44,655 nucleotides of DNA from an uncultured bacterium (GTDB lineage: Bacteria; Deinococcota; Deinococci; Deinococcales; Trueperaceae). The notes beneath the pieces were generated by a model. The model made no database searches. It saw nothing but the letters and a program-made list of their open reading frames with translations, and was not told the DNA's origin. The translations under genes and the position numbers were made by a program. The DNA is taken from NCBI GenBank assembly GCA_964411415.1, contig CAYPKV010000002.1, positions 1-44,655 of the forward strand. Reading direction: 5' to 3'. Below, piece by piece: positions 1 to 44,655 of this stretch. Positions within the stretch are counted from its first letter, which is position 1, and the number at the start of each line of letters is the position of its first letter.

Positions 1-1
1 C

Positions 2-241
2 ATGCCGGGAATCCTGGCGTACGGAATCACCATGATGATAATCCTGGCCATACTCAACATCATCTCACTGTCCGAAACCGATGCCAGGTCGCTCGGGGTG
101 AACCTCGCCCGCATCCGCCGGATACTCATCGTCGCAGCCACCCTCATCACCGCCGCCGCTGTATCAGCCGCCGGCATCATCGCCTGGATAGCGACTGGGT
201 GTGAGGCTGAAGCCGGCTTTACCGCGGCTCCAGCCAGTTGA
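2..241 (+). pseudogene. 3'-truncated FecCD/BtuC-family ABC permease fragment (5' end lies outside the window)
   Basis: The translation ...SLSETDARSLGVNLARIRRILIVAATLITAAAVSAAGIIAWI matches the conserved late-TM region of siderophore/B12 permeases. The expected following 'GLxVPHxxR' motif and about 65 more residues are missing. The frame continues into unrelated ATGCEAEAGFTAAPAS and stops at 241, overlapping the 3' end of the convergent gene at 219. Confidence 0.45.
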
Positions 242-1394
242 GGCCCACGTCGTACGGTGCGGAACTGATCACAGCGTCGGCCAGCCACTCGGCCAGTGAA
301 ATATCGGACTCTGCCGTATCGAAGAAGCTGTCAGCCTGTGAGAGCGTGTGGGTGGTCCTGCCGTCGTCATCCAGGCCATAATCCGTCAGATACAGGTAGA
401 AGTTGGGGTACTCCGCGTCAAGCGCACCATAAGTGGTGAGCATCCGCTCGGTCCACAGTGCCCGGTACGCGTCGTCCGGCTCCCGGCTGTTCAGCCGGGC
501 TTCGTACCAGGGCAGGACGCTGTCATAGACGGTCTCGGAGTGCAGCATCGTCAACCGATCGCCGTATTTCTCCAGGACGAAACGCAGGGCTCCGTCCATG
601 ACGTTGGACTGCGCGGCGAAACCGAACCGGTCCTCGAGGCGGGCGCCCCACTCAACGTTAACGACGCCCATCGGATCGTCGGCGTACAGGAACGAGCTGT
701 CGGAGTACTGGAACAGTTCAGCCTCAGGGTAACGGCTGGCGATCCTGTCGAACCAGATGGCGGAGGCGAAGCCCCCGGCGCTCTGGCCCGCCACGAGCAG
801 CCGTTCAGGTGCGATGCCAGTTCCCGACAGCCAGTCGAGTGCGGCGTTCACGTTGTTGAACCCGTTGTAGGAGACAGTCAGGTTCTCGCCCTGTTCCAGT
901 GGGTAGTTGGCCGTCCGGTCACCGATGTGGAAATCACCAGTCACGTAGGGCAGGTGGAGGATCGACCAGTCGTTGAACGGGTTGTCGGAACGGTCTGCTT
1001 CAAGGATCCCGTGCATTAGCAGCGGAGTCAGACGTGACAGACGTGCGATGTAGTAGCCGACTTCAGTCACGCTGCCGGTCTCGGCTGCCTCCATGATCGA
1101 ATCGATCGTGATCGGATGTGCAGCAGATTCTACGTCCCATGCGGCTCCGCCACCCCCGAAGTAGACGATCAGGTTGTTGCTGCTGCCCCGTTTGAAGTTC
1201 AGTTCGTAACCGGAGCCGTCTGAGGCCATGGCGGGCAGGGGCAGGTCCACGGCGATCCAGCTGTTGAGGGGCAGCTCATCAGCTGGAGTCGTGTAAGCCG
1301 CCCGTTCGAATCGTGGCAGGCACCCGGCCAGGATGAGGAGCATGCCCATGATGCCGGCCAGCGCGATGCGGTTGGACCTGTTGAACAGTGACAT
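219..1394 (-). CDS. Secreted lipoprotein, pectin-acetylesterase/Notum-like alpha/beta hydrolase
   Basis: The ORF is 219..1409. I prefer the ATG at 1394 (MSLFNRSN...). There is a signal peptide with lipobox LLILAG|C. The motifs 'LIVYFGGGGAAW' and the nucleophile elbow 'VAGQSAGG' are typical of the PAE family. Confidence 0.65.
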   Translation of the reverse strand: MSLFNRSNRIALAGIMGMLLILAGCLPRFERAAYTTPADELPLNSWIAVDLPLPAMASDGSGYELNFKRGSSNNLIVYFGGGGAAWDVESAAHPITIDSIMEAAETGSVTEVGYYIARLSRLTPLLMHGILEADRSDNPFNDWSILHLPYVTGDFHIGDRTANYPLEQGENLTVSYNGFNNVNAALDWLSGTGIAPERLLVAGQSAGGFASAIWFDRIASRYPEAELFQYSDSSFLYADDPMGVVNVEWGARLEDRFGFAAQSNVMDGALRFVLEKYGDRLTMLHSETVYDSVLPWYEARLNSREPDDAYRALWTERMLTTYGALDAEYPNFYLYLTDYGLDDDGRTTHTLSQADSFFDTAESDISLAEWLADAVISSAPYDVGLNWLEPR

Positions 1395-1474
1395 GCAGCA
1401 GTATTGCACGGGAGCCGGATGCGCTTACCGGCTGTGACTCACGCTCAGCTAAGCCTCGTTGCCGGGGACTGATG

Positions 1475-1511
1475 CTGTGCGGCAGTTCGCAAACCCGCCC
1501 CTGCCGCACAG
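1475..1511 (-). terminator. Hairpin downstream of the PKD lipoprotein gene (11-bp stem CTGTGCGGCAG/CTGCCGCACAG, 15-nt loop)
   Basis: A perfect inverted repeat lies 17 nt past the stop codon at 1528. It has no U-tract. Confidence 0.5.
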
Positions 1512-1527
1512 GCCGCTCATTTCAGAT

Positions 1528-4500
1528 CTACCAAGGATCTACGATCCATACGAACGGATCATCATCGCCTTGATTCGGCTCGAAGTAGTTGGCGTCGGTG
1601 TAGCCGGCCGCTACTATGGTGCCGTCAGTCTGCTTCGCGACTCCCTCCATCCTCAGGTGCGCGTAAGGAGGCTCGGGCGAAGCAGGCACTGCTACTTGCA
1701 CGCTCGCCACAGTCTCCAAATTACTCATGTTCAGACGGCTGAGTTCCATGGCAACACCGCTCAGGTTTGCTCCGATGACCAGGAAGCCATCGCTGTCCAG
1801 GAACGATCCTGCGACTGAGTAGTAACCCCCCATGGGCTCAAACCACCGTGCAGACCGCTCCGAGTAATCTGGATTGAACACCAGAATTACCGTAGAGGCG
1901 TACTGATTGTAGAGCGTGTTATCCCTGCCCACCCAGATGATGCTTCCGTCCGGTGCCACATGGATTTCATCGGCGTAGTCCATCGCAGACGAGTCGATGA
2001 ACACCAGCTTGGTTCGCTCGGCAAGGTTTACCGGATCTACCTCCATCAAGTATGCGCCGCTGCCACCCTGAATCTGATCGTTGAAGACCCCGAGGCTGTT
2101 GCCAGCCACCACGATGTTTCCGTCATTGTCCAGCGCAATGGCCTCACCCGTACCGGCAGTGTTGTGTCCGTGCAGGACTACGTTAACTGATGTGCCGGTC
2201 GAATCTGCGTGGCCAACAATTATCCTGCCGCAATCAGCTGGACAGTTGCTGTTGGCACCTCGATTGAATGCGCCAGTGAAGTAAATGTCACCGTAACTGT
2301 CAACGATCAGGTCGTTCGCCAAATCCCAGCCAGGGCCCCCGTACTGGTAAGTCCACTCTGGCGTCCGGTCAGCTGCGTTGATTTTCATCAAGAACAGGTC
2401 ATGACTGTTGCCAATCGCACCTGTTTCCAAATTGCCATGCGTTTCACCCGCCAGGATGATGCTGTTATCGACTGGATCCAGGGCGATAGCACGGGCTGAA
2501 TCAGCGTACGGAGTACCGTACGTTTCGCGCCAGAGCAGTCTGCCCTGCGGATCGAGTTTGATCAGCAGGATGTCAGTGCCCGTAGCGCCGCCAGCAGAGT
2601 TCACGCTGCCTGTAAGGTAAATGTTGTCGTCCTGGTCTACAGCTACATCCAGAATTCGCTCATCAAGAGCAGTCCCGAGCGGGATCCGTACAGACACCTG
2701 CACCGAGTCACTAACTGCCGGGTTCTGAACACTGGTGGCCGTGATGGTCGCAGTGCCGTCAGCGAGGGCCGTAACTTCACCACTGCTGCTGACCGATGCC
2801 ACTCCCGGATCGCTGCTCTGCCATTCAACTGCCAGATCGAAGTTGCCAAGCCCTACAACCGTGGCCGTCAGCGAAACGACCTCGCCACCGAGCAGACCCT
2901 GATCGCCCTCGTTGATCCATACAGTCTGCACTTCACTGGCGAGAACCTCGACAGCAACATCCACCGAGTCGGCGGTTCCCTCGTTGTCAGTCACCGTCAA
3001 CGTCACAGTGTGAACGCCCTCACTGCTAAAGACATGATCATGAACTGCGCTGTCTGATATCACGTCACCAGCCAGTTTCCACTCGTAGCTAATGATTTCG
3101 CCGCCATGCTGATCCAACGAGCCAGGCGTTGCCGCCAGGTTCACGCTCAGGGGCGCGTAGCCACTGGCCGGTGAAGGATCGGTATTCGCGATGGCAGTAG
3201 GAGCGAAGTTTATCGGACGCGCCACAACCTGTCTTGAATCAGTCCCGGATTCAGAATCTGTGACAACCAAGGTCACTTCATAGTCGCCGCTCTGACTGTA
3301 GGTGTGGGTGAACGTCTCCGCAGTGATGATGCTGCTGCCGTCAGCAACGTCCCAGGAATAGGTAAGCGGTCCACCGTCCGGATCGTACGACCCTGCGGCA
3401 CTGAAACTGACTTCGTAACCGTCCACTGCCGTCACGGACGCGGCTGCAACCGGCGAGGCATTGCTTACGATCACCAGCAGGTCTGCCGTAGCCGTAGCTC
3501 CTTCGTTGTCCGTAACCGTGAGCGTAACCGTTTGGTTGCCACTCCTCAGGAACGTGTGCTCAGGTGAAACACCGGAACCTGTTCCGCTGGTTCCGAACTC
3601 CCAGGCGTAACTGACGATGCTGCCATCTGCGTCAGAAGATTCTGATGCGTCAAACTGCACTGTCAGTGGCGCCGGACCGGTCGCCGGGTCAACGGAAACG
3701 GTGAACTGAGCCAGTGGTGGCGTGTTGTCCACCAGAACCTGACCGGTCACGGAGCTCGTGTGTCCTTCGTCATCTTCGACGCTCAGCGTGACGGTATAAG
3801 TGCCGCTCATGAAAGTGTGGCTCACGGTGCTGCCGGTTCCTGTGGCCCCGTCGCCGAAATCCCACTGGTAGCCGGTGATGGCTCCGTCAGGGTCGTGTGA
3901 ACCACTGGCATCGAAAGTGACGGGCAGCGGGCCAGCTCCAATGGCCGTATCCGGGGTCGTCGTGAACACGGCAACGGGAGCCGAGTTGCCCACCGAGTAG
4001 TGCAGCCTGCTGCTGCTGATCGCGCCACGACTGTCGGTCACGACCAGGTTCACGTCATAGTTGCCGCTCCGACCGAAAGTGTGACTGACAGTGGCCCCAG
4101 TGCCTGCGGGCAGACCATCAATGATCCAGTCGTAAGTGATGATATCGCCGTCAGCATCGGAGCTGGCGCCAGCATCAAACGTCACCGTCACCGGCGCATC
4201 TGCAGTCCCTGACGCTGGTTCCACGGAAACCACCGCAACGGGCGCCGAGTTGACTACCTCGATCTGGACTGTTGACTCGCCACTGGCCCCAGTGTCATCG
4301 ATTACCAGCAGCGTCACCTCATGGATTCCAACATCAGTGAACGTATGACTGACGGTCTCGCCGGCCCCTGTGGCATCGGAACCGAAATCCCACTGGTACT
4401 CGCTGATCACTCCGGTGGCCGAGGTGGATCCGCCGCCATCGAACGTGACCGTCAAAGGAGCAGGTCCGCTTGCGACGTCAGTGCTGATAGAGACGCTGAC

Positions 4501-4932
4501 GCCAGGAACCTGGCAGTCGAACGCTGCAGGCAGCAGCAACTGCTGACCGTCCGGCAAGGTCACGGTCACGTCTGAGATGCCGCCCTGGGCGCCCGCACCA
4601 AGCACCCCGCTGACCTCATTGCCGATCTGCACGAGAACGTTCGAAGCCGGAGGCAGCATGACAGCGCGCTCTGATTCCACTGCCAGCGCTAACTTCTCAA
4701 GCGGAACCCCGCACACCTGCACCAGCAGGTTGTCCCGCTGCCCCGGACCGCTGCCGACCAGCCGGTGGAAGTTCGCGCCGCTTAGCGTAATGCGGGTGTC
4801 TTCGGTCACAGCCCCGCTCGCAGGGTCAACGCTCGAAAGTGTGGCCTTGGGCAACCAGCCCTCGCGGCCCACGCATGAGACCAGCAACAGGGTCAGGACT
4901 ATTGGCGCCAGAGCGCGTCGGGGCCGACTCAT
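1528..4932 (-). CDS. 1134-aa surface lipoprotein: IPT/TIG domain, about 6 PKD domains, Big_2 domain and SBBP-type beta-propeller repeats
   Basis: The signal and lipobox read LLLVS|C. There are six repeats of the PKD signature (PLTVTFDxxxSxDxDGxIxxYxWDFGDG-like). A Big_2-like segment reads VASVSSSGEVTALADGTATITATS. The C-terminus carries repeated 'DxxGNIYxTG' propeller motifs. The ATG at 4932 overlaps the upstream stop (ATGA). Confidence 0.85.
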   Translation of the reverse strand: MSRPRRALAPIVLTLLLVSCVGREGWLPKATLSSVDPASGAVTEDTRITLSGANFHRLVGSGPGQRDNLLVQVCGVPLEKLALAVESERAVMLPPASNVLVQIGNEVSGVLGAGAQGGISDVTVTLPDGQQLLLPAAFDCQVPGVSVSISTDVASGPAPLTVTFDGGGSTSATGVISEYQWDFGSDATGAGETVSHTFTDVGIHEVTLLVIDDTGASGESTVQIEVVNSAPVAVVSVEPASGTADAPVTVTFDAGASSDADGDIITYDWIIDGLPAGTGATVSHTFGRSGNYDVNLVVTDSRGAISSSRLHYSVGNSAPVAVFTTTPDTAIGAGPLPVTFDASGSHDPDGAITGYQWDFGDGATGTGSTVSHTFMSGTYTVTLSVEDDEGHTSSVTGQVLVDNTPPLAQFTVSVDPATGPAPLTVQFDASESSDADGSIVSYAWEFGTSGTGSGVSPEHTFLRSGNQTVTLTVTDNEGATATADLLVIVSNASPVAAASVTAVDGYEVSFSAAGSYDPDGGPLTYSWDVADGSSIITAETFTHTYSQSGDYEVTLVVTDSESGTDSRQVVARPINFAPTAIANTDPSPASGYAPLSVNLAATPGSLDQHGGEIISYEWKLAGDVISDSAVHDHVFSSEGVHTVTLTVTDNEGTADSVDVAVEVLASEVQTVWINEGDQGLLGGEVVSLTATVVGLGNFDLAVEWQSSDPGVASVSSSGEVTALADGTATITATSVQNPAVSDSVQVSVRIPLGTALDERILDVAVDQDDNIYLTGSVNSAGGATGTDILLIKLDPQGRLLWRETYGTPYADSARAIALDPVDNSIILAGETHGNLETGAIGNSHDLFLMKINAADRTPEWTYQYGGPGWDLANDLIVDSYGDIYFTGAFNRGANSNCPADCGRIIVGHADSTGTSVNVVLHGHNTAGTGEAIALDNDGNIVVAGNSLGVFNDQIQGGSGAYLMEVDPVNLAERTKLVFIDSSAMDYADEIHVAPDGSIIWVGRDNTLYNQYASTVILVFNPDYSERSARWFEPMGGYYSVAGSFLDSDGFLVIGANLSGVAMELSRLNMSNLETVASVQVAVPASPEPPYAHLRMEGVAKQTDGTIVAAGYTDANYFEPNQGDDDPFVWIVDPW

Positions 4933-5393
4933 TGTCCTGGCCCGAATGTATAGCTGACGCCGAGAGCCACGTTGGGGTTGATGCCTGCAGCGCTCAGGTT
5001 GACGCTTCCCTCAAGAAACGCCGACCACTGGCCCGCAAACCGGTAGTTGATGCCGGTATAAGCAAAGCCGCTGGCAAGTACACCTGACCCACCAGACAAG
5101 AAAGACAAGCCGAGCCCGCCACCGACGTAAGGCCGCAGCATTCCATCATCCGCGCCAAGCAGTGCCGACACCCCCAGTGCCGGTGCCGACGAGAAGTCAA
5201 TCGGCGCCGAAACATCGGCCCTGGCAGCTACCAGCAGCGGAACGTCGTTCGCCATGAACCTGAGGACTGGAACAGCCGCATGCACATCCAATGCCACGAC
5301 CCAGTTGTGCGGCGCCGTGACAGCAGTGCCGACAGACACGCCGTTAACAGCCCATACAGCGCTCAGCTGCATGGCAACACAGAACACCAGCAC
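4929..5393 (-). CDS. Small outer-membrane beta-barrel protein (mini-barrel copy A), first gene of an operon with the PKD lipoprotein
   Basis: The ORF is 4929..5561. The likely start is the GTG at 5393, which gives signal peptide VLVFCVAMQLSAVWA|V. The sequence has an alternating hydrophobic pattern, is Gly-rich, and ends ...ALGVSYTF(GPGQ). It is paralogous to 20834..21286 and to the C-terminus of 15679..16956. The start is uncertain. Confidence 0.55.
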   Translation of the reverse strand: MLVFCVAMQLSAVWAVNGVSVGTAVTAPHNWVVALDVHAAVPVLRFMANDVPLLVAARADVSAPIDFSSAPALGVSALLGADDGMLRPYVGGGLGLSFLSGGSGVLASGFAYTGINYRFAGQWSAFLEGSVNLSAAGINPNVALGVSYTFGPGQ

Positions 5394-5421
5394 ATGGCGA
5401 CAACGCCCAAACAATTGATCA

Positions 5422-5452
5422 AGTTGCAAGATTACCCCCCCGGTTTGCAACT
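5422..5452. promoter_or_regulatory. 8-bp inverted repeat AGTTGCAA-N15-TTGCAACT in an AT-rich patch upstream of the mini-barrel/PKD operon
   Basis: The repeat is seen directly in the sequence. It sits next to the TTGATCAA palindrome (5415..5422) and lies 30-60 bp upstream of the proposed start at 5393. Confidence 0.3.
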
Positions 5453-5635
5453 TCAGAATACCCGGCTCACGCTTCGGTCCTGGGGCGGATATCACTCGTG
5501 TAGGAACGAACAACTCGCGATCGCGAGGACGACAGGGCGCGCCGATCGAGTCGACCTGCAAATCACTCAGGCAGCGGCACTACCCGGTGTGGTCAGTCGA
5601 CCGGACACACTGCCACCGCTCAGCTGCCGTTGCAG

Positions 5636-6220
5636 TCACCGCTGCGAATGCGGTTCGTGGGCTTCAAGCCCGTACTTCTCGTTGAGGGGATCCACGAACA
5701 GGTCCGGATCGGCAGGCGGCCTGAGCGTATAGCTGGCGAAAGCCACGATGAGCGCCAGCAGGTAGATGCCCGCCAGGATGTTCGTCAGCAGAGACGGCAC
5801 CAGTTCCTGACTCAACAGCACGAACACACTCAGGCTCAGCATCATCGTCACCAGGAACACCAGGATGTCCAGCCAGAGCAGATTTCGACGCGTCACACGC
5901 TTGTAGGTGTACACGAGCGCGATCATCGACACCGGCACAGCGTACAGAGCAGCCGTGGCAGCCGGCAGGAAACCGGCCAGTCTGTAACCACCGAGCGCCC
6001 CCACCACGCAAAAGTAGACGAACAACGGCCAGAAGGCGATCTTAATGTGCTCCCAGTAACTCTCGTTGACCGCCGCGAACCGGGCCACGAACCGGTTCTC
6101 ACCCGTCCAGTCGTACAGGAAGTGCAGCAGCGTCCCGACGATGAACAGCGGAACCAGCATCCAGGCACTCAGCCGGGCCAGGGAGTCAAAGTCCACGACT
6201 GAGCACCGTTCGCATGACAT
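5636..6220 (-). CDS. Polytopic membrane protein, DUF6512-like
   Basis: There are about 5 hydrophobic helices. The motif 'LLHFLYDWTGEN...AAVNESYWEHIKIAFWP' resembles the DUF6512 family. A TGcTACAAT extended -10 sits 2 nt upstream of the ATG at 6220, so the true start may be internal (V8/V9 or M21). Confidence 0.55.
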   Translation of the reverse strand: MSCERCSVVDFDSLARLSAWMLVPLFIVGTLLHFLYDWTGENRFVARFAAVNESYWEHIKIAFWPLFVYFCVVGALGGYRLAGFLPAATAALYAVPVSMIALVYTYKRVTRRNLLWLDILVFLVTMMLSLSVFVLLSQELVPSLLTNILAGIYLLALIVAFASYTLRPPADPDLFVDPLNEKYGLEAHEPHSQR

Positions 6221-6339
6221 TTATTGTAGCACCATCAGAACGCGTCTCGATGATTGCGAACTGGAACCCGTAGCACCCAACGCGGATTGACCGATAATCA
6301 GTGCAGAGGCGGGCAACGCAGCCACCTGACAGGAGCAAC

Positions 6340-7179
6340 ATGAAGTGGGAAGACAGAGGTAAGAGCAGGAACGTTCAGGACCGCCGCGGGCAGCGCGCAC
6401 CGCAGGTCACAGGTGCTTCATTGGGTATCGGCGGCGTCATCCTGGTGCTGGCGATCAGCCTCATCACCGGGGTTGACCTCAGCTCCATCCTCGGCATGGG
6501 CACCACCAGCACGCCACAGGCACCAGTCACACAGCAGTCACTCGACGCTGAAGAACAGATGGTCAGCTTCGTATCCTTCGTGCTCGATGACGCCCAGGAC
6601 ACGTGGTCTTCACTGTTCCAGGCGAGCGGTGTAGCATACAACGAAGCACAGCTCGTCCTGTTCCGTGATTCCGTCAGCAGCGCCTGCGGCTCAGCCAGCT
6701 CCGCGCTGGGCCCCTTCTACTGCCCGGCAGACCAGTACGCTTACATCGACCTGTCGTTCTACGACATCCTGCGCAGCCGCTACGGCGCCGACGGCGATTT
6801 CGCCCAGGCGTACGTACTGGCACACGAGCTGGGACACCATGTCCAGAACCTGCTGGGCACGATGGGACAGGTGCAACAGCAGCAGCGCGCCAACCCGGCC
6901 CGCGCCAACCAGCTGAGTGTCGCACTCGAACTTCAGGCCGACTGCTACGCCGGAATCTGGGCCAACTCAGCCCACGCCCGCGGACTCATGGAACGCGGCG
7001 ACCTTGAAGAGGGCCTGCGTGCCGCGGCCGCTGTCGGTGATGACCGTCTCCAGGCTGGCACTCCTGGTGGCGTGAACCCGGAGAGCTTCACCCACGGCAC
7101 CTCGCAGCAGCGGATGAGCTGGTTCAGTACCGGCTTCGAGACTGGTGACCCGAACGCCTGCAACACCTTCGCAGGCTAA
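6340..7179 (+). CDS. ypfJ: YpfJ-family putative zinc metallopeptidase (single N-terminal TM)
   Basis: An AGGAG sequence lies 5 nt upstream of the ATG at 6340. The N-terminus MKWEDRGKSRNVQDRRG and the HExxH motif 'AHELGHHVQ' are both typical of PF04228. Confidence 0.8.
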   Translation: MKWEDRGKSRNVQDRRGQRAPQVTGASLGIGGVILVLAISLITGVDLSSILGMGTTSTPQAPVTQQSLDAEEQMVSFVSFVLDDAQDTWSSLFQASGVAYNEAQLVLFRDSVSSACGSASSALGPFYCPADQYAYIDLSFYDILRSRYGADGDFAQAYVLAHELGHHVQNLLGTMGQVQQQQRANPARANQLSVALELQADCYAGIWANSAHARGLMERGDLEEGLRAAAAVGDDRLQAGTPGGVNPESFTHGTSQQRMSWFSTGFETGDPNACNTFAG

Positions 7180-7844
7180 GACAAGCCCAGGAAGCGGGTA
7201 ACTGCCTCGTGACCTTCGGTCCGGAGCTGCCACTCCGGCCGCCTGAAGTCAGCCCGCGTCAGCCTGAACCTGTGTGACTCCTGCGATTCACCCGGGTCAG
7301 TGCGGATCACATCAACACCGTTCGGCCTGTAACCGAGCGAACGGGACACTCCCTGGGACGCCTGGTTCCAGGCCATGGCAGCCGTGGTGGCGTACTCCGC
7401 GCTCAGGTGATCGAACGCCCACAGGAGCACGGCGGCACGCATCTCCTTGCCCAGGCCCTGACCCTGGCGGCTGCTGGTGAGCCACGAGCCGGAGTCGACC
7501 GTGCGGCGCTCCGGGAAACTGGCGGCCCGCACGTCCTGCCTGCCTATCAGCTCCTCGCCGAAGTAAACCGCGAACGACACGGTCCAGTCGTCCACGCTCA
7601 GGCTCGCCCGTTGCCGCCAGACGTTCCGGGCTGTGCCGAGCGCCAGCTGCTCCGGGGTCTGCCGGGTCCATGGCACCACGAACGGCATGCGGTCCGGCTC
7701 GTGGATACCGGCAGACGCAGCAGCAGACAGGGGAGCCAGGTCCTCATCACGGACGGGCCGGAGCAGCAGACGCGGTGTGATCAGCTGCAGGTCATGAAGC
7801 GGCCAGATCGTGGCGAAATCGTGCATCCGACCAATATAAGGCAC
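7176..7844 (-). CDS. GNAT N-acetyltransferase (RimJ/RimL-like)
   Basis: The N-terminal region reads 'LITPRLLLRPVRDEDLAPL' and the acetyl-CoA region reads 'QGQGLGKEMRAAVL'. The start is either the GTG at 7844 or the ATG at 7826. Confidence 0.75.
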   Translation of the reverse strand: MPYIGRMHDFATIWPLHDLQLITPRLLLRPVRDEDLAPLSAAASAGIHEPDRMPFVVPWTRQTPEQLALGTARNVWRQRASLSVDDWTVSFAVYFGEELIGRQDVRAASFPERRTVDSGSWLTSSRQGQGLGKEMRAAVLLWAFDHLSAEYATTAAMAWNQASQGVSRSLGYRPNGVDVIRTDPGESQESHRFRLTRADFRRPEWQLRTEGHEAVTRFLGLS

Positions 7845-7929
7845 CCTGACTCAGCCGGGCCGCGCGCTTAATGTGGTCTCTTCCGCTACGCCTCCAGGGT
7901 GCCGTTGAGACAGGCCACTGCAGGTGGCA

Positions 7930-8778
7930 TCAAACGGTGCCTGTGCCGAGCAGGTGGTTCAGCACGGTGAGCACTCCGCCATGGCTGTTCGCTGGTGCGA
8001 CGAACCTGGCAACGGCCAGGATGTCAGGATGCGCGTTCGCCATCGCGAACGAGTAATCGGCCTCGGCGAGCATCTCCAGGTCGTTGAGGTAATCACCGAA
8101 GATCACCGTCTGGGACCGGGTCACTCCCAGCCGTTCCTGGAGCGCGCGGACGGCACGGCCTTTGTTCACGTCACGGCGCATGATGTCAAGCCAGTGTTTG
8201 CCGGAGATCACCACCTGATGACTGTCTGCGTACCTGGCGAAGACAGTGTCGAACGCCCCCTGTGAACCTTCAGCGTCGAATACCGCGAGTTTCAGGGCGG
8301 GTTCGCTGACGAGGGCGAGGTCGTCTGTCACCTGCAGCTGCGCGTAGTAGCGGCTGACTTCGTTGACAAAGTCCGCGTCCCGGCGTTCGATCCAGGCGCT
8401 TCCGGCACCGCACAGCACCAGGCCCAGGTCGCGTGAGCCAGCCGCTTCGCGGGCGTCTCTGATCACCTGGCCGGTCAGTTCGTTGCTGACCGTCGCGCTG
8501 AACAGCGGTTCACCGTCGTGCACGACCAGGCTGCCGTTCTCAGCTATGAAAGACATCGCCTCGGCGTGTTCGAACTCCCGTGCCAGCGTGGCGTACTGGC
8601 GGCCGCTCGCCGGGGCGAAGCGGATGCCGCGTTCATTCAGGGCCTTCAGGAGGGGCCAGAATCCGACGGGTACGTTACCCGCGGCATCGAGCAGGGTACC
8701 GTCCATGTCTGTGATCACGAGCTTCAGGTCCACCTGCCCGGCGGACAGGCTGTTCCAGGATGTTGCGCGACTGGTCAT
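7930..8778 (-). CDS. Cof-type HAD-IIB phosphatase
   Basis: Motif I is 'ITDMDGTLLD' and motif IV is 'FGDYLNDLEM'. The length is typical of the family. Confidence 0.85.
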   Translation of the reverse strand: MTSRATSWNSLSAGQVDLKLVITDMDGTLLDAAGNVPVGFWPLLKALNERGIRFAPASGRQYATLAREFEHAEAMSFIAENGSLVVHDGEPLFSATVSNELTGQVIRDAREAAGSRDLGLVLCGAGSAWIERRDADFVNEVSRYYAQLQVTDDLALVSEPALKLAVFDAEGSQGAFDTVFARYADSHQVVISGKHWLDIMRRDVNKGRAVRALQERLGVTRSQTVIFGDYLNDLEMLAEADYSFAMANAHPDILAVARFVAPANSHGGVLTVLNHLLGTGTV

Positions 8779-8832
8779 CCCAGCCAGCGTACCGGACAGG
8801 TGAGGTCTGCACCGGCCTGGGTCGGCAGAGCT

Positions 8833-9252
8833 TCAGTCGTCCTGCCGTTCGTGTTCGATGAGCACCGGCAGGCGCCCGTGCCGGACGACCTGTTCGGCGA
8901 CGCTGCCGTTGAGGAACAGGGCAAGGCCGGTACGCCCGTGAGTTCCCATCACGATGAGATCCGCAGCCCACTGTTCGGCGTGCGCCAGGATCGCCTCGGC
9001 CGGCGCACCGACACGGACGGCAGTCTCCTCAGCCGCAGCGGCCAGGCCGGCCAGCCGTTCCAGCGCCTGCTGTTCGATCAGCTTGCGCCGCTCGTCGGCC
9101 ATTGCGCTTGGTCCGATCTGCTCTGCCAGCTGCCGCGGATCGAGAACGTGCAACAGCAGCATGGTCGCCCCCGGGAAGTGCGAACGGGCCAGCTGCAGCG
9201 CAGCGTCGGCACTTGACGAGAAGTCTGTGGGCAGCAGGATTCGCTTGAACAT
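8833..9252 (-). CDS. Universal stress protein (UspA family)
   Basis: AGGAGG precedes the ATG at 9252. The sequence begins MFKRILLPTDFS and contains 'VMGTHGRTGLALFLNGSVAEQVV'. Confidence 0.85.
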   Translation of the reverse strand: MFKRILLPTDFSSSADAALQLARSHFPGATMLLLHVLDPRQLAEQIGPSAMADERRKLIEQQALERLAGLAAAAEETAVRVGAPAEAILAHAEQWAADLIVMGTHGRTGLALFLNGSVAEQVVRHGRLPVLIEHERQDD

Positions 9253-9429
9253 GGGGCCTCCTGTTACAGCAGTGTAGCGCGGCAGCAGCAGTGACTGTCC
9301 CGTTGCATTGTGACGGCTGTGATGCGGTGGTGGCGGCCGTGGTGCTATTAGTAAGATACATACAACAGCGCCCTGGACGTCGGTCACTTGCGGTTCCAGG
9401 GAGTAACTCAGGCCGGAGGTGGGGTGCCG

Positions 9430-10914
9430 ATGTCGAAAGGTGCAGCAAACAGGTTCAGGCTCTCAGTGCTGACCAGGCTGGCAGTTGCAGCAGTACTGTT
9501 CGTTGCAGGCTGCACCGTACAGCCGGCTGCCGCACCCGCAGAACGAGCGGCTGATGCGGACCGGCCGGCGACCACCATCACCGTGTTCCTGGCGGAAAGT
9601 GATACCCGTGGGTCCATCGCGGAGAAGTTCGGCGGTGATGTGCTCGTTTGGCATGGACCGGGCGACGTTACCTCAGAACCGACTGACGCAGGTACTGACT
9701 ACCTGCCTTTCGCTGTGCTTACAGTCACTGAGCCGCTCACCAGTCTCCGCACCGCTGCAGCCTGTCCTGAACAGCCGGTACCCGGCGATACCTGTGTGGA
9801 ACAGAACTCTCCAGGCTTGCTGGCCGGCGCAGACCAGTCACATATCTGGGGATCAGGCCGGTCGAACCACTTCGACACCGTTGTCATCGAAGGCCGCTCG
9901 TCACTCTGGAATGAGGGCAGGTCATCCCTGTGGAACGAAGGGAACGTCTTCGTCGGTCTCCCGGAGAACACCGACCTGTGGAGGCGCACCAACCTGCGTA
10001 TGGCGCAGGACCGCTCCATGGCGGGCGAACGGCTCGGTGACGGCATCGTCGTCGCCGTCATCGATACGGGCATCGACCTCGAGCACCCCTGGCTGGTACC
10101 GGCGCTGACGGATCCGTCGACGTGGCTTGACCTGGTTGACGGTGACACCTGGCCGATGGAACACGGTTCGTTCACCGACCAGGCAACACCAGCCTACGGA
10201 CACGGCACAGCCATCGCCGGGGTGATCCGCCAGATCGCTCCCGCCGCGCAGATAATGCCAATCAGGGTGCTTTACCCTGACGGTCACGGTTACGTGAGCG
10301 ACGTCGTCGCAGCCATTGCGCACGCGATCGAACACGGCGCTGACGTCATCAACCTGTCACTCGGCGGGCGGGTCCGCAGCGAGGCGCTCAACCAGGTGCT
10401 CGGCCTGGCCACCCAGCAGGGTATCCACGTGGTCATGTCCGCCGGCAACACCGGCCTGCTGCCGGCAGCCCGCGACAGGGGACAGGTCACCTGGCCCGGC
10501 CAGGACAGCAACGACGTCCACATACCAGGCCATCACTACCGCCTGACGGTCACCAGTGTCGGAAGCGGCGACCTCAAGTCAGACTTCGCAGCCCACGGTC
10601 CGGCAGTCGGCCTGGCAGCACCGGGTGAACTGGTCTGGTCATTCGCCCCGGACGACCAGCTGGCAGCCTGGTCAGGTACGTCACTCGCCGCGCCCATGGC
10701 AGCAGGAGCCCTTGCCCTGGCGCTCGCTGAGGACGCAGCAGGACTCCTGGCGGCACAGCCGCGTGACCTGGTCGGCATCCTTGCCAGATCCGGCAGCCAG
10801 CTGTACGCGGACGGTGCGAACAGCGATTACCGCGAAGGCTCGCTGCTCGGCTACAGCCGCCTGGACTTCTGGGAGTTCCTCCACGCCGTGCTTGAACAGA
10901 ACAGCGATGAGTGA
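9430..10914 (+). CDS. Subtilisin-like S8 serine protease lipoprotein
   Basis: GGAGGTG precedes the ATG at 9430. The lipobox is LFVAG|C. The catalytic residues are D (VAVIDTGID), H (HGTAIAG), N (SAGNTG) and S (GTSLAAPMAAG). Confidence 0.9.
   Translation: MSKGAANRFRLSVLTRLAVAAVLFVAGCTVQPAAAPAERAADADRPATTITVFLAESDTRGSIAEKFGGDVLVWHGPGDVTSEPTDAGTDYLPFAVLTVTEPLTSLRTAAACPEQPVPGDTCVEQNSPGLLAGADQSHIWGSGRSNHFDTVVIEGRSSLWNEGRSSLWNEGNVFVGLPENTDLWRRTNLRMAQDRSMAGERLGDGIVVAVIDTGIDLEHPWLVPALTDPSTWLDLVDGDTWPMEHGSFTDQATPAYGHGTAIAGVIRQIAPAAQIMPIRVLYPDGHGYVSDVVAAIAHAIEHGADVINLSLGGRVRSEALNQVLGLATQQGIHVVMSAGNTGLLPAARDRGQVTWPGQDSNDVHIPGHHYRLTVTSVGSGDLKSDFAAHGPAVGLAAPGELVWSFAPDDQLAAWSGTSLAAPMAAGALALALAEDAAGLLAAQPRDLVGILARSGSQLYADGANSDYREGSLLGYSRLDFWEFLHAVLEQNSDE
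9889..9945 (+). repeat. Tandem in-frame duplication encoding EGRSSLWN-EGRSSLWN-EGN in the protease pro-region
   Basis: The two 24-nt units, gaaggccgctcgtcactctggaat and gagggcaggtcatccctgtggaac, encode identical peptides. They differ in 6 of 8 codons, and every difference is synonymous. Confidence 0.9.
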
Positions 10915-12853
10915 GCCAGCCGGCGAAGCGCTGACACAGACTGTGACGACCGCCGAACAACTCCTGGAGCGTGCCCAGGCAGCCTGGACCGGTGACGACC
11001 CTGCCGTGGCCAGGGAACTTGCCGGGCAGGCGCTTCAGCACCCGGATGTGCAGCGGGAAAGCAGTCTTGAGTTCGAAGCCAGGATGCTCCTCGGCCGTAT
11101 CCAGCGCGCCAGCGGCAGCCTCGCTGAAGCTGCAGCCAGTTTCGCCAGCGCGGCTCAGGCTGCCCGGCGGAGCGGGGACGTCGGCAGGGAACTCAGTGCC
11201 ATCAACCTGCAGGCAAGTGCCGTACACGGCCTCGGACAGCAGCGGCGCGCACTGGGGATGCTGGAACGCGCCCTGCAGACTGCCATCGCAGCCGGGGAAC
11301 TCGACCGTGCCGCCGGCATCAACAGCAACATCGGTGAACTGCGCCGCGCAGCCGGCAACTATCCCGAGGCGCTCGAAGCACTGGTCGCCGCGCAGGAACA
11401 CTACGACGCCCAGGAAACTGTCAGCCGCGCAAGCGCCGTTAACCTCATCAACCTCGGCAACCTGAACCAGGACCTGGGCAGGCCCACAGAAGCACGCCGC
11501 CTGTTCAGCCAGGCGCTGGAAGTCGGCAGCGAACTGCCGGATGATGAACTGATTGCGGTCGCGCTGAACAACCTGGCCAACTGCGACCTGGCTGCAGGCG
11601 ACTACACAGTGGCAGGCGAACGGTTCCGGGAAGCACTGCGGCTGGCCCGGCACCTGTCATCCGCGGCACTGGAGATCGACAACTTAGACGGCCTGGGTCA
11701 GGTGCTGTGGGCACTGGGAGACCATTCCACGGCGGCCGGCGTCTACGCGGAAGCGCTCGAAGTGGCTCGCACGCTTGACGACAGGGAAGGGCAGCTTGAC
11801 GCACTGGTGAACCTGGCTGAAGCTGCCGGCAGGCTCGGTCAGCATGCCGATGCCATAACGAGCCTGCTCGAGGCACTCGGGCTGGCCGAGGAACTCGAGC
11901 TGCGCAGCCGGCAGTTCGAGATACACCGGATGCTGTCAGATGAGTACGAAGCAGCCGGTGATCCGTGGGGCGCGCTGCGCCACTCTCGACTTTTCCACGC
12001 GCTTGAGAGCGCCGTCTTCAACGAACAGAACGAGGAGCGGATCAGTGAGCTGCTCGTACGCTTCGAACTCGACCGGTCCCAGCACGAAGCTGAGAAGTAC
12101 AGGATACGCACCGAGATCATGCAGGAAGCCATCGAGCAGGCGGAGGACCGTATCCGCGAACGCACGGCTGAACTCGAGGAAGCGCATCTGGACCTGGTGG
12201 CCCGCCTGGCACTGGCAACCGAGTTCCGCGACGACAATACTGGCCAGCACATCCATCGGGTCGGCCGCTCAGCTGCAGTCCTGGCCTGGCTGCTCGGTTT
12301 CAGTCGCGATGACTCAGCCTTGCTGTACTTCGCAGCGAAACTGCATGACGTCGGAAAGATCGGCATCCCTGATGCGGTACTGCGGAAACAGGGCCGCCTG
12401 ACGGGCGAAGAGCAGCAGCTGATCCACGATCACACTGTCACCGGAGCGCGGTTGCTCTCAGGCGGCCGCTCGCGGTTGTTGAAGACCGCAGAACAGGTAT
12501 GCCTCGCTCACCACGAACGTTTCGACGGCAAAGGTTACCCGTTTGGCCTGGCAGCCGCGACCATACCCTGGTGCGCACGCATCGTCACCGTAGCTGACGT
12601 GCTCGACGCTCTGATCCATGAGCGGCCCTACAAGGAAGCGTGGCCCCTCAATGAAGCGCTGGCGGAAATCCGCAGCCAGGCGGGACGCCAGTTCGATCCG
12701 GATGTCGTGGAAGCGTGCCTGCAGGCGTTCGGCGGCCCGGCTGACCTCAGTCCGTTCGACACCTTGAGCACACGTGAAGAACTGGACGAACTGCTTGAGA
12801 ACATCAGGCCATGGCGCCTGAACGGTGACGTGGAACGCGTCAGCGAATGGTGA
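10907..12853 (+). CDS. TPR-repeat, coiled-coil and HD-GYP domain protein (putative c-di-GMP phosphodiesterase)
   Basis: The ATG at 10907 overlaps the protease stop (ATGAGTGA). The N-terminal half contains TPR-like repeats. The HD-GYP motifs are 'KLHDVGKIGIP' and 'HHERFDGKGYPFGL'. Confidence 0.85.
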   Translation: MSEPAGEALTQTVTTAEQLLERAQAAWTGDDPAVARELAGQALQHPDVQRESSLEFEARMLLGRIQRASGSLAEAAASFASAAQAARRSGDVGRELSAINLQASAVHGLGQQRRALGMLERALQTAIAAGELDRAAGINSNIGELRRAAGNYPEALEALVAAQEHYDAQETVSRASAVNLINLGNLNQDLGRPTEARRLFSQALEVGSELPDDELIAVALNNLANCDLAAGDYTVAGERFREALRLARHLSSAALEIDNLDGLGQVLWALGDHSTAAGVYAEALEVARTLDDREGQLDALVNLAEAAGRLGQHADAITSLLEALGLAEELELRSRQFEIHRMLSDEYEAAGDPWGALRHSRLFHALESAVFNEQNEERISELLVRFELDRSQHEAEKYRIRTEIMQEAIEQAEDRIRERTAELEEAHLDLVARLALATEFRDDNTGQHIHRVGRSAAVLAWLLGFSRDDSALLYFAAKLHDVGKIGIPDAVLRKQGRLTGEEQQLIHDHTVTGARLLSGGRSRLLKTAEQVCLAHHERFDGKGYPFGLAAATIPWCARIVTVADVLDALIHERPYKEAWPLNEALAEIRSQAGRQFDPDVVEACLQAFGGPADLSPFDTLSTREELDELLENIRPWRLNGDVERVSEW

Positions 12854-12860
12854 CGGCGGT

Positions 12861-14180
12861 TCAGTTCACCCTGCCCCAGTAACTGAGGAGCAGACCAGTC
12901 CGGTCGCTCTGCTGAAGCTTCTCGACCAGGCTGCTGACGTAGTTCGCAGCCGTCTTCGCTGATATGCCCAGTTCACTGGCGATCTGGCCGTTCTCCAGCC
13001 CCCTGGCCACCAGGCGCCACACTTCCCGTTCCCTGGGCAACAGACCCGGGTCATCGAGGATCGGTCCGGAGTAAACCCGGTGCCCGGCAGCGACACGCTC
13101 AAGGTGACCACGCAACTGACGGATGCCTTCCGGTTCCACCACAAGCCCGTCGGGCTGCAGGTCCTGAAGGTCGAGCAGGTAAGCGATGGAGCTCTGACCG
13201 GTCACCACGAGCGAACCGGTACTGACGGACGGCAGCGTAGAGAGCGCATAACCAAGCGGCAGATCCAGAATCAGGGTCAGTGGCACATCGAAATGCCAGT
13301 CCTGCATGAGGTTGCGCGCCAGGTTGCCGGCCGTGACGGAACCGGAGAGGATGTTGAGGTTATGGACCGGCGCACGGACTCCGACCACGTTGCTGACCGG
13401 GACCTCTACCCGGTTCGGGCGTGCAGTCAGGAGCCGCGCCTCTGCCAGGCGGAGTACCTCAAGTCCAGGTGCTTCGGTGAGCTGCACCCACACGTGTTTG
13501 AGGGCCAGTCCACTGCGCAGCAGGAAAGCATCGAAGCGCGGTCGTTCACGGGCGGGCACGAGTAGCACCATCCGCTGCTCATCGACGCTGTAAGCCTGGT
13601 CGTCCTCGGTCAGCATGCCACGGAGCCTGTGGGCGAACGTACGCAGTGCCAGGGGACCACCAGCGTCGGGTCCGGAGTTCAGCGCGATGATGGCCAGCAC
13701 GTAATCGGACCGTGTTCCGCTGCGCAGGTCGCGTTCCAGCATCTTCATCCTGGGCAGACCGGTGAGCCAGTCACGTCTCGCCTGGCGCGCCAGTTCCTCG
13801 GCATAACCTGCTGCAGTCATAAGCGACAGCAGCCGGTCACTGTACAGGGACGCCAGCAGCTGGGCTCCGGGCGTATCCGGGATGTCGTGGGTGATGAGCC
13901 AGAGCGGCTCGGGTGGACCCATGTATAGCTCGAGCAGCGATGGCCCGTACTCAGGCAGAACGACCTTGCCCTGCTTGAACGTATCGGTGGCGTGCAGCTG
14001 ATCCAGGACCGTGAGGCTGGCTCCGGGCAGCAGGCGCTCCAGAGCCGGAGCGGCCTGATCCCTCAGTCCGTCGAAATCCAGGGTTGCGAGCGGCGCAATT
14101 GCCGCGGCAACCCGTTCATGTATCGACAGGTGGTCGGCCGGCAGGTTGGGACCGGAATCGGTGGCGGATGAAACTGCCAT
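12861..14180 (-). CDS. Regulator paralog 1: N-terminal domain, degenerate GGDEF-like domain, receiver-like domain and LuxR-type HTH
   Basis: The ORF extends to a TTG at 14219, but I prefer the ATG at 14180. 'RRDWLTGLP' marks the start of a GGDEF fold, and the GGDEF position reads 'SVDEQ'. A receiver-like segment reads 'LTLILDLPLGYAL...LVVTGQ'. The C-terminal HTH is 'REREVWRLVARGLENGQIASELGISAKTAANYVSSL'. Confidence 0.7.
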   Translation of the reverse strand: MAVSSATDSGPNLPADHLSIHERVAAAIAPLATLDFDGLRDQAAPALERLLPGASLTVLDQLHATDTFKQGKVVLPEYGPSLLELYMGPPEPLWLITHDIPDTPGAQLLASLYSDRLLSLMTAAGYAEELARQARRDWLTGLPRMKMLERDLRSGTRSDYVLAIIALNSGPDAGGPLALRTFAHRLRGMLTEDDQAYSVDEQRMVLLVPARERPRFDAFLLRSGLALKHVWVQLTEAPGLEVLRLAEARLLTARPNRVEVPVSNVVGVRAPVHNLNILSGSVTAGNLARNLMQDWHFDVPLTLILDLPLGYALSTLPSVSTGSLVVTGQSSIAYLLDLQDLQPDGLVVEPEGIRQLRGHLERVAAGHRVYSGPILDDPGLLPREREVWRLVARGLENGQIASELGISAKTAANYVSSLVEKLQQSDRTGLLLSYWGRVN

Positions 14181-14245
14181 GCTCCAGCATACGCATGGCA
14201 GTGAGTGTCGAAGTGGCAATGGTCACGTACGGCTTCGGTGTCAGC

Positions 14246-15649
14246 TCACTGGTTGGGGCCAAGCTGGTCCCAGTAGGCCAGAGCTACTTCACTGCGACTG
14301 TTCAGGTGCAGCTTGTCCCTGAGACCAGTGAAGTAGTTGGCTGCCGTGCGCTCGCTGATGCCCATCACCGTTGCGACCTGCGAGTTGCTGAGGCCGCGGG
14401 CAATGAGCCGCCACACCTCCCGTTCGCGGGGGAACAGTCCGCTGCCTTCGATGACCGGACCCGCGTAGACCCGTTCGCCCCGTGCGATTGTCTCAAGGTG
14501 GTTCCGGAGTTCCTGCACGGCGAGCGTACCCACGACCAGCCCTTCGGGTTCATGATCCATCAGGTCATAAAGGTACCCGCTGGAAGCACCATCGGTCACC
14601 GTCAGCACGGGGCGGCGAACCGTCGCGAGCCTCTCCAGGGCGAAACCCGTCGGCAGATCCAGGATCAGGCTTATCGGCCTGGAGAACTGCCAGTCCCTGG
14701 TCACGTGTTCGAGCAGGGCCCGGCCTGTTGACGTGCCGGACAGCCGGGTGAGCGGGTGAAGTACGGGCCGGATGCTGCGCCGCACCGGTTCTGCACTCCT
14801 CGCCCGACCCGCCTGGTCCCGGCGTGGATCGCGACCCGTCAGGCGTGTAAGTGCCAGGTTGACCACGTCGCTGCCGGTGGCTTCACCGGTGAGCGCATAT
14901 GCCAGGCGGGCCTCGGGTGCCAGGCGACTGACCGCCGCCTGCAGACGGTCCAGCTGGGCCTCCGGAGTCAGTACTGCCGTGATGTTTCCTGCCAGCTGGA
15001 ACGCGCGGTCTTCCTCGGCAAGCGTCAGACGCAGCGAGTGCGCGAACCAGCGTTTGCGCAGCTGCTGCATGCGCTTACCGTGGCTGCTGTCCAGCGCAGG
15101 CAGGTCGATGAGCAGCACTGCTAGGGGTGGTGCAAACGGATCCAGCTCCTGGAGTGCTGCTTCGAGGCTCTCAGCCCAGTGGAGCCCGGTGAGCCAGTCA
15201 CGGTGACTCTGCCGGCCCAGCTCCTCGGAGTAGCCGCTGAGGTGCAGGGCACGCTGCAGCCGGTCGAAGAACAGGTCCAGGATGACCGTCACTGCCGGGT
15301 CGTCAGCGAAGCCGCTGGCGCTGAACCACACTGGCTCTGGCGGTCCCAGGTAGACGTCACTGTAGACGCACGTGCCGTCTTCGAGCCTCACCAGTCCGCG
15401 CTGGTCTTCGCTGCTGGAGCCGGTGCCGGTAGGCCGGGAGTGCTCCGTGCTCACCTGCAGCCGTGCCTCAGGCACAAGCTGCTGCAGGGCATGCGCAGCG
15501 CGGATCAGTACCTGATCGAAAGTCAGCTCGTCGAAACCTCCGGTAGCGTCCACCACCAGCCGGTAGTACTGTTCAAGCTGTTCCAGCTCCTGCTGGTCAT
15601 TCATATCAGTGCCTGTGGCCTTCTGATCTGCGTTGTTCACACCCTGCAT
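14246..15649 (-). CDS. Regulator paralog 2: same architecture as 12861..14180
   Basis: The sequence contains 'HRDWLTGLH'. The GGDEF position reads 'LAGNI'. The receiver-like segment is 'ISLILDLPTGFAL...VLTVTDG'. The HTH is 'REREVWRLIARGLSNSQVATVMGISERTAANYFTGL'. It is colinear with paralog 1 along its whole length. Confidence 0.7.
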   Translation of the reverse strand: MQGVNNADQKATGTDMNDQQELEQLEQYYRLVVDATGGFDELTFDQVLIRAAHALQQLVPEARLQVSTEHSRPTGTGSSSEDQRGLVRLEDGTCVYSDVYLGPPEPVWFSASGFADDPAVTVILDLFFDRLQRALHLSGYSEELGRQSHRDWLTGLHWAESLEAALQELDPFAPPLAVLLIDLPALDSSHGKRMQQLRKRWFAHSLRLTLAEEDRAFQLAGNITAVLTPEAQLDRLQAAVSRLAPEARLAYALTGEATGSDVVNLALTRLTGRDPRRDQAGRARSAEPVRRSIRPVLHPLTRLSGTSTGRALLEHVTRDWQFSRPISLILDLPTGFALERLATVRRPVLTVTDGASSGYLYDLMDHEPEGLVVGTLAVQELRNHLETIARGERVYAGPVIEGSGLFPREREVWRLIARGLSNSQVATVMGISERTAANYFTGLRDKLHLNSRSEVALAYWDQLGPNQ

Positions 15650-15678
15650 TCAACTCGCCCTGTCTCAGTCTGCGATCG

Positions 15679-16956
15679 TCAGAAGCGCAGGCGCACGCCG
15701 CCGCCGAGGGCAGCGAGGCCGTCACCTGAACCATCGAAGTACGGCCGGTAACGGCCTTCGATGAACACTCCGAAGTTCTTCGCGAAGCGGTAGCCGGCCC
15801 CCAGGATCAGTTCCCCGAAGAGAGCAGTACCGGTCTCCTCGAAGCTGGCACCCATCCCGACGCCCGCGTAACCATCAACGCTGTCGACCGTAGCACGGTA
15901 CGTGACGGCTCCGGAGACACTAAGTGGAACCTCACCAAAGCCGAAGTCGACGGTCAGGCGTGCTCCCAGGTTGCCGACGATGGCGTCATGGCCGACCGCT
16001 ACCTGGCCGACGAGACCGCCGTTGGGTGCACTGCCGTACAGCGCCAGTGAGATGTTGAACGGTGCGCGGTCGGGAAGCAGGCTGTCCTCCAGGCGGGTGA
16101 TCCGCTCCTCATGATCGGCCAGTACAGCCCTGATCTCACTCAGGTCAGTTTCCATGCCTTGGACTCGCGCCTCCAGCAATGCCAGGTGACCGGACAGTGT
16201 GCCAACCCGGTTCTCCAGTTCGCTGAGCAGGCTGTCCTGGGCCATGTTCCCACGTTCCAGTGCTGCCACGCGGGCTTCCAGGGCCCCCAGCTGGTCACGG
16301 AGGCTGACGCCAAGGGCCATCTCATCGTGCAGCTGGTCAGTCAGAGCGTCCAGCCTGGCTGCCAGAGCAGAGGTGTCAGCGTCGTCTTCAAGTGCAGCAA
16401 GTCGGTCGCGGATCGCGTCCAGTTCGGCATCGGTAGCGTCGGCACGGCCCTCCAGCGCCGCGATCGCCAGCCACAGTTCACTGGCGTCGAACACCGCCGG
16501 GCTGGCCTGCAGCACCGCGATGGCGTTCCAGAGTTCAGCGAGTTCAGCCTCGTGCCGGTCGAGGGCAGCAGCGGCATCAGCCAGGCTGCCGTCGTGTTCA
16601 GCGACCAGTGCCGTCAGGCCACCGAGTTCGTCCTGCAACGCCGAGACTGCCTGGCGCAGCATGGCGATCTCGTCCGGATCGAACGCTTCCAGGTTGAAGC
16701 TGCTGATCATTCGGGCGATGACGACGGCCATCTCGGCGCGGGTGATGTCCTCGGGCCAGCGGTACGTGCCGTCGGGGTAACCGATGTAGATGCCGCGGCT
16801 GACGACGAGTTCGACTGCGTCGTCGGCCCAGGTTCCGGGCGCCTCAGCGATGGCACGGTTGACCTGGGCGGGCGTGCCCGGGGTCACGGGTATCTGTGCG
16901 AACGCCGAACCGGCGAGCGCCACAGACAGTGCGAGTACGGCAAGGGATTTTCTCAT
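15679..16956 (-). CDS. SLH domain, long coiled coil and C-terminal mini beta-barrel outer-membrane tether (OmpM/SlpA-like, short form)
   Basis: AAGGAG precedes the ATG at 16956. The signal peptide is ...AGSAFA|Q. The SLH motif reads 'WADDAVELVVSRGIYIGYPDGTYRWPEDITRAEMAVVIARM'. There are about 190 aa of A/L/E/D-rich heptads. The last 128 aa alternate hydrophobic residues and end ...GGGVRLRF. Confidence 0.8.
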   Translation of the reverse strand: MRKSLAVLALSVALAGSAFAQIPVTPGTPAQVNRAIAEAPGTWADDAVELVVSRGIYIGYPDGTYRWPEDITRAEMAVVIARMISSFNLEAFDPDEIAMLRQAVSALQDELGGLTALVAEHDGSLADAAAALDRHEAELAELWNAIAVLQASPAVFDASELWLAIAALEGRADATDAELDAIRDRLAALEDDADTSALAARLDALTDQLHDEMALGVSLRDQLGALEARVAALERGNMAQDSLLSELENRVGTLSGHLALLEARVQGMETDLSEIRAVLADHEERITRLEDSLLPDRAPFNISLALYGSAPNGGLVGQVAVGHDAIVGNLGARLTVDFGFGEVPLSVSGAVTYRATVDSVDGYAGVGMGASFEETGTALFGELILGAGYRFAKNFGVFIEGRYRPYFDGSGDGLAALGGGVRLRF

Positions 16957-17051
16957 GATCGGCTCCTTGGCTTTCTGTTGGGCATGAGCTGCCCCTCCCG
17001 CGGTTGCAGCGGGCCAGAAACGTGTCTTTCGTGTGGTGGTCTGGCAGTGGT

Positions 17052-17090
17052 CCTTCCTGGGGCGGCCAGCAGGTGGCGGCCCCAGGAAGT
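17052..17090 (-). terminator. Hairpin after the 1136-aa gene (stem CTTCCTGGGGC/GCCCCAGGAAG)
   Basis: An 11-bp perfect inverted repeat starts 8 nt beyond the stop at 17098. The SLH gene, with its own SD, follows 95 nt later. Confidence 0.5.
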
Positions 17091-17097
17091 GTGAGGC

Positions 17098-20000
17098 TTA
17101 CGGGAGGAGTACGTTCAGTACGGTCACGTCGTTCTCGTTGAACTCGAGGCCGAGGACCCGGAAGATGCCGTTGTCCAGGAGGCCGCTGAGCAGATCGTCG
17201 AGGGGCAGGTTAGCTCCGACGCTGCCGTTCGTGATGCCGAGCACGTCGTTCACCAGGCTGGTCACCACACCGAGCAGCTCGTTCAGGAGCGTGTTGACTG
17301 GCAGCAGACCGCCAAGCGCTCCATCGATGTCGACCTGCGCATCCAGCTCCACTTCGAGGTCGGCGAGGAGATCGGTGATCAGCGTGCCGAGCGAGGCAGA
17401 CGGTACTGTCTGGGTCTTGGGGTACGGGCCGGTGAAGGTGATTGTGTTTGCCCCGACGGTCCTGGAGCTGTCGGCACGGGCGAGGACGTCTGCGGTGACT
17501 TCGACACTGGCGAGCGGCAAGCCGAGGAGCGTCGCGGCGATGTCCAGATCGACTGTGGCGATCGTGCCGAAGTCCGCGGTCACGGGTGTGGTGCGGCTGC
17601 GGTCGAAGAACACAACGGGATCGACGCTGCCCAGGTGGAGGTGCGCCAGCGTGCCGAGCGAGGCGATCGTGACGGAGCCGTCAGTTTCGTTGATCGCTGT
17701 GACTTCGCCCTCGAAGCCACCGACTTCAGCGAACAGGTCGAGGTCAGTGACGGTCAGGTCGAGGTTGAGGTCCAGCAGCGCGAGGGCGTCCAGCAGACCT
17801 GCTACGAGTCCCAGGAGGCCGCCGACCAGTCCACTGCCTTCATCGAGGCTGTCAAGGCTCAGGCCGAGACCGTTCAGTTCCACTGCCAGCCTGATGCCGG
17901 CAGAGCGGAAGCTGGTCGAGCCGTCAGTGCTGCCCAGTCGGTCAACCCGGGCCACGGTGATGACCGGGGGCTCAACGATCTGCAGGTGGATACGTGCGAG
18001 CGCGCCAGCACCCAGGCCGTCGATGACACCATCCAGGCCGAGCAGCGGCAGCAGGCCACCGACGCCACTGAGGCCGATCTCGACGGGTTCAGGAGCGCCA
18101 ACCACGTTCTGGGCGTTGAACAGCTCGAGGAAGAGTGCGACCAGGTCAAGGACACTCAGTTCGATGTTGCGGAGGCTGAGCAGGTCTTCAGGATCGACGT
18201 TGATCAGATCACCGAGTTCGATCGGCAGGTCTTCGGCAGGCAGCCCGTCGAGCAGGTCCTGAAGCGGAAGGGCAGCAGCCGTGCCGGACACCACGTCCAG
18301 GAGTGCACCGAGTACGTCAGCCAGATCGACTTCGTCCAGGAGGACGATTTCCGGGCCGGTGGCGCCGAGGTTCAGCGACAGGACTTCGAGCAGGTCGAGC
18401 AGGTCCACCTGCGTATTGAGGAGCGCGTCATTGCTGAGGACCGTCAGGTCGGCGTTCTTGCCGAGCAGTCCGGCCAGCAGCGGTGCGAGGAGGCCGCGCT
18501 CGTCAGCATCGAGTTCGATGAGCGTTGAGCCCGTACGGACGACGGCGGTGGTGATGCTCGCCGGGTCGATGACGGTGATCGTCACGAGTTTGACGTCGTA
18601 ACCGCCGGCGCTGTCAGCCGCAACCAGTACGGCCTGGTACTGACCTGCATCGGCATAGGTGTGGTTGTCGCTGCCGCTGGCAGCTCCTTCAGTGGGGACG
18701 CTGCCGTCGCCGTAGAACAGCCAGGTGCTGACCGGCAGGCCAGCCGGGCTCTCTGCGGTCCAGTCGAAAGTGACTTCAAGCGGCATGTCACCTGAATCAG
18801 GTGTTGCAGTGAACGCGCTGATCACGGGGCTGTCGGCGTCTGCTGCGGGCAGGACCGTGACGGTGATGCTCTCCCGGGCGGTACGGTTGTCCTCATCCTG
18901 AATGACGAGTGAGGGTGTGTAGACGCCGGGCTGGCGGTACTGGTGCGAGAAGCTGCCGTCGTCGCAGTCGAACACGGTGTGCTCCGCTGAGCCGTCGCCC
19001 AGGTCGAGCACGCAGATGGTGCCCAGATCGGCGGTGATGCCCCATTCGAACGAGACAGTCAGTGGTGCGGTCCCGGCAGCAGGGTCAGCTTTGAACTCGT
19101 CGATGGTCGGGGGCTGGCCGCTGCCGCTGCCGCTCACGGACACGGTCGTGCTGCGCTTGATGACAGAGCCGTCGCTGAGCAGTGCAGTGAGTTCAGCTGT
19201 GTATGCTCCGGCGGTGGCGTAGTTGTGGTCCGCAGAAGATGCGAGCTCAGTCGGGGTGATCTCCGGCGTCAGGTCGCCGAAATCGATGCTGATGCTTTCG
19301 ACGAGGTCAGACGGGTCCAGGATGAGCCAGTGGAAGGTGGTGTCGAACGGTGCGGCGCCACCTGCAGGATCAGCGAGGAACGCTGCTACCGCCGGCTGGA
19401 CGGGTGCCGGATCGCTGCTGACTTCTACGGTCACTGAACGGGTGCTCGTGCCGGCGGCGTTGCTGGCGGTGAGCGTGTAGGTAGTGGTGGCGTCCGGTGC
19501 GACGCTGGTGCTGCTGTTCGGTGCGACGTCGCCGATGCCCTGATCGATGGTGACCGTGTCGGCACCGACGATCACCCAGCTGAGGGTGCTGGTCTGGCCA
19601 GGTGCGATGCGGGCGGGATTGGCGTTGAAGCGTCCGATGAGTGGCGCTCCGGCCGGGTCCTCACGGACGTAGACCGTGACGGTGCGGCTGCTCGTACCGG
19701 CGCTGTTGGTGGCCCGCAGTGTGTAGGACGTCGTTGTGGTCGGGCTGACTTCCGCAGTGCCGGTGGCGCTTACCGTTCCTACTGTCGGAGAGATGGTGAT
19801 GCTGTCAGCACCGGATACGTTCCAGCTCAGGGTGCTGACGTCACCGCGTTCGATTCCTTCGGGATCAGCGCTGAAACTGGTGATGAGCGGCCGGCCGCTG
19901 TCGTCGTCCGAACCGCGGACAGTGACGGTGGCAGTCGCCGTTACGGTGCCGTGGGCGTTGCTGGCCGTCAGCACGTATTCGGTAGTGTCTACGGGTGAGA

Positions 20001-20508
20001 CCGTGCGGTTGCCGGTGTTGCCGGCTACCGTACCGATGCCCTGGCTGATGGTGATGTCGTCTGCGCCGGCCACGTCCCAGGAGAGGACGCTGCTCTCGCC
20101 GGTGCTGATTTCAGTCGGGTCTGCCTGGAACCTGGCGATGAGCGGAGGGTCGTCAGGCTGGCGGACTGAGACGGTCACCTCAGCCTCAGTGCTGCCACGG
20201 CGGTTGGTGGCCACGACCGTGTAAGTGGTCGTCTCAGCGGGCGTAACCTCTCTGGTTCCTTCCGCGTCGACAGCATCCCCGAACGGCTGCAGAACGACAG
20301 AGTCGACTTCACCTGTGACCAGCCAGTTCAGAGTAGCGGATTCACCTGCGGTGATCGCCTGTGGTGCCGCGCTGAACTCCACTTCTGGTGCGGCTCCTGG
20401 CAGTCTCACCTGAGCGCAGGCTGCCAGCAGGACCACCAGCGCCAGCATCAGCAGTGGCTGTATTGCCCTGAAGGTTCTTCGCGATTGACTGCTGCCCATG
20501 CGTTGCAC
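17098..20508 (-). CDS. 1136-aa surface lipoprotein: 4 Ig-like repeats, 3 PKD-like domains and a 484-aa Leu/Asp/Gly/Val-rich C-terminal region
   Basis: AGGAGGT lies 6 nt upstream of the GTG at 20508. The lipobox is LLAA|C. Four roughly 95-aa repeats carry the pattern 'xGxSxxLSWxVxGADxxTIxxGIGxV...TTTYTLTAxNxxGT'. Three PKD-like units carry 'APLxVxFxW'. I cannot recognise the C-terminal region. Confidence 0.85.
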   Translation of the reverse strand: MQRMGSSQSRRTFRAIQPLLMLALVVLLAACAQVRLPGAAPEVEFSAAPQAITAGESATLNWLVTGEVDSVVLQPFGDAVDAEGTREVTPAETTTYTVVATNRRGSTEAEVTVSVRQPDDPPLIARFQADPTEISTGESSVLSWDVAGADDITISQGIGTVAGNTGNRTVSPVDTTEYVLTASNAHGTVTATATVTVRGSDDDSGRPLITSFSADPEGIERGDVSTLSWNVSGADSITISPTVGTVSATGTAEVSPTTTTSYTLRATNSAGTSSRTVTVYVREDPAGAPLIGRFNANPARIAPGQTSTLSWVIVGADTVTIDQGIGDVAPNSSTSVAPDATTTYTLTASNAAGTSTRSVTVEVSSDPAPVQPAVAAFLADPAGGAAPFDTTFHWLILDPSDLVESISIDFGDLTPEITPTELASSADHNYATAGAYTAELTALLSDGSVIKRSTTVSVSGSGSGQPPTIDEFKADPAAGTAPLTVSFEWGITADLGTICVLDLGDGSAEHTVFDCDDGSFSHQYRQPGVYTPSLVIQDEDNRTARESITVTVLPAADADSPVISAFTATPDSGDMPLEVTFDWTAESPAGLPVSTWLFYGDGSVPTEGAASGSDNHTYADAGQYQAVLVAADSAGGYDVKLVTITVIDPASITTAVVRTGSTLIELDADERGLLAPLLAGLLGKNADLTVLSNDALLNTQVDLLDLLEVLSLNLGATGPEIVLLDEVDLADVLGALLDVVSGTAAALPLQDLLDGLPAEDLPIELGDLINVDPEDLLSLRNIELSVLDLVALFLELFNAQNVVGAPEPVEIGLSGVGGLLPLLGLDGVIDGLGAGALARIHLQIVEPPVITVARVDRLGSTDGSTSFRSAGIRLAVELNGLGLSLDSLDEGSGLVGGLLGLVAGLLDALALLDLNLDLTVTDLDLFAEVGGFEGEVTAINETDGSVTIASLGTLAHLHLGSVDPVVFFDRSRTTPVTADFGTIATVDLDIAATLLGLPLASVEVTADVLARADSSRTVGANTITFTGPYPKTQTVPSASLGTLITDLLADLEVELDAQVDIDGALGGLLPVNTLLNELLGVVTSLVNDVLGITNGSVGANLPLDDLLSGLLDNGIFRVLGLEFNENDVTVLNVLLP

Positions 20509-20833
20509 TTGATTACCTCCTGAAAAGGTTGCGGAGTCTCAGCCGAACCGCCGCTGAGCGGATTGCGGCAGGTTCCTGCAGCTGAGTTACTCTGCAGCCA
20601 ATCGTCGTCCGTGTGTACCGGACAGCGTTAGAGGGTTACTCAAACACCGGGTGTGGTTTCCGCCCGGCATGACTGGGAGAATCTCCCACCCAAGCTTCAG
20701 ATGTGCGTCAGGGACGTGCGTACTGCAGCGATGTGGAAAACTCCACGTTCGGGCTTTGAACCGTGAATCTCGCCTGCAGCGGGGCCGCCTGAGCAGTATG
20801 CTGGGCGCATCACTGCATCACGAAAGGGGTCTC

Positions 20834-21286
20834 ATGAGGCTCATCCGAATACTGGCAGCACTGCTGATCGTCAGCACAGGCAGTGCCCTTGCGTACAACT
20901 CACTCACGGTCGGCCTGCAGGCCGAGGCGCACCAGTTCTTCGTCGGTTACAACGCCCACGCCGTGTTGCCGCTGGCGACTGTGCCGGGTGGCACCGGCGG
21001 CAGGGCCTTCTCGGCACGCGTCGACTTCTCAGCTGGTGATGTGGTGTACGCCGGCCTCGCTGCCGTGATCAGCGGCGCAGGACCCGGCCTTCAGCCGTTC
21101 GCTTCTCTGGGTGGCGGTGCAGCGTTATGGGGTGGACCGCTGCTGCCAACAGTCCAGGGCCTGCTTGGAGTGCGGGTGCAGCTGACAGGTGGACTGTGGG
21201 CGACAACTCAGTTCCAGATCCGCTTCGCGACCCGTGCCGGGCACCTGACCCCCAGCCTTGGTGTCGGCCTGGAGTACAGCTTCTGA
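20834..21286 (+). CDS. Small outer-membrane beta-barrel protein (mini-barrel copy B)
   Basis: The ATG at 20834 follows GAAAGGGG. The signal peptide is MRLIRILAALLIVSTGSALA|Y. The sequence ends ...LGVGLEYSF with a terminal aromatic residue. It is colinear with 4929..5393. Confidence 0.7.
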   Translation: MRLIRILAALLIVSTGSALAYNSLTVGLQAEAHQFFVGYNAHAVLPLATVPGGTGGRAFSARVDFSAGDVVYAGLAAVISGAGPGLQPFASLGGGAALWGGPLLPTVQGLLGVRVQLTGGLWATTQFQIRFATRAGHLTPSLGVGLEYSF

Positions 21287-21302
21287 TCTCAGTTTTCCTG
21301 TG

Positions 21303-22079
21303 TCACTCCTCGTCGACCACGTCGATGACTGTCTGATCGGCGAACATGTTGCCACTGAAACTGCGCGGTGACGTACCGTACACCTCGATGCCGATGCCGT
21401 TGGTGCTGAAGACCGTGTCGGTCACGGTGAGTGGCGAATCCACGGCGTATATGCCCGTCAGCCAGTTCTGGGAGAACATGCTCTTGCTGACCGTCACCTC
21501 GGCCGCACCGAACGCTGCGACACCCTGAATGTTCCCGTAGAACACTGTGTCCTCTGCGCGCAGCCGGGCGCCGTCCATAACCAGGATGCCTGTACCGAAC
21601 CAGACGCTATCCTCCGAACTGAGGACCGCCGCAGGGTCATCGAAGGCCATCGCGATGCCTGTACCTCTCAGGTCCAGCGCTACCGGCCCCGCCAGCGTGA
21701 TGAGGTCAGAACTGTATGAACCGCCGTGCATGAGCGTGACGTCCTGCATGCCCACTGCAACGGTGAAGCCGAGCGGACTGTAGATCGCCAGCTGCTCAGC
21801 GAACTCGCCACCGTCGGAATCGAAACGGAGGTAAGTCTCTAACGTGCCCGAACCGATCACCTGCACGTCCCTGGTGAGGTGCAGCTGCTCGGTAACGTTG
21901 AAGTCGCCCGGCCCGAGGTGAACCGTCCCGCCTGCAGTGAGCGCGTTCAGCCAGTCGTCTTCAGGGGTCAGCCAGTTCACCGCCGGCTGGACAGGCGGCA
22001 GCCTGCTGGCTACGCGCTGCGCAGCAGCAACATGTGGGATGAACAGCAGCAGGATGGCCAGCCTCTTGAGTGTGAGCAT
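21303..22079 (-). CDS. Secreted right-handed parallel beta-helix repeat protein
   Basis: GGAGGA precedes the ATG at 22079. The signal peptide is ...PHVAAA|Q. There are repeating roughly 22-aa turns such as 'VTLMHGG', 'LDLRGTGIAMA', 'AEDTVFYGNIQGVAA', 'VTVSKSMFSQN' and 'TVTDTVFSTNGIGIEV'. Confidence 0.65.
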   Translation of the reverse strand: MLTLKRLAILLLFIPHVAAAQRVASRLPPVQPAVNWLTPEDDWLNALTAGGTVHLGPGDFNVTEQLHLTRDVQVIGSGTLETYLRFDSDGGEFAEQLAIYSPLGFTVAVGMQDVTLMHGGSYSSDLITLAGPVALDLRGTGIAMAFDDPAAVLSSEDSVWFGTGILVMDGARLRAEDTVFYGNIQGVAAFGAAEVTVSKSMFSQNWLTGIYAVDSPLTVTDTVFSTNGIGIEVYGTSPRSFSGNMFADQTVIDVVDEE

Positions 22080-22109
22080 CTTGATTCCTCCGGGGCCGGT
22101 CAGGAAGTC

Positions 22110-22143
22110 GCCAGCCCCGGGACTTGCTGTTCCCGGGGCTGGC
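22110..22143 (-). terminator. Hairpin after copA (13-bp stem GCCAGCCCCGGGA/TCCCGGGGCTGGC, 8-nt loop)
   Basis: A perfect inverted repeat lies 52 nt beyond the copA stop. Confidence 0.6.
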
Positions 22144-22194
22144 GGTACCGGCCTGTTGAACGGATGCTACGCGTCGGGCCGTTACGTTCGCGTT

Positions 22195-24702
22195 TCAGGC
22201 CAGGCTGGGCGAGGCCTGACCGGCAGCAGCACCGGTAGGCAGGGAAGGCTGAAAGCGCCGCAGGCGCAGTGCGTTGGTCAGGACGAACACGCTGGAGAGC
22301 GCCATGGCCGCCGCCGCGAAAACCGGGCTGAGCAGTATGCCGAGCGATGGGTACAGAACACCGGCAGCGACCGGGATGAGGATCGCGTTGTAGAAGAACG
22401 CCCAGAACAGGTTCTGACGGATGTTGCGGATCGTTGCACGCGAGAGGGCCAGGGCGTTGCTGATGCCGCGCAGGTCACCCGACATCAGCACCACGTCGGC
22501 GCTCTCGATCGCGATATCGGTACCGGTGCCGATGGCGATACCGACGTCAGCCTGAGCAAGGGCAGGAGCGTCATTGATGCCGTCACCTACGAAAGCTACC
22601 TTGCGGCCGGCGGCCTGCAGCTGCGTGACCGCAGCGACCTTTCCTTCGGGCAGCACTTCGGCCAGCACTTCGTCGATGCCCAGTTGGCTGGCGATCGCTT
22701 CTGCAGTGGCCCTGTTGTCACCGGTGATCATCGCGACACGCAGACCCATGTTGTGCAGCGCCTGGATGGCAGTGGGGGTAGAAGCCTTGATGGGGTCCGC
22801 CACGGCAATCGCTGCAGCAAGCCGGCCATCCAGCGCGGCGTAGAGCGGAGTCTTGCCCTGTCCGGCCAGGCGCCGGGCAGTTTCTGCGAACGGTGCGGTC
22901 GGGACACCGATGCTGTCCATGAAACGGTCTGCGCCGACCTGGACCAGCTGGCCGTCCACCCGGGCCTGCACGCCGAAGCCGGGAACGGCTTCGAACTCGC
23001 CGGGTTCACTGACCGTGAGGCCGGCTGCACGGGCTGCGCTGACGATGGCCTGTGCTATGGGGTGCTCTGAGTTGAGTTCCACGGCGGCAACTGCAGCCAG
23101 TACTGCGTCGCGACTGAAGCCACCTGAGGTCTCGAGGTCCGTCAGAACGGGCTTGCCTTCAGTGAGTGTGCCTGTCTTGTCGAGTGCAACGATGCTGGTT
23201 TCCTGCAGGCTCTGCAGGGCTGCGCCGTTGCGGAACAGGACACCCAGTTCAGCGGCCTTGCCGGTGCCGACCATGATGCTGGTCGGAGTCGCCAGCCCCA
23301 TGGCGCAGGGGCAGGCGATGATCAGCACCGCAACGGCGTTCACCAGCGCAAGAACGTGGGCAGGTTCCGGTCCGAACATGAGCCACACGAGGAAAGTGAT
23401 CAGCGCAGCACCCATGACGATGGGCACGAATATGCTCACTACCCGGTCGGCGAGCGCCTGTATCGGCACCTTCGATCCCTGGGCGTTCTCAACCATCTGG
23501 ATTATCTGGGCCAGTACCGTGTCAGCGCCGACCCTGGTCGCTTCGAAGCGGAAAGCGCCGGTCCTGTTGATGGTACCGCCTGTCACTTCAGCGCCCTCAC
23601 CCTTCTGAACAGGTACCGGCTCCCCGGTGATCATGCTCTCGTCGATGAAACTTGAACCGCTGATGATGCGGCCGTCGAGCGGTACCCGGTCACCGGGCCG
23701 GACCAGGATGACGTCGCCAGGCACTACATCTTCGACCGGCAGTTCACGTTCGACGCCGGCCCGTTCGACCAGGGCGGTCTTCGGCTGCAGGCCAACGAGC
23801 TTGCGGATCGCTTCACTGGTGCGGCCCTTGGCGCGTGCCTCCAGGTACTTGCCGACGAGGATGAGCGTGATGATCGCTGTGCTGGCCTCGAAGTAGACGT
23901 GTACGGTGCCGGCGGGCAGCAGGCCGGGGAAGAAGGTCGCGATGACCGAGTAGCCGTAGGCGGCAGATGTCCCGAGCATGACGAGGGAGTTCATGTCTGG
24001 CGAGCCACTCGTGAGGGCGTGCCAGCCGCTGCGCATGAACTGCAGGCCCGGGCCGAACTGAACGACAGTGGCGAGGGCGAACATGATCACGTACAGAGTC
24101 TGCATCGGAATCAGTCCGTGCAGCCACGTGCTGACGGCGGGGATCATCATCGGCACCATGTCCAGCAGGAAAACCGGGATGGTGAACGATGCGGCGACGA
24201 TCAGCCGGCGGCGCAGGCGTGCCAGCTCCTGCTCCCGTGCTTCACGCTCGACGTCGGTCCGGTCACGGGCGCCTTCAGTGTCCAGAACCTCATAACCCGC
24301 GTCCTGGATGGCTCTGCGGAGGGTGGCGACCGTGACAAGTTCCGGCAGGTACGTCACGGTGGCCTTCTCGGTTGCCAGGTTCACGTTCGCCTGGATCACG
24401 CCGTCCGTGCGGCCGAGGGCGCGTTCGACCCGGCTGACGCAGTTGGCGCAGGTCATGCCCTGGATGCTCAGGGTGGCGTCAGCGGTCACCGGTTCATAGC
24501 CGCTGCCGCTTATGGCGCCCAGGACGTCGGAAACCGCCAGAACACGGCCATCGAACGAGACGGTGGCCTTCTCGGTCGCCAGGTTCACGGTGGCATCCGA
24601 TATGCCGTCGACGCGGTTCAGTGCGCGTTCGACCCGGCTGACGCAGTTGGCGCAGGTCATGCCCTGGATGCCGACTGAGAGTTGTCTGTTGCTCGTCTCC
24701 AT
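22195..24702 (-). CDS. copA: Copper-translocating P1B-type ATPase with two N-terminal HMA domains
   Basis: There are two '[15 protein letters not shown]' motifs. The sequence also carries 'CPC' ([12 protein letters not shown]), 'DKTGTLT' and 'GDGINDAP'. AGGAAGGCAGGA precedes the ATG. Confidence 0.95.
24419..24671. repeat. 49-nt perfect direct repeat (24419..24467 and 24623..24671) within the two HMA-domain coding segments of copA
   Basis: The sequence gcgcgttcgacccggctgacgcagttggcgcaggtcatgccctggatgc occurs twice, 204 nt apart and in frame. It encodes ...[15 protein letters not shown]. Confidence 0.95.
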
Positions 24703-24744
24703 CGTTCCTGCCTTCCTGGCCGGGTGCCAACCTGAAGTGGCCGA

Positions 24745-24792
24745 CCCCCCGGGGGTAGGGGTATAATAGCGCAGTTACAGCCGGTCAGGCAA
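24745..24792 (-). promoter_or_regulatory. Putative copA promoter (-35 TTGCCT, 18-nt spacer, -10 TATTAT) with a C6/G5 palindrome directly downstream
   Basis: The minus strand reads cgcTTGCCTgaccggctgtaactgcgcTATTATaCCCCTACCCCCGGGGGGTcgg. The palindrome spans 24745..24757. The plus-strand complement of the -10 reads TATAAT. Confidence 0.4.
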
Positions 24793-24896
24793 GCGGCGTG
24801 CTACCGGCGGACCTGAACATGTTATAGTTCCCGCATCCACAATTCGTGCCCTGTGAGACGCACTTATTGCAGTTTCTTTCCCCCTGGAGGAAGTGT

Positions 24897-26420
24897 ATGT
24901 TCAAGAGCCGGATACGCCGTTTCATAGCCTCTTTCGCCGTCGTCGGCATGATCGGTGCTGCCGCCGCGCAGCAGGATCTGGTGATCGCTGTCGGAACCGA
25001 CGCGGTAACCCTTGACGTCCATGCCGTCACGGACACCCCGACCTTCAACGTCACCGGTCACATCTTCGAGACCCTGTTCGTCCTGACGCCCGAAGGTAAC
25101 GTGGCCCCGCACCTCGCGACGGGCTACGAGGTCAAAGACGAGGGCAGGACCGTCACTCTCACCCTCCGCGAAGACGTTACGTTCCACGACGGCACCCCGT
25201 TCAACGCAGAAGCGGTCAAAGCGAACATCGAACGCATCAAGAACCCGGAACTCGCCAACGCGTTCGCCACCCTGCTTGGCAACGTGCACGGCGTGACCGT
25301 CACCGGTGAGTACACCGTCGACCTGCACCTGCCCGAGCCGTTCGCCCCGCTTCTCCCGCACCTCACCCACGCTTCACAGGCGATGATGTCGCCCGCCAGC
25401 ATGGACGACCCCGAACTGGCCGGCAACCCCGTCGGTACCGGTCCGTTCCGGCTTGACACCTGGGCCCGTGGTGAACGCCTCCGCCTCGTCCGTAACGACG
25501 ATTACTGGCGTGAGCCGACCGCCCTGGACAGCGTCACGTTCCTGCCCATCGCTGAAGGCACCACCCGCGTCGCCATGATCGAGTCCGGCGCCGCCCACGT
25601 CGCCATCAACGTGCCGCCACAGGACGTCAACCGCGTCGACGCCATCGACGGCGTGACCGTCCACAAAGTCGACAGCATGCGGACCATCTACATCTTCTTC
25701 AACAACTACCGCGAACCGTTCACCGACGTCCGTGTCCGCCAGGCACTCAACCACGCAATCGACAAGCAGGCCATCGTCGACTTCGTCCTCGGCGGTGCCG
25801 GCCGCGTCTCCGACGCTGCGATCGCACCAGGCGTTTTCGGCTACACCTCGACCGGCACTTACGAGTACGACCCCGAACGTGCCCGTGAACTCCTCGCCGA
25901 GGCCGGCTTCCCGGATGGCCTGGAGATCACCCTCCACAGCCCCACCGGCCGCTACATGCAGGACATCCAGGTGGCCGAAGCCGTTCAGAGCTACCTTGCT
26001 GATGTCGGCGTGAAGGCTGAGATCATCACCATGGAATGGGCCGCTTACCTCGCTGACATCGGCCGCCCCGCCGAAGAAAGCGTTTCGCAGCTCGGCCTGA
26101 TGGGCTGGGGCGTCTCCACCGGTGACGCTGACCAGGGCCTCTTCAACGTTCTCCACGGCTCGCAGGTCGTGCCGTTCGGTTCCAACCGTTCACTGTGGGA
26201 CCACGCACCGTTCAACGAACTGCTTGACGCCGGCCGTGTCGAAACCGATGAAGAAGCACGTCGCGCCATCTACGCCGAAGCCCTCCAGGTCGCATTCGAT
26301 GAAGCTCCCTGGCTGTACCTGCACACTGAACGTCAGCTCGTCGCCATCGCCGACAACGTCGAAGGACTCAACGTGCTGCCGACCGAACGCATCGAAACGT
26401 ACGGGGTCACCATCCGCTGA
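24897..26420 (+). CDS. ABC transporter substrate-binding protein, family 5 (peptide/nickel/opine type), orphan
   Basis: GGAGGA precedes the ATG at 24897. The signal peptide is ...GAAAA|QQ. Family-5 features include 'LVIAVGTDAVTLDVH' and 'VGTGPFRLDTWARGERLRLVRNDDYW'. There are no permease or ATPase genes adjacent. Confidence 0.85.
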   Translation: MFKSRIRRFIASFAVVGMIGAAAAQQDLVIAVGTDAVTLDVHAVTDTPTFNVTGHIFETLFVLTPEGNVAPHLATGYEVKDEGRTVTLTLREDVTFHDGTPFNAEAVKANIERIKNPELANAFATLLGNVHGVTVTGEYTVDLHLPEPFAPLLPHLTHASQAMMSPASMDDPELAGNPVGTGPFRLDTWARGERLRLVRNDDYWREPTALDSVTFLPIAEGTTRVAMIESGAAHVAINVPPQDVNRVDAIDGVTVHKVDSMRTIYIFFNNYREPFTDVRVRQALNHAIDKQAIVDFVLGGAGRVSDAAIAPGVFGYTSTGTYEYDPERARELLAEAGFPDGLEITLHSPTGRYMQDIQVAEAVQSYLADVGVKAEIITMEWAAYLADIGRPAEESVSQLGLMGWGVSTGDADQGLFNVLHGSQVVPFGSNRSLWDHAPFNELLDAGRVETDEEARRAIYAEALQVAFDEAPWLYLHTERQLVAIADNVEGLNVLPTERIETYGVTIR

Positions 26421-26450
26421 CGCCGGACTGATTCAGCAACCTCCGAAACG

Positions 26451-26492
26451 GGTCGGGGGCGGGAACCTTACAGAAAGGCTCCCGCCCCGACC
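26451..26492. terminator. Bidirectional hairpin between convergent genes (GGTCGGGGGCGGGA...TCCCGCCCCGACC)
   Basis: The stem is 13 bp with one bulged G, and the loop is 15 nt. Confidence 0.55.
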
Positions 26493-26516
26493 AGTCTCTG
26501 AGCGCCGTCTGGCCGC

Positions 26517-27788
26517 TCAGCCGCCGTACCGACCGTCCAGTTCCACATTGACGACCGACAGCCAGTAGGCGATGCCGAAGGGCAGCGCCCGGTCGTTGAA
26601 GTCGTAGTAAGGCGTGTGCAGCTGTCCACCGCCATCACCGTCATGACTGTCGTTGCCGAGCCATATGAAGTTGCCCGGCCGCTTCTGCAGCATGAACGAG
26701 AAGTCCTCACCCGCCGTCGTGGCCGCGATCGCCGGATCAACGGATCCACTGCCAACCACCTGGGCCGCCGCTTCCAGCGCGCTGCGGGTCGCGGCCTCAT
26801 CGGTAACGACCGGAACCGAACCCCACCAGCTGTCTGACTCGCTGCTGGCCCCGTACATGTCGGCACTCATCCGGGCCGTCTCGGCGATGCGCTCAGTGAT
26901 CAACTTCTGAATATCATCACTGAACGCTCGCATGGTGCCACCCAGGTGCAGTTCAGATGGCAGCACGTTCAGCGATTCAGCTGAGCCGCCCTGGATGTGA
27001 CCGATGCTGATGATCGCCGGGTCGAAGGCAGATACGTTGCGCGCTACGACCGCCTGCAGCGCATTAATGAAGGTTGCAGCGACGACGCTCAGGTCCTGCG
27101 TCAGGTGAGGTCCGGCACCGCCGTGGCCGCCGTCACCCCTGAACACGGTCGTCCAGCGTCCGGCAGCCGCCATCATCGCGCCTGTCATCGTGCCGAACTC
27201 ACCCACTGGCAGGTGCGGGGCAGAGTGCATGCCGTATATGCGGTCGCATGGGAACTTCTCGAAGAGCCCCTCCGCGAGCATCTTCAGGGCTCCGCCGCGG
27301 CCTTCTTCCGCCGGCTGGAAGATCAGATGCACCGTGCCCGCGAAGTCAGGGTCCGCCGCCAGCAACCGGGCTGCAGCGAGCAGCATCGAGGTGTGACCGT
27401 CATGCCCGCACGCGTGCATCCTGCCGGGGTACCGCGAAACATGGCCGAAGCTGTTCAGTTCATTGATCGCCAGGGCGTCCATGTCAGCCCGCAGGCCGAT
27501 GCTGCGATCACCGGTCCGCCTGCCGCGGATCGTGGCTACCAGGCCGGTACCGGCCATCCTGGTCACGTCACTGATGCCCCAGCTGGCCAGCTTCTCTGCC
27601 ACAACAGCGGAAGTACGTTCTTCCTCGTTGCCCAGTTCCGGATGCATGTGAAGGTCATGGCGGATGGCGATGATCTCGTCCAGGTCCCGGCTGGCGAGCT
27701 GCAGAAGTCCTGAAGGCTCAGTCAAATCGACCACTCTCTTTCTGTCCGTACGGAAGCAGCGCCCGTCACAGGTGACTGTAAGCAGCAT
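26517..27788 (-). CDS. M20D-family amidohydrolase (N-acyl-L-amino-acid or hippurate hydrolase-like)
   Basis: The sequence contains 'IAIRHDLHMHPELGNEE', 'MHACGHDGH' and 'FQPAEEG'. The true start may be the GTG at 27734. Confidence 0.85.
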   Translation of the reverse strand: MLLTVTCDGRCFRTDRKRVVDLTEPSGLLQLASRDLDEIIAIRHDLHMHPELGNEEERTSAVVAEKLASWGISDVTRMAGTGLVATIRGRRTGDRSIGLRADMDALAINELNSFGHVSRYPGRMHACGHDGHTSMLLAAARLLAADPDFAGTVHLIFQPAEEGRGGALKMLAEGLFEKFPCDRIYGMHSAPHLPVGEFGTMTGAMMAAAGRWTTVFRGDGGHGGAGPHLTQDLSVVAATFINALQAVVARNVSAFDPAIISIGHIQGGSAESLNVLPSELHLGGTMRAFSDDIQKLITERIAETARMSADMYGASSESDSWWGSVPVVTDEAATRSALEAAAQVVGSGSVDPAIAATTAGEDFSFMLQKRPGNFIWLGNDSHDGDGGGQLHTPYYDFNDRALPFGIAYWLSVVNVELDGRYGG

Positions 27789-27832
27789 TTTACCCGAGCC
27801 GTGACTGCCGGCCCATCTGCGACAATGCGGGC

Positions 27833-28510
27833 ATGCAGCAACGGATCTTCATCGTTGAGGACGAACCGAAGCTGGCGCAGCTGATGGCCGCCCACCTGCA
27901 GCGTTACGGATTTGAGACGGTAATCGCCGAGCGGCTGCATGACCTGCGCCAGGAGTTCCTGGACTCCGCTGTCCAGCTTGTGCTGCTTGACGTCAACCTG
28001 CCGCACTACGACGGTTTCTACTGGTGCCGGCAGATCCGTACGGTTTCGACCGTGCCGATCATCTTCGTGACTGCCCGCGGAGCAGACATGGACCAGGTGC
28101 TGGCCGTCGAGCATGGTGCAGATGACTACCTGGTGAAACCGTTCAGCCTGGACGTGCTGACAGCCAGGATCCGGGCGCAGCTGCGGCGCGCCTATGGCGA
28201 GTACAGCACGGAAGCAGCTCCAGAGCACGGGCTCAGGCTCGATCCGCTCAGGTTGCAGGTCAGTTGGGCCGGCAGCACCGTCAGCCTGACGCGCAACGAG
28301 GCGCTGCTGCTGGAGGCGCTCAGTGCCGCCGCAGGCCGGGTCGTGAGCCGGCAGCGGCTGCTGGCGCTGCTCTGGGACGAGAGCGAGTTCGTCGATGACA
28401 ACACGCTCACCGTCAACGTCACCCGACTGCGCAGGCGCCTGGCCAGCCTTGGCCTGGCCGGCGCCATCGACACGGTCCGTGGAGAAGGCTACAGGCTGGA
28501 CCTGCCATGA
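27833..28510 (+). CDS. OmpR-family response regulator (BceR-like)
   Basis: The sequence begins MQQRIFIVEDE. The acceptor Asp is in 'LVLLDVNLP'. The winged-helix C-terminus reads 'TVRGEGYRL'. GACAAT ends 6 nt upstream of the ATG and there is no SD, so the transcript may be leaderless. Confidence 0.9.
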   Translation: MQQRIFIVEDEPKLAQLMAAHLQRYGFETVIAERLHDLRQEFLDSAVQLVLLDVNLPHYDGFYWCRQIRTVSTVPIIFVTARGADMDQVLAVEHGADDYLVKPFSLDVLTARIRAQLRRAYGEYSTEAAPEHGLRLDPLRLQVSWAGSTVSLTRNEALLLEALSAAAGRVVSRQRLLALLWDESEFVDDNTLTVNVTRLRRRLASLGLAGAIDTVRGEGYRLDLP

Positions 28511-29526
28511 GAGGGGTCGACTACGTCCTGGACAGGCTGCCTCTCCTGCTGGCATTCGGGGCTGCGCTGGGCTTCCTGCTCCTCATCGTCCACCTGGCGA
28601 TCGCACCGCTGAACCTCGCAGATGTCGCCTACCTGCTGCTCCTGACGCTCTTCGCCACGTCCGTCATACTGACGATCGACTACCTGAGGCAGCGGAACTT
28701 CAGGCGTCAGGTCAGGGAGCGCATCGGTGAACCTTCAGCCGCGCCGCTTCAGCAGCCAGCCTCACGTGAACAGCGGGCGACGGTGGAACTGCTGGCCCGC
28801 ACCATCGCCAGTGTTTCCGAGGAAGTGGCGCTGCTGCGGGAGCAGGCAGACCAGCACCGCAGTTTCGTGGACCTGTGGGTTCACAACATGAAGACGCCTG
28901 TCTCGGTCATCCAGTTGACAGCCCAGCAGAACGGGGGCCCCGGCTGGGACAGCATCACCGAGGAAGCCGAGCGGCTGGCACGCGGGCTGGACACGATGCT
29001 GGCCACATCCCGGCTGGAGCGCTTCGATCTCGACCTGCAGGTGCGCAGCACCGAACTGCTGCCACTCGTCCGTGAGAGCGTGAACGAACTGAAGAGCAGC
29101 TGGCTCCTGGCGGGAATCTACCCGGTGGTGATCGGCACGGCGTCCTCAGCCGAGACCGACCCGAAATGGTTGAAAGTCGTGCTCAGGCAGCTGCTCGTCA
29201 ACGCACTGAAGTACTCCGCGGGCGCCTCGAAGGTCACCGTGACGGTCTCGGACGATTCGATCAGCGTAAGTGACGAGGGCCAGGGAATACCTGCCGGGGA
29301 GCTGCCACGCGTGTTCGACCGGTTCTACACGGGTGGCAGGGACCGAGCCAGGTCGGCCTCGACCGGGATGGGCCTGTACCTGGCAGCCCAGGTTTGTGGG
29401 CGCCTGGGCCACAGCCTGCGGATCGACTCTGAAGTGGACCAGGGCACGACAGTCACCATCGGATTCAATCCGGCGGGCCTGCACCGCCTGGGTGACAGCA
29501 CTGTAAGGTTCACAGCGGGAAAGTGA
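28507..29526 (+). CDS. Intramembrane-sensing histidine kinase (BceS-like)
   Basis: There is an ATGA overlap with the regulator gene. Two TM helices are joined by a roughly 7-aa loop (APLNLAD). The H-box is 'HNMKTPVSVI', the N-box is 'LLVNALKYS', and the G-boxes are 'DEGQGIP' and 'GMGLYL'. Confidence 0.85.
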   Translation: MRGVDYVLDRLPLLLAFGAALGFLLLIVHLAIAPLNLADVAYLLLLTLFATSVILTIDYLRQRNFRRQVRERIGEPSAAPLQQPASREQRATVELLARTIASVSEEVALLREQADQHRSFVDLWVHNMKTPVSVIQLTAQQNGGPGWDSITEEAERLARGLDTMLATSRLERFDLDLQVRSTELLPLVRESVNELKSSWLLAGIYPVVIGTASSAETDPKWLKVVLRQLLVNALKYSAGASKVTVTVSDDSISVSDEGQGIPAGELPRVFDRFYTGGRDRARSASTGMGLYLAAQVCGRLGHSLRIDSEVDQGTTVTIGFNPAGLHRLGDSTVRFTAGK

Positions 29527-29569
29527 CGGCAGCCCGCATTTACGGTGGTCGCTGACAGGAGGTGTGCTC

Positions 29570-30370
29570 ATGCACACGGCAGTACATGATCCCAACAACA
29601 GCCAGTCGATCCTCAGTGCCCGCAACCTGACCCGCATCTACGGTGACAGGCGAGGCGGGCTCAGCCACACCGCACTCGATTCGATCGACCTGAGCGTAAT
29701 GCCCGGGGAGTTCCTGGGAGTTATGGGGCCCTCCGGCAGTGGCAAGTCGACCCTGCTCAACCTGCTGGCAACCATCGACCGGCCCACCTCAGGCAGCGTC
29801 ACCATCGCTGGAATCGATCCGGCCGGGATGGGACCCGACCAGCTGGCACTGTTCAGGCGCCGCAAACTCGGCTTCGTGTTCCAGGACTTCAACCTGCTCG
29901 ACACCCTGTCGCTCAAGGAGAACATCCTCCTGCCCCTCGTGCTCGACCGGATGCCGGCCCGCGAGATGATGCAGCGCCTGGAGCGCATCAGCGGCATCCT
30001 CGGCATCGGCGCTATCCTGGACCGCAAACCGTTCCAGGTGTCCGGTGGCCAGCAACAGCGTGCCGCCATCGCCCGCGCCATGATCCACGAGCCGGAGCTG
30101 CTGCTGGCCGATGAACTGACCGGCAACCTCGACTCGAAGGCCGGGCAGGACGTCATGGACGCCCTTGATCAACTGAACCGCGAGTTCGGAGTCACGGTCG
30201 TCATCGTCACCCACGATCCCTTCGCCGCCAGTTACTGCAAGCGGGTGCTGTTCATACGTGATGGCCGTACCCACAGCGAGCTGCGGGCCGGGGAGAAGCG
30301 CCAGGTGTTCTTCCAGCAGATCCTGGACAGCCTCAGTGTGCTTGGAGCGGGTAACGATGACGTTCGCTGA
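29570..30370 (+). CDS. ABC transporter ATP-binding protein (BceA/MacB-type)
   Basis: AGGAGG lies 7 nt upstream of the ATG at 29570. Walker A is 'GPSGSGKST', the signature is 'VSGGQQQR' and Walker B is 'LLLADELTG'. Confidence 0.9.
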
Positions 30371-32192
30371 CCTGGCACTGAGCAACCTGCGCGGCAGCTG
30401 GCTGCGCTACGCCGCGTTCTTCCTGAGCAGCACCTTCAGCGTCCTGCTGTTCTTCATGTACGCACAGTTCCTGTTCCACCCGCAACTGGCCGAAGGTTAC
30501 CTGTACGGTGGCGAAACCACCAGGGCAGTCCTGGCGACCTGCCTGGTGCTGATCGGGGTGTTCGCCTTCTTCTTCGTCAGTTACTCGAGCGGCGCCTTCC
30601 TGCGGGCCAGGAGCCAGGAGTTCGGCATGCTGAGTCTGCTCGGAACCACCCGCAGCCAGATCAGGAAACTCGTCTGGCTCGAGAACACTGTTCTGTCCAC
30701 CCTGGCGATCATCAGCGGCATCCTCCTCGGCCTGCTGTTCAACAGACTGTTCTTCTTAGGCCTCTCCCGCGTACTCCTGATGGACGAGGTGCTGAGCGTC
30801 CAGCTAGTGCCGACGGCACTGCTGGTGACCGTCGGTGGTTTCCTGCTGCTGTTCCAGCTGATCAGCATGTTCAGCTCCCTGCTGATCGGTCGGCGCAGCG
30901 TACTTGAACTGCTGCAGGACGCCAGGAAACCCCGGGCTGAAGCCCGCGTGAGGCCCCTGGTGGCGCTGACCGGAACCGTTCTGCTGCTCAGCGGCTACGT
31001 CACGGCCCTCCTCGTCCAGGGCGTCGGACCCGTGGCCACGGCTTTCCTGCCCGTCACCCTGGCTGTGGTGGTCGGCACCTACCTGGTGTTCTCTGAAGCC
31101 ACCGTCTGGCTGCTGAACCGCATCAGGGCAAGCCCCCGTTACATGCGGGGCACGACGATGCTCACCGTCTCGCAGCTGGTTTTCAGGCTCAAGGACAACG
31201 CCCGGCTGCTGGCTACCATCACGAACCTCAGTGCCGTGGTTCTTACGGCGGCCGGAACGTTCTACATCTTCTCCCAGAACCTGTTGGCCGGCAACTTCCC
31301 GACTGCCCTCACCATCCATGAAGACGCGGGCATCCCGCAGGCCCAGGTCCTGCTCCTGGCAAGTGAGAACAACGTGACGGTCACCGCCTACGGAACCGCT
31401 ACCGTCAAGCTGTACGGCGACGCCTACTACCTGCCTGAATCGCAGGCGGCGATCCTGCTGGCGAACCCGGGAATTCAGGCCGCCCAGGGACGGCAGGTCC
31501 AGCTGCCCGTCGCTTCACAGGAAGTGACGGCACGCCAGTTCGACGTGGAACTGTCGATGCTGCCCAGCCCGGGACTCGAATGGTACAGCCTGGCCGATGA
31601 CGACTGGGAGCAGCTGCCCGAGGCTGCCTACAGCGTTGACTACTACGACTGGGCGGACGACAGCGCCGGGGCAGCCGTGAGCTTCACCCTGCGTGAGCAG
31701 CTGGGCGAGGACAACTGGTTCATCCATACGGCTGACCGGGCGAGCATGTCCCGCACCCTCAGGCAACTGCTGTCACTGTCGATGTTCGCCGGACTGTTCG
31801 TCTCGCTCCTCTTCTTCATCGGATCGGGCAGCCTCATCTACTTCAAGCTGTTCACTGAGTTGCCCGAGGACCGCAAGACCTTCCGGAAGCTGGAACGCCT
31901 CGGCATCACCAGCCAGGAAGCCCGCCGTTACATATCCGGCCAGATCGCCGTGATGTTCCTGCTGCCCCTCGCGGCTGGTTCGATCCACGCGGTGATCGCA
32001 CTCGATGCCCTCGGCGGCATGTTCGGCATCGCGGTACTCGGCTACAGCCTGCTGGTGGTGGCACTGTTCGCCGTCATCCAGTTCGGTTTCTACCTGCTCA
32101 CCCGCTGGACCTACCTGCGGGCGCTCTTGCCGAACCAGGGGCCGGCGCCTGACAGGAACTGGATCGGCGAGGTCGTCGCCGAGCTCGTCTGA
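30357..32192 (+). CDS. FtsX-domain ABC permease, BceB-like (about 10 TM helices with a large extracellular loop)
   Basis: The ATG at 30357 overlaps the ATPase gene by 14 nt. The sequence begins '[18 protein letters not shown]'. There are two FtsX-type 4-TM bundles, and a roughly 200-aa hydrophilic domain lies between them. Confidence 0.85.
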   Translation: MTFADLALSNLRGSWLRYAAFFLSSTFSVLLFFMYAQFLFHPQLAEGYLYGGETTRAVLATCLVLIGVFAFFFVSYSSGAFLRARSQEFGMLSLLGTTRSQIRKLVWLENTVLSTLAIISGILLGLLFNRLFFLGLSRVLLMDEVLSVQLVPTALLVTVGGFLLLFQLISMFSSLLIGRRSVLELLQDARKPRAEARVRPLVALTGTVLLLSGYVTALLVQGVGPVATAFLPVTLAVVVGTYLVFSEATVWLLNRIRASPRYMRGTTMLTVSQLVFRLKDNARLLATITNLSAVVLTAAGTFYIFSQNLLAGNFPTALTIHEDAGIPQAQVLLLASENNVTVTAYGTATVKLYGDAYYLPESQAAILLANPGIQAAQGRQVQLPVASQEVTARQFDVELSMLPSPGLEWYSLADDDWEQLPEAAYSVDYYDWADDSAGAAVSFTLREQLGEDNWFIHTADRASMSRTLRQLLSLSMFAGLFVSLLFFIGSGSLIYFKLFTELPEDRKTFRKLERLGITSQEARRYISGQIAVMFLLPLAAGSIHAVIALDALGGMFGIAVLGYSLLVVALFAVIQFGFYLLTRWTYLRALLPNQGPAPDRNWIGEVVAELV

Positions 32193-32220
32193 CCACCAGC
32201 CGGAAGCGGCCGCTGGCAGT

Positions 32221-32721
32221 TCAGTCCGCTTGTGGACGTGCCAGCGGCCGGCCGGCTTCCTGTGCCAGGTAACGGGAATAGGGCAGGTACATCTCGAGGA
32301 TCACCCGGGCACTGTTGCTGAGGTCGAGTTCAGCGAGCGCCTGACCGGCTCTGAAGTAGCCCATTCCCTGGCCTTCACCCAACACGAGTTCAGCCAGTCG
32401 GGCGTCCGTGTACGCCAGGAAGATGTAGAACCTCGAGTAGGCGCCCTCCAGCAGGGCGAAGGGCGTCAAGGCGGAGGGTGTCAGACGCAGCTCTTCGTGC
32501 AGCTCCCTGACCAGCGCGGCGCGGGGGCTCTCACCGTCTTCGAGGTGCCCGCCGAACAGTGCCCATTTGCCCGGTGCAGCGATACCGGGCTTGTCATCCC
32601 GGTGATGCAGCAGCACGCCGTGCTGTTCGTGTACAAGCAGGGCGCCGGCGACCTGAGCCCTGCCGTCGGCTGTACTGCTGCATGGCGCCGTTACGAAGTC
32701 TGAAGCTGAGTTGTCCGACAT
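32221..32721 (-). CDS. NUDIX hydrolase
   Basis: The Nudix box is 'GGHLEDGESPRAALVRELHEELRL'. The ATG at 32721 lies downstream of GGGGTGA. Confidence 0.85.
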   Translation of the reverse strand: MSDNSASDFVTAPCSSTADGRAQVAGALLVHEQHGVLLHHRDDKPGIAAPGKWALFGGHLEDGESPRAALVRELHEELRLTPSALTPFALLEGAYSRFYIFLAYTDARLAELVLGEGQGMGYFRAGQALAELDLSNSARVILEMYLPYSRYLAQEAGRPLARPQAD

Positions 32722-32765
32722 GACTTTGATTATCACCCCTGAAACACATCAGATAAACTGAAACC

Positions 32766-33431
32766 ATGTCCAGGGTTCTGTTCGTGATGAACTCACTGGC
32801 AGTCCTGATCATGCTCGCGGTCGGATTGTGGGGCGCCAGCATCTACGGGCAGCTGCCCCAGCAACTGCCGACTCACTGGAACGCTGCCGGCGAGGCTGAT
32901 GCGTTCGGAGCCAAATCCGTATGGACTGTGTTCGGTGCGCTGTTCATCGGCGCAGCCAGCTGCCTCCTGCTCATCGGACTGCAGCTGGGTCTGAACCGGC
33001 GAAAGAACACAACCCCTGCAGAGAAACGCGTCATCGGTCTCAGCCTCAGCTACCTGAGTCTGGCCATGGCCGTGCTGTTCGGCTGGATCGCCCTGCTCAG
33101 CTGGTACGGACTGCAGCCAGGGCCTGCGTTCATCGTCTTCACGGTGCTGCTCGTCGTGCCGGTACTGATAATCATCGCCGTGAACATGCCACGCCTGAGA
33201 GAAGAACGGGCGGCTGTCACACCACAGGCCGAACCGGCCCTGAACCCGAAGTACTGGGTACTGGGCGGCATGTTCTACAACAACCCGGATGACAGACGGG
33301 TCATCGTGCCGCGGCCCCCTCACATGGGCGTCGGCGGCACCTTCAACCTGGCCACTGCCGGCGGCAAACTGTTCATAGCCTTGATCAGCGCCGTCCTGAT
33401 CGCCAGCTTCTTCCTGCCTTTCCTGCTCTGA
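32766..33431 (+). CDS. Membrane protein with DUF1648-like (SdpI-type) N-terminus and DUF5808-like C-terminus
   Basis: The sequence contains 'LPTHWNAAGEADAFGAKS' and 4 TM helices. The C-terminal part reads 'FYNNPDDRRVIVPRPPHMGVGGTFNL'. Confidence 0.6.
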   Translation: MSRVLFVMNSLAVLIMLAVGLWGASIYGQLPQQLPTHWNAAGEADAFGAKSVWTVFGALFIGAASCLLLIGLQLGLNRRKNTTPAEKRVIGLSLSYLSLAMAVLFGWIALLSWYGLQPGPAFIVFTVLLVVPVLIIIAVNMPRLREERAAVTPQAEPALNPKYWVLGGMFYNNPDDRRVIVPRPPHMGVGGTFNLATAGGKLFIALISAVLIASFFLPFLL

Positions 33432-33517
33432 CTCAGCTGGTACCCCGCTCCACTATCTGTACTAAACTGCGCCAACCACCTGGCACCTACCGGTGGGGCA
33501 ACGGAAGAGGAGTGACC

Positions 33518-35251
33518 ATGAAACACCTTCGAAGTGTGTTCACTGGCATGCTGCTTGCATTCACAGCTGGCAGCGCGCAGGCTCAGACGCATCAGACGGG
33601 GCATGGCGGTGCCGCGGCAACCGTCGATGAACGGGTGACTGCGGCCGCCATCAGCGTCCTCGAACTTGGTGGAAACGCCATAGATGCGACCGTCGCCGCG
33701 GCCGCAGCGCTCGGTGTCACGGAACCGTTCAGCGGCGGAATCGGCGGGGGAGGCTTCATGCTCATCTACCTCGCTGAATCCGGTCAGGTGATCAGCATCG
33801 ACGGCCGCGAAACTGCACCACTGGCTGCGACTCCGGACATGTTCATGGACGGGGATGAAGTCATCCCGTTCAACGAGCGGCGCAGCAGCAGCCTGTCGGT
33901 AGGCGTACCCGGAAGCCTCGCTCAGTGGCAGGTCGCGCTGGACCGCTACGGCACGATGGACCTTGGCACCCTGCTCAGGCCAGCGATCCGGCTCGCCGAA
34001 GACGGCTTCACGGTCGACGAGACGTTTGCCAGCCAGGCCAACAGCAACTTCGACCGTTTCTCGACCTTCCCGGCCGCAGCTGAACTGTACCTGCCTGGCG
34101 GAGCTGCGCCTGAAGTCGGCAGCATCCACCGCAACCCTGACCTGGCTGCCACCTACCGCCTGATAGCGGAACAGGGCATCAACGTCTTCTACCGTGGTGA
34201 GATCGGCGAGGATCTCGTCGCCACTGTCCAGGCACCGCAGACAGTGGCGGAGCCGTCGTATGAAGTCCGCCCGCAGAACATGACGATGCAGGACCTCGAT
34301 CTGTACCACGCTCCGGTCCGGGTCGCCACCCACATGAACTACCGCGGCTACGACATATTCGGCATGGGCTCGCCATCAAGCGGCGGCCTCACAGTGGGCC
34401 TGATCCTCGGCATCCTGGAACAGTTCGACCTCTCAGCCATGAGTGAGGCTGATGCCCTTCACCACATGATCGAAGCGAGCCGCATCGCATACGCAGACCG
34501 CGCCGCGTACATGGGCGACTCAGACTTCGTCAACGTACCGGCCGCCGGTCTGCAGAATCCGGAGTTCGCTGCCAGCCGGGCCACGCTTATCGGGGACGGG
34601 CCCGGCAGCGACGTCACTGCCGGCAACCCCTTCGCTTTCCAGGAAGTCGGCAGCCCGCCACTGTTCGCACCACAGGAAGGTGACGACGAAGGTATCAGCA
34701 CGAGTCACATCACGGTCGCTGACCGGTACGGGAACGTCGTTGCCTACACGATCACCATCGAAGGCACCGGTGGCAGCGGCATGGTGGTACCCGGCCGTGG
34801 CTTCCTGCTGAACAACGAACTCACCGACTTCAACGCCACCCCCGGCACGGCGAACTCAGTCCAGCCGGGCAAACGTCCCCGCTCGAGCATGTCACCGACC
34901 ATCGTCCTTCTGGACGGGGAGCCGTTCATGGCACTGGGCTCGCCCGGTGGTTCCACAATCATCACGACCGTGCTGCAGACGATCATCAACGTAATCGACT
35001 TCGGCATGACGGCAGAGGAGGCAGTCGCAGCGCCACGCATGTCACAGCAGACTGGCAGTGCGACCTCAGCTGAGGAAGGTTTCGCCGAAGACGTCATGGT
35101 CGCGTTGACCGGCCGGGGCCACAGCTTCAACCCGACCAGTGAGATCGGGGCTGCGACGCTGATAATGTTCAACCAGGATGGAACCATGACAGCGGTGGCT
35201 GAACCGGTGCGGCGTGGCAGCGGCTCGGGTCGCGTGGTCGAACCGCGTTAG
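33518..35251 (+). CDS. ggt: Gamma-glutamyltransferase
   Basis: GAGGAG precedes the ATG at 33518. The signal peptide is ...GSAQA|Q. The autoprocessing and catalytic Thr lies in 'EGISTSHITVADRYGNVV'. The sequence also contains 'GSPGGSTIITTVLQ'. Confidence 0.9.
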   Translation: MKHLRSVFTGMLLAFTAGSAQAQTHQTGHGGAAATVDERVTAAAISVLELGGNAIDATVAAAAALGVTEPFSGGIGGGGFMLIYLAESGQVISIDGRETAPLAATPDMFMDGDEVIPFNERRSSSLSVGVPGSLAQWQVALDRYGTMDLGTLLRPAIRLAEDGFTVDETFASQANSNFDRFSTFPAAAELYLPGGAAPEVGSIHRNPDLAATYRLIAEQGINVFYRGEIGEDLVATVQAPQTVAEPSYEVRPQNMTMQDLDLYHAPVRVATHMNYRGYDIFGMGSPSSGGLTVGLILGILEQFDLSAMSEADALHHMIEASRIAYADRAAYMGDSDFVNVPAAGLQNPEFAASRATLIGDGPGSDVTAGNPFAFQEVGSPPLFAPQEGDDEGISTSHITVADRYGNVVAYTITIEGTGGSGMVVPGRGFLLNNELTDFNATPGTANSVQPGKRPRSSMSPTIVLLDGEPFMALGSPGGSTIITTVLQTIINVIDFGMTAEEAVAAPRMSQQTGSATSAEEGFAEDVMVALTGRGHSFNPTSEIGAATLIMFNQDGTMTAVAEPVRRGSGSGRVVEPR

Positions 35252-35281
35252 ACCGCCACCCACCACTTCGCCTGGCAGATC

Positions 35282-35309
35282 GGGCCGCCACGATTACCCG
35301 TGGCGGCCC
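35282..35309 (+). terminator. Hairpin after ggt (GGGCCGCCAC-gattaccc-GTGGCGGCCC)
   Basis: A 10-bp perfect stem lies 31 nt beyond the ggt stop. Confidence 0.55.
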
Positions 35310-35332
35310 CGCTTCATGCGACACTTGATGTC

Positions 35333-36046
35333 ATGAACGTACTCTCAGGCAAGACGGCACTCATAACCGGTGGCACGAAAGGCATCGGCCTGGGCATCGC
35401 TGAAGCCCTGGTCGGCGCAGGCATGAACGTCACCGTCACCGCACGGGACGGCGCGGCAGCAGAAGCCGTTGCGCAGCAACTGACCGGCCGTGGGCCCGGC
35501 AAGGCACTCGGACTGCGCTGCGACGTCCGTGACTTTGCCGAACAGACGGCGGTGGTCGGGCGGACAGTAGAAGAGTGCGGCCAGCTGGACGTCGCCATTG
35601 CCAACGCCGGCGTCGGCGGCTTCTCCGCCATCGACGAGATGAGCCTGGAAACATGGCACAGCATCATCGACACGAACCTGACCGGTGCGTTCTACACGAC
35701 CCGCGCCGCTGTCGAACAGCTGAAACTGAACAGGGGTTACCTGATCACCATCGCCTCACTGGCCGGCACCAACTTCTTCGAGAAAGGCAGCGCCTACAAC
35801 GCCAGCAAGTTCGGTCTCGTCGGCTTCACCCAGGCTGTCATGCTTGACCTGCGCAAGTACGGTGTGAAAACCACGACGATAATGCCCGGCTCGGTCGCAA
35901 CACACTTCAACGACAACGAACCCTCAGAAAGAGATGCCTGGAAGATCCAGCCTGAAGACGTGGGCGAGATGGTCCTGTACCTGCTCCGTGCACCGGAACG
36001 CACCCTGCCCTCCAAGATCGAAGTAAGGCCGACGCTGCCGGGCTGA
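35333..36046 (+). CDS. Short-chain dehydrogenase/reductase (SDR)
   Basis: The cofactor-binding motif is 'TGGTKGIGLGIA', the NNAG-type motif is 'IANAGV', and the catalytic motif is 'YNASK'. Confidence 0.85.
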   Translation: MNVLSGKTALITGGTKGIGLGIAEALVGAGMNVTVTARDGAAAEAVAQQLTGRGPGKALGLRCDVRDFAEQTAVVGRTVEECGQLDVAIANAGVGGFSAIDEMSLETWHSIIDTNLTGAFYTTRAAVEQLKLNRGYLITIASLAGTNFFEKGSAYNASKFGLVGFTQAVMLDLRKYGVKTTTIMPGSVATHFNDNEPSERDAWKIQPEDVGEMVLYLLRAPERTLPSKIEVRPTLPG

Positions 36047-36089
36047 CGATCCGGGCAGTACAGGTGTGACCAGGGTCTGGCCGGACGGT

Positions 36090-36118
36090 TTGACAATCGA
36101 CCAGCCAGGCCCTAAAGT
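36090..36118 (+). promoter_or_regulatory. Sigma70-type promoter TTGACA-17 nt-TAAAGT
   Basis: The -35 box is a consensus match at 36090..36095, the spacer is exactly 17 nt, and the -10 box is at 36113..36118. This is the best promoter match I found in the window. Confidence 0.6.
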
Positions 36119-36151
36119 ACTTTCAGCTTACTCAGGAAGGTGGTGTTGGCC

Positions 36152-36208
36152 ATGAAAACTGACCTTGTGAACTGCATCCGCGCCGACGCCACCAGCAAGA
36201 CCGTCTGA
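36152..36208 (+). CDS. 18-codon upstream ORF (MKTDLVNCIRADATSKTV) in the leader of the RIO kinase gene
   Basis: The SD GGAAGGTGG lies 8 nt upstream of the ATG. The ORF starts about 30 nt downstream of the promoter at 36090..36118 and ends 68 nt before the RIO start. It has no family resemblance that I can name. Confidence 0.35.
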   Translation: MKTDLVNCIRADATSKTV

Positions 36209-36276
36209 GCAACTGACTGCGGTCCCGGCGTCGCACGACAATCCGTTACTTACAACCGTATGGATGGAGGGTTCGC

Positions 36277-37137
36277 TTGAAGCGAATCACGAACGACGAC
36301 GTCGCGACCGAAGAACGTTTCGGCCGCAGGGCCGACCGGCGCAAACCCAGGCGCAGGACGAAACGGGAAGACCTTTATGTCGACCCGGACGCAGCAACCA
36401 GTTCAGCCGACCGGTTCACTGACCCGGAGCTCCAGTCTCTGTTCGAGCAGGGCCGGTTCACGGACCTGCTCAGCGAACTCAAAAGTGGCAAAGAAGCAAC
36501 CGTCTACCTGGTGGAAGGCCCCAGCGGTCTGATGGCGGCCAAGATATACGCTGACCTCGAAGTGCGCTCGTTCAAAAACGACAGCAGTTACCGGGAAGGC
36601 CGCTTCATCGCCGATGAACGCGCCGCGCGGGCCATCCGCAGCCGCACCCGCTTCGGCCTGGAAGCCCAGCAGCATTCATGGGTCGTAAGTGAGTACCTGC
36701 AACTGTGGGAACTGTGGCGGGCCGGCCTGCCGGTGCCCAGGCCGATGATCGGGCCGGAGATGTTCGACATCAACCGTGCCGGCCGCGTGGTGCTGATGGA
36801 GCTGATCGGTGACCGTGACGCACCCGCGCCCCGGCTGAGCGACATGCGGCTCCAACCGGAGCAGGCGCAGGCTGCCTTCGCGCAAAGCGTAGCCATAGCT
36901 GAGCGCCTCAGCGCCATGGGCCGTGCACACGGCGACCTCAGCACCTTCAACCTGCTGTGGTGGCAGGAGCGTGTTGTCCTCATCGACCTGCCTCAGGTCG
37001 TGATGGCAGGGGAGAACCCTAACTACGCTGAGTTCGTGCGCAGGGACGTTGAGTCACTCTGCAAATCGTTCCGGAAGCTTGGCGTGGAGGCAGATCCTGC
37101 GCGGATCCTGAACCGGGTACGGGCAGCGGCACGCTGA
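36277..37137 (+). CDS. RIO-type serine protein kinase/ATPase
   Basis: GGATGGAGGG precedes the TTG at 36277. The sequence contains 'LKSGKEATVYLV', the catalytic loop 'HGDLSTFNLLW' and the metal-binding motif 'LIDLPQ'. Confidence 0.8.
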   Translation: MKRITNDDVATEERFGRRADRRKPRRRTKREDLYVDPDAATSSADRFTDPELQSLFEQGRFTDLLSELKSGKEATVYLVEGPSGLMAAKIYADLEVRSFKNDSSYREGRFIADERAARAIRSRTRFGLEAQQHSWVVSEYLQLWELWRAGLPVPRPMIGPEMFDINRAGRVVLMELIGDRDAPAPRLSDMRLQPEQAQAAFAQSVAIAERLSAMGRAHGDLSTFNLLWWQERVVLIDLPQVVMAGENPNYAEFVRRDVESLCKSFRKLGVEADPARILNRVRAAAR

Positions 37138-37148
37138 GCAACTGAATC

Positions 37149-37186
37149 GCCAGGGGGGTGGCCATAACGTTATGGCCACCCCCCTG
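37149..37186. terminator. 38-nt perfect palindrome between convergent genes (CCAGGGGGGTGGCCATAACGTTATGGCCACCCCCCTGG)
   Basis: It forms a roughly 17-bp stem with a 4-nt loop. It lies 12 nt after the RIO stop and 35 nt after the aminopeptidase stop. It has no U-tract. Confidence 0.7.
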
Positions 37187-37220
37187 GCGAACGTAATTCA
37201 GCCGGCCTATGTACTTCCCC

Positions 37221-38456
37221 TCAGAACGCCCAGTCGCCGCCGCGCATGACCGGCTCGAGGCTGCCGTCAGGCAGTTCACCGTCGACGTCCAGTTCGGCAG
37301 ATCCGAACATGAAGTCAACGTGCACGAGGCTGTGGTTGAAACCATCAGCCTGCAGCTCCTCCAGGGGGCGCTTCGTGCCATCACGCAGCGTGGTCTCGTA
37401 CGCCCGCCCCAACGCCACGTGGCAGGCTGCGTTCTCGTCGAACAGCGTGTTGAAGAAGAGCAGGCCGCTCTGGCTGATCGGGCTCTTATGCGGGACCAGG
37501 GCGATCTCACCAAGGCGGCGCGCGCCTTCGTCCATGTCCAGCAGCTGCTGCAGCACTTCGTTGCCGACCTCTGCGTGCGCTTCGACCACGGCGCCATCCC
37601 TGAAAGTCAGCTGGAACCGGTCGATCAGCTGACCCTGATAGGACAGAGGTTTGCTCGATGAGATGACACCGTCCACACGCTGTGAATGCGGCGCGGTGAA
37701 CACTTCTTCAGTCGGCATGTTCGCCACGAAGAACTGGCCCGACAGCTCACTGTTCATGCCACCGGATTCCCACATGTGGTTGTCCGCGAGACCGAGACGC
37801 AGGTCTGTTCCGGGAGCGCGCAGGCGCAGTGCAGAGTAACCGCGCGACTGCAGGTGATCACGTGCGCGGCTGAGTGAATCCAGGTGCACCTGCCATGCTG
37901 CCAGCGGATCTTCCTGATCAGCACGGATGGCAGCGAACACGGCGTCCCACAGCTTCGCAACAGCTTCAGCTTCCGGCAGGTCCGGGAACACCTTCTTCGC
38001 CCAGGCCGGCACCGCGTAAGCGATGATCGTCCAGGGCATATGGGAGCGTTGGATGAGCCGGCCGGTCTCCTGGCCAGCCTGACGTTCCGCGCGTGAGATG
38101 CGCGAAACTCTCGCCGGGTCAGCTGCAGACATCAACGCAGGGTCAGACCCGGCGATCCGCATGAGTGCGTCGCCGCGCTCCATGCTCAGCCGCATCATCT
38201 CGATGCGTTCGCTGTCCACGGTGTCAAGCGTGTCCTCGGCAGCATGCAGCGCCCGGATCAGGTCCTGATGGGCATCGATGTATGACACCCGAACATAAGG
38301 GGCGCCGAGTTCGTATGCCTGCTTCGCGATCTCCCGCATCAGGTCGGCGGCTTCAAGTGGACCCTGCAGGATCAGCCTCTGGCCTTCCTGCAGGTTGACA
38401 CCGACCTTCAGGGCCAGCGTCGCCAGGTTCTTCAGCTTCTGTTCGAACGTAAGCAC
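37221..38456 (-). CDS. M29-family aminopeptidase (AmpT/AmpS/PepS-like)
   Basis: The sequence is colinear with Thermus aminopeptidase T. Matching segments include 'KLKNLATLALKVGVNLQEGQ', 'PTEEVFTAPH', 'DEGARRLGEIALVP', 'FFNTLFDENAACHVALG' and 'SLVHVDFM'. Confidence 0.9.
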   Translation of the reverse strand: MLTFEQKLKNLATLALKVGVNLQEGQRLILQGPLEAADLMREIAKQAYELGAPYVRVSYIDAHQDLIRALHAAEDTLDTVDSERIEMMRLSMERGDALMRIAGSDPALMSAADPARVSRISRAERQAGQETGRLIQRSHMPWTIIAYAVPAWAKKVFPDLPEAEAVAKLWDAVFAAIRADQEDPLAAWQVHLDSLSRARDHLQSRGYSALRLRAPGTDLRLGLADNHMWESGGMNSELSGQFFVANMPTEEVFTAPHSQRVDGVISSSKPLSYQGQLIDRFQLTFRDGAVVEAHAEVGNEVLQQLLDMDEGARRLGEIALVPHKSPISQSGLLFFNTLFDENAACHVALGRAYETTLRDGTKRPLEELQADGFNHSLVHVDFMFGSAELDVDGELPDGSLEPVMRGGDWAF

Positions 38457-38511
38457 GGCTATGAGGATACGCCTTCAGACCGCTCCGTGTCGTTCACTGT
38501 CGGTCCAGCAG

Positions 38512-38550
38512 GCAGGGTGCCGCAAGAAGTCCGTTCTTGCGGCACCCTGC
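38512..38550 (-). terminator. Hairpin after the tsdA-like gene (17-bp stem GCAGGGTGCCGCAAGAA/TTCTTGCGGCACCCTGC, 5-nt loop)
   Basis: A perfect inverted repeat lies 10 nt beyond the stop at 38560. Confidence 0.65.
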
Positions 38551-38559
38551 GAAGGAGGC

Positions 38560-39537
38560 TCAGTCAGCGAGCGGTTCGAACCGGAGTGACTCCGGTCGCA
38601 GGAACGGCTTCGCCCCGGTGTTGTCATGGTCGCCGAGAACCTGGCCGTTCACTTCAGTTCCGTACAGGGTGTTGCTGTGGAAGTTCGCGTGCCGTTCGCG
38701 GGTCTCATGGACATCGCCAGTGTAGCGCGGGTCCTGGGGCCGTTCATGGCTGTTGATGAACTGTGCCACGTCCCAGGCTTCCTGTTCCGACAGCAGGCCA
38801 GGCTGGCCAAGCGGCATGTTCCGGTACACGAAGGCCGCTAGCGTCGGGATGCGGCTCATGCCCGCACCCCAGTTGTACGAACCGTCACCCCACACGGGTG
38901 GGAACACGGTCTCACCGGCAACCTGCAGACCCTGACCGTCCGCCCCGTGGCATATGGCACAACTGGCTTCGTAAACGATCGCTCCACGGTCGAAGTCCGG
39001 CTCCTGGACTGCTGGTGACATCGCACCGTAGCCCCGACCGTATATGTCACCTTCACCGAACGGCGCGCCCTGCGCCATCCAGGTGTGGTACGCCACGATG
39101 GCGGTCATGTCATCGGAACCTGGTTCCGGGGCAACACCGTTCATCGAGTAGGCGAAACAGTCAGAGATGCGCTCTTCCAGTGTGTTGATACGCCAGTTCT
39201 TGCCACGGTAATCCGGGTAGGTCGTGGCGACCGGCCAGACGGGAGCACTGAACGGCATCATGCCTTCTGCCAGGTGGCAGCTTGCACAGGTCATGTCGCT
39301 GTAGGTGTAGATCCCCTTGTAATCCTGGGTGTTGTTGAAGATGTCCCAGCCCCTGAGGATGGCCTCACCCAGCGGGCCTTCTGGCAGGTCCTCGAGCGCC
39401 GGTGGCTCGTGAATGTACTGGCCGGCCACCGGGGCGGGGAAGGTGCGTTCGAAAGGCAGGTCAGCATCCTGGGCGAACACGCTCAGCAGGGCACTGGCCA
39501 GCATCGTCAGCACCGTGACGATCATCAGTCTGCGCAT
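38560..39537 (-). CDS. tsdA: Dihaem cytochrome c, TsdA-like (thiosulfate dehydrogenase family)
   Basis: The ATG at 39537 overlaps the upstream stop (TGATG). The signal peptide is ...LLSVFA|Q. There are two CxxCH motifs (CASCH and CAICH). The Cys-containing segment 'ERISDCFAYSMNG' lies at the position of the TsdA/SoxA Cys haem ligand. Confidence 0.6.
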   Translation of the reverse strand: MRRLMIVTVLTMLASALLSVFAQDADLPFERTFPAPVAGQYIHEPPALEDLPEGPLGEAILRGWDIFNNTQDYKGIYTYSDMTCASCHLAEGMMPFSAPVWPVATTYPDYRGKNWRINTLEERISDCFAYSMNGVAPEPGSDDMTAIVAYHTWMAQGAPFGEGDIYGRGYGAMSPAVQEPDFDRGAIVYEASCAICHGADGQGLQVAGETVFPPVWGDGSYNWGAGMSRIPTLAAFVYRNMPLGQPGLLSEQEAWDVAQFINSHERPQDPRYTGDVHETRERHANFHSNTLYGTEVNGQVLGDHDNTGAKPFLRPESLRFEPLAD

Positions 39538-40211
39538 CAGTTGCCTCCGTCCACGGTCTGTGCCGGAACCGGATTCAGGCTCGCGTACCAGGCGGCTGCG
39601 GCAGCGATGTCCTCGTCGCTCAGCCGCACAGCTACGTTCTCCATCATCCCCAGCGGGTCGTTGCTTCGCTGACCGTCCTGCCAGTAGTTGAACTGCTGGA
39701 TTATGTAGCCGGCCATCTGGCCCGCAAGGGGCGGAAAGTCCGGACCGGCGCCCCGGCCACCCGGACCGTGACAGCTCTGGCATGAAGGGACGTAGCGACT
39801 CCAGTTGCCACGTTCGGCGATCAGCTGGCCCCGTGCGAGTTCAGCTTCGTCTGCCGGCACGACAGCTGGTGCTGCCGGCGTGTCCAGGCCCGCGTAGTAC
39901 TCAGCGACCGCCGTGATCTCTGCTTCGTCGAGTGCGAGCGCGTTGGTCAGCATGACAGGGTCGCTGCGGGTGCCTTCGCGGAAAGCCTGCAGCTGGGCGC
40001 TTATGTAAGCGCTGTCGAGTCCTGCGATTCGGGGAAAAGTGGTACCGGGCATGCCCGCGCCGCCGGCGCCGTGACATGAACTGCAGGCACCCGCGCCACG
40101 GCCGTTGCCCTGCAGCGAGATCTGTTCGCCAGTCAGAGCCTCCTGTGCGAGTGTCAGGCCTGACAGCATCAGCAGCAGGCTGAGTGCCAGGCCGAATCTG
40201 ATGCGCTTCAT
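39537..40211 (-). CDS. tsdB: Dihaem cytochrome c4-type protein, TsdB-like
   Basis: The ATG at 40211 gives MKRIRFGLALSLLLMLSGLTLA|Q. There are two CxxCH motifs (CSSCHGAGG and CQSCHGPGG), each followed by a Met-containing segment. Confidence 0.6.
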   Translation of the reverse strand: MKRIRFGLALSLLLMLSGLTLAQEALTGEQISLQGNGRGAGACSSCHGAGGAGMPGTTFPRIAGLDSAYISAQLQAFREGTRSDPVMLTNALALDEAEITAVAEYYAGLDTPAAPAVVPADEAELARGQLIAERGNWSRYVPSCQSCHGPGGRGAGPDFPPLAGQMAGYIIQQFNYWQDGQRSNDPLGMMENVAVRLSDEDIAAAAAWYASLNPVPAQTVDGGN

Positions 40212-40438
40212 GCGTCTCAACTCCAATCCATTGCCCTGGGTCAACAGGGTCCGGGGACTGTGTTCAGGCTAACTGCCACTGTCACGAAAGTGTAGGGACA
40301 AAGGTCTGCAAATGCAGGTATGCATGAGCGGGTCTGTACGCAGCGGCGTTTCTGCAGCCGGGAGCCTTTTCACCTCTGGCTTCCTGTACTACGATCGCTC
40401 ACACCTGATGGCAGCCGGTGAACCAGAGGAGGCGCACC

Positions 40439-40957
40439 ATGGCACAGTCCAGCATGACGTCGCATATCGAGAACGGCCGGACACTCGTCCTGGAACGCGT
40501 GTTCGCGGCACCAGCAGACAGAACTTTCCGAATGTTCGCTGTGCCTGAACTGCTGGCCCGCTGGTGGGGTCCGCGTGGCTTCGAGCTGACCCACAACGAC
40601 CTGGATTTCACCCCCGGTGGCACCTGGCATTACTGCATGACTGGCGTGGCCGACTCGCTCGGTGAGTACAAGGGTGTCGAATCGTGGGGCAAGGCAGTTT
40701 TCACAGCGATCGACGCTCCGCGCAGCTTCGCCTATACAGACTGGTTCAGCGACGCTGCCGGCAACAGCAACGAGGAGATGCCAGTCACCCAGGTGCACAT
40801 GGAGTTCATCGACCTCGGCTCAAAGACCCGTCTCGTCAGCCGCTCCGAGTACGCGGATGCCGCAGCTCTGGAGCAGGTGCTGCAGATGGGCATGCTGCAG
40901 GGCATTACCGAGACGTGGGACCGGCTGGAGGAGGAGCTGGCAGCGACATATTACTAG
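40439..40957 (+). CDS. SRPBCC-superfamily protein (Aha1/AHSA1 domain)
   Basis: GAGGAGG precedes the ATG at 40439. The sequence contains 'RVFAAPADRTFRMFAVPELLARWWGPRGF'. Confidence 0.8.
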   Translation: MAQSSMTSHIENGRTLVLERVFAAPADRTFRMFAVPELLARWWGPRGFELTHNDLDFTPGGTWHYCMTGVADSLGEYKGVESWGKAVFTAIDAPRSFAYTDWFSDAAGNSNEEMPVTQVHMEFIDLGSKTRLVSRSEYADAAALEQVLQMGMLQGITETWDRLEEELAATYY

Positions 40958-41550
40958 CGTGGAGCGGCGAACACCTGGGTCCAGTACTGCCTGCCGTCAG
41001 CCGCCGTGGCACTGGCCAGCCCCATATGGACGAAGCTGGGATTCATGACGTTTCTGCAGTGGCCGTCGCTGTTGAACCAACGGTGGATGGCCTGTTCAGA
41101 GGAAGACGGACCCATCGCGATGTTTTCGCCCACGGTGCTCGGGCTATAACCCTGTGCGGCAACGCGGTGGCCTGGATTGGTGCCGTCAGTCCAGAAGTGA
41201 CTGAAGTGTTTATTGATAGCCATGTAATCACTGTGTGCCTGCGCGGCCGCATTCAGACGGGTATCAATGGTCAGCGACGGTGCGGCCGGGTGCCAAGTGG
41301 GGCCGCAGTACCTGGGTTCGGCCCGGAACGAGTTAACAAGGGCGAGCGCAGCTGAAAGCGGACCGCCGTCATCACCGGTGTCTCCATCGCCTGGCCCGCC
41401 ATCACCAGGTTCACCGTGAATCGGGCCGTCATCAACGGGTCCTCCGTCGCCAGGGTCCGCTCCGCCGGGAGCGCCGACTCCGCAGGCCGCCAGCAGTACG
41501 GCGATCAGGGCGATACTCAACATGCGGGTGATGGCGTGGGCATTTGTCAT
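40954..41550 (-). CDS. CAP/SCP/PR-1 domain lipoprotein (YkwD-like) with a G/D/P-rich linker
   Basis: The lipobox is LLAA|C. The linker reads GGADPGDGGPVDDGPIHGEPGDGGPGDGDTGDDGG. The CAP motifs are 'AAQAHSDYMA', 'GENIAMG' and 'WFNSDGHCRNVMNPSFVHMG'. Confidence 0.8.
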   Translation of the reverse strand: MTNAHAITRMLSIALIAVLLAACGVGAPGGADPGDGGPVDDGPIHGEPGDGGPGDGDTGDDGGPLSAALALVNSFRAEPRYCGPTWHPAAPSLTIDTRLNAAAQAHSDYMAINKHFSHFWTDGTNPGHRVAAQGYSPSTVGENIAMGPSSSEQAIHRWFNSDGHCRNVMNPSFVHMGLASATAADGRQYWTQVFAAPR

Positions 41551-41619
41551 TGCGCCGAATATACAGCCGTCATCCTCTCCACGGGGCCCGGCGTGGACAT
41601 AGCGGTCCCAGGCGGTGGC

Positions 41620-42243
41620 TTACTCCTCAGGCGCCGCTACGAGTGCGACGTGTGCCAGAAAGCTTTTCTGGGCATCCCCGGCTTGTTCCGACATGTAACG
41701 CTGCAGCAGTTCCTCCAGTTCCGTCCGCAGAGACTGCGCCTGGCTGGCTGACAGCTCGAGGCGGGCCCAGGCGTTGAGCAGCGGCAGATCCGCCGGCAGT
41801 GCTGAGCTTGGAACGATGTGGAAAGCCGGCTGCCCGTTCTGGCGCAGCAGCTGCACCTGCCAGCCTGCCGAGTAATGCCGGCCGGCCGCGGCTATGGCAC
41901 GGAGGAACGAACGCCAGACCGGCTGAAAGTACAGCTCCAGAGTCTCCAGGTCATCTGTAGGCAGCAGCTCGAGGGGGAAGCTGAACTGCGGGGCGACCGA
42001 GGACCATACGGCTGTTCTGCTCCGGCCCCGCAGCTCAGAACGTACCTGATGGATCAGGCCCAGCGCCTGAAGCTTTGCAGTCCAGTACGACATGCGCTGC
42101 GGACTTACCCCCAACTGACCAGCCGCCTCGGCCACCGTCACCTCCCGGTCCAGGAACGGGTCCAGGTAACGGCCACGTGCACGGTCGCTCAGCAGCCGGG
42201 CAGCCGCGGGATCGGTGATGATGCTGCTGTCTGACCCAGCCAC
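41620..42243 (-). CDS. Winged-helix (ArsR-like) transcriptional regulator with a C-terminal extension
   Basis: The HTH segment reads 'VTVAEAAGQLGVSPQRMSYWTAKLQALGLI'. The start is the GTG at 42243, downstream of AGGATAG. Confidence 0.55.
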   Translation of the reverse strand: MAGSDSSIITDPAAARLLSDRARGRYLDPFLDREVTVAEAAGQLGVSPQRMSYWTAKLQALGLIHQVRSELRGRSRTAVWSSVAPQFSFPLELLPTDDLETLELYFQPVWRSFLRAIAAAGRHYSAGWQVQLLRQNGQPAFHIVPSSALPADLPLLNAWARLELSASQAQSLRTELEELLQRYMSEQAGDAQKSFLAHVALVAAPEE

Positions 42244-42306
42244 GATTCAGCTATCCTACTGTGATTTGAAGAGTCATCCGGCTAGTCTCGCCAGCGGGGG
42301 TAGTAC

Positions 42307-43299
42307 ATGCGAGCACTCCGGAAGATACTCATTCCACTGTCAGCTGCACTGGCTTTAAGTGCCTGTGGTGCGGGCGGCGACAACACACCGCCACCCGGCG
42401 GCGGTGGCGGCACCGGATACACCGGCACGCTGATAGGTAACGGCACCAGTCAGGTGCACACCTGGGACCTGGCCCGCAGCAACGACTGGCTCACCAGGCT
42501 CAGCTTCTCGAATTACGATGTCGTCGCCCTCAACGTGGCGGCGGCCGAACTGTTCGTCGCAGGCCTCGACATGGTCGACCCGCTTGACGTCCGTGTCTAC
42601 GACCTCAGTACGTTCGGCCTGAAACGCCAGTGGCTCTGGCCCGATACGGAAGAACTGTGGCGCGTTGAAGGCCTGTCGGTGTCACCCGACGGTACGCATG
42701 CAGCTGCGATCCTCTCAGCGCTCGGAGACCCGTTCCTCGAAGTGATCAACATCGCTGACGAACGGATCGTGATGACGAACTTCACAGCCATGGCATCGAC
42801 CGACATGGAGTGGGTGAGCAACACCGAGCTCATGTTCGCGATGGAAACAGCTGAGTACGACGTTCCGTACCACGGTGCGATTGTGAAGATGGACCTGAGC
42901 GACCCGATAAGCGGCACCGGTACGGAACTGCGTTTCGACGTGCTGGCCGGCTTCAGTCAGGCTGAGTGGGGCACGGTGCACAGCTACCGGCTGTCCCACG
43001 ATGGCAGTCAGCTGGTGTTCGCCCGGGCTGGCGACATCTGGGTGAAAGACCTCGCTGACCCGGACTCCCCGCCTCATCAGCTGACCACCGGTCCGACAAC
43101 ACTGGCCGGTGCTGCCTTCTCACCTGATGGCAGCTGGCTGGCTTTCGTGGAGTTCCATCCCTACGGGCTTGAGCAGACTTTCGTCATCCCGAACCACCGT
43201 GGAGCGCCGATCCTGATCGACTCTCAGACCATGCCAGGCCGGGTGTGGCGCATCGAAGACGGCAACCTGATGGAGGAGATACTGGTCTGGTTGCCTTGA
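42307..43299 (+). CDS. Lipoprotein with TolB-like (PD40) beta-propeller repeats
   Basis: The lipobox is ALSA|C, followed by a G/P-rich linker. The PD40-like repeats are 'SVSPDGTHAA', 'LSHDGSQLVFARAGDIWV' and 'FSPDGSWLAFVE'. Confidence 0.65.
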   Translation: MRALRKILIPLSAALALSACGAGGDNTPPPGGGGGTGYTGTLIGNGTSQVHTWDLARSNDWLTRLSFSNYDVVALNVAAAELFVAGLDMVDPLDVRVYDLSTFGLKRQWLWPDTEELWRVEGLSVSPDGTHAAAILSALGDPFLEVINIADERIVMTNFTAMASTDMEWVSNTELMFAMETAEYDVPYHGAIVKMDLSDPISGTGTELRFDVLAGFSQAEWGTVHSYRLSHDGSQLVFARAGDIWVKDLADPDSPPHQLTTGPTTLAGAAFSPDGSWLAFVEFHPYGLEQTFVIPNHRGAPILIDSQTMPGRVWRIEDGNLMEEILVWLP

Positions 43300-43308
43300 C
43301 TGACCAGT

Positions 43309-43899
43309 TCAGTGCCAGCCCGCTCCGGGCCCGCTGAACTGGTACATACGGTCACGAAGCGTTGCTGACTCACCCACGCTGATGGTGATCGTACGGGTCT
43401 CCATGCACGCCCGTACTACCGGTCCCTGCAGGCCCGTTGGATCGTGTACGGCCATCTCGCCCTCGCGGATCACCTGGTTGTCACCGCGCTTCAGACCCAA
43501 CTGATCGGCAAACTCCTGAAGTCCGGCCAGGCGTGGGTCGCGCCCGGTCGGGCGCTGTTCCGGCGCCGCGATGTGCGCCACCACACTCGGGTGATCGACA
43601 GGCAGGATTGTCACTACCGTCCTCCCGGCTGTGTCGTAGACGGCCGGAATCTTGCGATCGCCGTAGCTCAGCAGCCACAGTTCCCTGCTGCCGGACTGTT
43701 TCTCCAGCATGGTACCTTCGCGCCGTTCGATGCGGCGGACCAGCTGCGCCAGGTCAGCTTTCGTGAGCCCAGTACCAAGCCGCTCCGCAGCACGCTGGGC
43801 AGTGTGTGCCCGTGCGTTGACCGTGTCGCGCCGCTTCGGCTGCTTACCCCGGTAAAGGTTCGGAGCAGGTCGCAGCTGTTTCGGTTTCTTCCTGGCCAT
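43309..43899 (-). CDS. Hypothetical protein: basic N-terminus, DUF4258-like (toxin-fold) segment and an unknown C-terminal domain
   Basis: The segment 'AHTAQRAAERLGTGLTKADLAQLV...ELWLLSYGDRKIPAVYDTAGRTVVTILP' follows the DUF4258 pattern (HAxxRMxxRGI...VVy...viTvy). I cannot recognise the last roughly 95 aa. Confidence 0.4.
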   Translation of the reverse strand: MARKKPKQLRPAPNLYRGKQPKRRDTVNARAHTAQRAAERLGTGLTKADLAQLVRRIERREGTMLEKQSGSRELWLLSYGDRKIPAVYDTAGRTVVTILPVDHPSVVAHIAAPEQRPTGRDPRLAGLQEFADQLGLKRGDNQVIREGEMAVHDPTGLQGPVVRACMETRTITISVGESATLRDRMYQFSGPGAGWH

Positions 43900-43921
43900 G
43901 AGAGCGGACTGCGTTCCGGCC

Positions 43922-44215
43922 TCAGCGGCCTCTGTGCATCGCTTCCACTGCGAGTTTCGCGTCCCTCAGACCAGCACCGGTCAGTTCACGGTAGCGCTTG
44001 ATCGCAGCGATAAGCTTGTTGGCTGCCAGCAGCTCCAGCAGCTCCGGGTCGTGTTCAGGGCCGGCAGGTGCCGCTGCGGCACCCTTGGCGGAAACCTGGA
44101 GTTTGCCCGCGGCCGGCTGCGCACTGCCGACGCGTTCGCCCAGCCTGGCGAACAGTTCCTCGAGTGCTGCTACGCGGATCTGCAGGTCCCTGATGATCTC
44201 GTCTGTGCTGGCCAT
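43922..44215 (-). CDS. Small protein: N-terminal coiled coil, A/G/P linker and ribosomal L7/L12 C-terminal-domain-like motif
   Basis: The segment 'ELLAANKLIAAIKRYRELTGAGLRDAKLAVEAM' matches the L7/L12 CTD-like helix pair. TAGCAT ends 5 nt before the ATG, so the transcript may be leaderless. Confidence 0.55.
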   Translation of the reverse strand: MASTDEIIRDLQIRVAALEELFARLGERVGSAQPAAGKLQVSAKGAAAAPAGPEHDPELLELLAANKLIAAIKRYRELTGAGLRDAKLAVEAMHRGR

Positions 44216-44281
44216 AGCCGATGCTAACCTGAAGCTTCACGAACCGCGGTGCCCAGGTGCCGCACCGGAGGGAGCCGAAGG

Positions 44282-44655
44282 TTGTACGTCCCCACCCGCT
44301 ATGTGGACAGTGATCAAGACCGTGTACTGCAGTTCATGCGCAGCAACTCGTTCGCAGCCGTAGTCTCCTCGGGCGCTGCCAGCCCTGTCGCGACCCACCT
44401 GCCACTGAGTTTCTCAGGTCCGCCTGAACGGCTCGTCCTGCGTGGTCACTTCGCGAAAGCGAATCCGCACTGGCAGTTGATCGCTGACTCTGAAACCCTG
44501 GTCATCTTCACAGGTCCGCACGCCTACATAACGCCGAAATGGTACGACCGCTTCGAGAGCGTACCCACCTGGAACTACCTGAGCGTGCACGCGTACGGCC
44601 AGGCGCGCCTGACCGCCGCCGGGGAGACACGCCAGGGGCTGCTGGACCTGTTCGA
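44282..44655 (+). CDS. paiB: PaiB-family FMN-binding negative transcriptional regulator (3' end lies outside the window)
   Basis: GGAGGGAG precedes the TTG at 44282. The translation reads (M)YVPTRYVDSDQDRVLQFMRSNSFAAVVSS...VATHLPLSF...HFAKANPHW...FTGPHAYITPKWY. The frame stays open to the window end. Confidence 0.75.
   Translation, partial: MYVPTRYVDSDQDRVLQFMRSNSFAAVVSSGAASPVATHLPLSFSGPPERLVLRGHFAKANPHWQLIADSETLVIFTGPHAYITPKWYDRFESVPTWNYLSVHAYGQARLTAAGETRQGLLDLF

What the first reader, a model, noticed from the sequence alone, without database searches (positions are those of the whole stretch)
4929..21286. Three paralogous mini beta-barrel modules, each next to a giant PKD/Ig lipoprotein
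A roughly 130-aa Gly-rich amphipathic module ending in an aromatic residue occurs three times.
- A stand-alone secreted protein at 4929..5393, translationally coupled (ATGA) to the 1134-aa PKD lipoprotein.
- A stand-alone secreted protein at 20834..21286, divergent from the 1136-aa Ig/PKD lipoprotein.
- The C-terminal 128 aa (15679..16065) of the SLH/coiled-coil protein immediately downstream of that same giant gene.
Shared blocks can be seen by eye: 'VG..A..H....V....HA.LP', 'AR(V/A)DFS', 'P(Y/F)..(G/L)GGG' and a terminal 'G(V/L)(S/E)Y(T/S)F' or 'RLRF'. Known OmpM/SlpA-type tethers carry much larger barrels. A small barrel that occurs both free and fused to SLH, and is repeatedly paired with huge lipoproteins, looks like a dedicated anchoring or export partner. 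I cannot map it to a described system.
Basis: partly seen in the sequence, partly recalled or inferred. Interest (0 to 1): 0.65.

Follow-up and report, generated by a model that had tools for sequence, protein, structure and literature searches.

The report
Mini outer-membrane barrels paired with lipoproteins
Three tiny eight-stranded outer-membrane barrels are real: one belongs to an already described cell-wall tether, one is an orphan, and one forms a tightly coupled, apparently undescribed gene pair with a giant surface-type lipoprotein.

Summary
A (4929..5429, -), B (20834..21286, +) and the C-terminal 128 aa of C (15679..16956, -) are all predicted 8-stranded OmpA/OmpX-like outer-membrane barrels.

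A and B are clear homologues (hhalign 97.7%, E 2e-12). They belong to a small family of about 63 clusters with no Pfam or NCBIfam model. The C barrel is only a remote relative (79-86%).

- **C:** SLH + coiled coil + 8-stranded barrel is not new. This architecture was described in 2022 for Deinococcus and Thermus (PMC9388160). The giant2->C->LuxR->LuxR operon is conserved only in a subclade.
- **B:** its position beside the giant lipoprotein is kept only in relatives about 84% identical. It is not kept at 62% or 43% identity, so it is probably incidental.
- **A:** this is the interesting part. In 9 of 9 family members examined (28-69% identity), the barrel's stop codon overlaps the start of a lipoprotein gene. 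Its G-rich Shine-Dalgarno lies in the barrel's post-Phe Gly tail. The partner always starts with a lipobox. Wherever enough sequence is visible, a conserved IPT/TIG domain follows, then a variable Ig-type array.

I read this as a stoichiometric barrel/lipoprotein anchoring or display pair. That function is inferred, not shown.

The parts
4929..5429 (-). Gene A: stand-alone 8-stranded outer-membrane barrel, 166 aa. It has a Sec signal peptide ending VWA and the beta-signal ...GVSYTF followed by the tail GPGQ. It is the A-type subfamily of the A/B family.
   Evidence: Homologous over its full length to B, whose AF2 model has 8 strands.
4929..4948 (-). Translational-coupling junction. ATGA stop/start overlap at 4929-4932, and a G-rich Shine-Dalgarno-like stretch (GGGCCAGGA) inside the Gly-Pro-Gly codons of A's tail.
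   Evidence: The same arrangement (ATGA, GTGA or TGATG, with GGGG/GGAGG 7-11 nt upstream) is present in L023, L024, L025, L026, L028 and L029.
1528..4932 (-). Partner lipoprotein, 1134 aa. It has the lipobox LLVSC, an IPT/TIG domain, six PKD domains, Big_2 and an SBBP/delta-60 beta-propeller region.
4480..4932 (-). Conserved N-terminal module of the partner. It comprises a signal peptide, a lipobox Cys, a linker of about 10 aa and an IPT/TIG domain with two conserved Cys (..VCGVPL.., ..AFDC).
   Evidence: Alignment A7. TIG PF01833 scores 24.2 bits against a cutoff of 20.9 when this part is scanned alone. The module is conserved in L023, L024, L029, L030 and the partial L028, while the rest of the protein differs.
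20834..21286 (+). Gene B: stand-alone 8-stranded outer-membrane barrel, 150 aa. Signal peptide ends ALA and the protein ends ...GLEYSF. It is the B-type subfamily, with no tail and no coupled downstream gene.
15679..16956 (-). Gene C: SlpA-like outer-membrane-to-peptidoglycan connector, 425 aa (signal peptide, SLH, coiled coil, 8-stranded barrel).
   Evidence: The architecture is described in PMC9388160.
16726..16833 (-). SLH domain of C (residues 42-77) with the (T/S)RAE motif. R73, A74 and E75 are invariant in 25 homologues.
   Evidence: Pfam SLH scores 24.7 bits against a cutoff of 20.8. Alignment A3.
16078..16677 (-). Coiled-coil stalk of C (residues 94-293).
   Evidence: AF2 helices 94-151, 159-188 and 196-293. 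Coiled-coil family hits. 28% charged residues.
15679..16065 (-). 8-stranded barrel of C (residues 298-425, ending ...GGGVRLRF).
   Evidence: AF2 strands 300-424, pLDDT 79-93. Foldseek matches OprF-N at TM 0.73, plus NspA, OmpX, PagL, OmpA and Thermus 3dzm.
17098..20508 (-). Giant lipoprotein 2, 1136 aa. It has the lipobox LLAAC, four Ig-like repeats, three PKD-like domains and a Leu/Asp/Gly-rich C-terminal region of about 480 aa with no Pfam or PDB match. It is the first gene of the conserved giant2->C->LuxR->LuxR block.
17052..17089 (-). GC-rich hairpin just after the giant2 stop codon, between giant2 and C.
   Evidence: -31 kcal/mol, z -4.0. Hairpins of different sequence sit at the same place in L001 and L002.
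12861..15649 (-). Two paralogous LuxR/GerE-type regulators (467 and 452 aa, 36% identical), tightly spaced behind C with gaps of 29 and 26 nt.

Best explanation
The region holds three minimal 8-stranded outer-membrane (OM) beta-barrels of two kinds.

**(1) C is a SlpA-like OM-to-cell-wall connector.**
- It has a signal peptide, one SLH domain, a coiled coil of about 200 residues and a C-terminal OmpA-like 8-stranded barrel.
- By analogy with SlpA and OmpM, it should trimerise through the coiled coil. The trimer would place three small barrels in the OM and bind wall polymer through the three SLH domains (inferred).
- In this lineage the gene sits in a conserved block behind a giant Ig/PKD lipoprotein and ahead of two LuxR-type regulators.

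**(2) A and B belong to one unnamed family of stand-alone 8-stranded barrels, about 130 aa when mature.**
- The A-type branch is half of a conserved two-gene cassette.
- Its stop codon overlaps the start of a lipoprotein gene.
- The ribosome-binding site for that gene lies in the Gly-rich tail that follows the barrel's beta-signal Phe.
- The partner always begins with a lipobox. Where enough is visible, a conserved IPT/TIG domain follows, then a variable array of PKD, cadherin or Big domains.
- Most likely the two are made in fixed proportion and form a complex. In that complex the BAM-inserted barrel would hold the lipidated N-terminal TIG module at the OM, possibly exposing it at the surface (inferred; RcsF-OmpA is the nearest precedent).

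**(3) B is an orphan paralogue.** Its place next to the second giant lipoprotein is recent and probably has no functional meaning.
For: **Fold**
- AF2 gives 8 strands for B and for the C barrel, with Foldseek matches to 8-stranded OM barrels.
- Composition is membrane-like.
- All three proteins carry signal peptides and end in, or close to, a C-terminal aromatic residue.

**A-B homology**
- hhalign 97.7%, E 2e-12.
- 63 clusters in 1.84 billion representatives match the A/B profile. Nearly all are 91-208 aa.

**C as a known class**
- SLH scores above the Pfam cutoff.
- RAE of the TRAE motif is invariant in 25 homologues.
- The central region is predicted as long helices.
- Relatives occur in Truepera, Trueperaceae, Deinococcales and Deinococcaceae MAGs.
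- The architecture is published.

**A cassette**
- Overlapping stop and start codons and a lipobox partner are present in the window and in L023, L024, L025, L026, L028, L029, L030-32 and L034. That is 9 of 9 family members looked up.
- The TIG module scores above cutoff in 4 partners and aligns across partners.
- The remaining domains differ. L029 has cadherin/Big_9 in a 508-aa protein, and L030 has a protein of at least 2189 aa.

**C block**
- The block is conserved in L001 and L002.
- A giant2 homologue overlaps the C homologue by 8 nt in L013.
- A partial giant2-like gene precedes the C homologue in L010.

**Transcription**
- Compost metatranscriptome contigs span both junctions.
Against: - No physical interaction, OM location or surface exposure is shown. 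Co-folding could not be run.
- The A family is small and known only from metagenomes plus one genome of unknown taxonomy. Some of the 9 contexts share descent.
- The lipoprotein linker of about 10 aa is much shorter than the RcsF linker that threads through OM proteins.
- An 8-stranded barrel has no obvious lumen for a polypeptide.
- The C barrel is linked to A/B only by an 86% hhalign probability.
- More distant C homologues (L003, L006, L007, L008) have unrelated neighbours.
- The RNA contigs are shallow and could include DNA carry-over.
Confidence: 0.6

Rival explanations
1. The adjacency means nothing. All three are generic structural small OM proteins of the OmpX/OmpA-barrel type. They happen to lie near large surface-protein genes, which are common in this genome.
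For: - B's neighbourhood is not conserved at 62% or 43% identity.
- Free C-type barrels sit next to an unrelated ImuB-like gene.
- Distant C homologues have unrelated neighbours.
Against: - A shows 9 of 9 overlapping stop/start junctions with a lipobox partner at 28-69% identity.
- The partner N-terminal module is conserved while the rest of the partner varies.
- The giant2-like gene followed by C is kept down to about 40% identity of C and 30% of the giant protein, with an 8-nt overlap in L013.
Confidence: 0.15
2. The mini-barrel is a dedicated translocon, working like Slam/T11SS or a two-partner system. It would carry the giant lipoprotein across the outer membrane.
For: - The genes are tightly coupled to a presumed surface lipoprotein, as Slam genes sit next to their substrates (PMC5449769, listed).
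- HPI-type Ig-array lipoproteins of Deinococcus are surface proteins whose OM attachment is unresolved.
Against: - The barrel has only 8 strands with very short loops and no periplasmic domain.
- There is no DUF560, POTRA or TPR hit.
- Known protein translocons have 12 or more strands (established knowledge).
Confidence: 0.1
3. A and B are soluble periplasmic 8-stranded barrels of the lipocalin or FABP type. They would chaperone the lipoprotein's acyl chains rather than sit in the membrane.
For: Foldseek also lists a lipocalin-like lyase (4tq2, rank 13) and Rv0813 (2fwv, rank 27) for the B model.
Against: - The top matches are all OM barrels.
- Mature A and B have 7-8% charged residues and no Lys.
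- The non-hydrophobic strand face is half Gly/Ala/Ser/Thr.
- They carry a terminal ...Y-S/T-F beta-signal and have no helix after the signal peptide.
Confidence: 0.05

Closest known systems
SlpA-like 8-stranded OM-peptidoglycan connectors of Deinococcus-Thermus (D. radiodurans WP_010887767 and WP_027480303; T. thermophilus WP_011228967; von Kuegelgen et al. 2022, PMC9388160)
   Same: C has the same tripartite plan: N-terminal SLH with the SCWP-binding motif, a central coiled coil and a C-terminal OmpA-like 8-stranded barrel. The taxonomic neighbourhood is the same too.
   Different: - Direct homology to those three accessions was not tested.
- Here the gene lies in a conserved block behind a giant Ig/PKD lipoprotein and ahead of two LuxR regulators.
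- Free-standing copies of the same barrel exist in related MAGs.
SlpA (30/28-stranded) and OmpM porin-tethers
   Same: SLH + coiled coil + OM barrel, with trimer logic in which one SLH domain per chain requires three chains.
   Different: The barrel here has 8 strands, so it is not a porin. It can anchor but cannot take up nutrients.
OmpA N-domain, OmpX, Ail, NspA, PagL, OprF-N and the Thermus major OM protein (PDB 3dzm)
   Same: The 8-stranded antiparallel OM barrel fold. TM-scores normalised to the target reach 0.6-0.73.
   Different: - No Pfam or NCBIfam model matches.
- Loops are minimal.
- No catalytic triad is conserved across the family. Only P54, R70, G105 and G126 are invariant.
RcsF-OmpA/OmpC/OmpF complexes (BAM-assembled lipoprotein-barrel pairs)
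   Same: A lipoprotein is held or exposed by an OM barrel that can be as small as OmpA. This is the nearest mechanistic precedent for the A pair.
   Different: - There is no sequence relation.
- RcsF is small, has a long disordered linker, and is not encoded next to its barrel.
- Here the genes overlap and the partner is a giant Ig array.
Slam / type XI secretion (DUF560) with adjacent surface lipoproteins
   Same: An OM barrel gene sits next to the gene of its lipoprotein client.
   Different: Slam is a 14-stranded barrel with a periplasmic TPR domain and is found in Proteobacteria. No such domains occur here.
Inverse autotransporters (intimin/invasin)
   Same: An OM barrel plus an Ig-like repeat array projecting from the cell.
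   Different: - Those are a single chain with a 12-stranded barrel and the linker inside the pore.
- Here there are two genes, 8 strands, and a passenger with its own lipoprotein signal.
HPI S-layer lipoprotein of D. radiodurans (PMC10120038)
   Same: A lipobox followed by an array of Ig-like domains in a Deinococcota envelope. How HPI is bound to the OM is stated to be unclear.
   Different: No homology was tested, and no S-layer role is shown for the window's proteins.

Membership tests
SlpA-like 8-stranded OM-PG connector (for C) | N-terminal Sec signal peptide | tested here: met
   MRKSLAVLALSVALAGSAFA|Q, read directly and conserved in A3.
SlpA-like 8-stranded OM-PG connector (for C) | Single SLH domain carrying the SCWP-binding TRAE-type motif | tested here: met
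   Pfam SLH scores 24.7 bits against a cutoff of 20.8. The motif reads ITRAEM, and R73, A74 and E75 are invariant in 25 sequences.
SlpA-like 8-stranded OM-PG connector (for C) | Central coiled coil (trimeric) | tested here: inconclusive
   Long helices are predicted at 94-293, with coiled-coil family hits. The oligomeric state was not tested.
SlpA-like 8-stranded OM-PG connector (for C) | C-terminal 8-stranded OM barrel with a terminal aromatic beta-signal | tested here: met
   8 strands at 300-424 with pLDDT 79-93, ending in RLRF. Foldseek matches 8-stranded OM barrels.
SlpA-like 8-stranded OM-PG connector (for C) | Sequence homology to the published D. radiodurans and T. thermophilus members | not tested
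- Homologues lie in Truepera, Trueperaceae and Deinococcaceae MAGs.
- P0094, another SLH-coiled coil-small barrel protein, matches at 99.6%.
SlpA-like 8-stranded OM-PG connector (for C) | Binds peptidoglycan/SCWP and resides in the OM | not testable with these tools
   This needs biochemistry.
8-stranded OM beta-barrel fold (OmpA/OmpX-like) (for A and B) | Signal peptide plus eight antiparallel amphipathic strands closing a barrel | tested here: met
   - AF2 model of B: 8 strands, pLDDT 82, pTM 0.74.
- Foldseek matches.
- A aligns to B over its full length.
- Strand faces have mean hydropathy +2.3 and -0.8.
8-stranded OM beta-barrel fold (OmpA/OmpX-like) (for A and B) | C-terminal beta-signal ending in Phe | tested here: met
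   B ends in LEYSF. A has VSYTF followed by a 4-residue tail, which is typical of the whole A-type branch.
Curated small-OMP families (Pfam OMP_b-brl, OmpA_membrane, Ail_Lom, OmpW; NCBIfam) | Match to the family HMM | tested here: not met
   No family matches at E <= 1 for A, B or the C barrel. One OmpA-type protein, P0097, is hit weakly by the A/B profile at E 7e-4.
Slam / T11SS | DUF560 14-stranded barrel with a periplasmic TPR domain | tested here: not met
   No Pfam hit, and the barrel has only 8 strands and about 130 aa.
Inverse autotransporter | Barrel and Ig-array passenger in one chain, with a 12-stranded barrel | tested here: not met
   The genes are separate, the partner has its own lipoprotein signal peptide, and the barrel has 8 strands.

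The most novel reading that the evidence does not exclude
The A-type mini-barrel and the lipobox-TIG module would form a previously undescribed two-component surface-display system of Deinococcota-like diderms. A BAM-inserted 8-stranded barrel, made one-to-one with its partner through translational coupling, would capture the lipidated N-terminus of an interchangeable giant Ig-array lipoprotein. It would fix or expose that N-terminus at the cell surface. It might do so by housing the linker or the acyl chains in its Gly/Ala-rich lumen. This would give a first molecular handle on how Ig-array (HPI-like) surface lipoproteins are attached to the outer membrane in this phylum.
Probability: 0.3. 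Interest if true: 0.7.

Novelty: new variant of a known kind. Interest (0 to 1): 0.5.

Why it matters
How lipoproteins reach and stay on the outer face of the outer membrane is solved for only a few Proteobacteria. For Deinococcus, the HPI S-layer paper states that its attachment to the outer membrane is unclear.

A minimal barrel that is always translationally coupled to a lipoprotein gives a small, directly testable candidate for that attachment step. The partner's conserved N-terminal module and swappable Ig array strengthen the case.

The pair could also serve as a compact scaffold for surface display. The result further corrects the record for C, which is a member of an already described tether class rather than a new system.

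Tried and rejected
- **Pfam and NCBIfam on A, B and the C barrel:** no family at E <= 1.
- **Metagenome-contig scans:** The two scans that ran, with the A-family alignment A1 and the B-family alignment A6, found no confirmed relative. Synteny therefore rests on exact-protein look-ups, all 12 of which were used.
- **Promoter and terminator consensus scans** around both junctions: nothing found.
- **PDB sequence search** with the C-terminal 490 aa of giant2: no match.
- **Literature search** for the accession of the one complete genome that carries an A-type cassette (CP070651 / GCA_020354625): nothing found, so its taxonomy stays unknown.
- **Search for a statement that Lol is absent from Deinococcus-Thermus:** no explicit statement found, so I do not use that argument.
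- **Catalytic, PagL-like role for A/B:** considered because of the Foldseek matches, then rejected. The His and Ser residues conserved in the B branch are not conserved across the family.
- **Large lipoprotein upstream of C in Truepera-like L004/L005:** it is unrelated to giant2 (TSP3 repeats) and separated from C by an AbiEii-like gene, so it was not counted as conserved synteny.

Full report
**What is there**

- Gene A ends at 4929. Its TGA is embedded in the ATG of a 1134-aa lipoprotein gene (CAATGAGTC).
- Gene B (20834..21286, +) lies 325 nt from the divergent 1136-aa lipoprotein gene 'giant2' (17098..20508, -).
- Gene C (15679..16956, -) follows giant2 after 141 nt.

One correction applies to A. 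Homologues of A are 166 aa, and a TTG at 5429 has GGGGGG just upstream. A is therefore 4929..5429, not ..5393. This adds a positively charged n-region to its signal peptide.

**Are the three modules related, and are they barrels?**

Pairwise BLASTP is weak:

| Pair | Result |
|---|---|
| A-B | E 5e-4 |
| A-C | E 1e-4 over 42 aa |
| B-C | not significant |

Each protein has its own small set of homologues: 7 for A, 7 for B and 27 for C. Profile comparisons are clearer:

| Comparison | Probability | E-value | Extent |
|---|---|---|---|
| A family vs B family | 97.7% | 2e-12 | end to end |
| A family vs C family | 79% | 1.6e-5 | 71 columns |
| 35-sequence A/B profile vs C family | 85.6% | 5.5e-6 | 88 columns, reaching the C-terminus |
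| B family alone vs C family | 5% | 0.0075 | 95 columns, reaching the C-terminus |

- AlphaFold2 with these alignments gives eight strands for B (pLDDT 82, pTM 0.74).
- It also gives eight strands for C residues 300-424 (pLDDT 79-93), preceded by long helices at 94-293.
- Foldseek against the PDB returns 8-stranded outer-membrane barrels at the top for both models. These include OprF N-domain (TM 0.73 for the C model and 0.64 for the B model, normalised to the target), PagL, OmpX, OmpA, NspA, a designed transmembrane barrel and Thermus 3dzm.
- Composition agrees. Mature A and B have 7-8% charged residues, no lysine and 14-18% glycine. Their strands alternate between a hydrophobic face (mean hydropathy +2.3) and a face that is half Gly/Ala/Ser/Thr.

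So A and B are homologous minimal outer-membrane barrels. The C barrel has the same fold and is probably a distant relative.

No Pfam or NCBIfam model matches any of them. A full HMMER scan of 1.84 billion representative proteins with the A/B profile finds only 63 clusters, and almost all are stand-alone proteins of 91-208 aa. Two weak hits point to wider links: another SLH-coiled coil-small barrel protein (P0094) and an OmpA-type protein (P0097).

**Protein C is a known kind**

- C has a signal peptide, an SLH domain above the Pfam cutoff with the TRAE motif, a helical stalk of about 200 residues and the 8-stranded barrel.
- Von Kuegelgen et al. 2022 (PMC9388160) report two D. radiodurans proteins and one T. 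thermophilus protein with exactly this plan. They describe an SLH domain, a coiled coil and 'an 8-stranded beta-barrel reminiscent of OmpA'.
- They state that homologues are widespread in Deinococcus-Thermus and probably connect the outer membrane to the inner envelope.
- Genomic relatives of C lie in Truepera, Trueperaceae, Deinococcales and Deinococcaceae MAGs.
C is a new member of that class.
- One SLH domain per chain implies a trimer. This rests on established knowledge of SLH triads in SlpA and OmpM and was not tested here.
- The same barrel also exists free. Related MAGs encode a signal peptide plus a barrel about 50% identical to the C barrel (L012, L014, L015). L012 comes from the same MAG as the full-length homologue L001.

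**Is the pairing with giant lipoproteins conserved?**

The three cases differ.

*B: no.*
- Relatives at 84% identity keep the window's neighbours (L019-L022).
- At 62% identity (L018, L027) and 43% identity (L016, L017) the neighbours are unrelated genes.
- In L002, the giant2 homologue has no B-type gene upstream. L001 gives no information here because the contig begins inside the giant gene.

*C: partly.*
- The block giant2->C->LuxR->LuxR is kept in L001 and L002, with 49% identity for the giant protein and 60% for C.
- In L013, an 805-aa lipoprotein is homologous to giant2 (E 2e-48, including the unannotated C-terminal region). It overlaps the C homologue by 8 nt.
- L010 has a partial giant2-like gene in front of its C homologue.
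- Four other Trueperaceae-like or Deinococcales loci (L003, L006, L007, L008) have unrelated neighbours.

*A: yes, strikingly.*
- Nine family members were looked up: the window, P0033, P0032, P0034, P0045, P0050, P0051, P0063 and P0060. They are 28-69% identical to A.
- In every one, a downstream gene's start codon overlaps the barrel's stop codon (ATGA, GTGA or TGATG). Its product begins with a lipoprotein signal and a lipobox cysteine.
- Where at least 90 residues are visible, an IPT/TIG domain with two conserved cysteines follows the lipobox. This holds for the window, L023, L024, L028, L029 and L030.
- Scanned alone, this module passes the Pfam cutoff in four partners at 24-35 bits against 20.9.
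- The rest of the partner varies. The window and L023 have six or more PKD domains plus an SBBP propeller. L029 has cadherin/Big_9 repeats in a 508-aa protein. L030 has a PKD/cadherin protein of at least 2189 aa.
- A-type barrels carry a short tail after the beta-signal Phe (F-G-G-x-x), which B-type barrels lack.
- At the DNA level, the Gly codons of this tail supply a GGGG/GGAGG motif 7-11 nt before the partner's start codon. The tail thus doubles as the partner's Shine-Dalgarno sequence.
- The tail should predict coupling across the family. That prediction is an inference.

**Transcription**

The window sequence is present in compost, manure and soil metagenomes. Compost metatranscriptome contigs cover the A/lipoprotein junction (4776-4987) and the giant2/C junction (16887-17334). 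This fits co-transcription, but depth is low and DNA carry-over cannot be excluded.

**Mechanism**

- For C I adopt the published model of a trimeric outer-membrane-to-peptidoglycan tether. What is added here is that one branch of these tethers is genetically tied to a giant Ig/PKD lipoprotein and two LuxR-type regulators.
- For A, the overlap, the embedded ribosome-binding site and the conserved partner N-terminus with a variable remainder point to a stoichiometric complex between the barrel and the lipidated TIG module.
- A barrel with 8 strands and minimal loops can anchor or hold a partner but can hardly translocate a protein.
- The nearest precedent is RcsF held by OmpA, OmpC or OmpF after BAM-mediated assembly.
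- None of this is shown. It is inferred from gene structure and conservation.
- B is best seen as an orphan paralogue.

**Novelty and score**

- The fold is known, and the SLH fusion is known.
- The A/B family has no curated Pfam or NCBIfam model.
- I found no description of the barrel-plus-lipo-TIG cassette. That literature search was limited to the held library.
- I rate it a new variant of a known kind, with moderate interest (0.5).
- It offers a concrete, small test system for lipoprotein attachment or display in Deinococcota, where HPI attachment is stated to be unresolved.

Noticed in passing
window 17052-17089 (-); L001 about 3310-3345; L002 about 9885-9915: A strong GC-rich hairpin lies directly after the giant2 stop codon (-31 kcal/mol, z -4.0). 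L001 and L002 have a hairpin of different sequence at the same position, and none has a T-run. It may be an intercistronic attenuator or an mRNA-stability element that sets the giant2:C expression ratio.
   Followed up: partly
window 12861-14219 (-) and 14246-15649 (-): Two paralogous proteins of about 460 aa, 36% identical. Each has a C-terminal GerE/LuxR helix-turn-helix and a long N-terminal region without a Pfam match. They are tightly spaced behind C and conserved in L001 and L002.
   Followed up: partly
window 17098-18570 (-) (giant2 residues about 650-1136): A Leu/Asp/Gly-rich C-terminal region of about 480 aa has no Pfam or PDB sequence match. It is conserved in the shorter giant2 homologues of L013 and L010, so it is the part that travels with the SLH tether gene. 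Its fold is unknown.
   Followed up: partly
L012 88-585; L014 5289-5936; L015 2562-3044: Free-standing C-type barrels (signal peptide plus barrel) are about 50% identical to the barrel of C. In L014 and L015 they sit downstream of a conserved cytoplasmic gene of about 410-440 aa, without a Pfam hit, that resembles ImuB (Y-family polymerase). L012 is from the same MAG as the full-length homologue L001.
   Followed up: partly
L005 4182-8519 and 9064-9783; L004: In Truepera-like MAGs, a 1445-aa lipoprotein with bacterial TSP3 repeats lies upstream of the C homologue. It is unrelated to giant2 and separated from C by an AbiEii-like nucleotidyltransferase gene on the other strand.
   Followed up: partly
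window 9388-10914 (+) and 10556-12853 (+): The listed ORFs of a subtilase (Peptidase_S8) and a TPR + HD-domain protein overlap by 359 nt. The true start of the second is probably further downstream. Both are conserved next to the LuxR pair in L001 and L002.
   Followed up: no
window 21303-22079 (-) and 22195-24702 (-): A right-handed beta-helix (NosD-like) protein and a heavy-metal P-type ATPase with two HMA domains lie convergent to B. The same neighbours are kept in the 84%-identical relatives L019 and L022.
   Followed up: no
L034 1660-1869: The lipoprotein partner of the A-type barrel P0060 has an Arg/Pro/Gly-rich N-terminal extension of about 55 residues before its hydrophobic core and lipobox. 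This could be a mis-called start or an unusual long n-region.
   Followed up: no
L029 (NCBI CP070651.1, 2990643-3003176): This is the only complete genome found with an A-type cassette. The barrel is P0051 and its partner is a 508-aa cadherin/Big_9 lipoprotein. The organism could not be identified with the tools.
   Followed up: partly

What the first reader, a model, noticed from the sequence alone, without database searches (positions are those of the whole stretch)
12861..15649. Two tandem paralogous regulators: N-terminal domain, degenerate GGDEF-like domain, receiver-like domain and LuxR HTH
Two adjacent same-strand genes of about 440 and 467 aa are colinear along their whole length.
- Each has an RDWLTGL segment, the hallmark start of a GGDEF fold.
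- At the GG(D/E)EF position they carry SVDEQ and LAGNI, so neither should synthesise c-di-GMP.
- Next comes a receiver-like segment (L(T/S)LILDLP...V(V/T)TGQ/TDG...GLVV...L...H) that keeps an Asp at the acceptor-like position but lacks the N-terminal acidic pair.
- Each ends in a clear LuxR/NarL-type HTH (REREVWRL[VI]ARGL).
I cannot name a characterised family with this four-part arrangement. Degenerate GGDEF domains (PelD, PopA) and LuxR-type regulators (VpsT) are established c-di-GMP receptors. The genes lie directly beside a TPR/HD-GYP gene and downstream of a giant adhesin-like gene and an SLH tether gene. This suggests a dedicated c-di-GMP-responsive transcription factor pair that controls the envelope genes.
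Basis: partly seen in the sequence, partly recalled or inferred. Interest (0 to 1): 0.7.

Follow-up and report, generated by a model that had tools for sequence, protein, structure and literature searches.

The report
Twin LuxR regulators with dead cyclase
Two neighbouring genes encode sister DNA-binding regulators made of a small sensor, an inactivated GGDEF (cyclase) domain, a crippled receiver domain and a LuxR DNA-binding end; the design is real, conserved and uncharacterised, but the sequence does not support the proposed direct c-di-GMP binding through any known site.

Summary
RegA (14246..15649, minus strand) and RegB (12861..14180/14219, minus strand) are colinear paralogues (36% identity, E 2e-82).

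Profile and structure searches confirm four parts:
- a small, weakly GAF-like N-terminal domain with a signalling helix;
- a GGDEF-fold domain;
- a receiver-like domain;
- a LuxR/GerE HTH.

The GGDEF ancestry is firm. Stand-alone 250-290 aa relatives carry the same N-terminal domain and an intact GGDEF, and intermediate family members still pass Pfam's GGDEF threshold.

In RegA and RegB the A-site, the metal and guanine ligands and the Arg of the RxxD I-site are all lost. The VpsT c-di-GMP motif is absent. The receiver keeps the Asp but lacks the acidic pair, the Lys and one beta/alpha unit.

One A-type and one B-type gene sit together in all 7 loci examined. They always follow a PKD/DUF8293 surface lipoprotein gene and an SlpA/OmpM-like SLH connector gene. 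In 6 of 7 loci they lie opposite a TPR-HD-GYP gene (S8 protease gene seen in 5).

Best reading: a non-enzymatic LuxR transcription-factor pair, restricted to Trueperaceae-like Deinococcota, that probably controls this envelope cluster. Any c-di-GMP input would be indirect or non-canonical. This is a new variant of a known kind, of moderate interest.

The parts
14246..15649 (-). RegA, the A-type regulator (467 aa; an alternative start at Met16 is possible)
   Evidence: ORF. Pfam GerE. AF2 model with mean pLDDT 81.6. Falls in the A clade of the family tree.
15299..15613 (-). RegA N-terminal sensor-like domain (residues 13-117) with the near-invariant GPPEP motif
   Evidence: Domain-only AF2 model with pLDDT 93.2. 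Foldseek gives only weak GAF-like matches (best E 9e-3, TM about 0.5). No PDB sequence hit.
15212..15298 (-). RegA long signalling helix (residues 118-146) that leads into the RDWLTGL motif
   Evidence: Helix 118-146 in the model. ELxRQ...DWLTGL is the best-conserved stretch in this half of the family alignment.
14834..15211 (-). RegA degenerate GGDEF-fold domain (residues 147-272); AGNIT replaces GGDEF and AEED replaces RxxD
   Evidence: The slice profile hits 25 GGDEF chains in PDB (TpbB E 5.6e-7, SadC E 1.4e-6). Foldseek finds sensor-GGDEF proteins. Aligned with intact relatives.
14456..14761 (-). RegA receiver-like domain (residues 297-398) with four beta/alpha units, invariant Asp331, no acidic pair and no Lys
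   Evidence: Model secondary structure. DesR and spr1814 alignments. Foldseek hits to LiaR, DesR, VraR and RcsB.
14270..14443 (-). RegA LuxR/GerE helix-turn-helix (residues 403-460)
   Evidence: Pfam PF00196 at 42.7 bits, residues 407-456. PDB hits to NarL, GerE and DosR DNA-binding domains.
12861..14180 (-). RegB, the B-type regulator (439 aa from ATG 14180; the ORF extends to TTG 14219). Colinear domains: N-terminal domain 13872..14171, helix 13785..13871, GGDEF-like 13425..13784, receiver-like 13062..13367, HTH 12876..13049
   Evidence: BLASTP against RegA, E 2e-82 over the full length. Pfam GerE at 44.4 bits. On its own it hits DesR and spr1814 into the receiver. Falls in the B clade.
15679..16956 (-). 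SLH + coiled-coil + C-terminal barrel-like protein (SlpA/OmpM-type connector between outer membrane and cell wall), 29 bp upstream of regA
   Evidence: Pfam SLH. D. radiodurans SlpA 7zgx at E 4e-15 and OmpM-type SLH proteins. Present upstream of the pair in every locus that reaches far enough.
17098..20508 (-). 1136-aa PKD/Ig-repeat protein with a lipoprotein-type signal peptide (DUF8293 in its orthologues); first gene of the cluster
   Evidence: Pfam PKD_4 and I-set. Orthologues carry PF26942.
10907..12853 (+). TPR + HD-GYP phosphodiesterase gene, convergent on regB (start codon uncertain; the ORF opens at 10556)
   Evidence: Pfam TPR_12 and HD_5. HDVGK and HHERFDGKGYP motifs. Conserved in 6 of 7 loci.
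9388..10914 (+). S8 subtilase gene upstream of, and overlapping, the HD-GYP gene
   Evidence: Pfam Peptidase_S8. Found next to the HD-GYP gene in the window, L001, L004, L061 and L064; the L062 contig ends within the HD-GYP gene.
20673..20689 (-). Imperfect palindrome GTGGGAG-ATT-CTCCCAG inside a sequence block conserved upstream of the DUF8293 gene; a candidate operator or promoter element
   Evidence: The block aligns across 6 loci. The motif GAGWWNYKCCCAG sits at the same relative position in 5 loci, with a weaker copy (two or more mismatches) in the sixth, L062. No link to RegA or RegB has been shown.
17053..17089 (-). GC-rich 16-bp-arm hairpin just after the DUF8293 stop codon; a possible terminator or attenuator ahead of the SLH-regA-regB unit
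   Evidence: Inverted repeat with 94% complementarity. Sequence. No T-run follows, so the terminator scan does not call it.

Best explanation
RegA and RegB are a conserved pair of paralogous, non-enzymatic, one-component transcription factors of the LuxR/NarL class.

Each protein fuses two modules that also exist separately in Deinococcota:
- a small sensor-diguanylate-cyclase (weakly GAF-like N-terminal domain, signalling helix and GGDEF domain);
- a short LuxR regulator with a truncated, phosphorylation-incompetent receiver.

After the fusion the GGDEF domain lost every known catalytic and nucleotide-binding residue. It has nevertheless been kept under purifying selection as a structural pseudoenzyme domain.

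Inferred mechanism:
- The N-terminal domain and helix dimerise, as in sensor-GGDEF enzymes. Because the A and B types always co-occur, the dimer may be an A/B heterodimer.
- A signal sensed by the N-terminal domain, and/or contact with the neighbouring TPR-HD-GYP protein, changes how the dead GGDEF and receiver-like domains pack.
- That change frees or aligns the two LuxR HTHs on DNA.
- The most likely targets are their own cluster: the PKD/DUF8293 surface lipoprotein gene and the SlpA/OmpM-like SLH connector gene.

Shown: the architecture, the loss of motifs, the origin by fusion, the conservation of the pair and the conserved gene order.

Inferred: DNA binding, dimerisation, the targets and the nature of the signal.
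For: - Paralogy: E 2e-82.
- LuxR HTH: Pfam GerE above cut-off in both proteins.
- Folds: AF2 mean pLDDT 81.6. Foldseek returns sensor-GGDEF proteins at E 4e-9 and NarL-type regulators at E 2e-7.
- GGDEF homology: 25 of 26 PDB hits of the slice profile are GGDEF chains. Family members P0027 (36.8 bits) and P0022 (24.1 bits) pass Pfam's GGDEF cut-off of 23.8.
- Separate modules: stand-alone 250-290 aa relatives have the same N-terminal domain and an intact DxLTGLxNR, GHaaGD and GGDEF (Pfam E 1e-18 to 1e-22). Stand-alone proteins of about 175 aa with the same receiver-like domain and HTH occur in Thermus aquaticus and Meiothermus.
- Motif loss in RegA and RegB.
- Purifying selection: among A orthologues the GGDEF-like domain is 55% identical against 21% for the linker.
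- Pairing: the tree has separate A and B clades, with one of each in all 7 loci.
- Gene order: the cluster is conserved while its flanks differ. The gaps between the SLH gene and regA (29 bp) and between regA and regB (26-65 bp) fit co-transcription.
Against: - No experiment exists and no cultured host was found.
- Regulation of the neighbouring genes rests on gene order alone.
- The conserved palindrome upstream of the DUF8293 gene is not tied to these proteins. Further copies of it in the window are not conserved in other loci.
- Domain packing in the model is uncertain (pTM 0.48), so the proposed relay is conjecture.
- The N-terminal domain has no significant structural match (best E 9e-3), so its role as a sensor is assumed by analogy.
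- Several Arg residues conserved in the dead GGDEF domain (R200, R207, R235, R242, R269) could form an unrecognised nucleotide-binding site.
Confidence: 0.6

Rival explanations
1. RegA and RegB are direct c-di-GMP receptors, binding through the degenerate GGDEF domain (as PelD and PopA do) or the receiver-LuxR part (as VpsT does). They switch the envelope genes in response to c-di-GMP levels set by the neighbouring HD-GYP enzyme.
For: - An apparently active HD-GYP gene (HDVGK and HHERFDGKGYP motifs) lies opposite the pair in 6 of 7 loci.
- The acidic residue at the D position of RxxD is mostly kept, as EED or EDD.
- By spacing, R242 falls where I recall PleD R390 to lie (own knowledge; not verified here), and it is at least 90% conserved.
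- Several other Arg residues in the domain are conserved.
Against: - The Arg of RxxD is absent in all 28 family sequences. PopA binding depends on an intact I-site (PMC5052742).
- The A-site, the metal ligands and the guanine ligands are lost.
- No W[F/L/M][T/S]R motif is present.
- Even the intact cyclase relatives lack RxxD.
- One locus (L007) keeps the pair and the envelope genes but has no HD-GYP gene.
Confidence: 0.2
2. Trigger-enzyme model. c-di-GMP is sensed indirectly. The TPR-HD-GYP protein holds RegA and RegB through their dead GGDEF domains and releases them while it is occupied hydrolysing c-di-GMP. The precedents are PdeR acting on DgcM and MlrA in E. coli, and the physical binding of the HD-GYP protein RpfG to GGDEF proteins.
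For: - HD-GYP and GGDEF domains can bind each other through the GYP motif, independently of catalysis (PMC3749722).
- Trigger phosphodiesterases control transcription factors by direct contact, and HD-GYP proteins have been proposed as candidates for this role (PMC5052742).
- The HD-GYP protein here carries a long TPR protein-interaction region and its gene is conserved next to the pair.
- A dead GGDEF domain kept under selection fits a docking role.
Against: - This rests on gene neighbourhood and analogy only.
- The GGDEF-side DxD motif reported for RpfG partners could not be located with the tools. If it is the beta1 DxD, it is not kept in RegA (ID-L-P) or RegB.
- L007 lacks the HD-GYP gene.
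Confidence: 0.15
3. RegA and RegB are orphan NarL-type response regulators. An unlinked histidine kinase phosphorylates the conserved Asp (D331 in RegA), and the N-terminal half only modulates this.
For: - The Asp at the end of beta3 is invariant in 28 sequences.
- The Thr at the end of beta4 is mostly kept.
- The C-terminal half is clearly homologous to NarL-family regulators.
Against: - The acidic pair after beta1 is replaced by S/C-G.
- The beta5 Lys is replaced by Gly in the A type and Glu in the B type.
- One beta/alpha unit is missing.
- Pfam Response_reg does not match.
- No kinase gene lies in any of the 7 loci.
Confidence: 0.05

Closest known systems
PdeL (YahA) of E. coli: a LuxR-HTH + EAL trigger phosphodiesterase and transcription factor
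   Same: A c-di-GMP-enzyme-type domain is fused in one polypeptide to a LuxR-type HTH, so the signalling domain can gate DNA binding directly (PMC5052742).
   Different: - PdeL uses an EAL domain, not a GGDEF domain.
- PdeL is catalytically active.
- Its HTH is N-terminal.
- It has no receiver-like domain, no N-terminal sensor and no paralogous partner.
- Here the enzyme-type domain is dead and lacks the known nucleotide sites.
PopA and PelD: degenerate-GGDEF c-di-GMP receptors
   Same: A GGDEF fold that has lost the GG(D/E)EF catalytic motif and been kept for a regulatory role.
   Different: - PopA binds c-di-GMP through an intact RxxD I-site (PMC5052742). In RegA, RegB and all 26 relatives the Arg is missing.
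- PopA and PelD have no DNA-binding domain.
VpsT and CsgD: LuxR/FixJ-type biofilm regulators with atypical receiver domains
   Same: An atypical, probably unphosphorylated receiver-like domain followed by a LuxR HTH. They control cell-surface and matrix genes.
   Different: - VpsT binds c-di-GMP at a dedicated motif, with a sixth helix on a full receiver (PMC3359988). I know the motif as W[F/L/M][T/S]R from memory of the literature.
- That motif is absent here.
- The receiver here is truncated to four beta/alpha units.
- VpsT and CsgD have no sensor-GGDEF half.
- VpsT matches the family profile only in the HTH (E 9e-3).
The DgcM-MlrA-PdeR module of E. coli, and the RpfG (HD-GYP)-GGDEF complexes of Xanthomonas
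   Same: A GGDEF protein acts on transcription or on partner proteins by contact rather than by synthesis, and is controlled by a phosphodiesterase that binds it (PMC5052742, PMC3749722). The conserved neighbouring TPR-HD-GYP gene would fit this scheme.
   Different: - In those systems the components are separate proteins and the GGDEF domains are active cyclases.
- Here the GGDEF domain and the transcription factor are fused and the GGDEF domain is dead.
- No interaction has been tested.
Stand-alone N-terminal-domain + GGDEF cyclases (for example P0040, P0050, P0142) and stand-alone receiver-like LuxR proteins of Thermus and Meiothermus (for example P0046, P0166)
   Same: They are direct sequence relatives of the N-terminal and C-terminal halves of RegA and RegB. 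They match family-profile positions 15-270 and 280-445 respectively.
   Different: - Each is half of the architecture.
- The cyclase relatives keep every catalytic motif.
- None is characterised.
- In the two neighbourhoods examined, the cyclase relatives are not next to LuxR genes.

Membership tests
LuxR/GerE HTH family (Pfam PF00196) | C-terminal four-helix HTH that scores above the Pfam gathering threshold | tested here: met
   RegB 44.4 bits and RegA 42.7 bits against a cut-off of 23.5. PDB profile hits to the NarL, GerE and DosR DNA-binding domains.
GGDEF domain superfamily (PF00990), by fold and descent | GGDEF fold and detectable homology to GGDEF domains | tested here: met
   - Pfam does not detect the domain in RegA or RegB themselves.
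- The family slice profile hits 25 GGDEF chains in PDB (best E 5.6e-7).
- Foldseek finds sensor-GGDEF proteins at E 4e-9.
- Family members P0027 (36.8 bits) and P0022 (24.1 bits) pass the Pfam cut-off of 23.8.
Active diguanylate cyclases | GG(D/E)EF A-site plus the beta1 metal Asp and the xxNDxxGHxxGD guanine-binding loop | tested here: not met
   - AGNIT (RegA) and DEQRM (RegB) stand at the GGDEF position.
- The loop is shortened and not conserved.
- No member of the A or B clade has GG[DE]EF.
Degenerate-GGDEF c-di-GMP receptors (PopA and PelD type) | Intact RxxD I-site upstream of the degenerate A-site | tested here: not met
   The position reads (T/A/G/L/P/S/H/D)-E-[ED]-[DE]. Arg is absent in all 28 aligned sequences, and only the acidic residue is kept. 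The requirement for an intact I-site is taken from PMC5052742.
Degenerate-GGDEF c-di-GMP receptors (PopA and PelD type) | Measured c-di-GMP binding | not testable with these tools
   This needs DRaCALA or ITC on purified protein.
Response-regulator receiver domain (PF00072) | (beta/alpha)5 fold with the acidic pair after beta1, the phospho-acceptor Asp after beta3, Thr/Ser after beta4 and Lys after beta5 | tested here: not met
   - Homology to NarL-type receivers is supported from helix 3 onward (DesR E 2e-15 with the HTH; E 0.012 for the receiver slice alone; Foldseek).
- The Asp (D331) is invariant and the Thr is mostly kept.
- The acidic pair is replaced by S/C-G.
- The Lys is replaced by G or E.
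- Only four beta/alpha units are modelled.
- Pfam gives no Response_reg hit.
VpsT-type c-di-GMP-binding LuxR regulators | W[F/L/M][T/S]R c-di-GMP motif and a sixth helix on the receiver | tested here: not met
   A regular-expression search found no match in any of the 28 family sequences. The model shows no extra helix between helix 5 and the HTH. The motif definition is from my own knowledge of the VpsT literature; PMC3359988 confirms that a motif and a sixth helix exist.
GAF domain | GAF fold with a significant structural or sequence match | tested here: inconclusive
   - The domain-only model is confident (pLDDT 93.2).
- The best Foldseek hits are GAF or PHY domains at E 9e-3 to 0.3 with TM about 0.45-0.6, and none reaches E 1e-3.
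- There is no PDB sequence hit and no Pfam hit.

The most novel reading that the evidence does not exclude
RegA and RegB form an obligate A/B heterodimeric transcription factor. A GGDEF-derived pseudoenzyme domain is the switch. It is read either by the neighbouring TPR-HD-GYP protein acting as the first HD-GYP trigger phosphodiesterase, or by a new non-I-site nucleotide pocket lined with the conserved arginines. The system couples second-messenger state directly to expression of the outer-membrane-to-cell-wall connector and a surface Ig-repeat protein in Deinococcota.
Probability: 0.15. Interest if true: 0.75.

Novelty: new variant of a known kind. Interest (0 to 1): 0.5.

Why it matters
Transcription factors that carry a GGDEF-derived domain in the same chain as a DNA-binding domain have, as far as my searches show, not been described. 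The nearest case, PdeL, uses an active EAL domain.

This family preserves the steps of its own evolution: intact small cyclases, partly decayed four-domain proteins, and fully dead paired paralogues. That makes it a clear example of an enzyme becoming a regulatory pseudoenzyme.

The conserved placement makes one idea testable: whether HD-GYP proteins can act as trigger enzymes on GGDEF-fold partners. The pair sits beside an HD-GYP gene and in front of an SlpA/OmpM-type connector gene and a large surface protein gene.

It also offers a first lead on how Deinococcota regulate their unusual cell envelope.

The limits are real. The family is small and known only from metagenomes. No ligand, DNA site or phenotype is known.

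Tried and rejected
- Pfam and NCBIfam on RegA and RegB found only the HTH. Domain assignment therefore needed family profiles and structure prediction.
- A PDB profile search with the N-terminal slice gave nothing. Foldseek on the domain-only model gave only sub-threshold GAF-like hits. I report 'GAF-like, tentative' rather than GAF.
- Rfam found nothing on the whole window (gathering threshold) or on 12700-21400 (E-value mode). In particular there is no c-di-GMP riboswitch ahead of the surface-protein gene.
- The sigma-70 promoter and intrinsic-terminator scans of 12700-21000 gave nothing useful.
- Operator search: my first pattern was one base too long and missed the site itself. The corrected 13-mer gives 7 window hits against 3 expected. 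Only the site upstream of the DUF8293 gene is positionally conserved in other loci, so I rejected the extra sites near the S8 and HD-GYP genes as evidence of a regulon.
- BLASTN of the upstream block against the rest of the window found no second copy.
- 'Rosetta stone' test: I asked whether stand-alone cyclase relatives lie next to stand-alone LuxR relatives. They do not in the two neighbourhoods read.
- Five literature searches for a GGDEF-LuxR, Truepera c-di-GMP or Deinococcus SLH regulator found no characterised homologue. One further query was rejected for syntax.
- I considered whether the pair is a decaying duplicate. I rejected this because both clades are kept in all 7 loci, and the dead domain is far better conserved than the linker.

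Full report
**Observation**

RegA is 14246..15649 (467 aa, ATG). RegB is 12861..14219 (452 aa from a TTG). RegB more probably starts at the ATG at 14180 (439 aa), as in the 439-aa relative P0015, which starts at the equivalent Met. RegA could also start at Met16, as its 84%-identical relative P0002 does. The two proteins align over their whole length at 36% identity, E 2e-82. The tandem-paralogue observation is therefore real and far beyond chance.

**Domain content**

Pfam and NCBIfam see only the C-terminal LuxR/GerE HTH (44.4 and 42.7 bits, cut-off 23.5). I therefore collected the family and built profiles. The family comprises 14 clusters at 90% identity among 5.8 billion proteins. A profile search of 1.84 billion cluster representatives at 50% identity returned a further 14 near-full-length members (P0015-P0028, E 1e-161 to 1e-96) beyond three already found.

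An AlphaFold2 model of RegA on the family alignment is confident (mean pLDDT 81.6). Its inter-domain packing is not (pTM 0.48). The model shows:

- an N-terminal alpha/beta domain (residues 13-112);
- a long helix (118-146);
- an alpha/beta domain (147-271);
- a disordered linker (274-294);
- a Rossmann-like domain with four beta/alpha units (297-396);
- the HTH (407-459).

Foldseek against PDB returns two groups of matches. One is sensor-helix-GGDEF proteins: the phytochrome-cyclase 5llx at E 4e-9, DosP and PA0861. The other is full-length NarL-type response regulators: LiaR at 2e-7, DesR, VraR, RcsB and EvgA.

The profile searches agree:

- A profile of the middle slice alone hits 26 PDB sequences, 25 of them GGDEF domains (TpbB 5.6e-7, SadC 1.4e-6).
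- The whole-family profile aligns its last 120 positions to DesR from receiver helix 3 through the HTH at E 2e-15.
- The receiver slice alone is weak, but its top hits are all NarL-type receivers (DesR 0.012).
- RegB on its own also aligns into the receiver of spr1814 and DesR.
- The N-terminal domain, modelled alone at pLDDT 93.2, gives only sub-threshold GAF/PHY-like matches (best E 9e-3, TM about 0.5) and no sequence hit. I call it GAF-like only tentatively.

**The GGDEF ancestry**

The profile search found 250-290 aa proteins that match family positions 15-270. They have the same N-terminal domain (the GPPEP motif and ...AGYREELERQARTDWLTGLxNRR...). It is followed by a fully canonical GGDEF domain with D-x-D-x-LK-x-x-ND-x-x-GH-x-x-GD, R-x-GGDEF and the C-terminal ADxRMY motif (Pfam E 1e-18 to 1e-22).

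Within the four-domain family a third clade of single-copy genes, from Truepera and Trueperaceae MAGs, is intermediate:

- P0027 keeps INAREGYMAGD and GGATF and scores 36.8 bits on Pfam GGDEF.
- P0022 scores 24.1 bits.
- Several members keep DWLTGLPNRRSF.

**What has been lost**

In RegA, RegB and their orthologues everything needed for catalysis or for canonical nucleotide binding is gone.

- GGDEF is AGNIT in RegA and DEQRM in RegB.
- The beta1 metal Asp and the GH..GD loop are not conserved.
- The I-site RxxD reads (T/A/G/...)-E-E/D-D/E, with no Arg in any of 28 sequences.
- The VpsT-type W[F/L/M][T/S]R motif does not occur.

The dead domain is nonetheless not decaying. Among A-type orthologues it is 55% identical. 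The N-terminal domain is 48%, the receiver-like domain 60% and the linker 21%.

**The receiver-like domain**

- The Asp after beta3 (D331) is invariant and the Thr after beta4 is mostly kept.
- The acidic pair after beta1 is replaced by S/C-G.
- The beta5 Lys is replaced by Gly in the A type and Glu in the B type.
- One beta/alpha unit is missing.
- No kinase gene lies nearby in any locus.

The same truncated receiver plus HTH exists as a stand-alone protein family of about 175 aa. Members include Thermus aquaticus and Meiothermus proteins annotated generically as NarL/FixJ regulators. The four-domain regulators therefore look like a fusion of two modules native to Deinococcota, followed by loss of the cyclase site.

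**Distribution and context**

Full-length relatives in the species-representative genome collection come only from MAGs: Trueperaceae or Truepera MAGs and two unnamed 'uncultured bacterium' MAGs. No member of the family carries a functional name.

A neighbour-joining tree separates an A clade and a B clade. Each of the 7 loci examined (window, L001, L004, L007, L061, L062, L064) has exactly one of each, in the order A then B.

The pair always follows two genes:

- a PKD/Ig-repeat gene for a protein of about 1140 aa (DUF8293 in its orthologues), with a lipoprotein-type signal peptide;
- an SLH gene for a protein of about 425 aa.

The SLH protein resembles D. radiodurans SlpA (7zgx, E 4e-15) and OmpM-type connectors between outer membrane and cell wall.

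In 6 of 7 loci a TPR-HD-GYP gene converges on regB. An S8 subtilase gene was seen beside it in 5; the L062 contig ends within the HD-GYP gene. L007 lacks both genes. The HD-GYP protein has both signature motifs, HDVGK and HHERFDGKGYP (motif definition from PMC3749722). Flanking genes differ between loci, so this is a conserved module.

The short gaps between the SLH gene and regA (29 bp) and between regA and regB fit co-transcription. A strong GC hairpin without a T-run follows the DUF8293 stop codon (17053..17089).

A sequence block upstream of the DUF8293 gene is conserved across six loci. It includes the imperfect palindrome GTGGGAG-ATT-CTCCCAG at 20673..20689. It is a candidate promoter or operator, but nothing links it to RegA or RegB. 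Rfam finds no riboswitch.

**Mechanism**

The best-supported reading is a pair of non-enzymatic one-component LuxR transcription factors. The sensor-helix-GGDEF half serves as a dimerising, signal-relaying pseudoenzyme module. The receiver-like domain is a phosphorylation-independent adaptor to the HTH. Strict co-occurrence of the A and B types suggests a heterodimer. The envelope genes in the same cluster are the likely targets. All of these steps are inferred.

I rate it about 0.2.

An indirect route is plausible by analogy. HD-GYP proteins can bind GGDEF domains through the GYP motif independently of catalysis (PMC3749722). Trigger phosphodiesterases such as PdeR and PdeL control transcription by contact (PMC5052742). 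The TPR-HD-GYP neighbour could play that role here. This is untested, and L007 manages without it.

A classical phospho-relay is unlikely.

**Comparison and novelty**

- PdeL (LuxR HTH + active EAL) is the closest known design principle.
- PopA and PelD are the closest degenerate-GGDEF proteins, but the defining I-site test fails.
- VpsT and CsgD are the closest receiver-LuxR regulators of surface genes, but the defining c-di-GMP motif test fails.

The proteins do qualify as members of the LuxR/GerE HTH family and, by descent, of the GGDEF and receiver superfamilies. I found no description of this four-domain family.

I rate it a new variant of a known kind. The architecture is real, conserved and uncharacterised, and its evolutionary origin is clear. 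It is confined to an uncultured lineage and has no known ligand, DNA site or phenotype. Interest 0.5.

Noticed in passing
P0040, P0050, P0065, P0080, P0107, P0133, P0142 (proteins); loci L065:981-1733, L066:6001-6756: A family of stand-alone 250-290 aa proteins has the same GPPEP-motif N-terminal domain as RegA and RegB, fused to an apparently fully active GGDEF domain without an RxxD I-site. Their gene neighbourhoods (LysW/LysX lysine pathway, ribosomal protein cluster) look Thermus-like. They are the likely ancestors of the N-terminal half of the regulators.
   Followed up: partly
P0036-P0075; Thermus aquaticus ALJ92192.1 and Meiothermus WP_297861112.1: A large family of proteins of about 175 aa consists only of the truncated receiver-like domain (LVLDxPxGFAL...VVT...YLRDLL...GL) and a LuxR HTH. 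Pfam sees only GerE in them, and databases call them NarL/FixJ response regulators although the acidic pair and the Lys are missing.
   Followed up: partly
window 20560..20700 (minus strand): A block of about 120 nt upstream of the DUF8293 gene is conserved across six loci whose proteins are only about 50% identical. It has a palindromic GGGAG-N3-CTCCCAG element, an invariant C-CTA-C core (CCCTAAC in most loci) about 45 nt downstream of it, and a 5' leader of roughly 130-190 nt before the start codon. No Rfam family matches.
   Followed up: partly
window 17053..17089: A 16-bp-arm GC-rich inverted repeat (94% complementary, 5-nt loop) lies immediately after the DUF8293 stop codon and has no T-run. 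It may be a terminator or attenuator that separates the large gene from the SLH-regA-regB unit.
   Followed up: no
window 15679..16956 (minus strand): The SLH protein is a short (425 aa) SlpA/OmpM-like protein with a signal peptide, an SLH domain, a long coiled coil and a C-terminal region ending ...GGGVRLRF, as outer-membrane barrels do. It is about the size of the SLH-domain chains 8bys/8bym (428-435 aa), not of the 1167-aa Deinococcus SlpA.
   Followed up: partly
window 9388..10914 and 10556..12853 (plus strand): The HD-GYP ORF opens 359 nt inside the S8 protease gene. The likely start (MSEPAG, 10907) overlaps the S8 stop codon by 8 nt, which suggests translational coupling of the protease and the TPR-HD-GYP protein.
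   Followed up: no
window 1528..4932 (minus strand): A second very large (1134 aa) surface-type protein has six PKD domains, Big_2/Big_9 domains and beta-propeller repeats, about 12 kb from the cluster. No copy of the conserved upstream block was found near it.
   Followed up: no
L005:10001-11344 and L006:7099-8442 (P0014): The single-copy, less degenerate family members from Truepera-type MAGs are not next to DUF8293, SLH or HD-GYP genes. They sit beside an M23 peptidase/SH3 gene. The link to the envelope cluster is therefore specific to the duplicated A/B lineage.
   Followed up: partly
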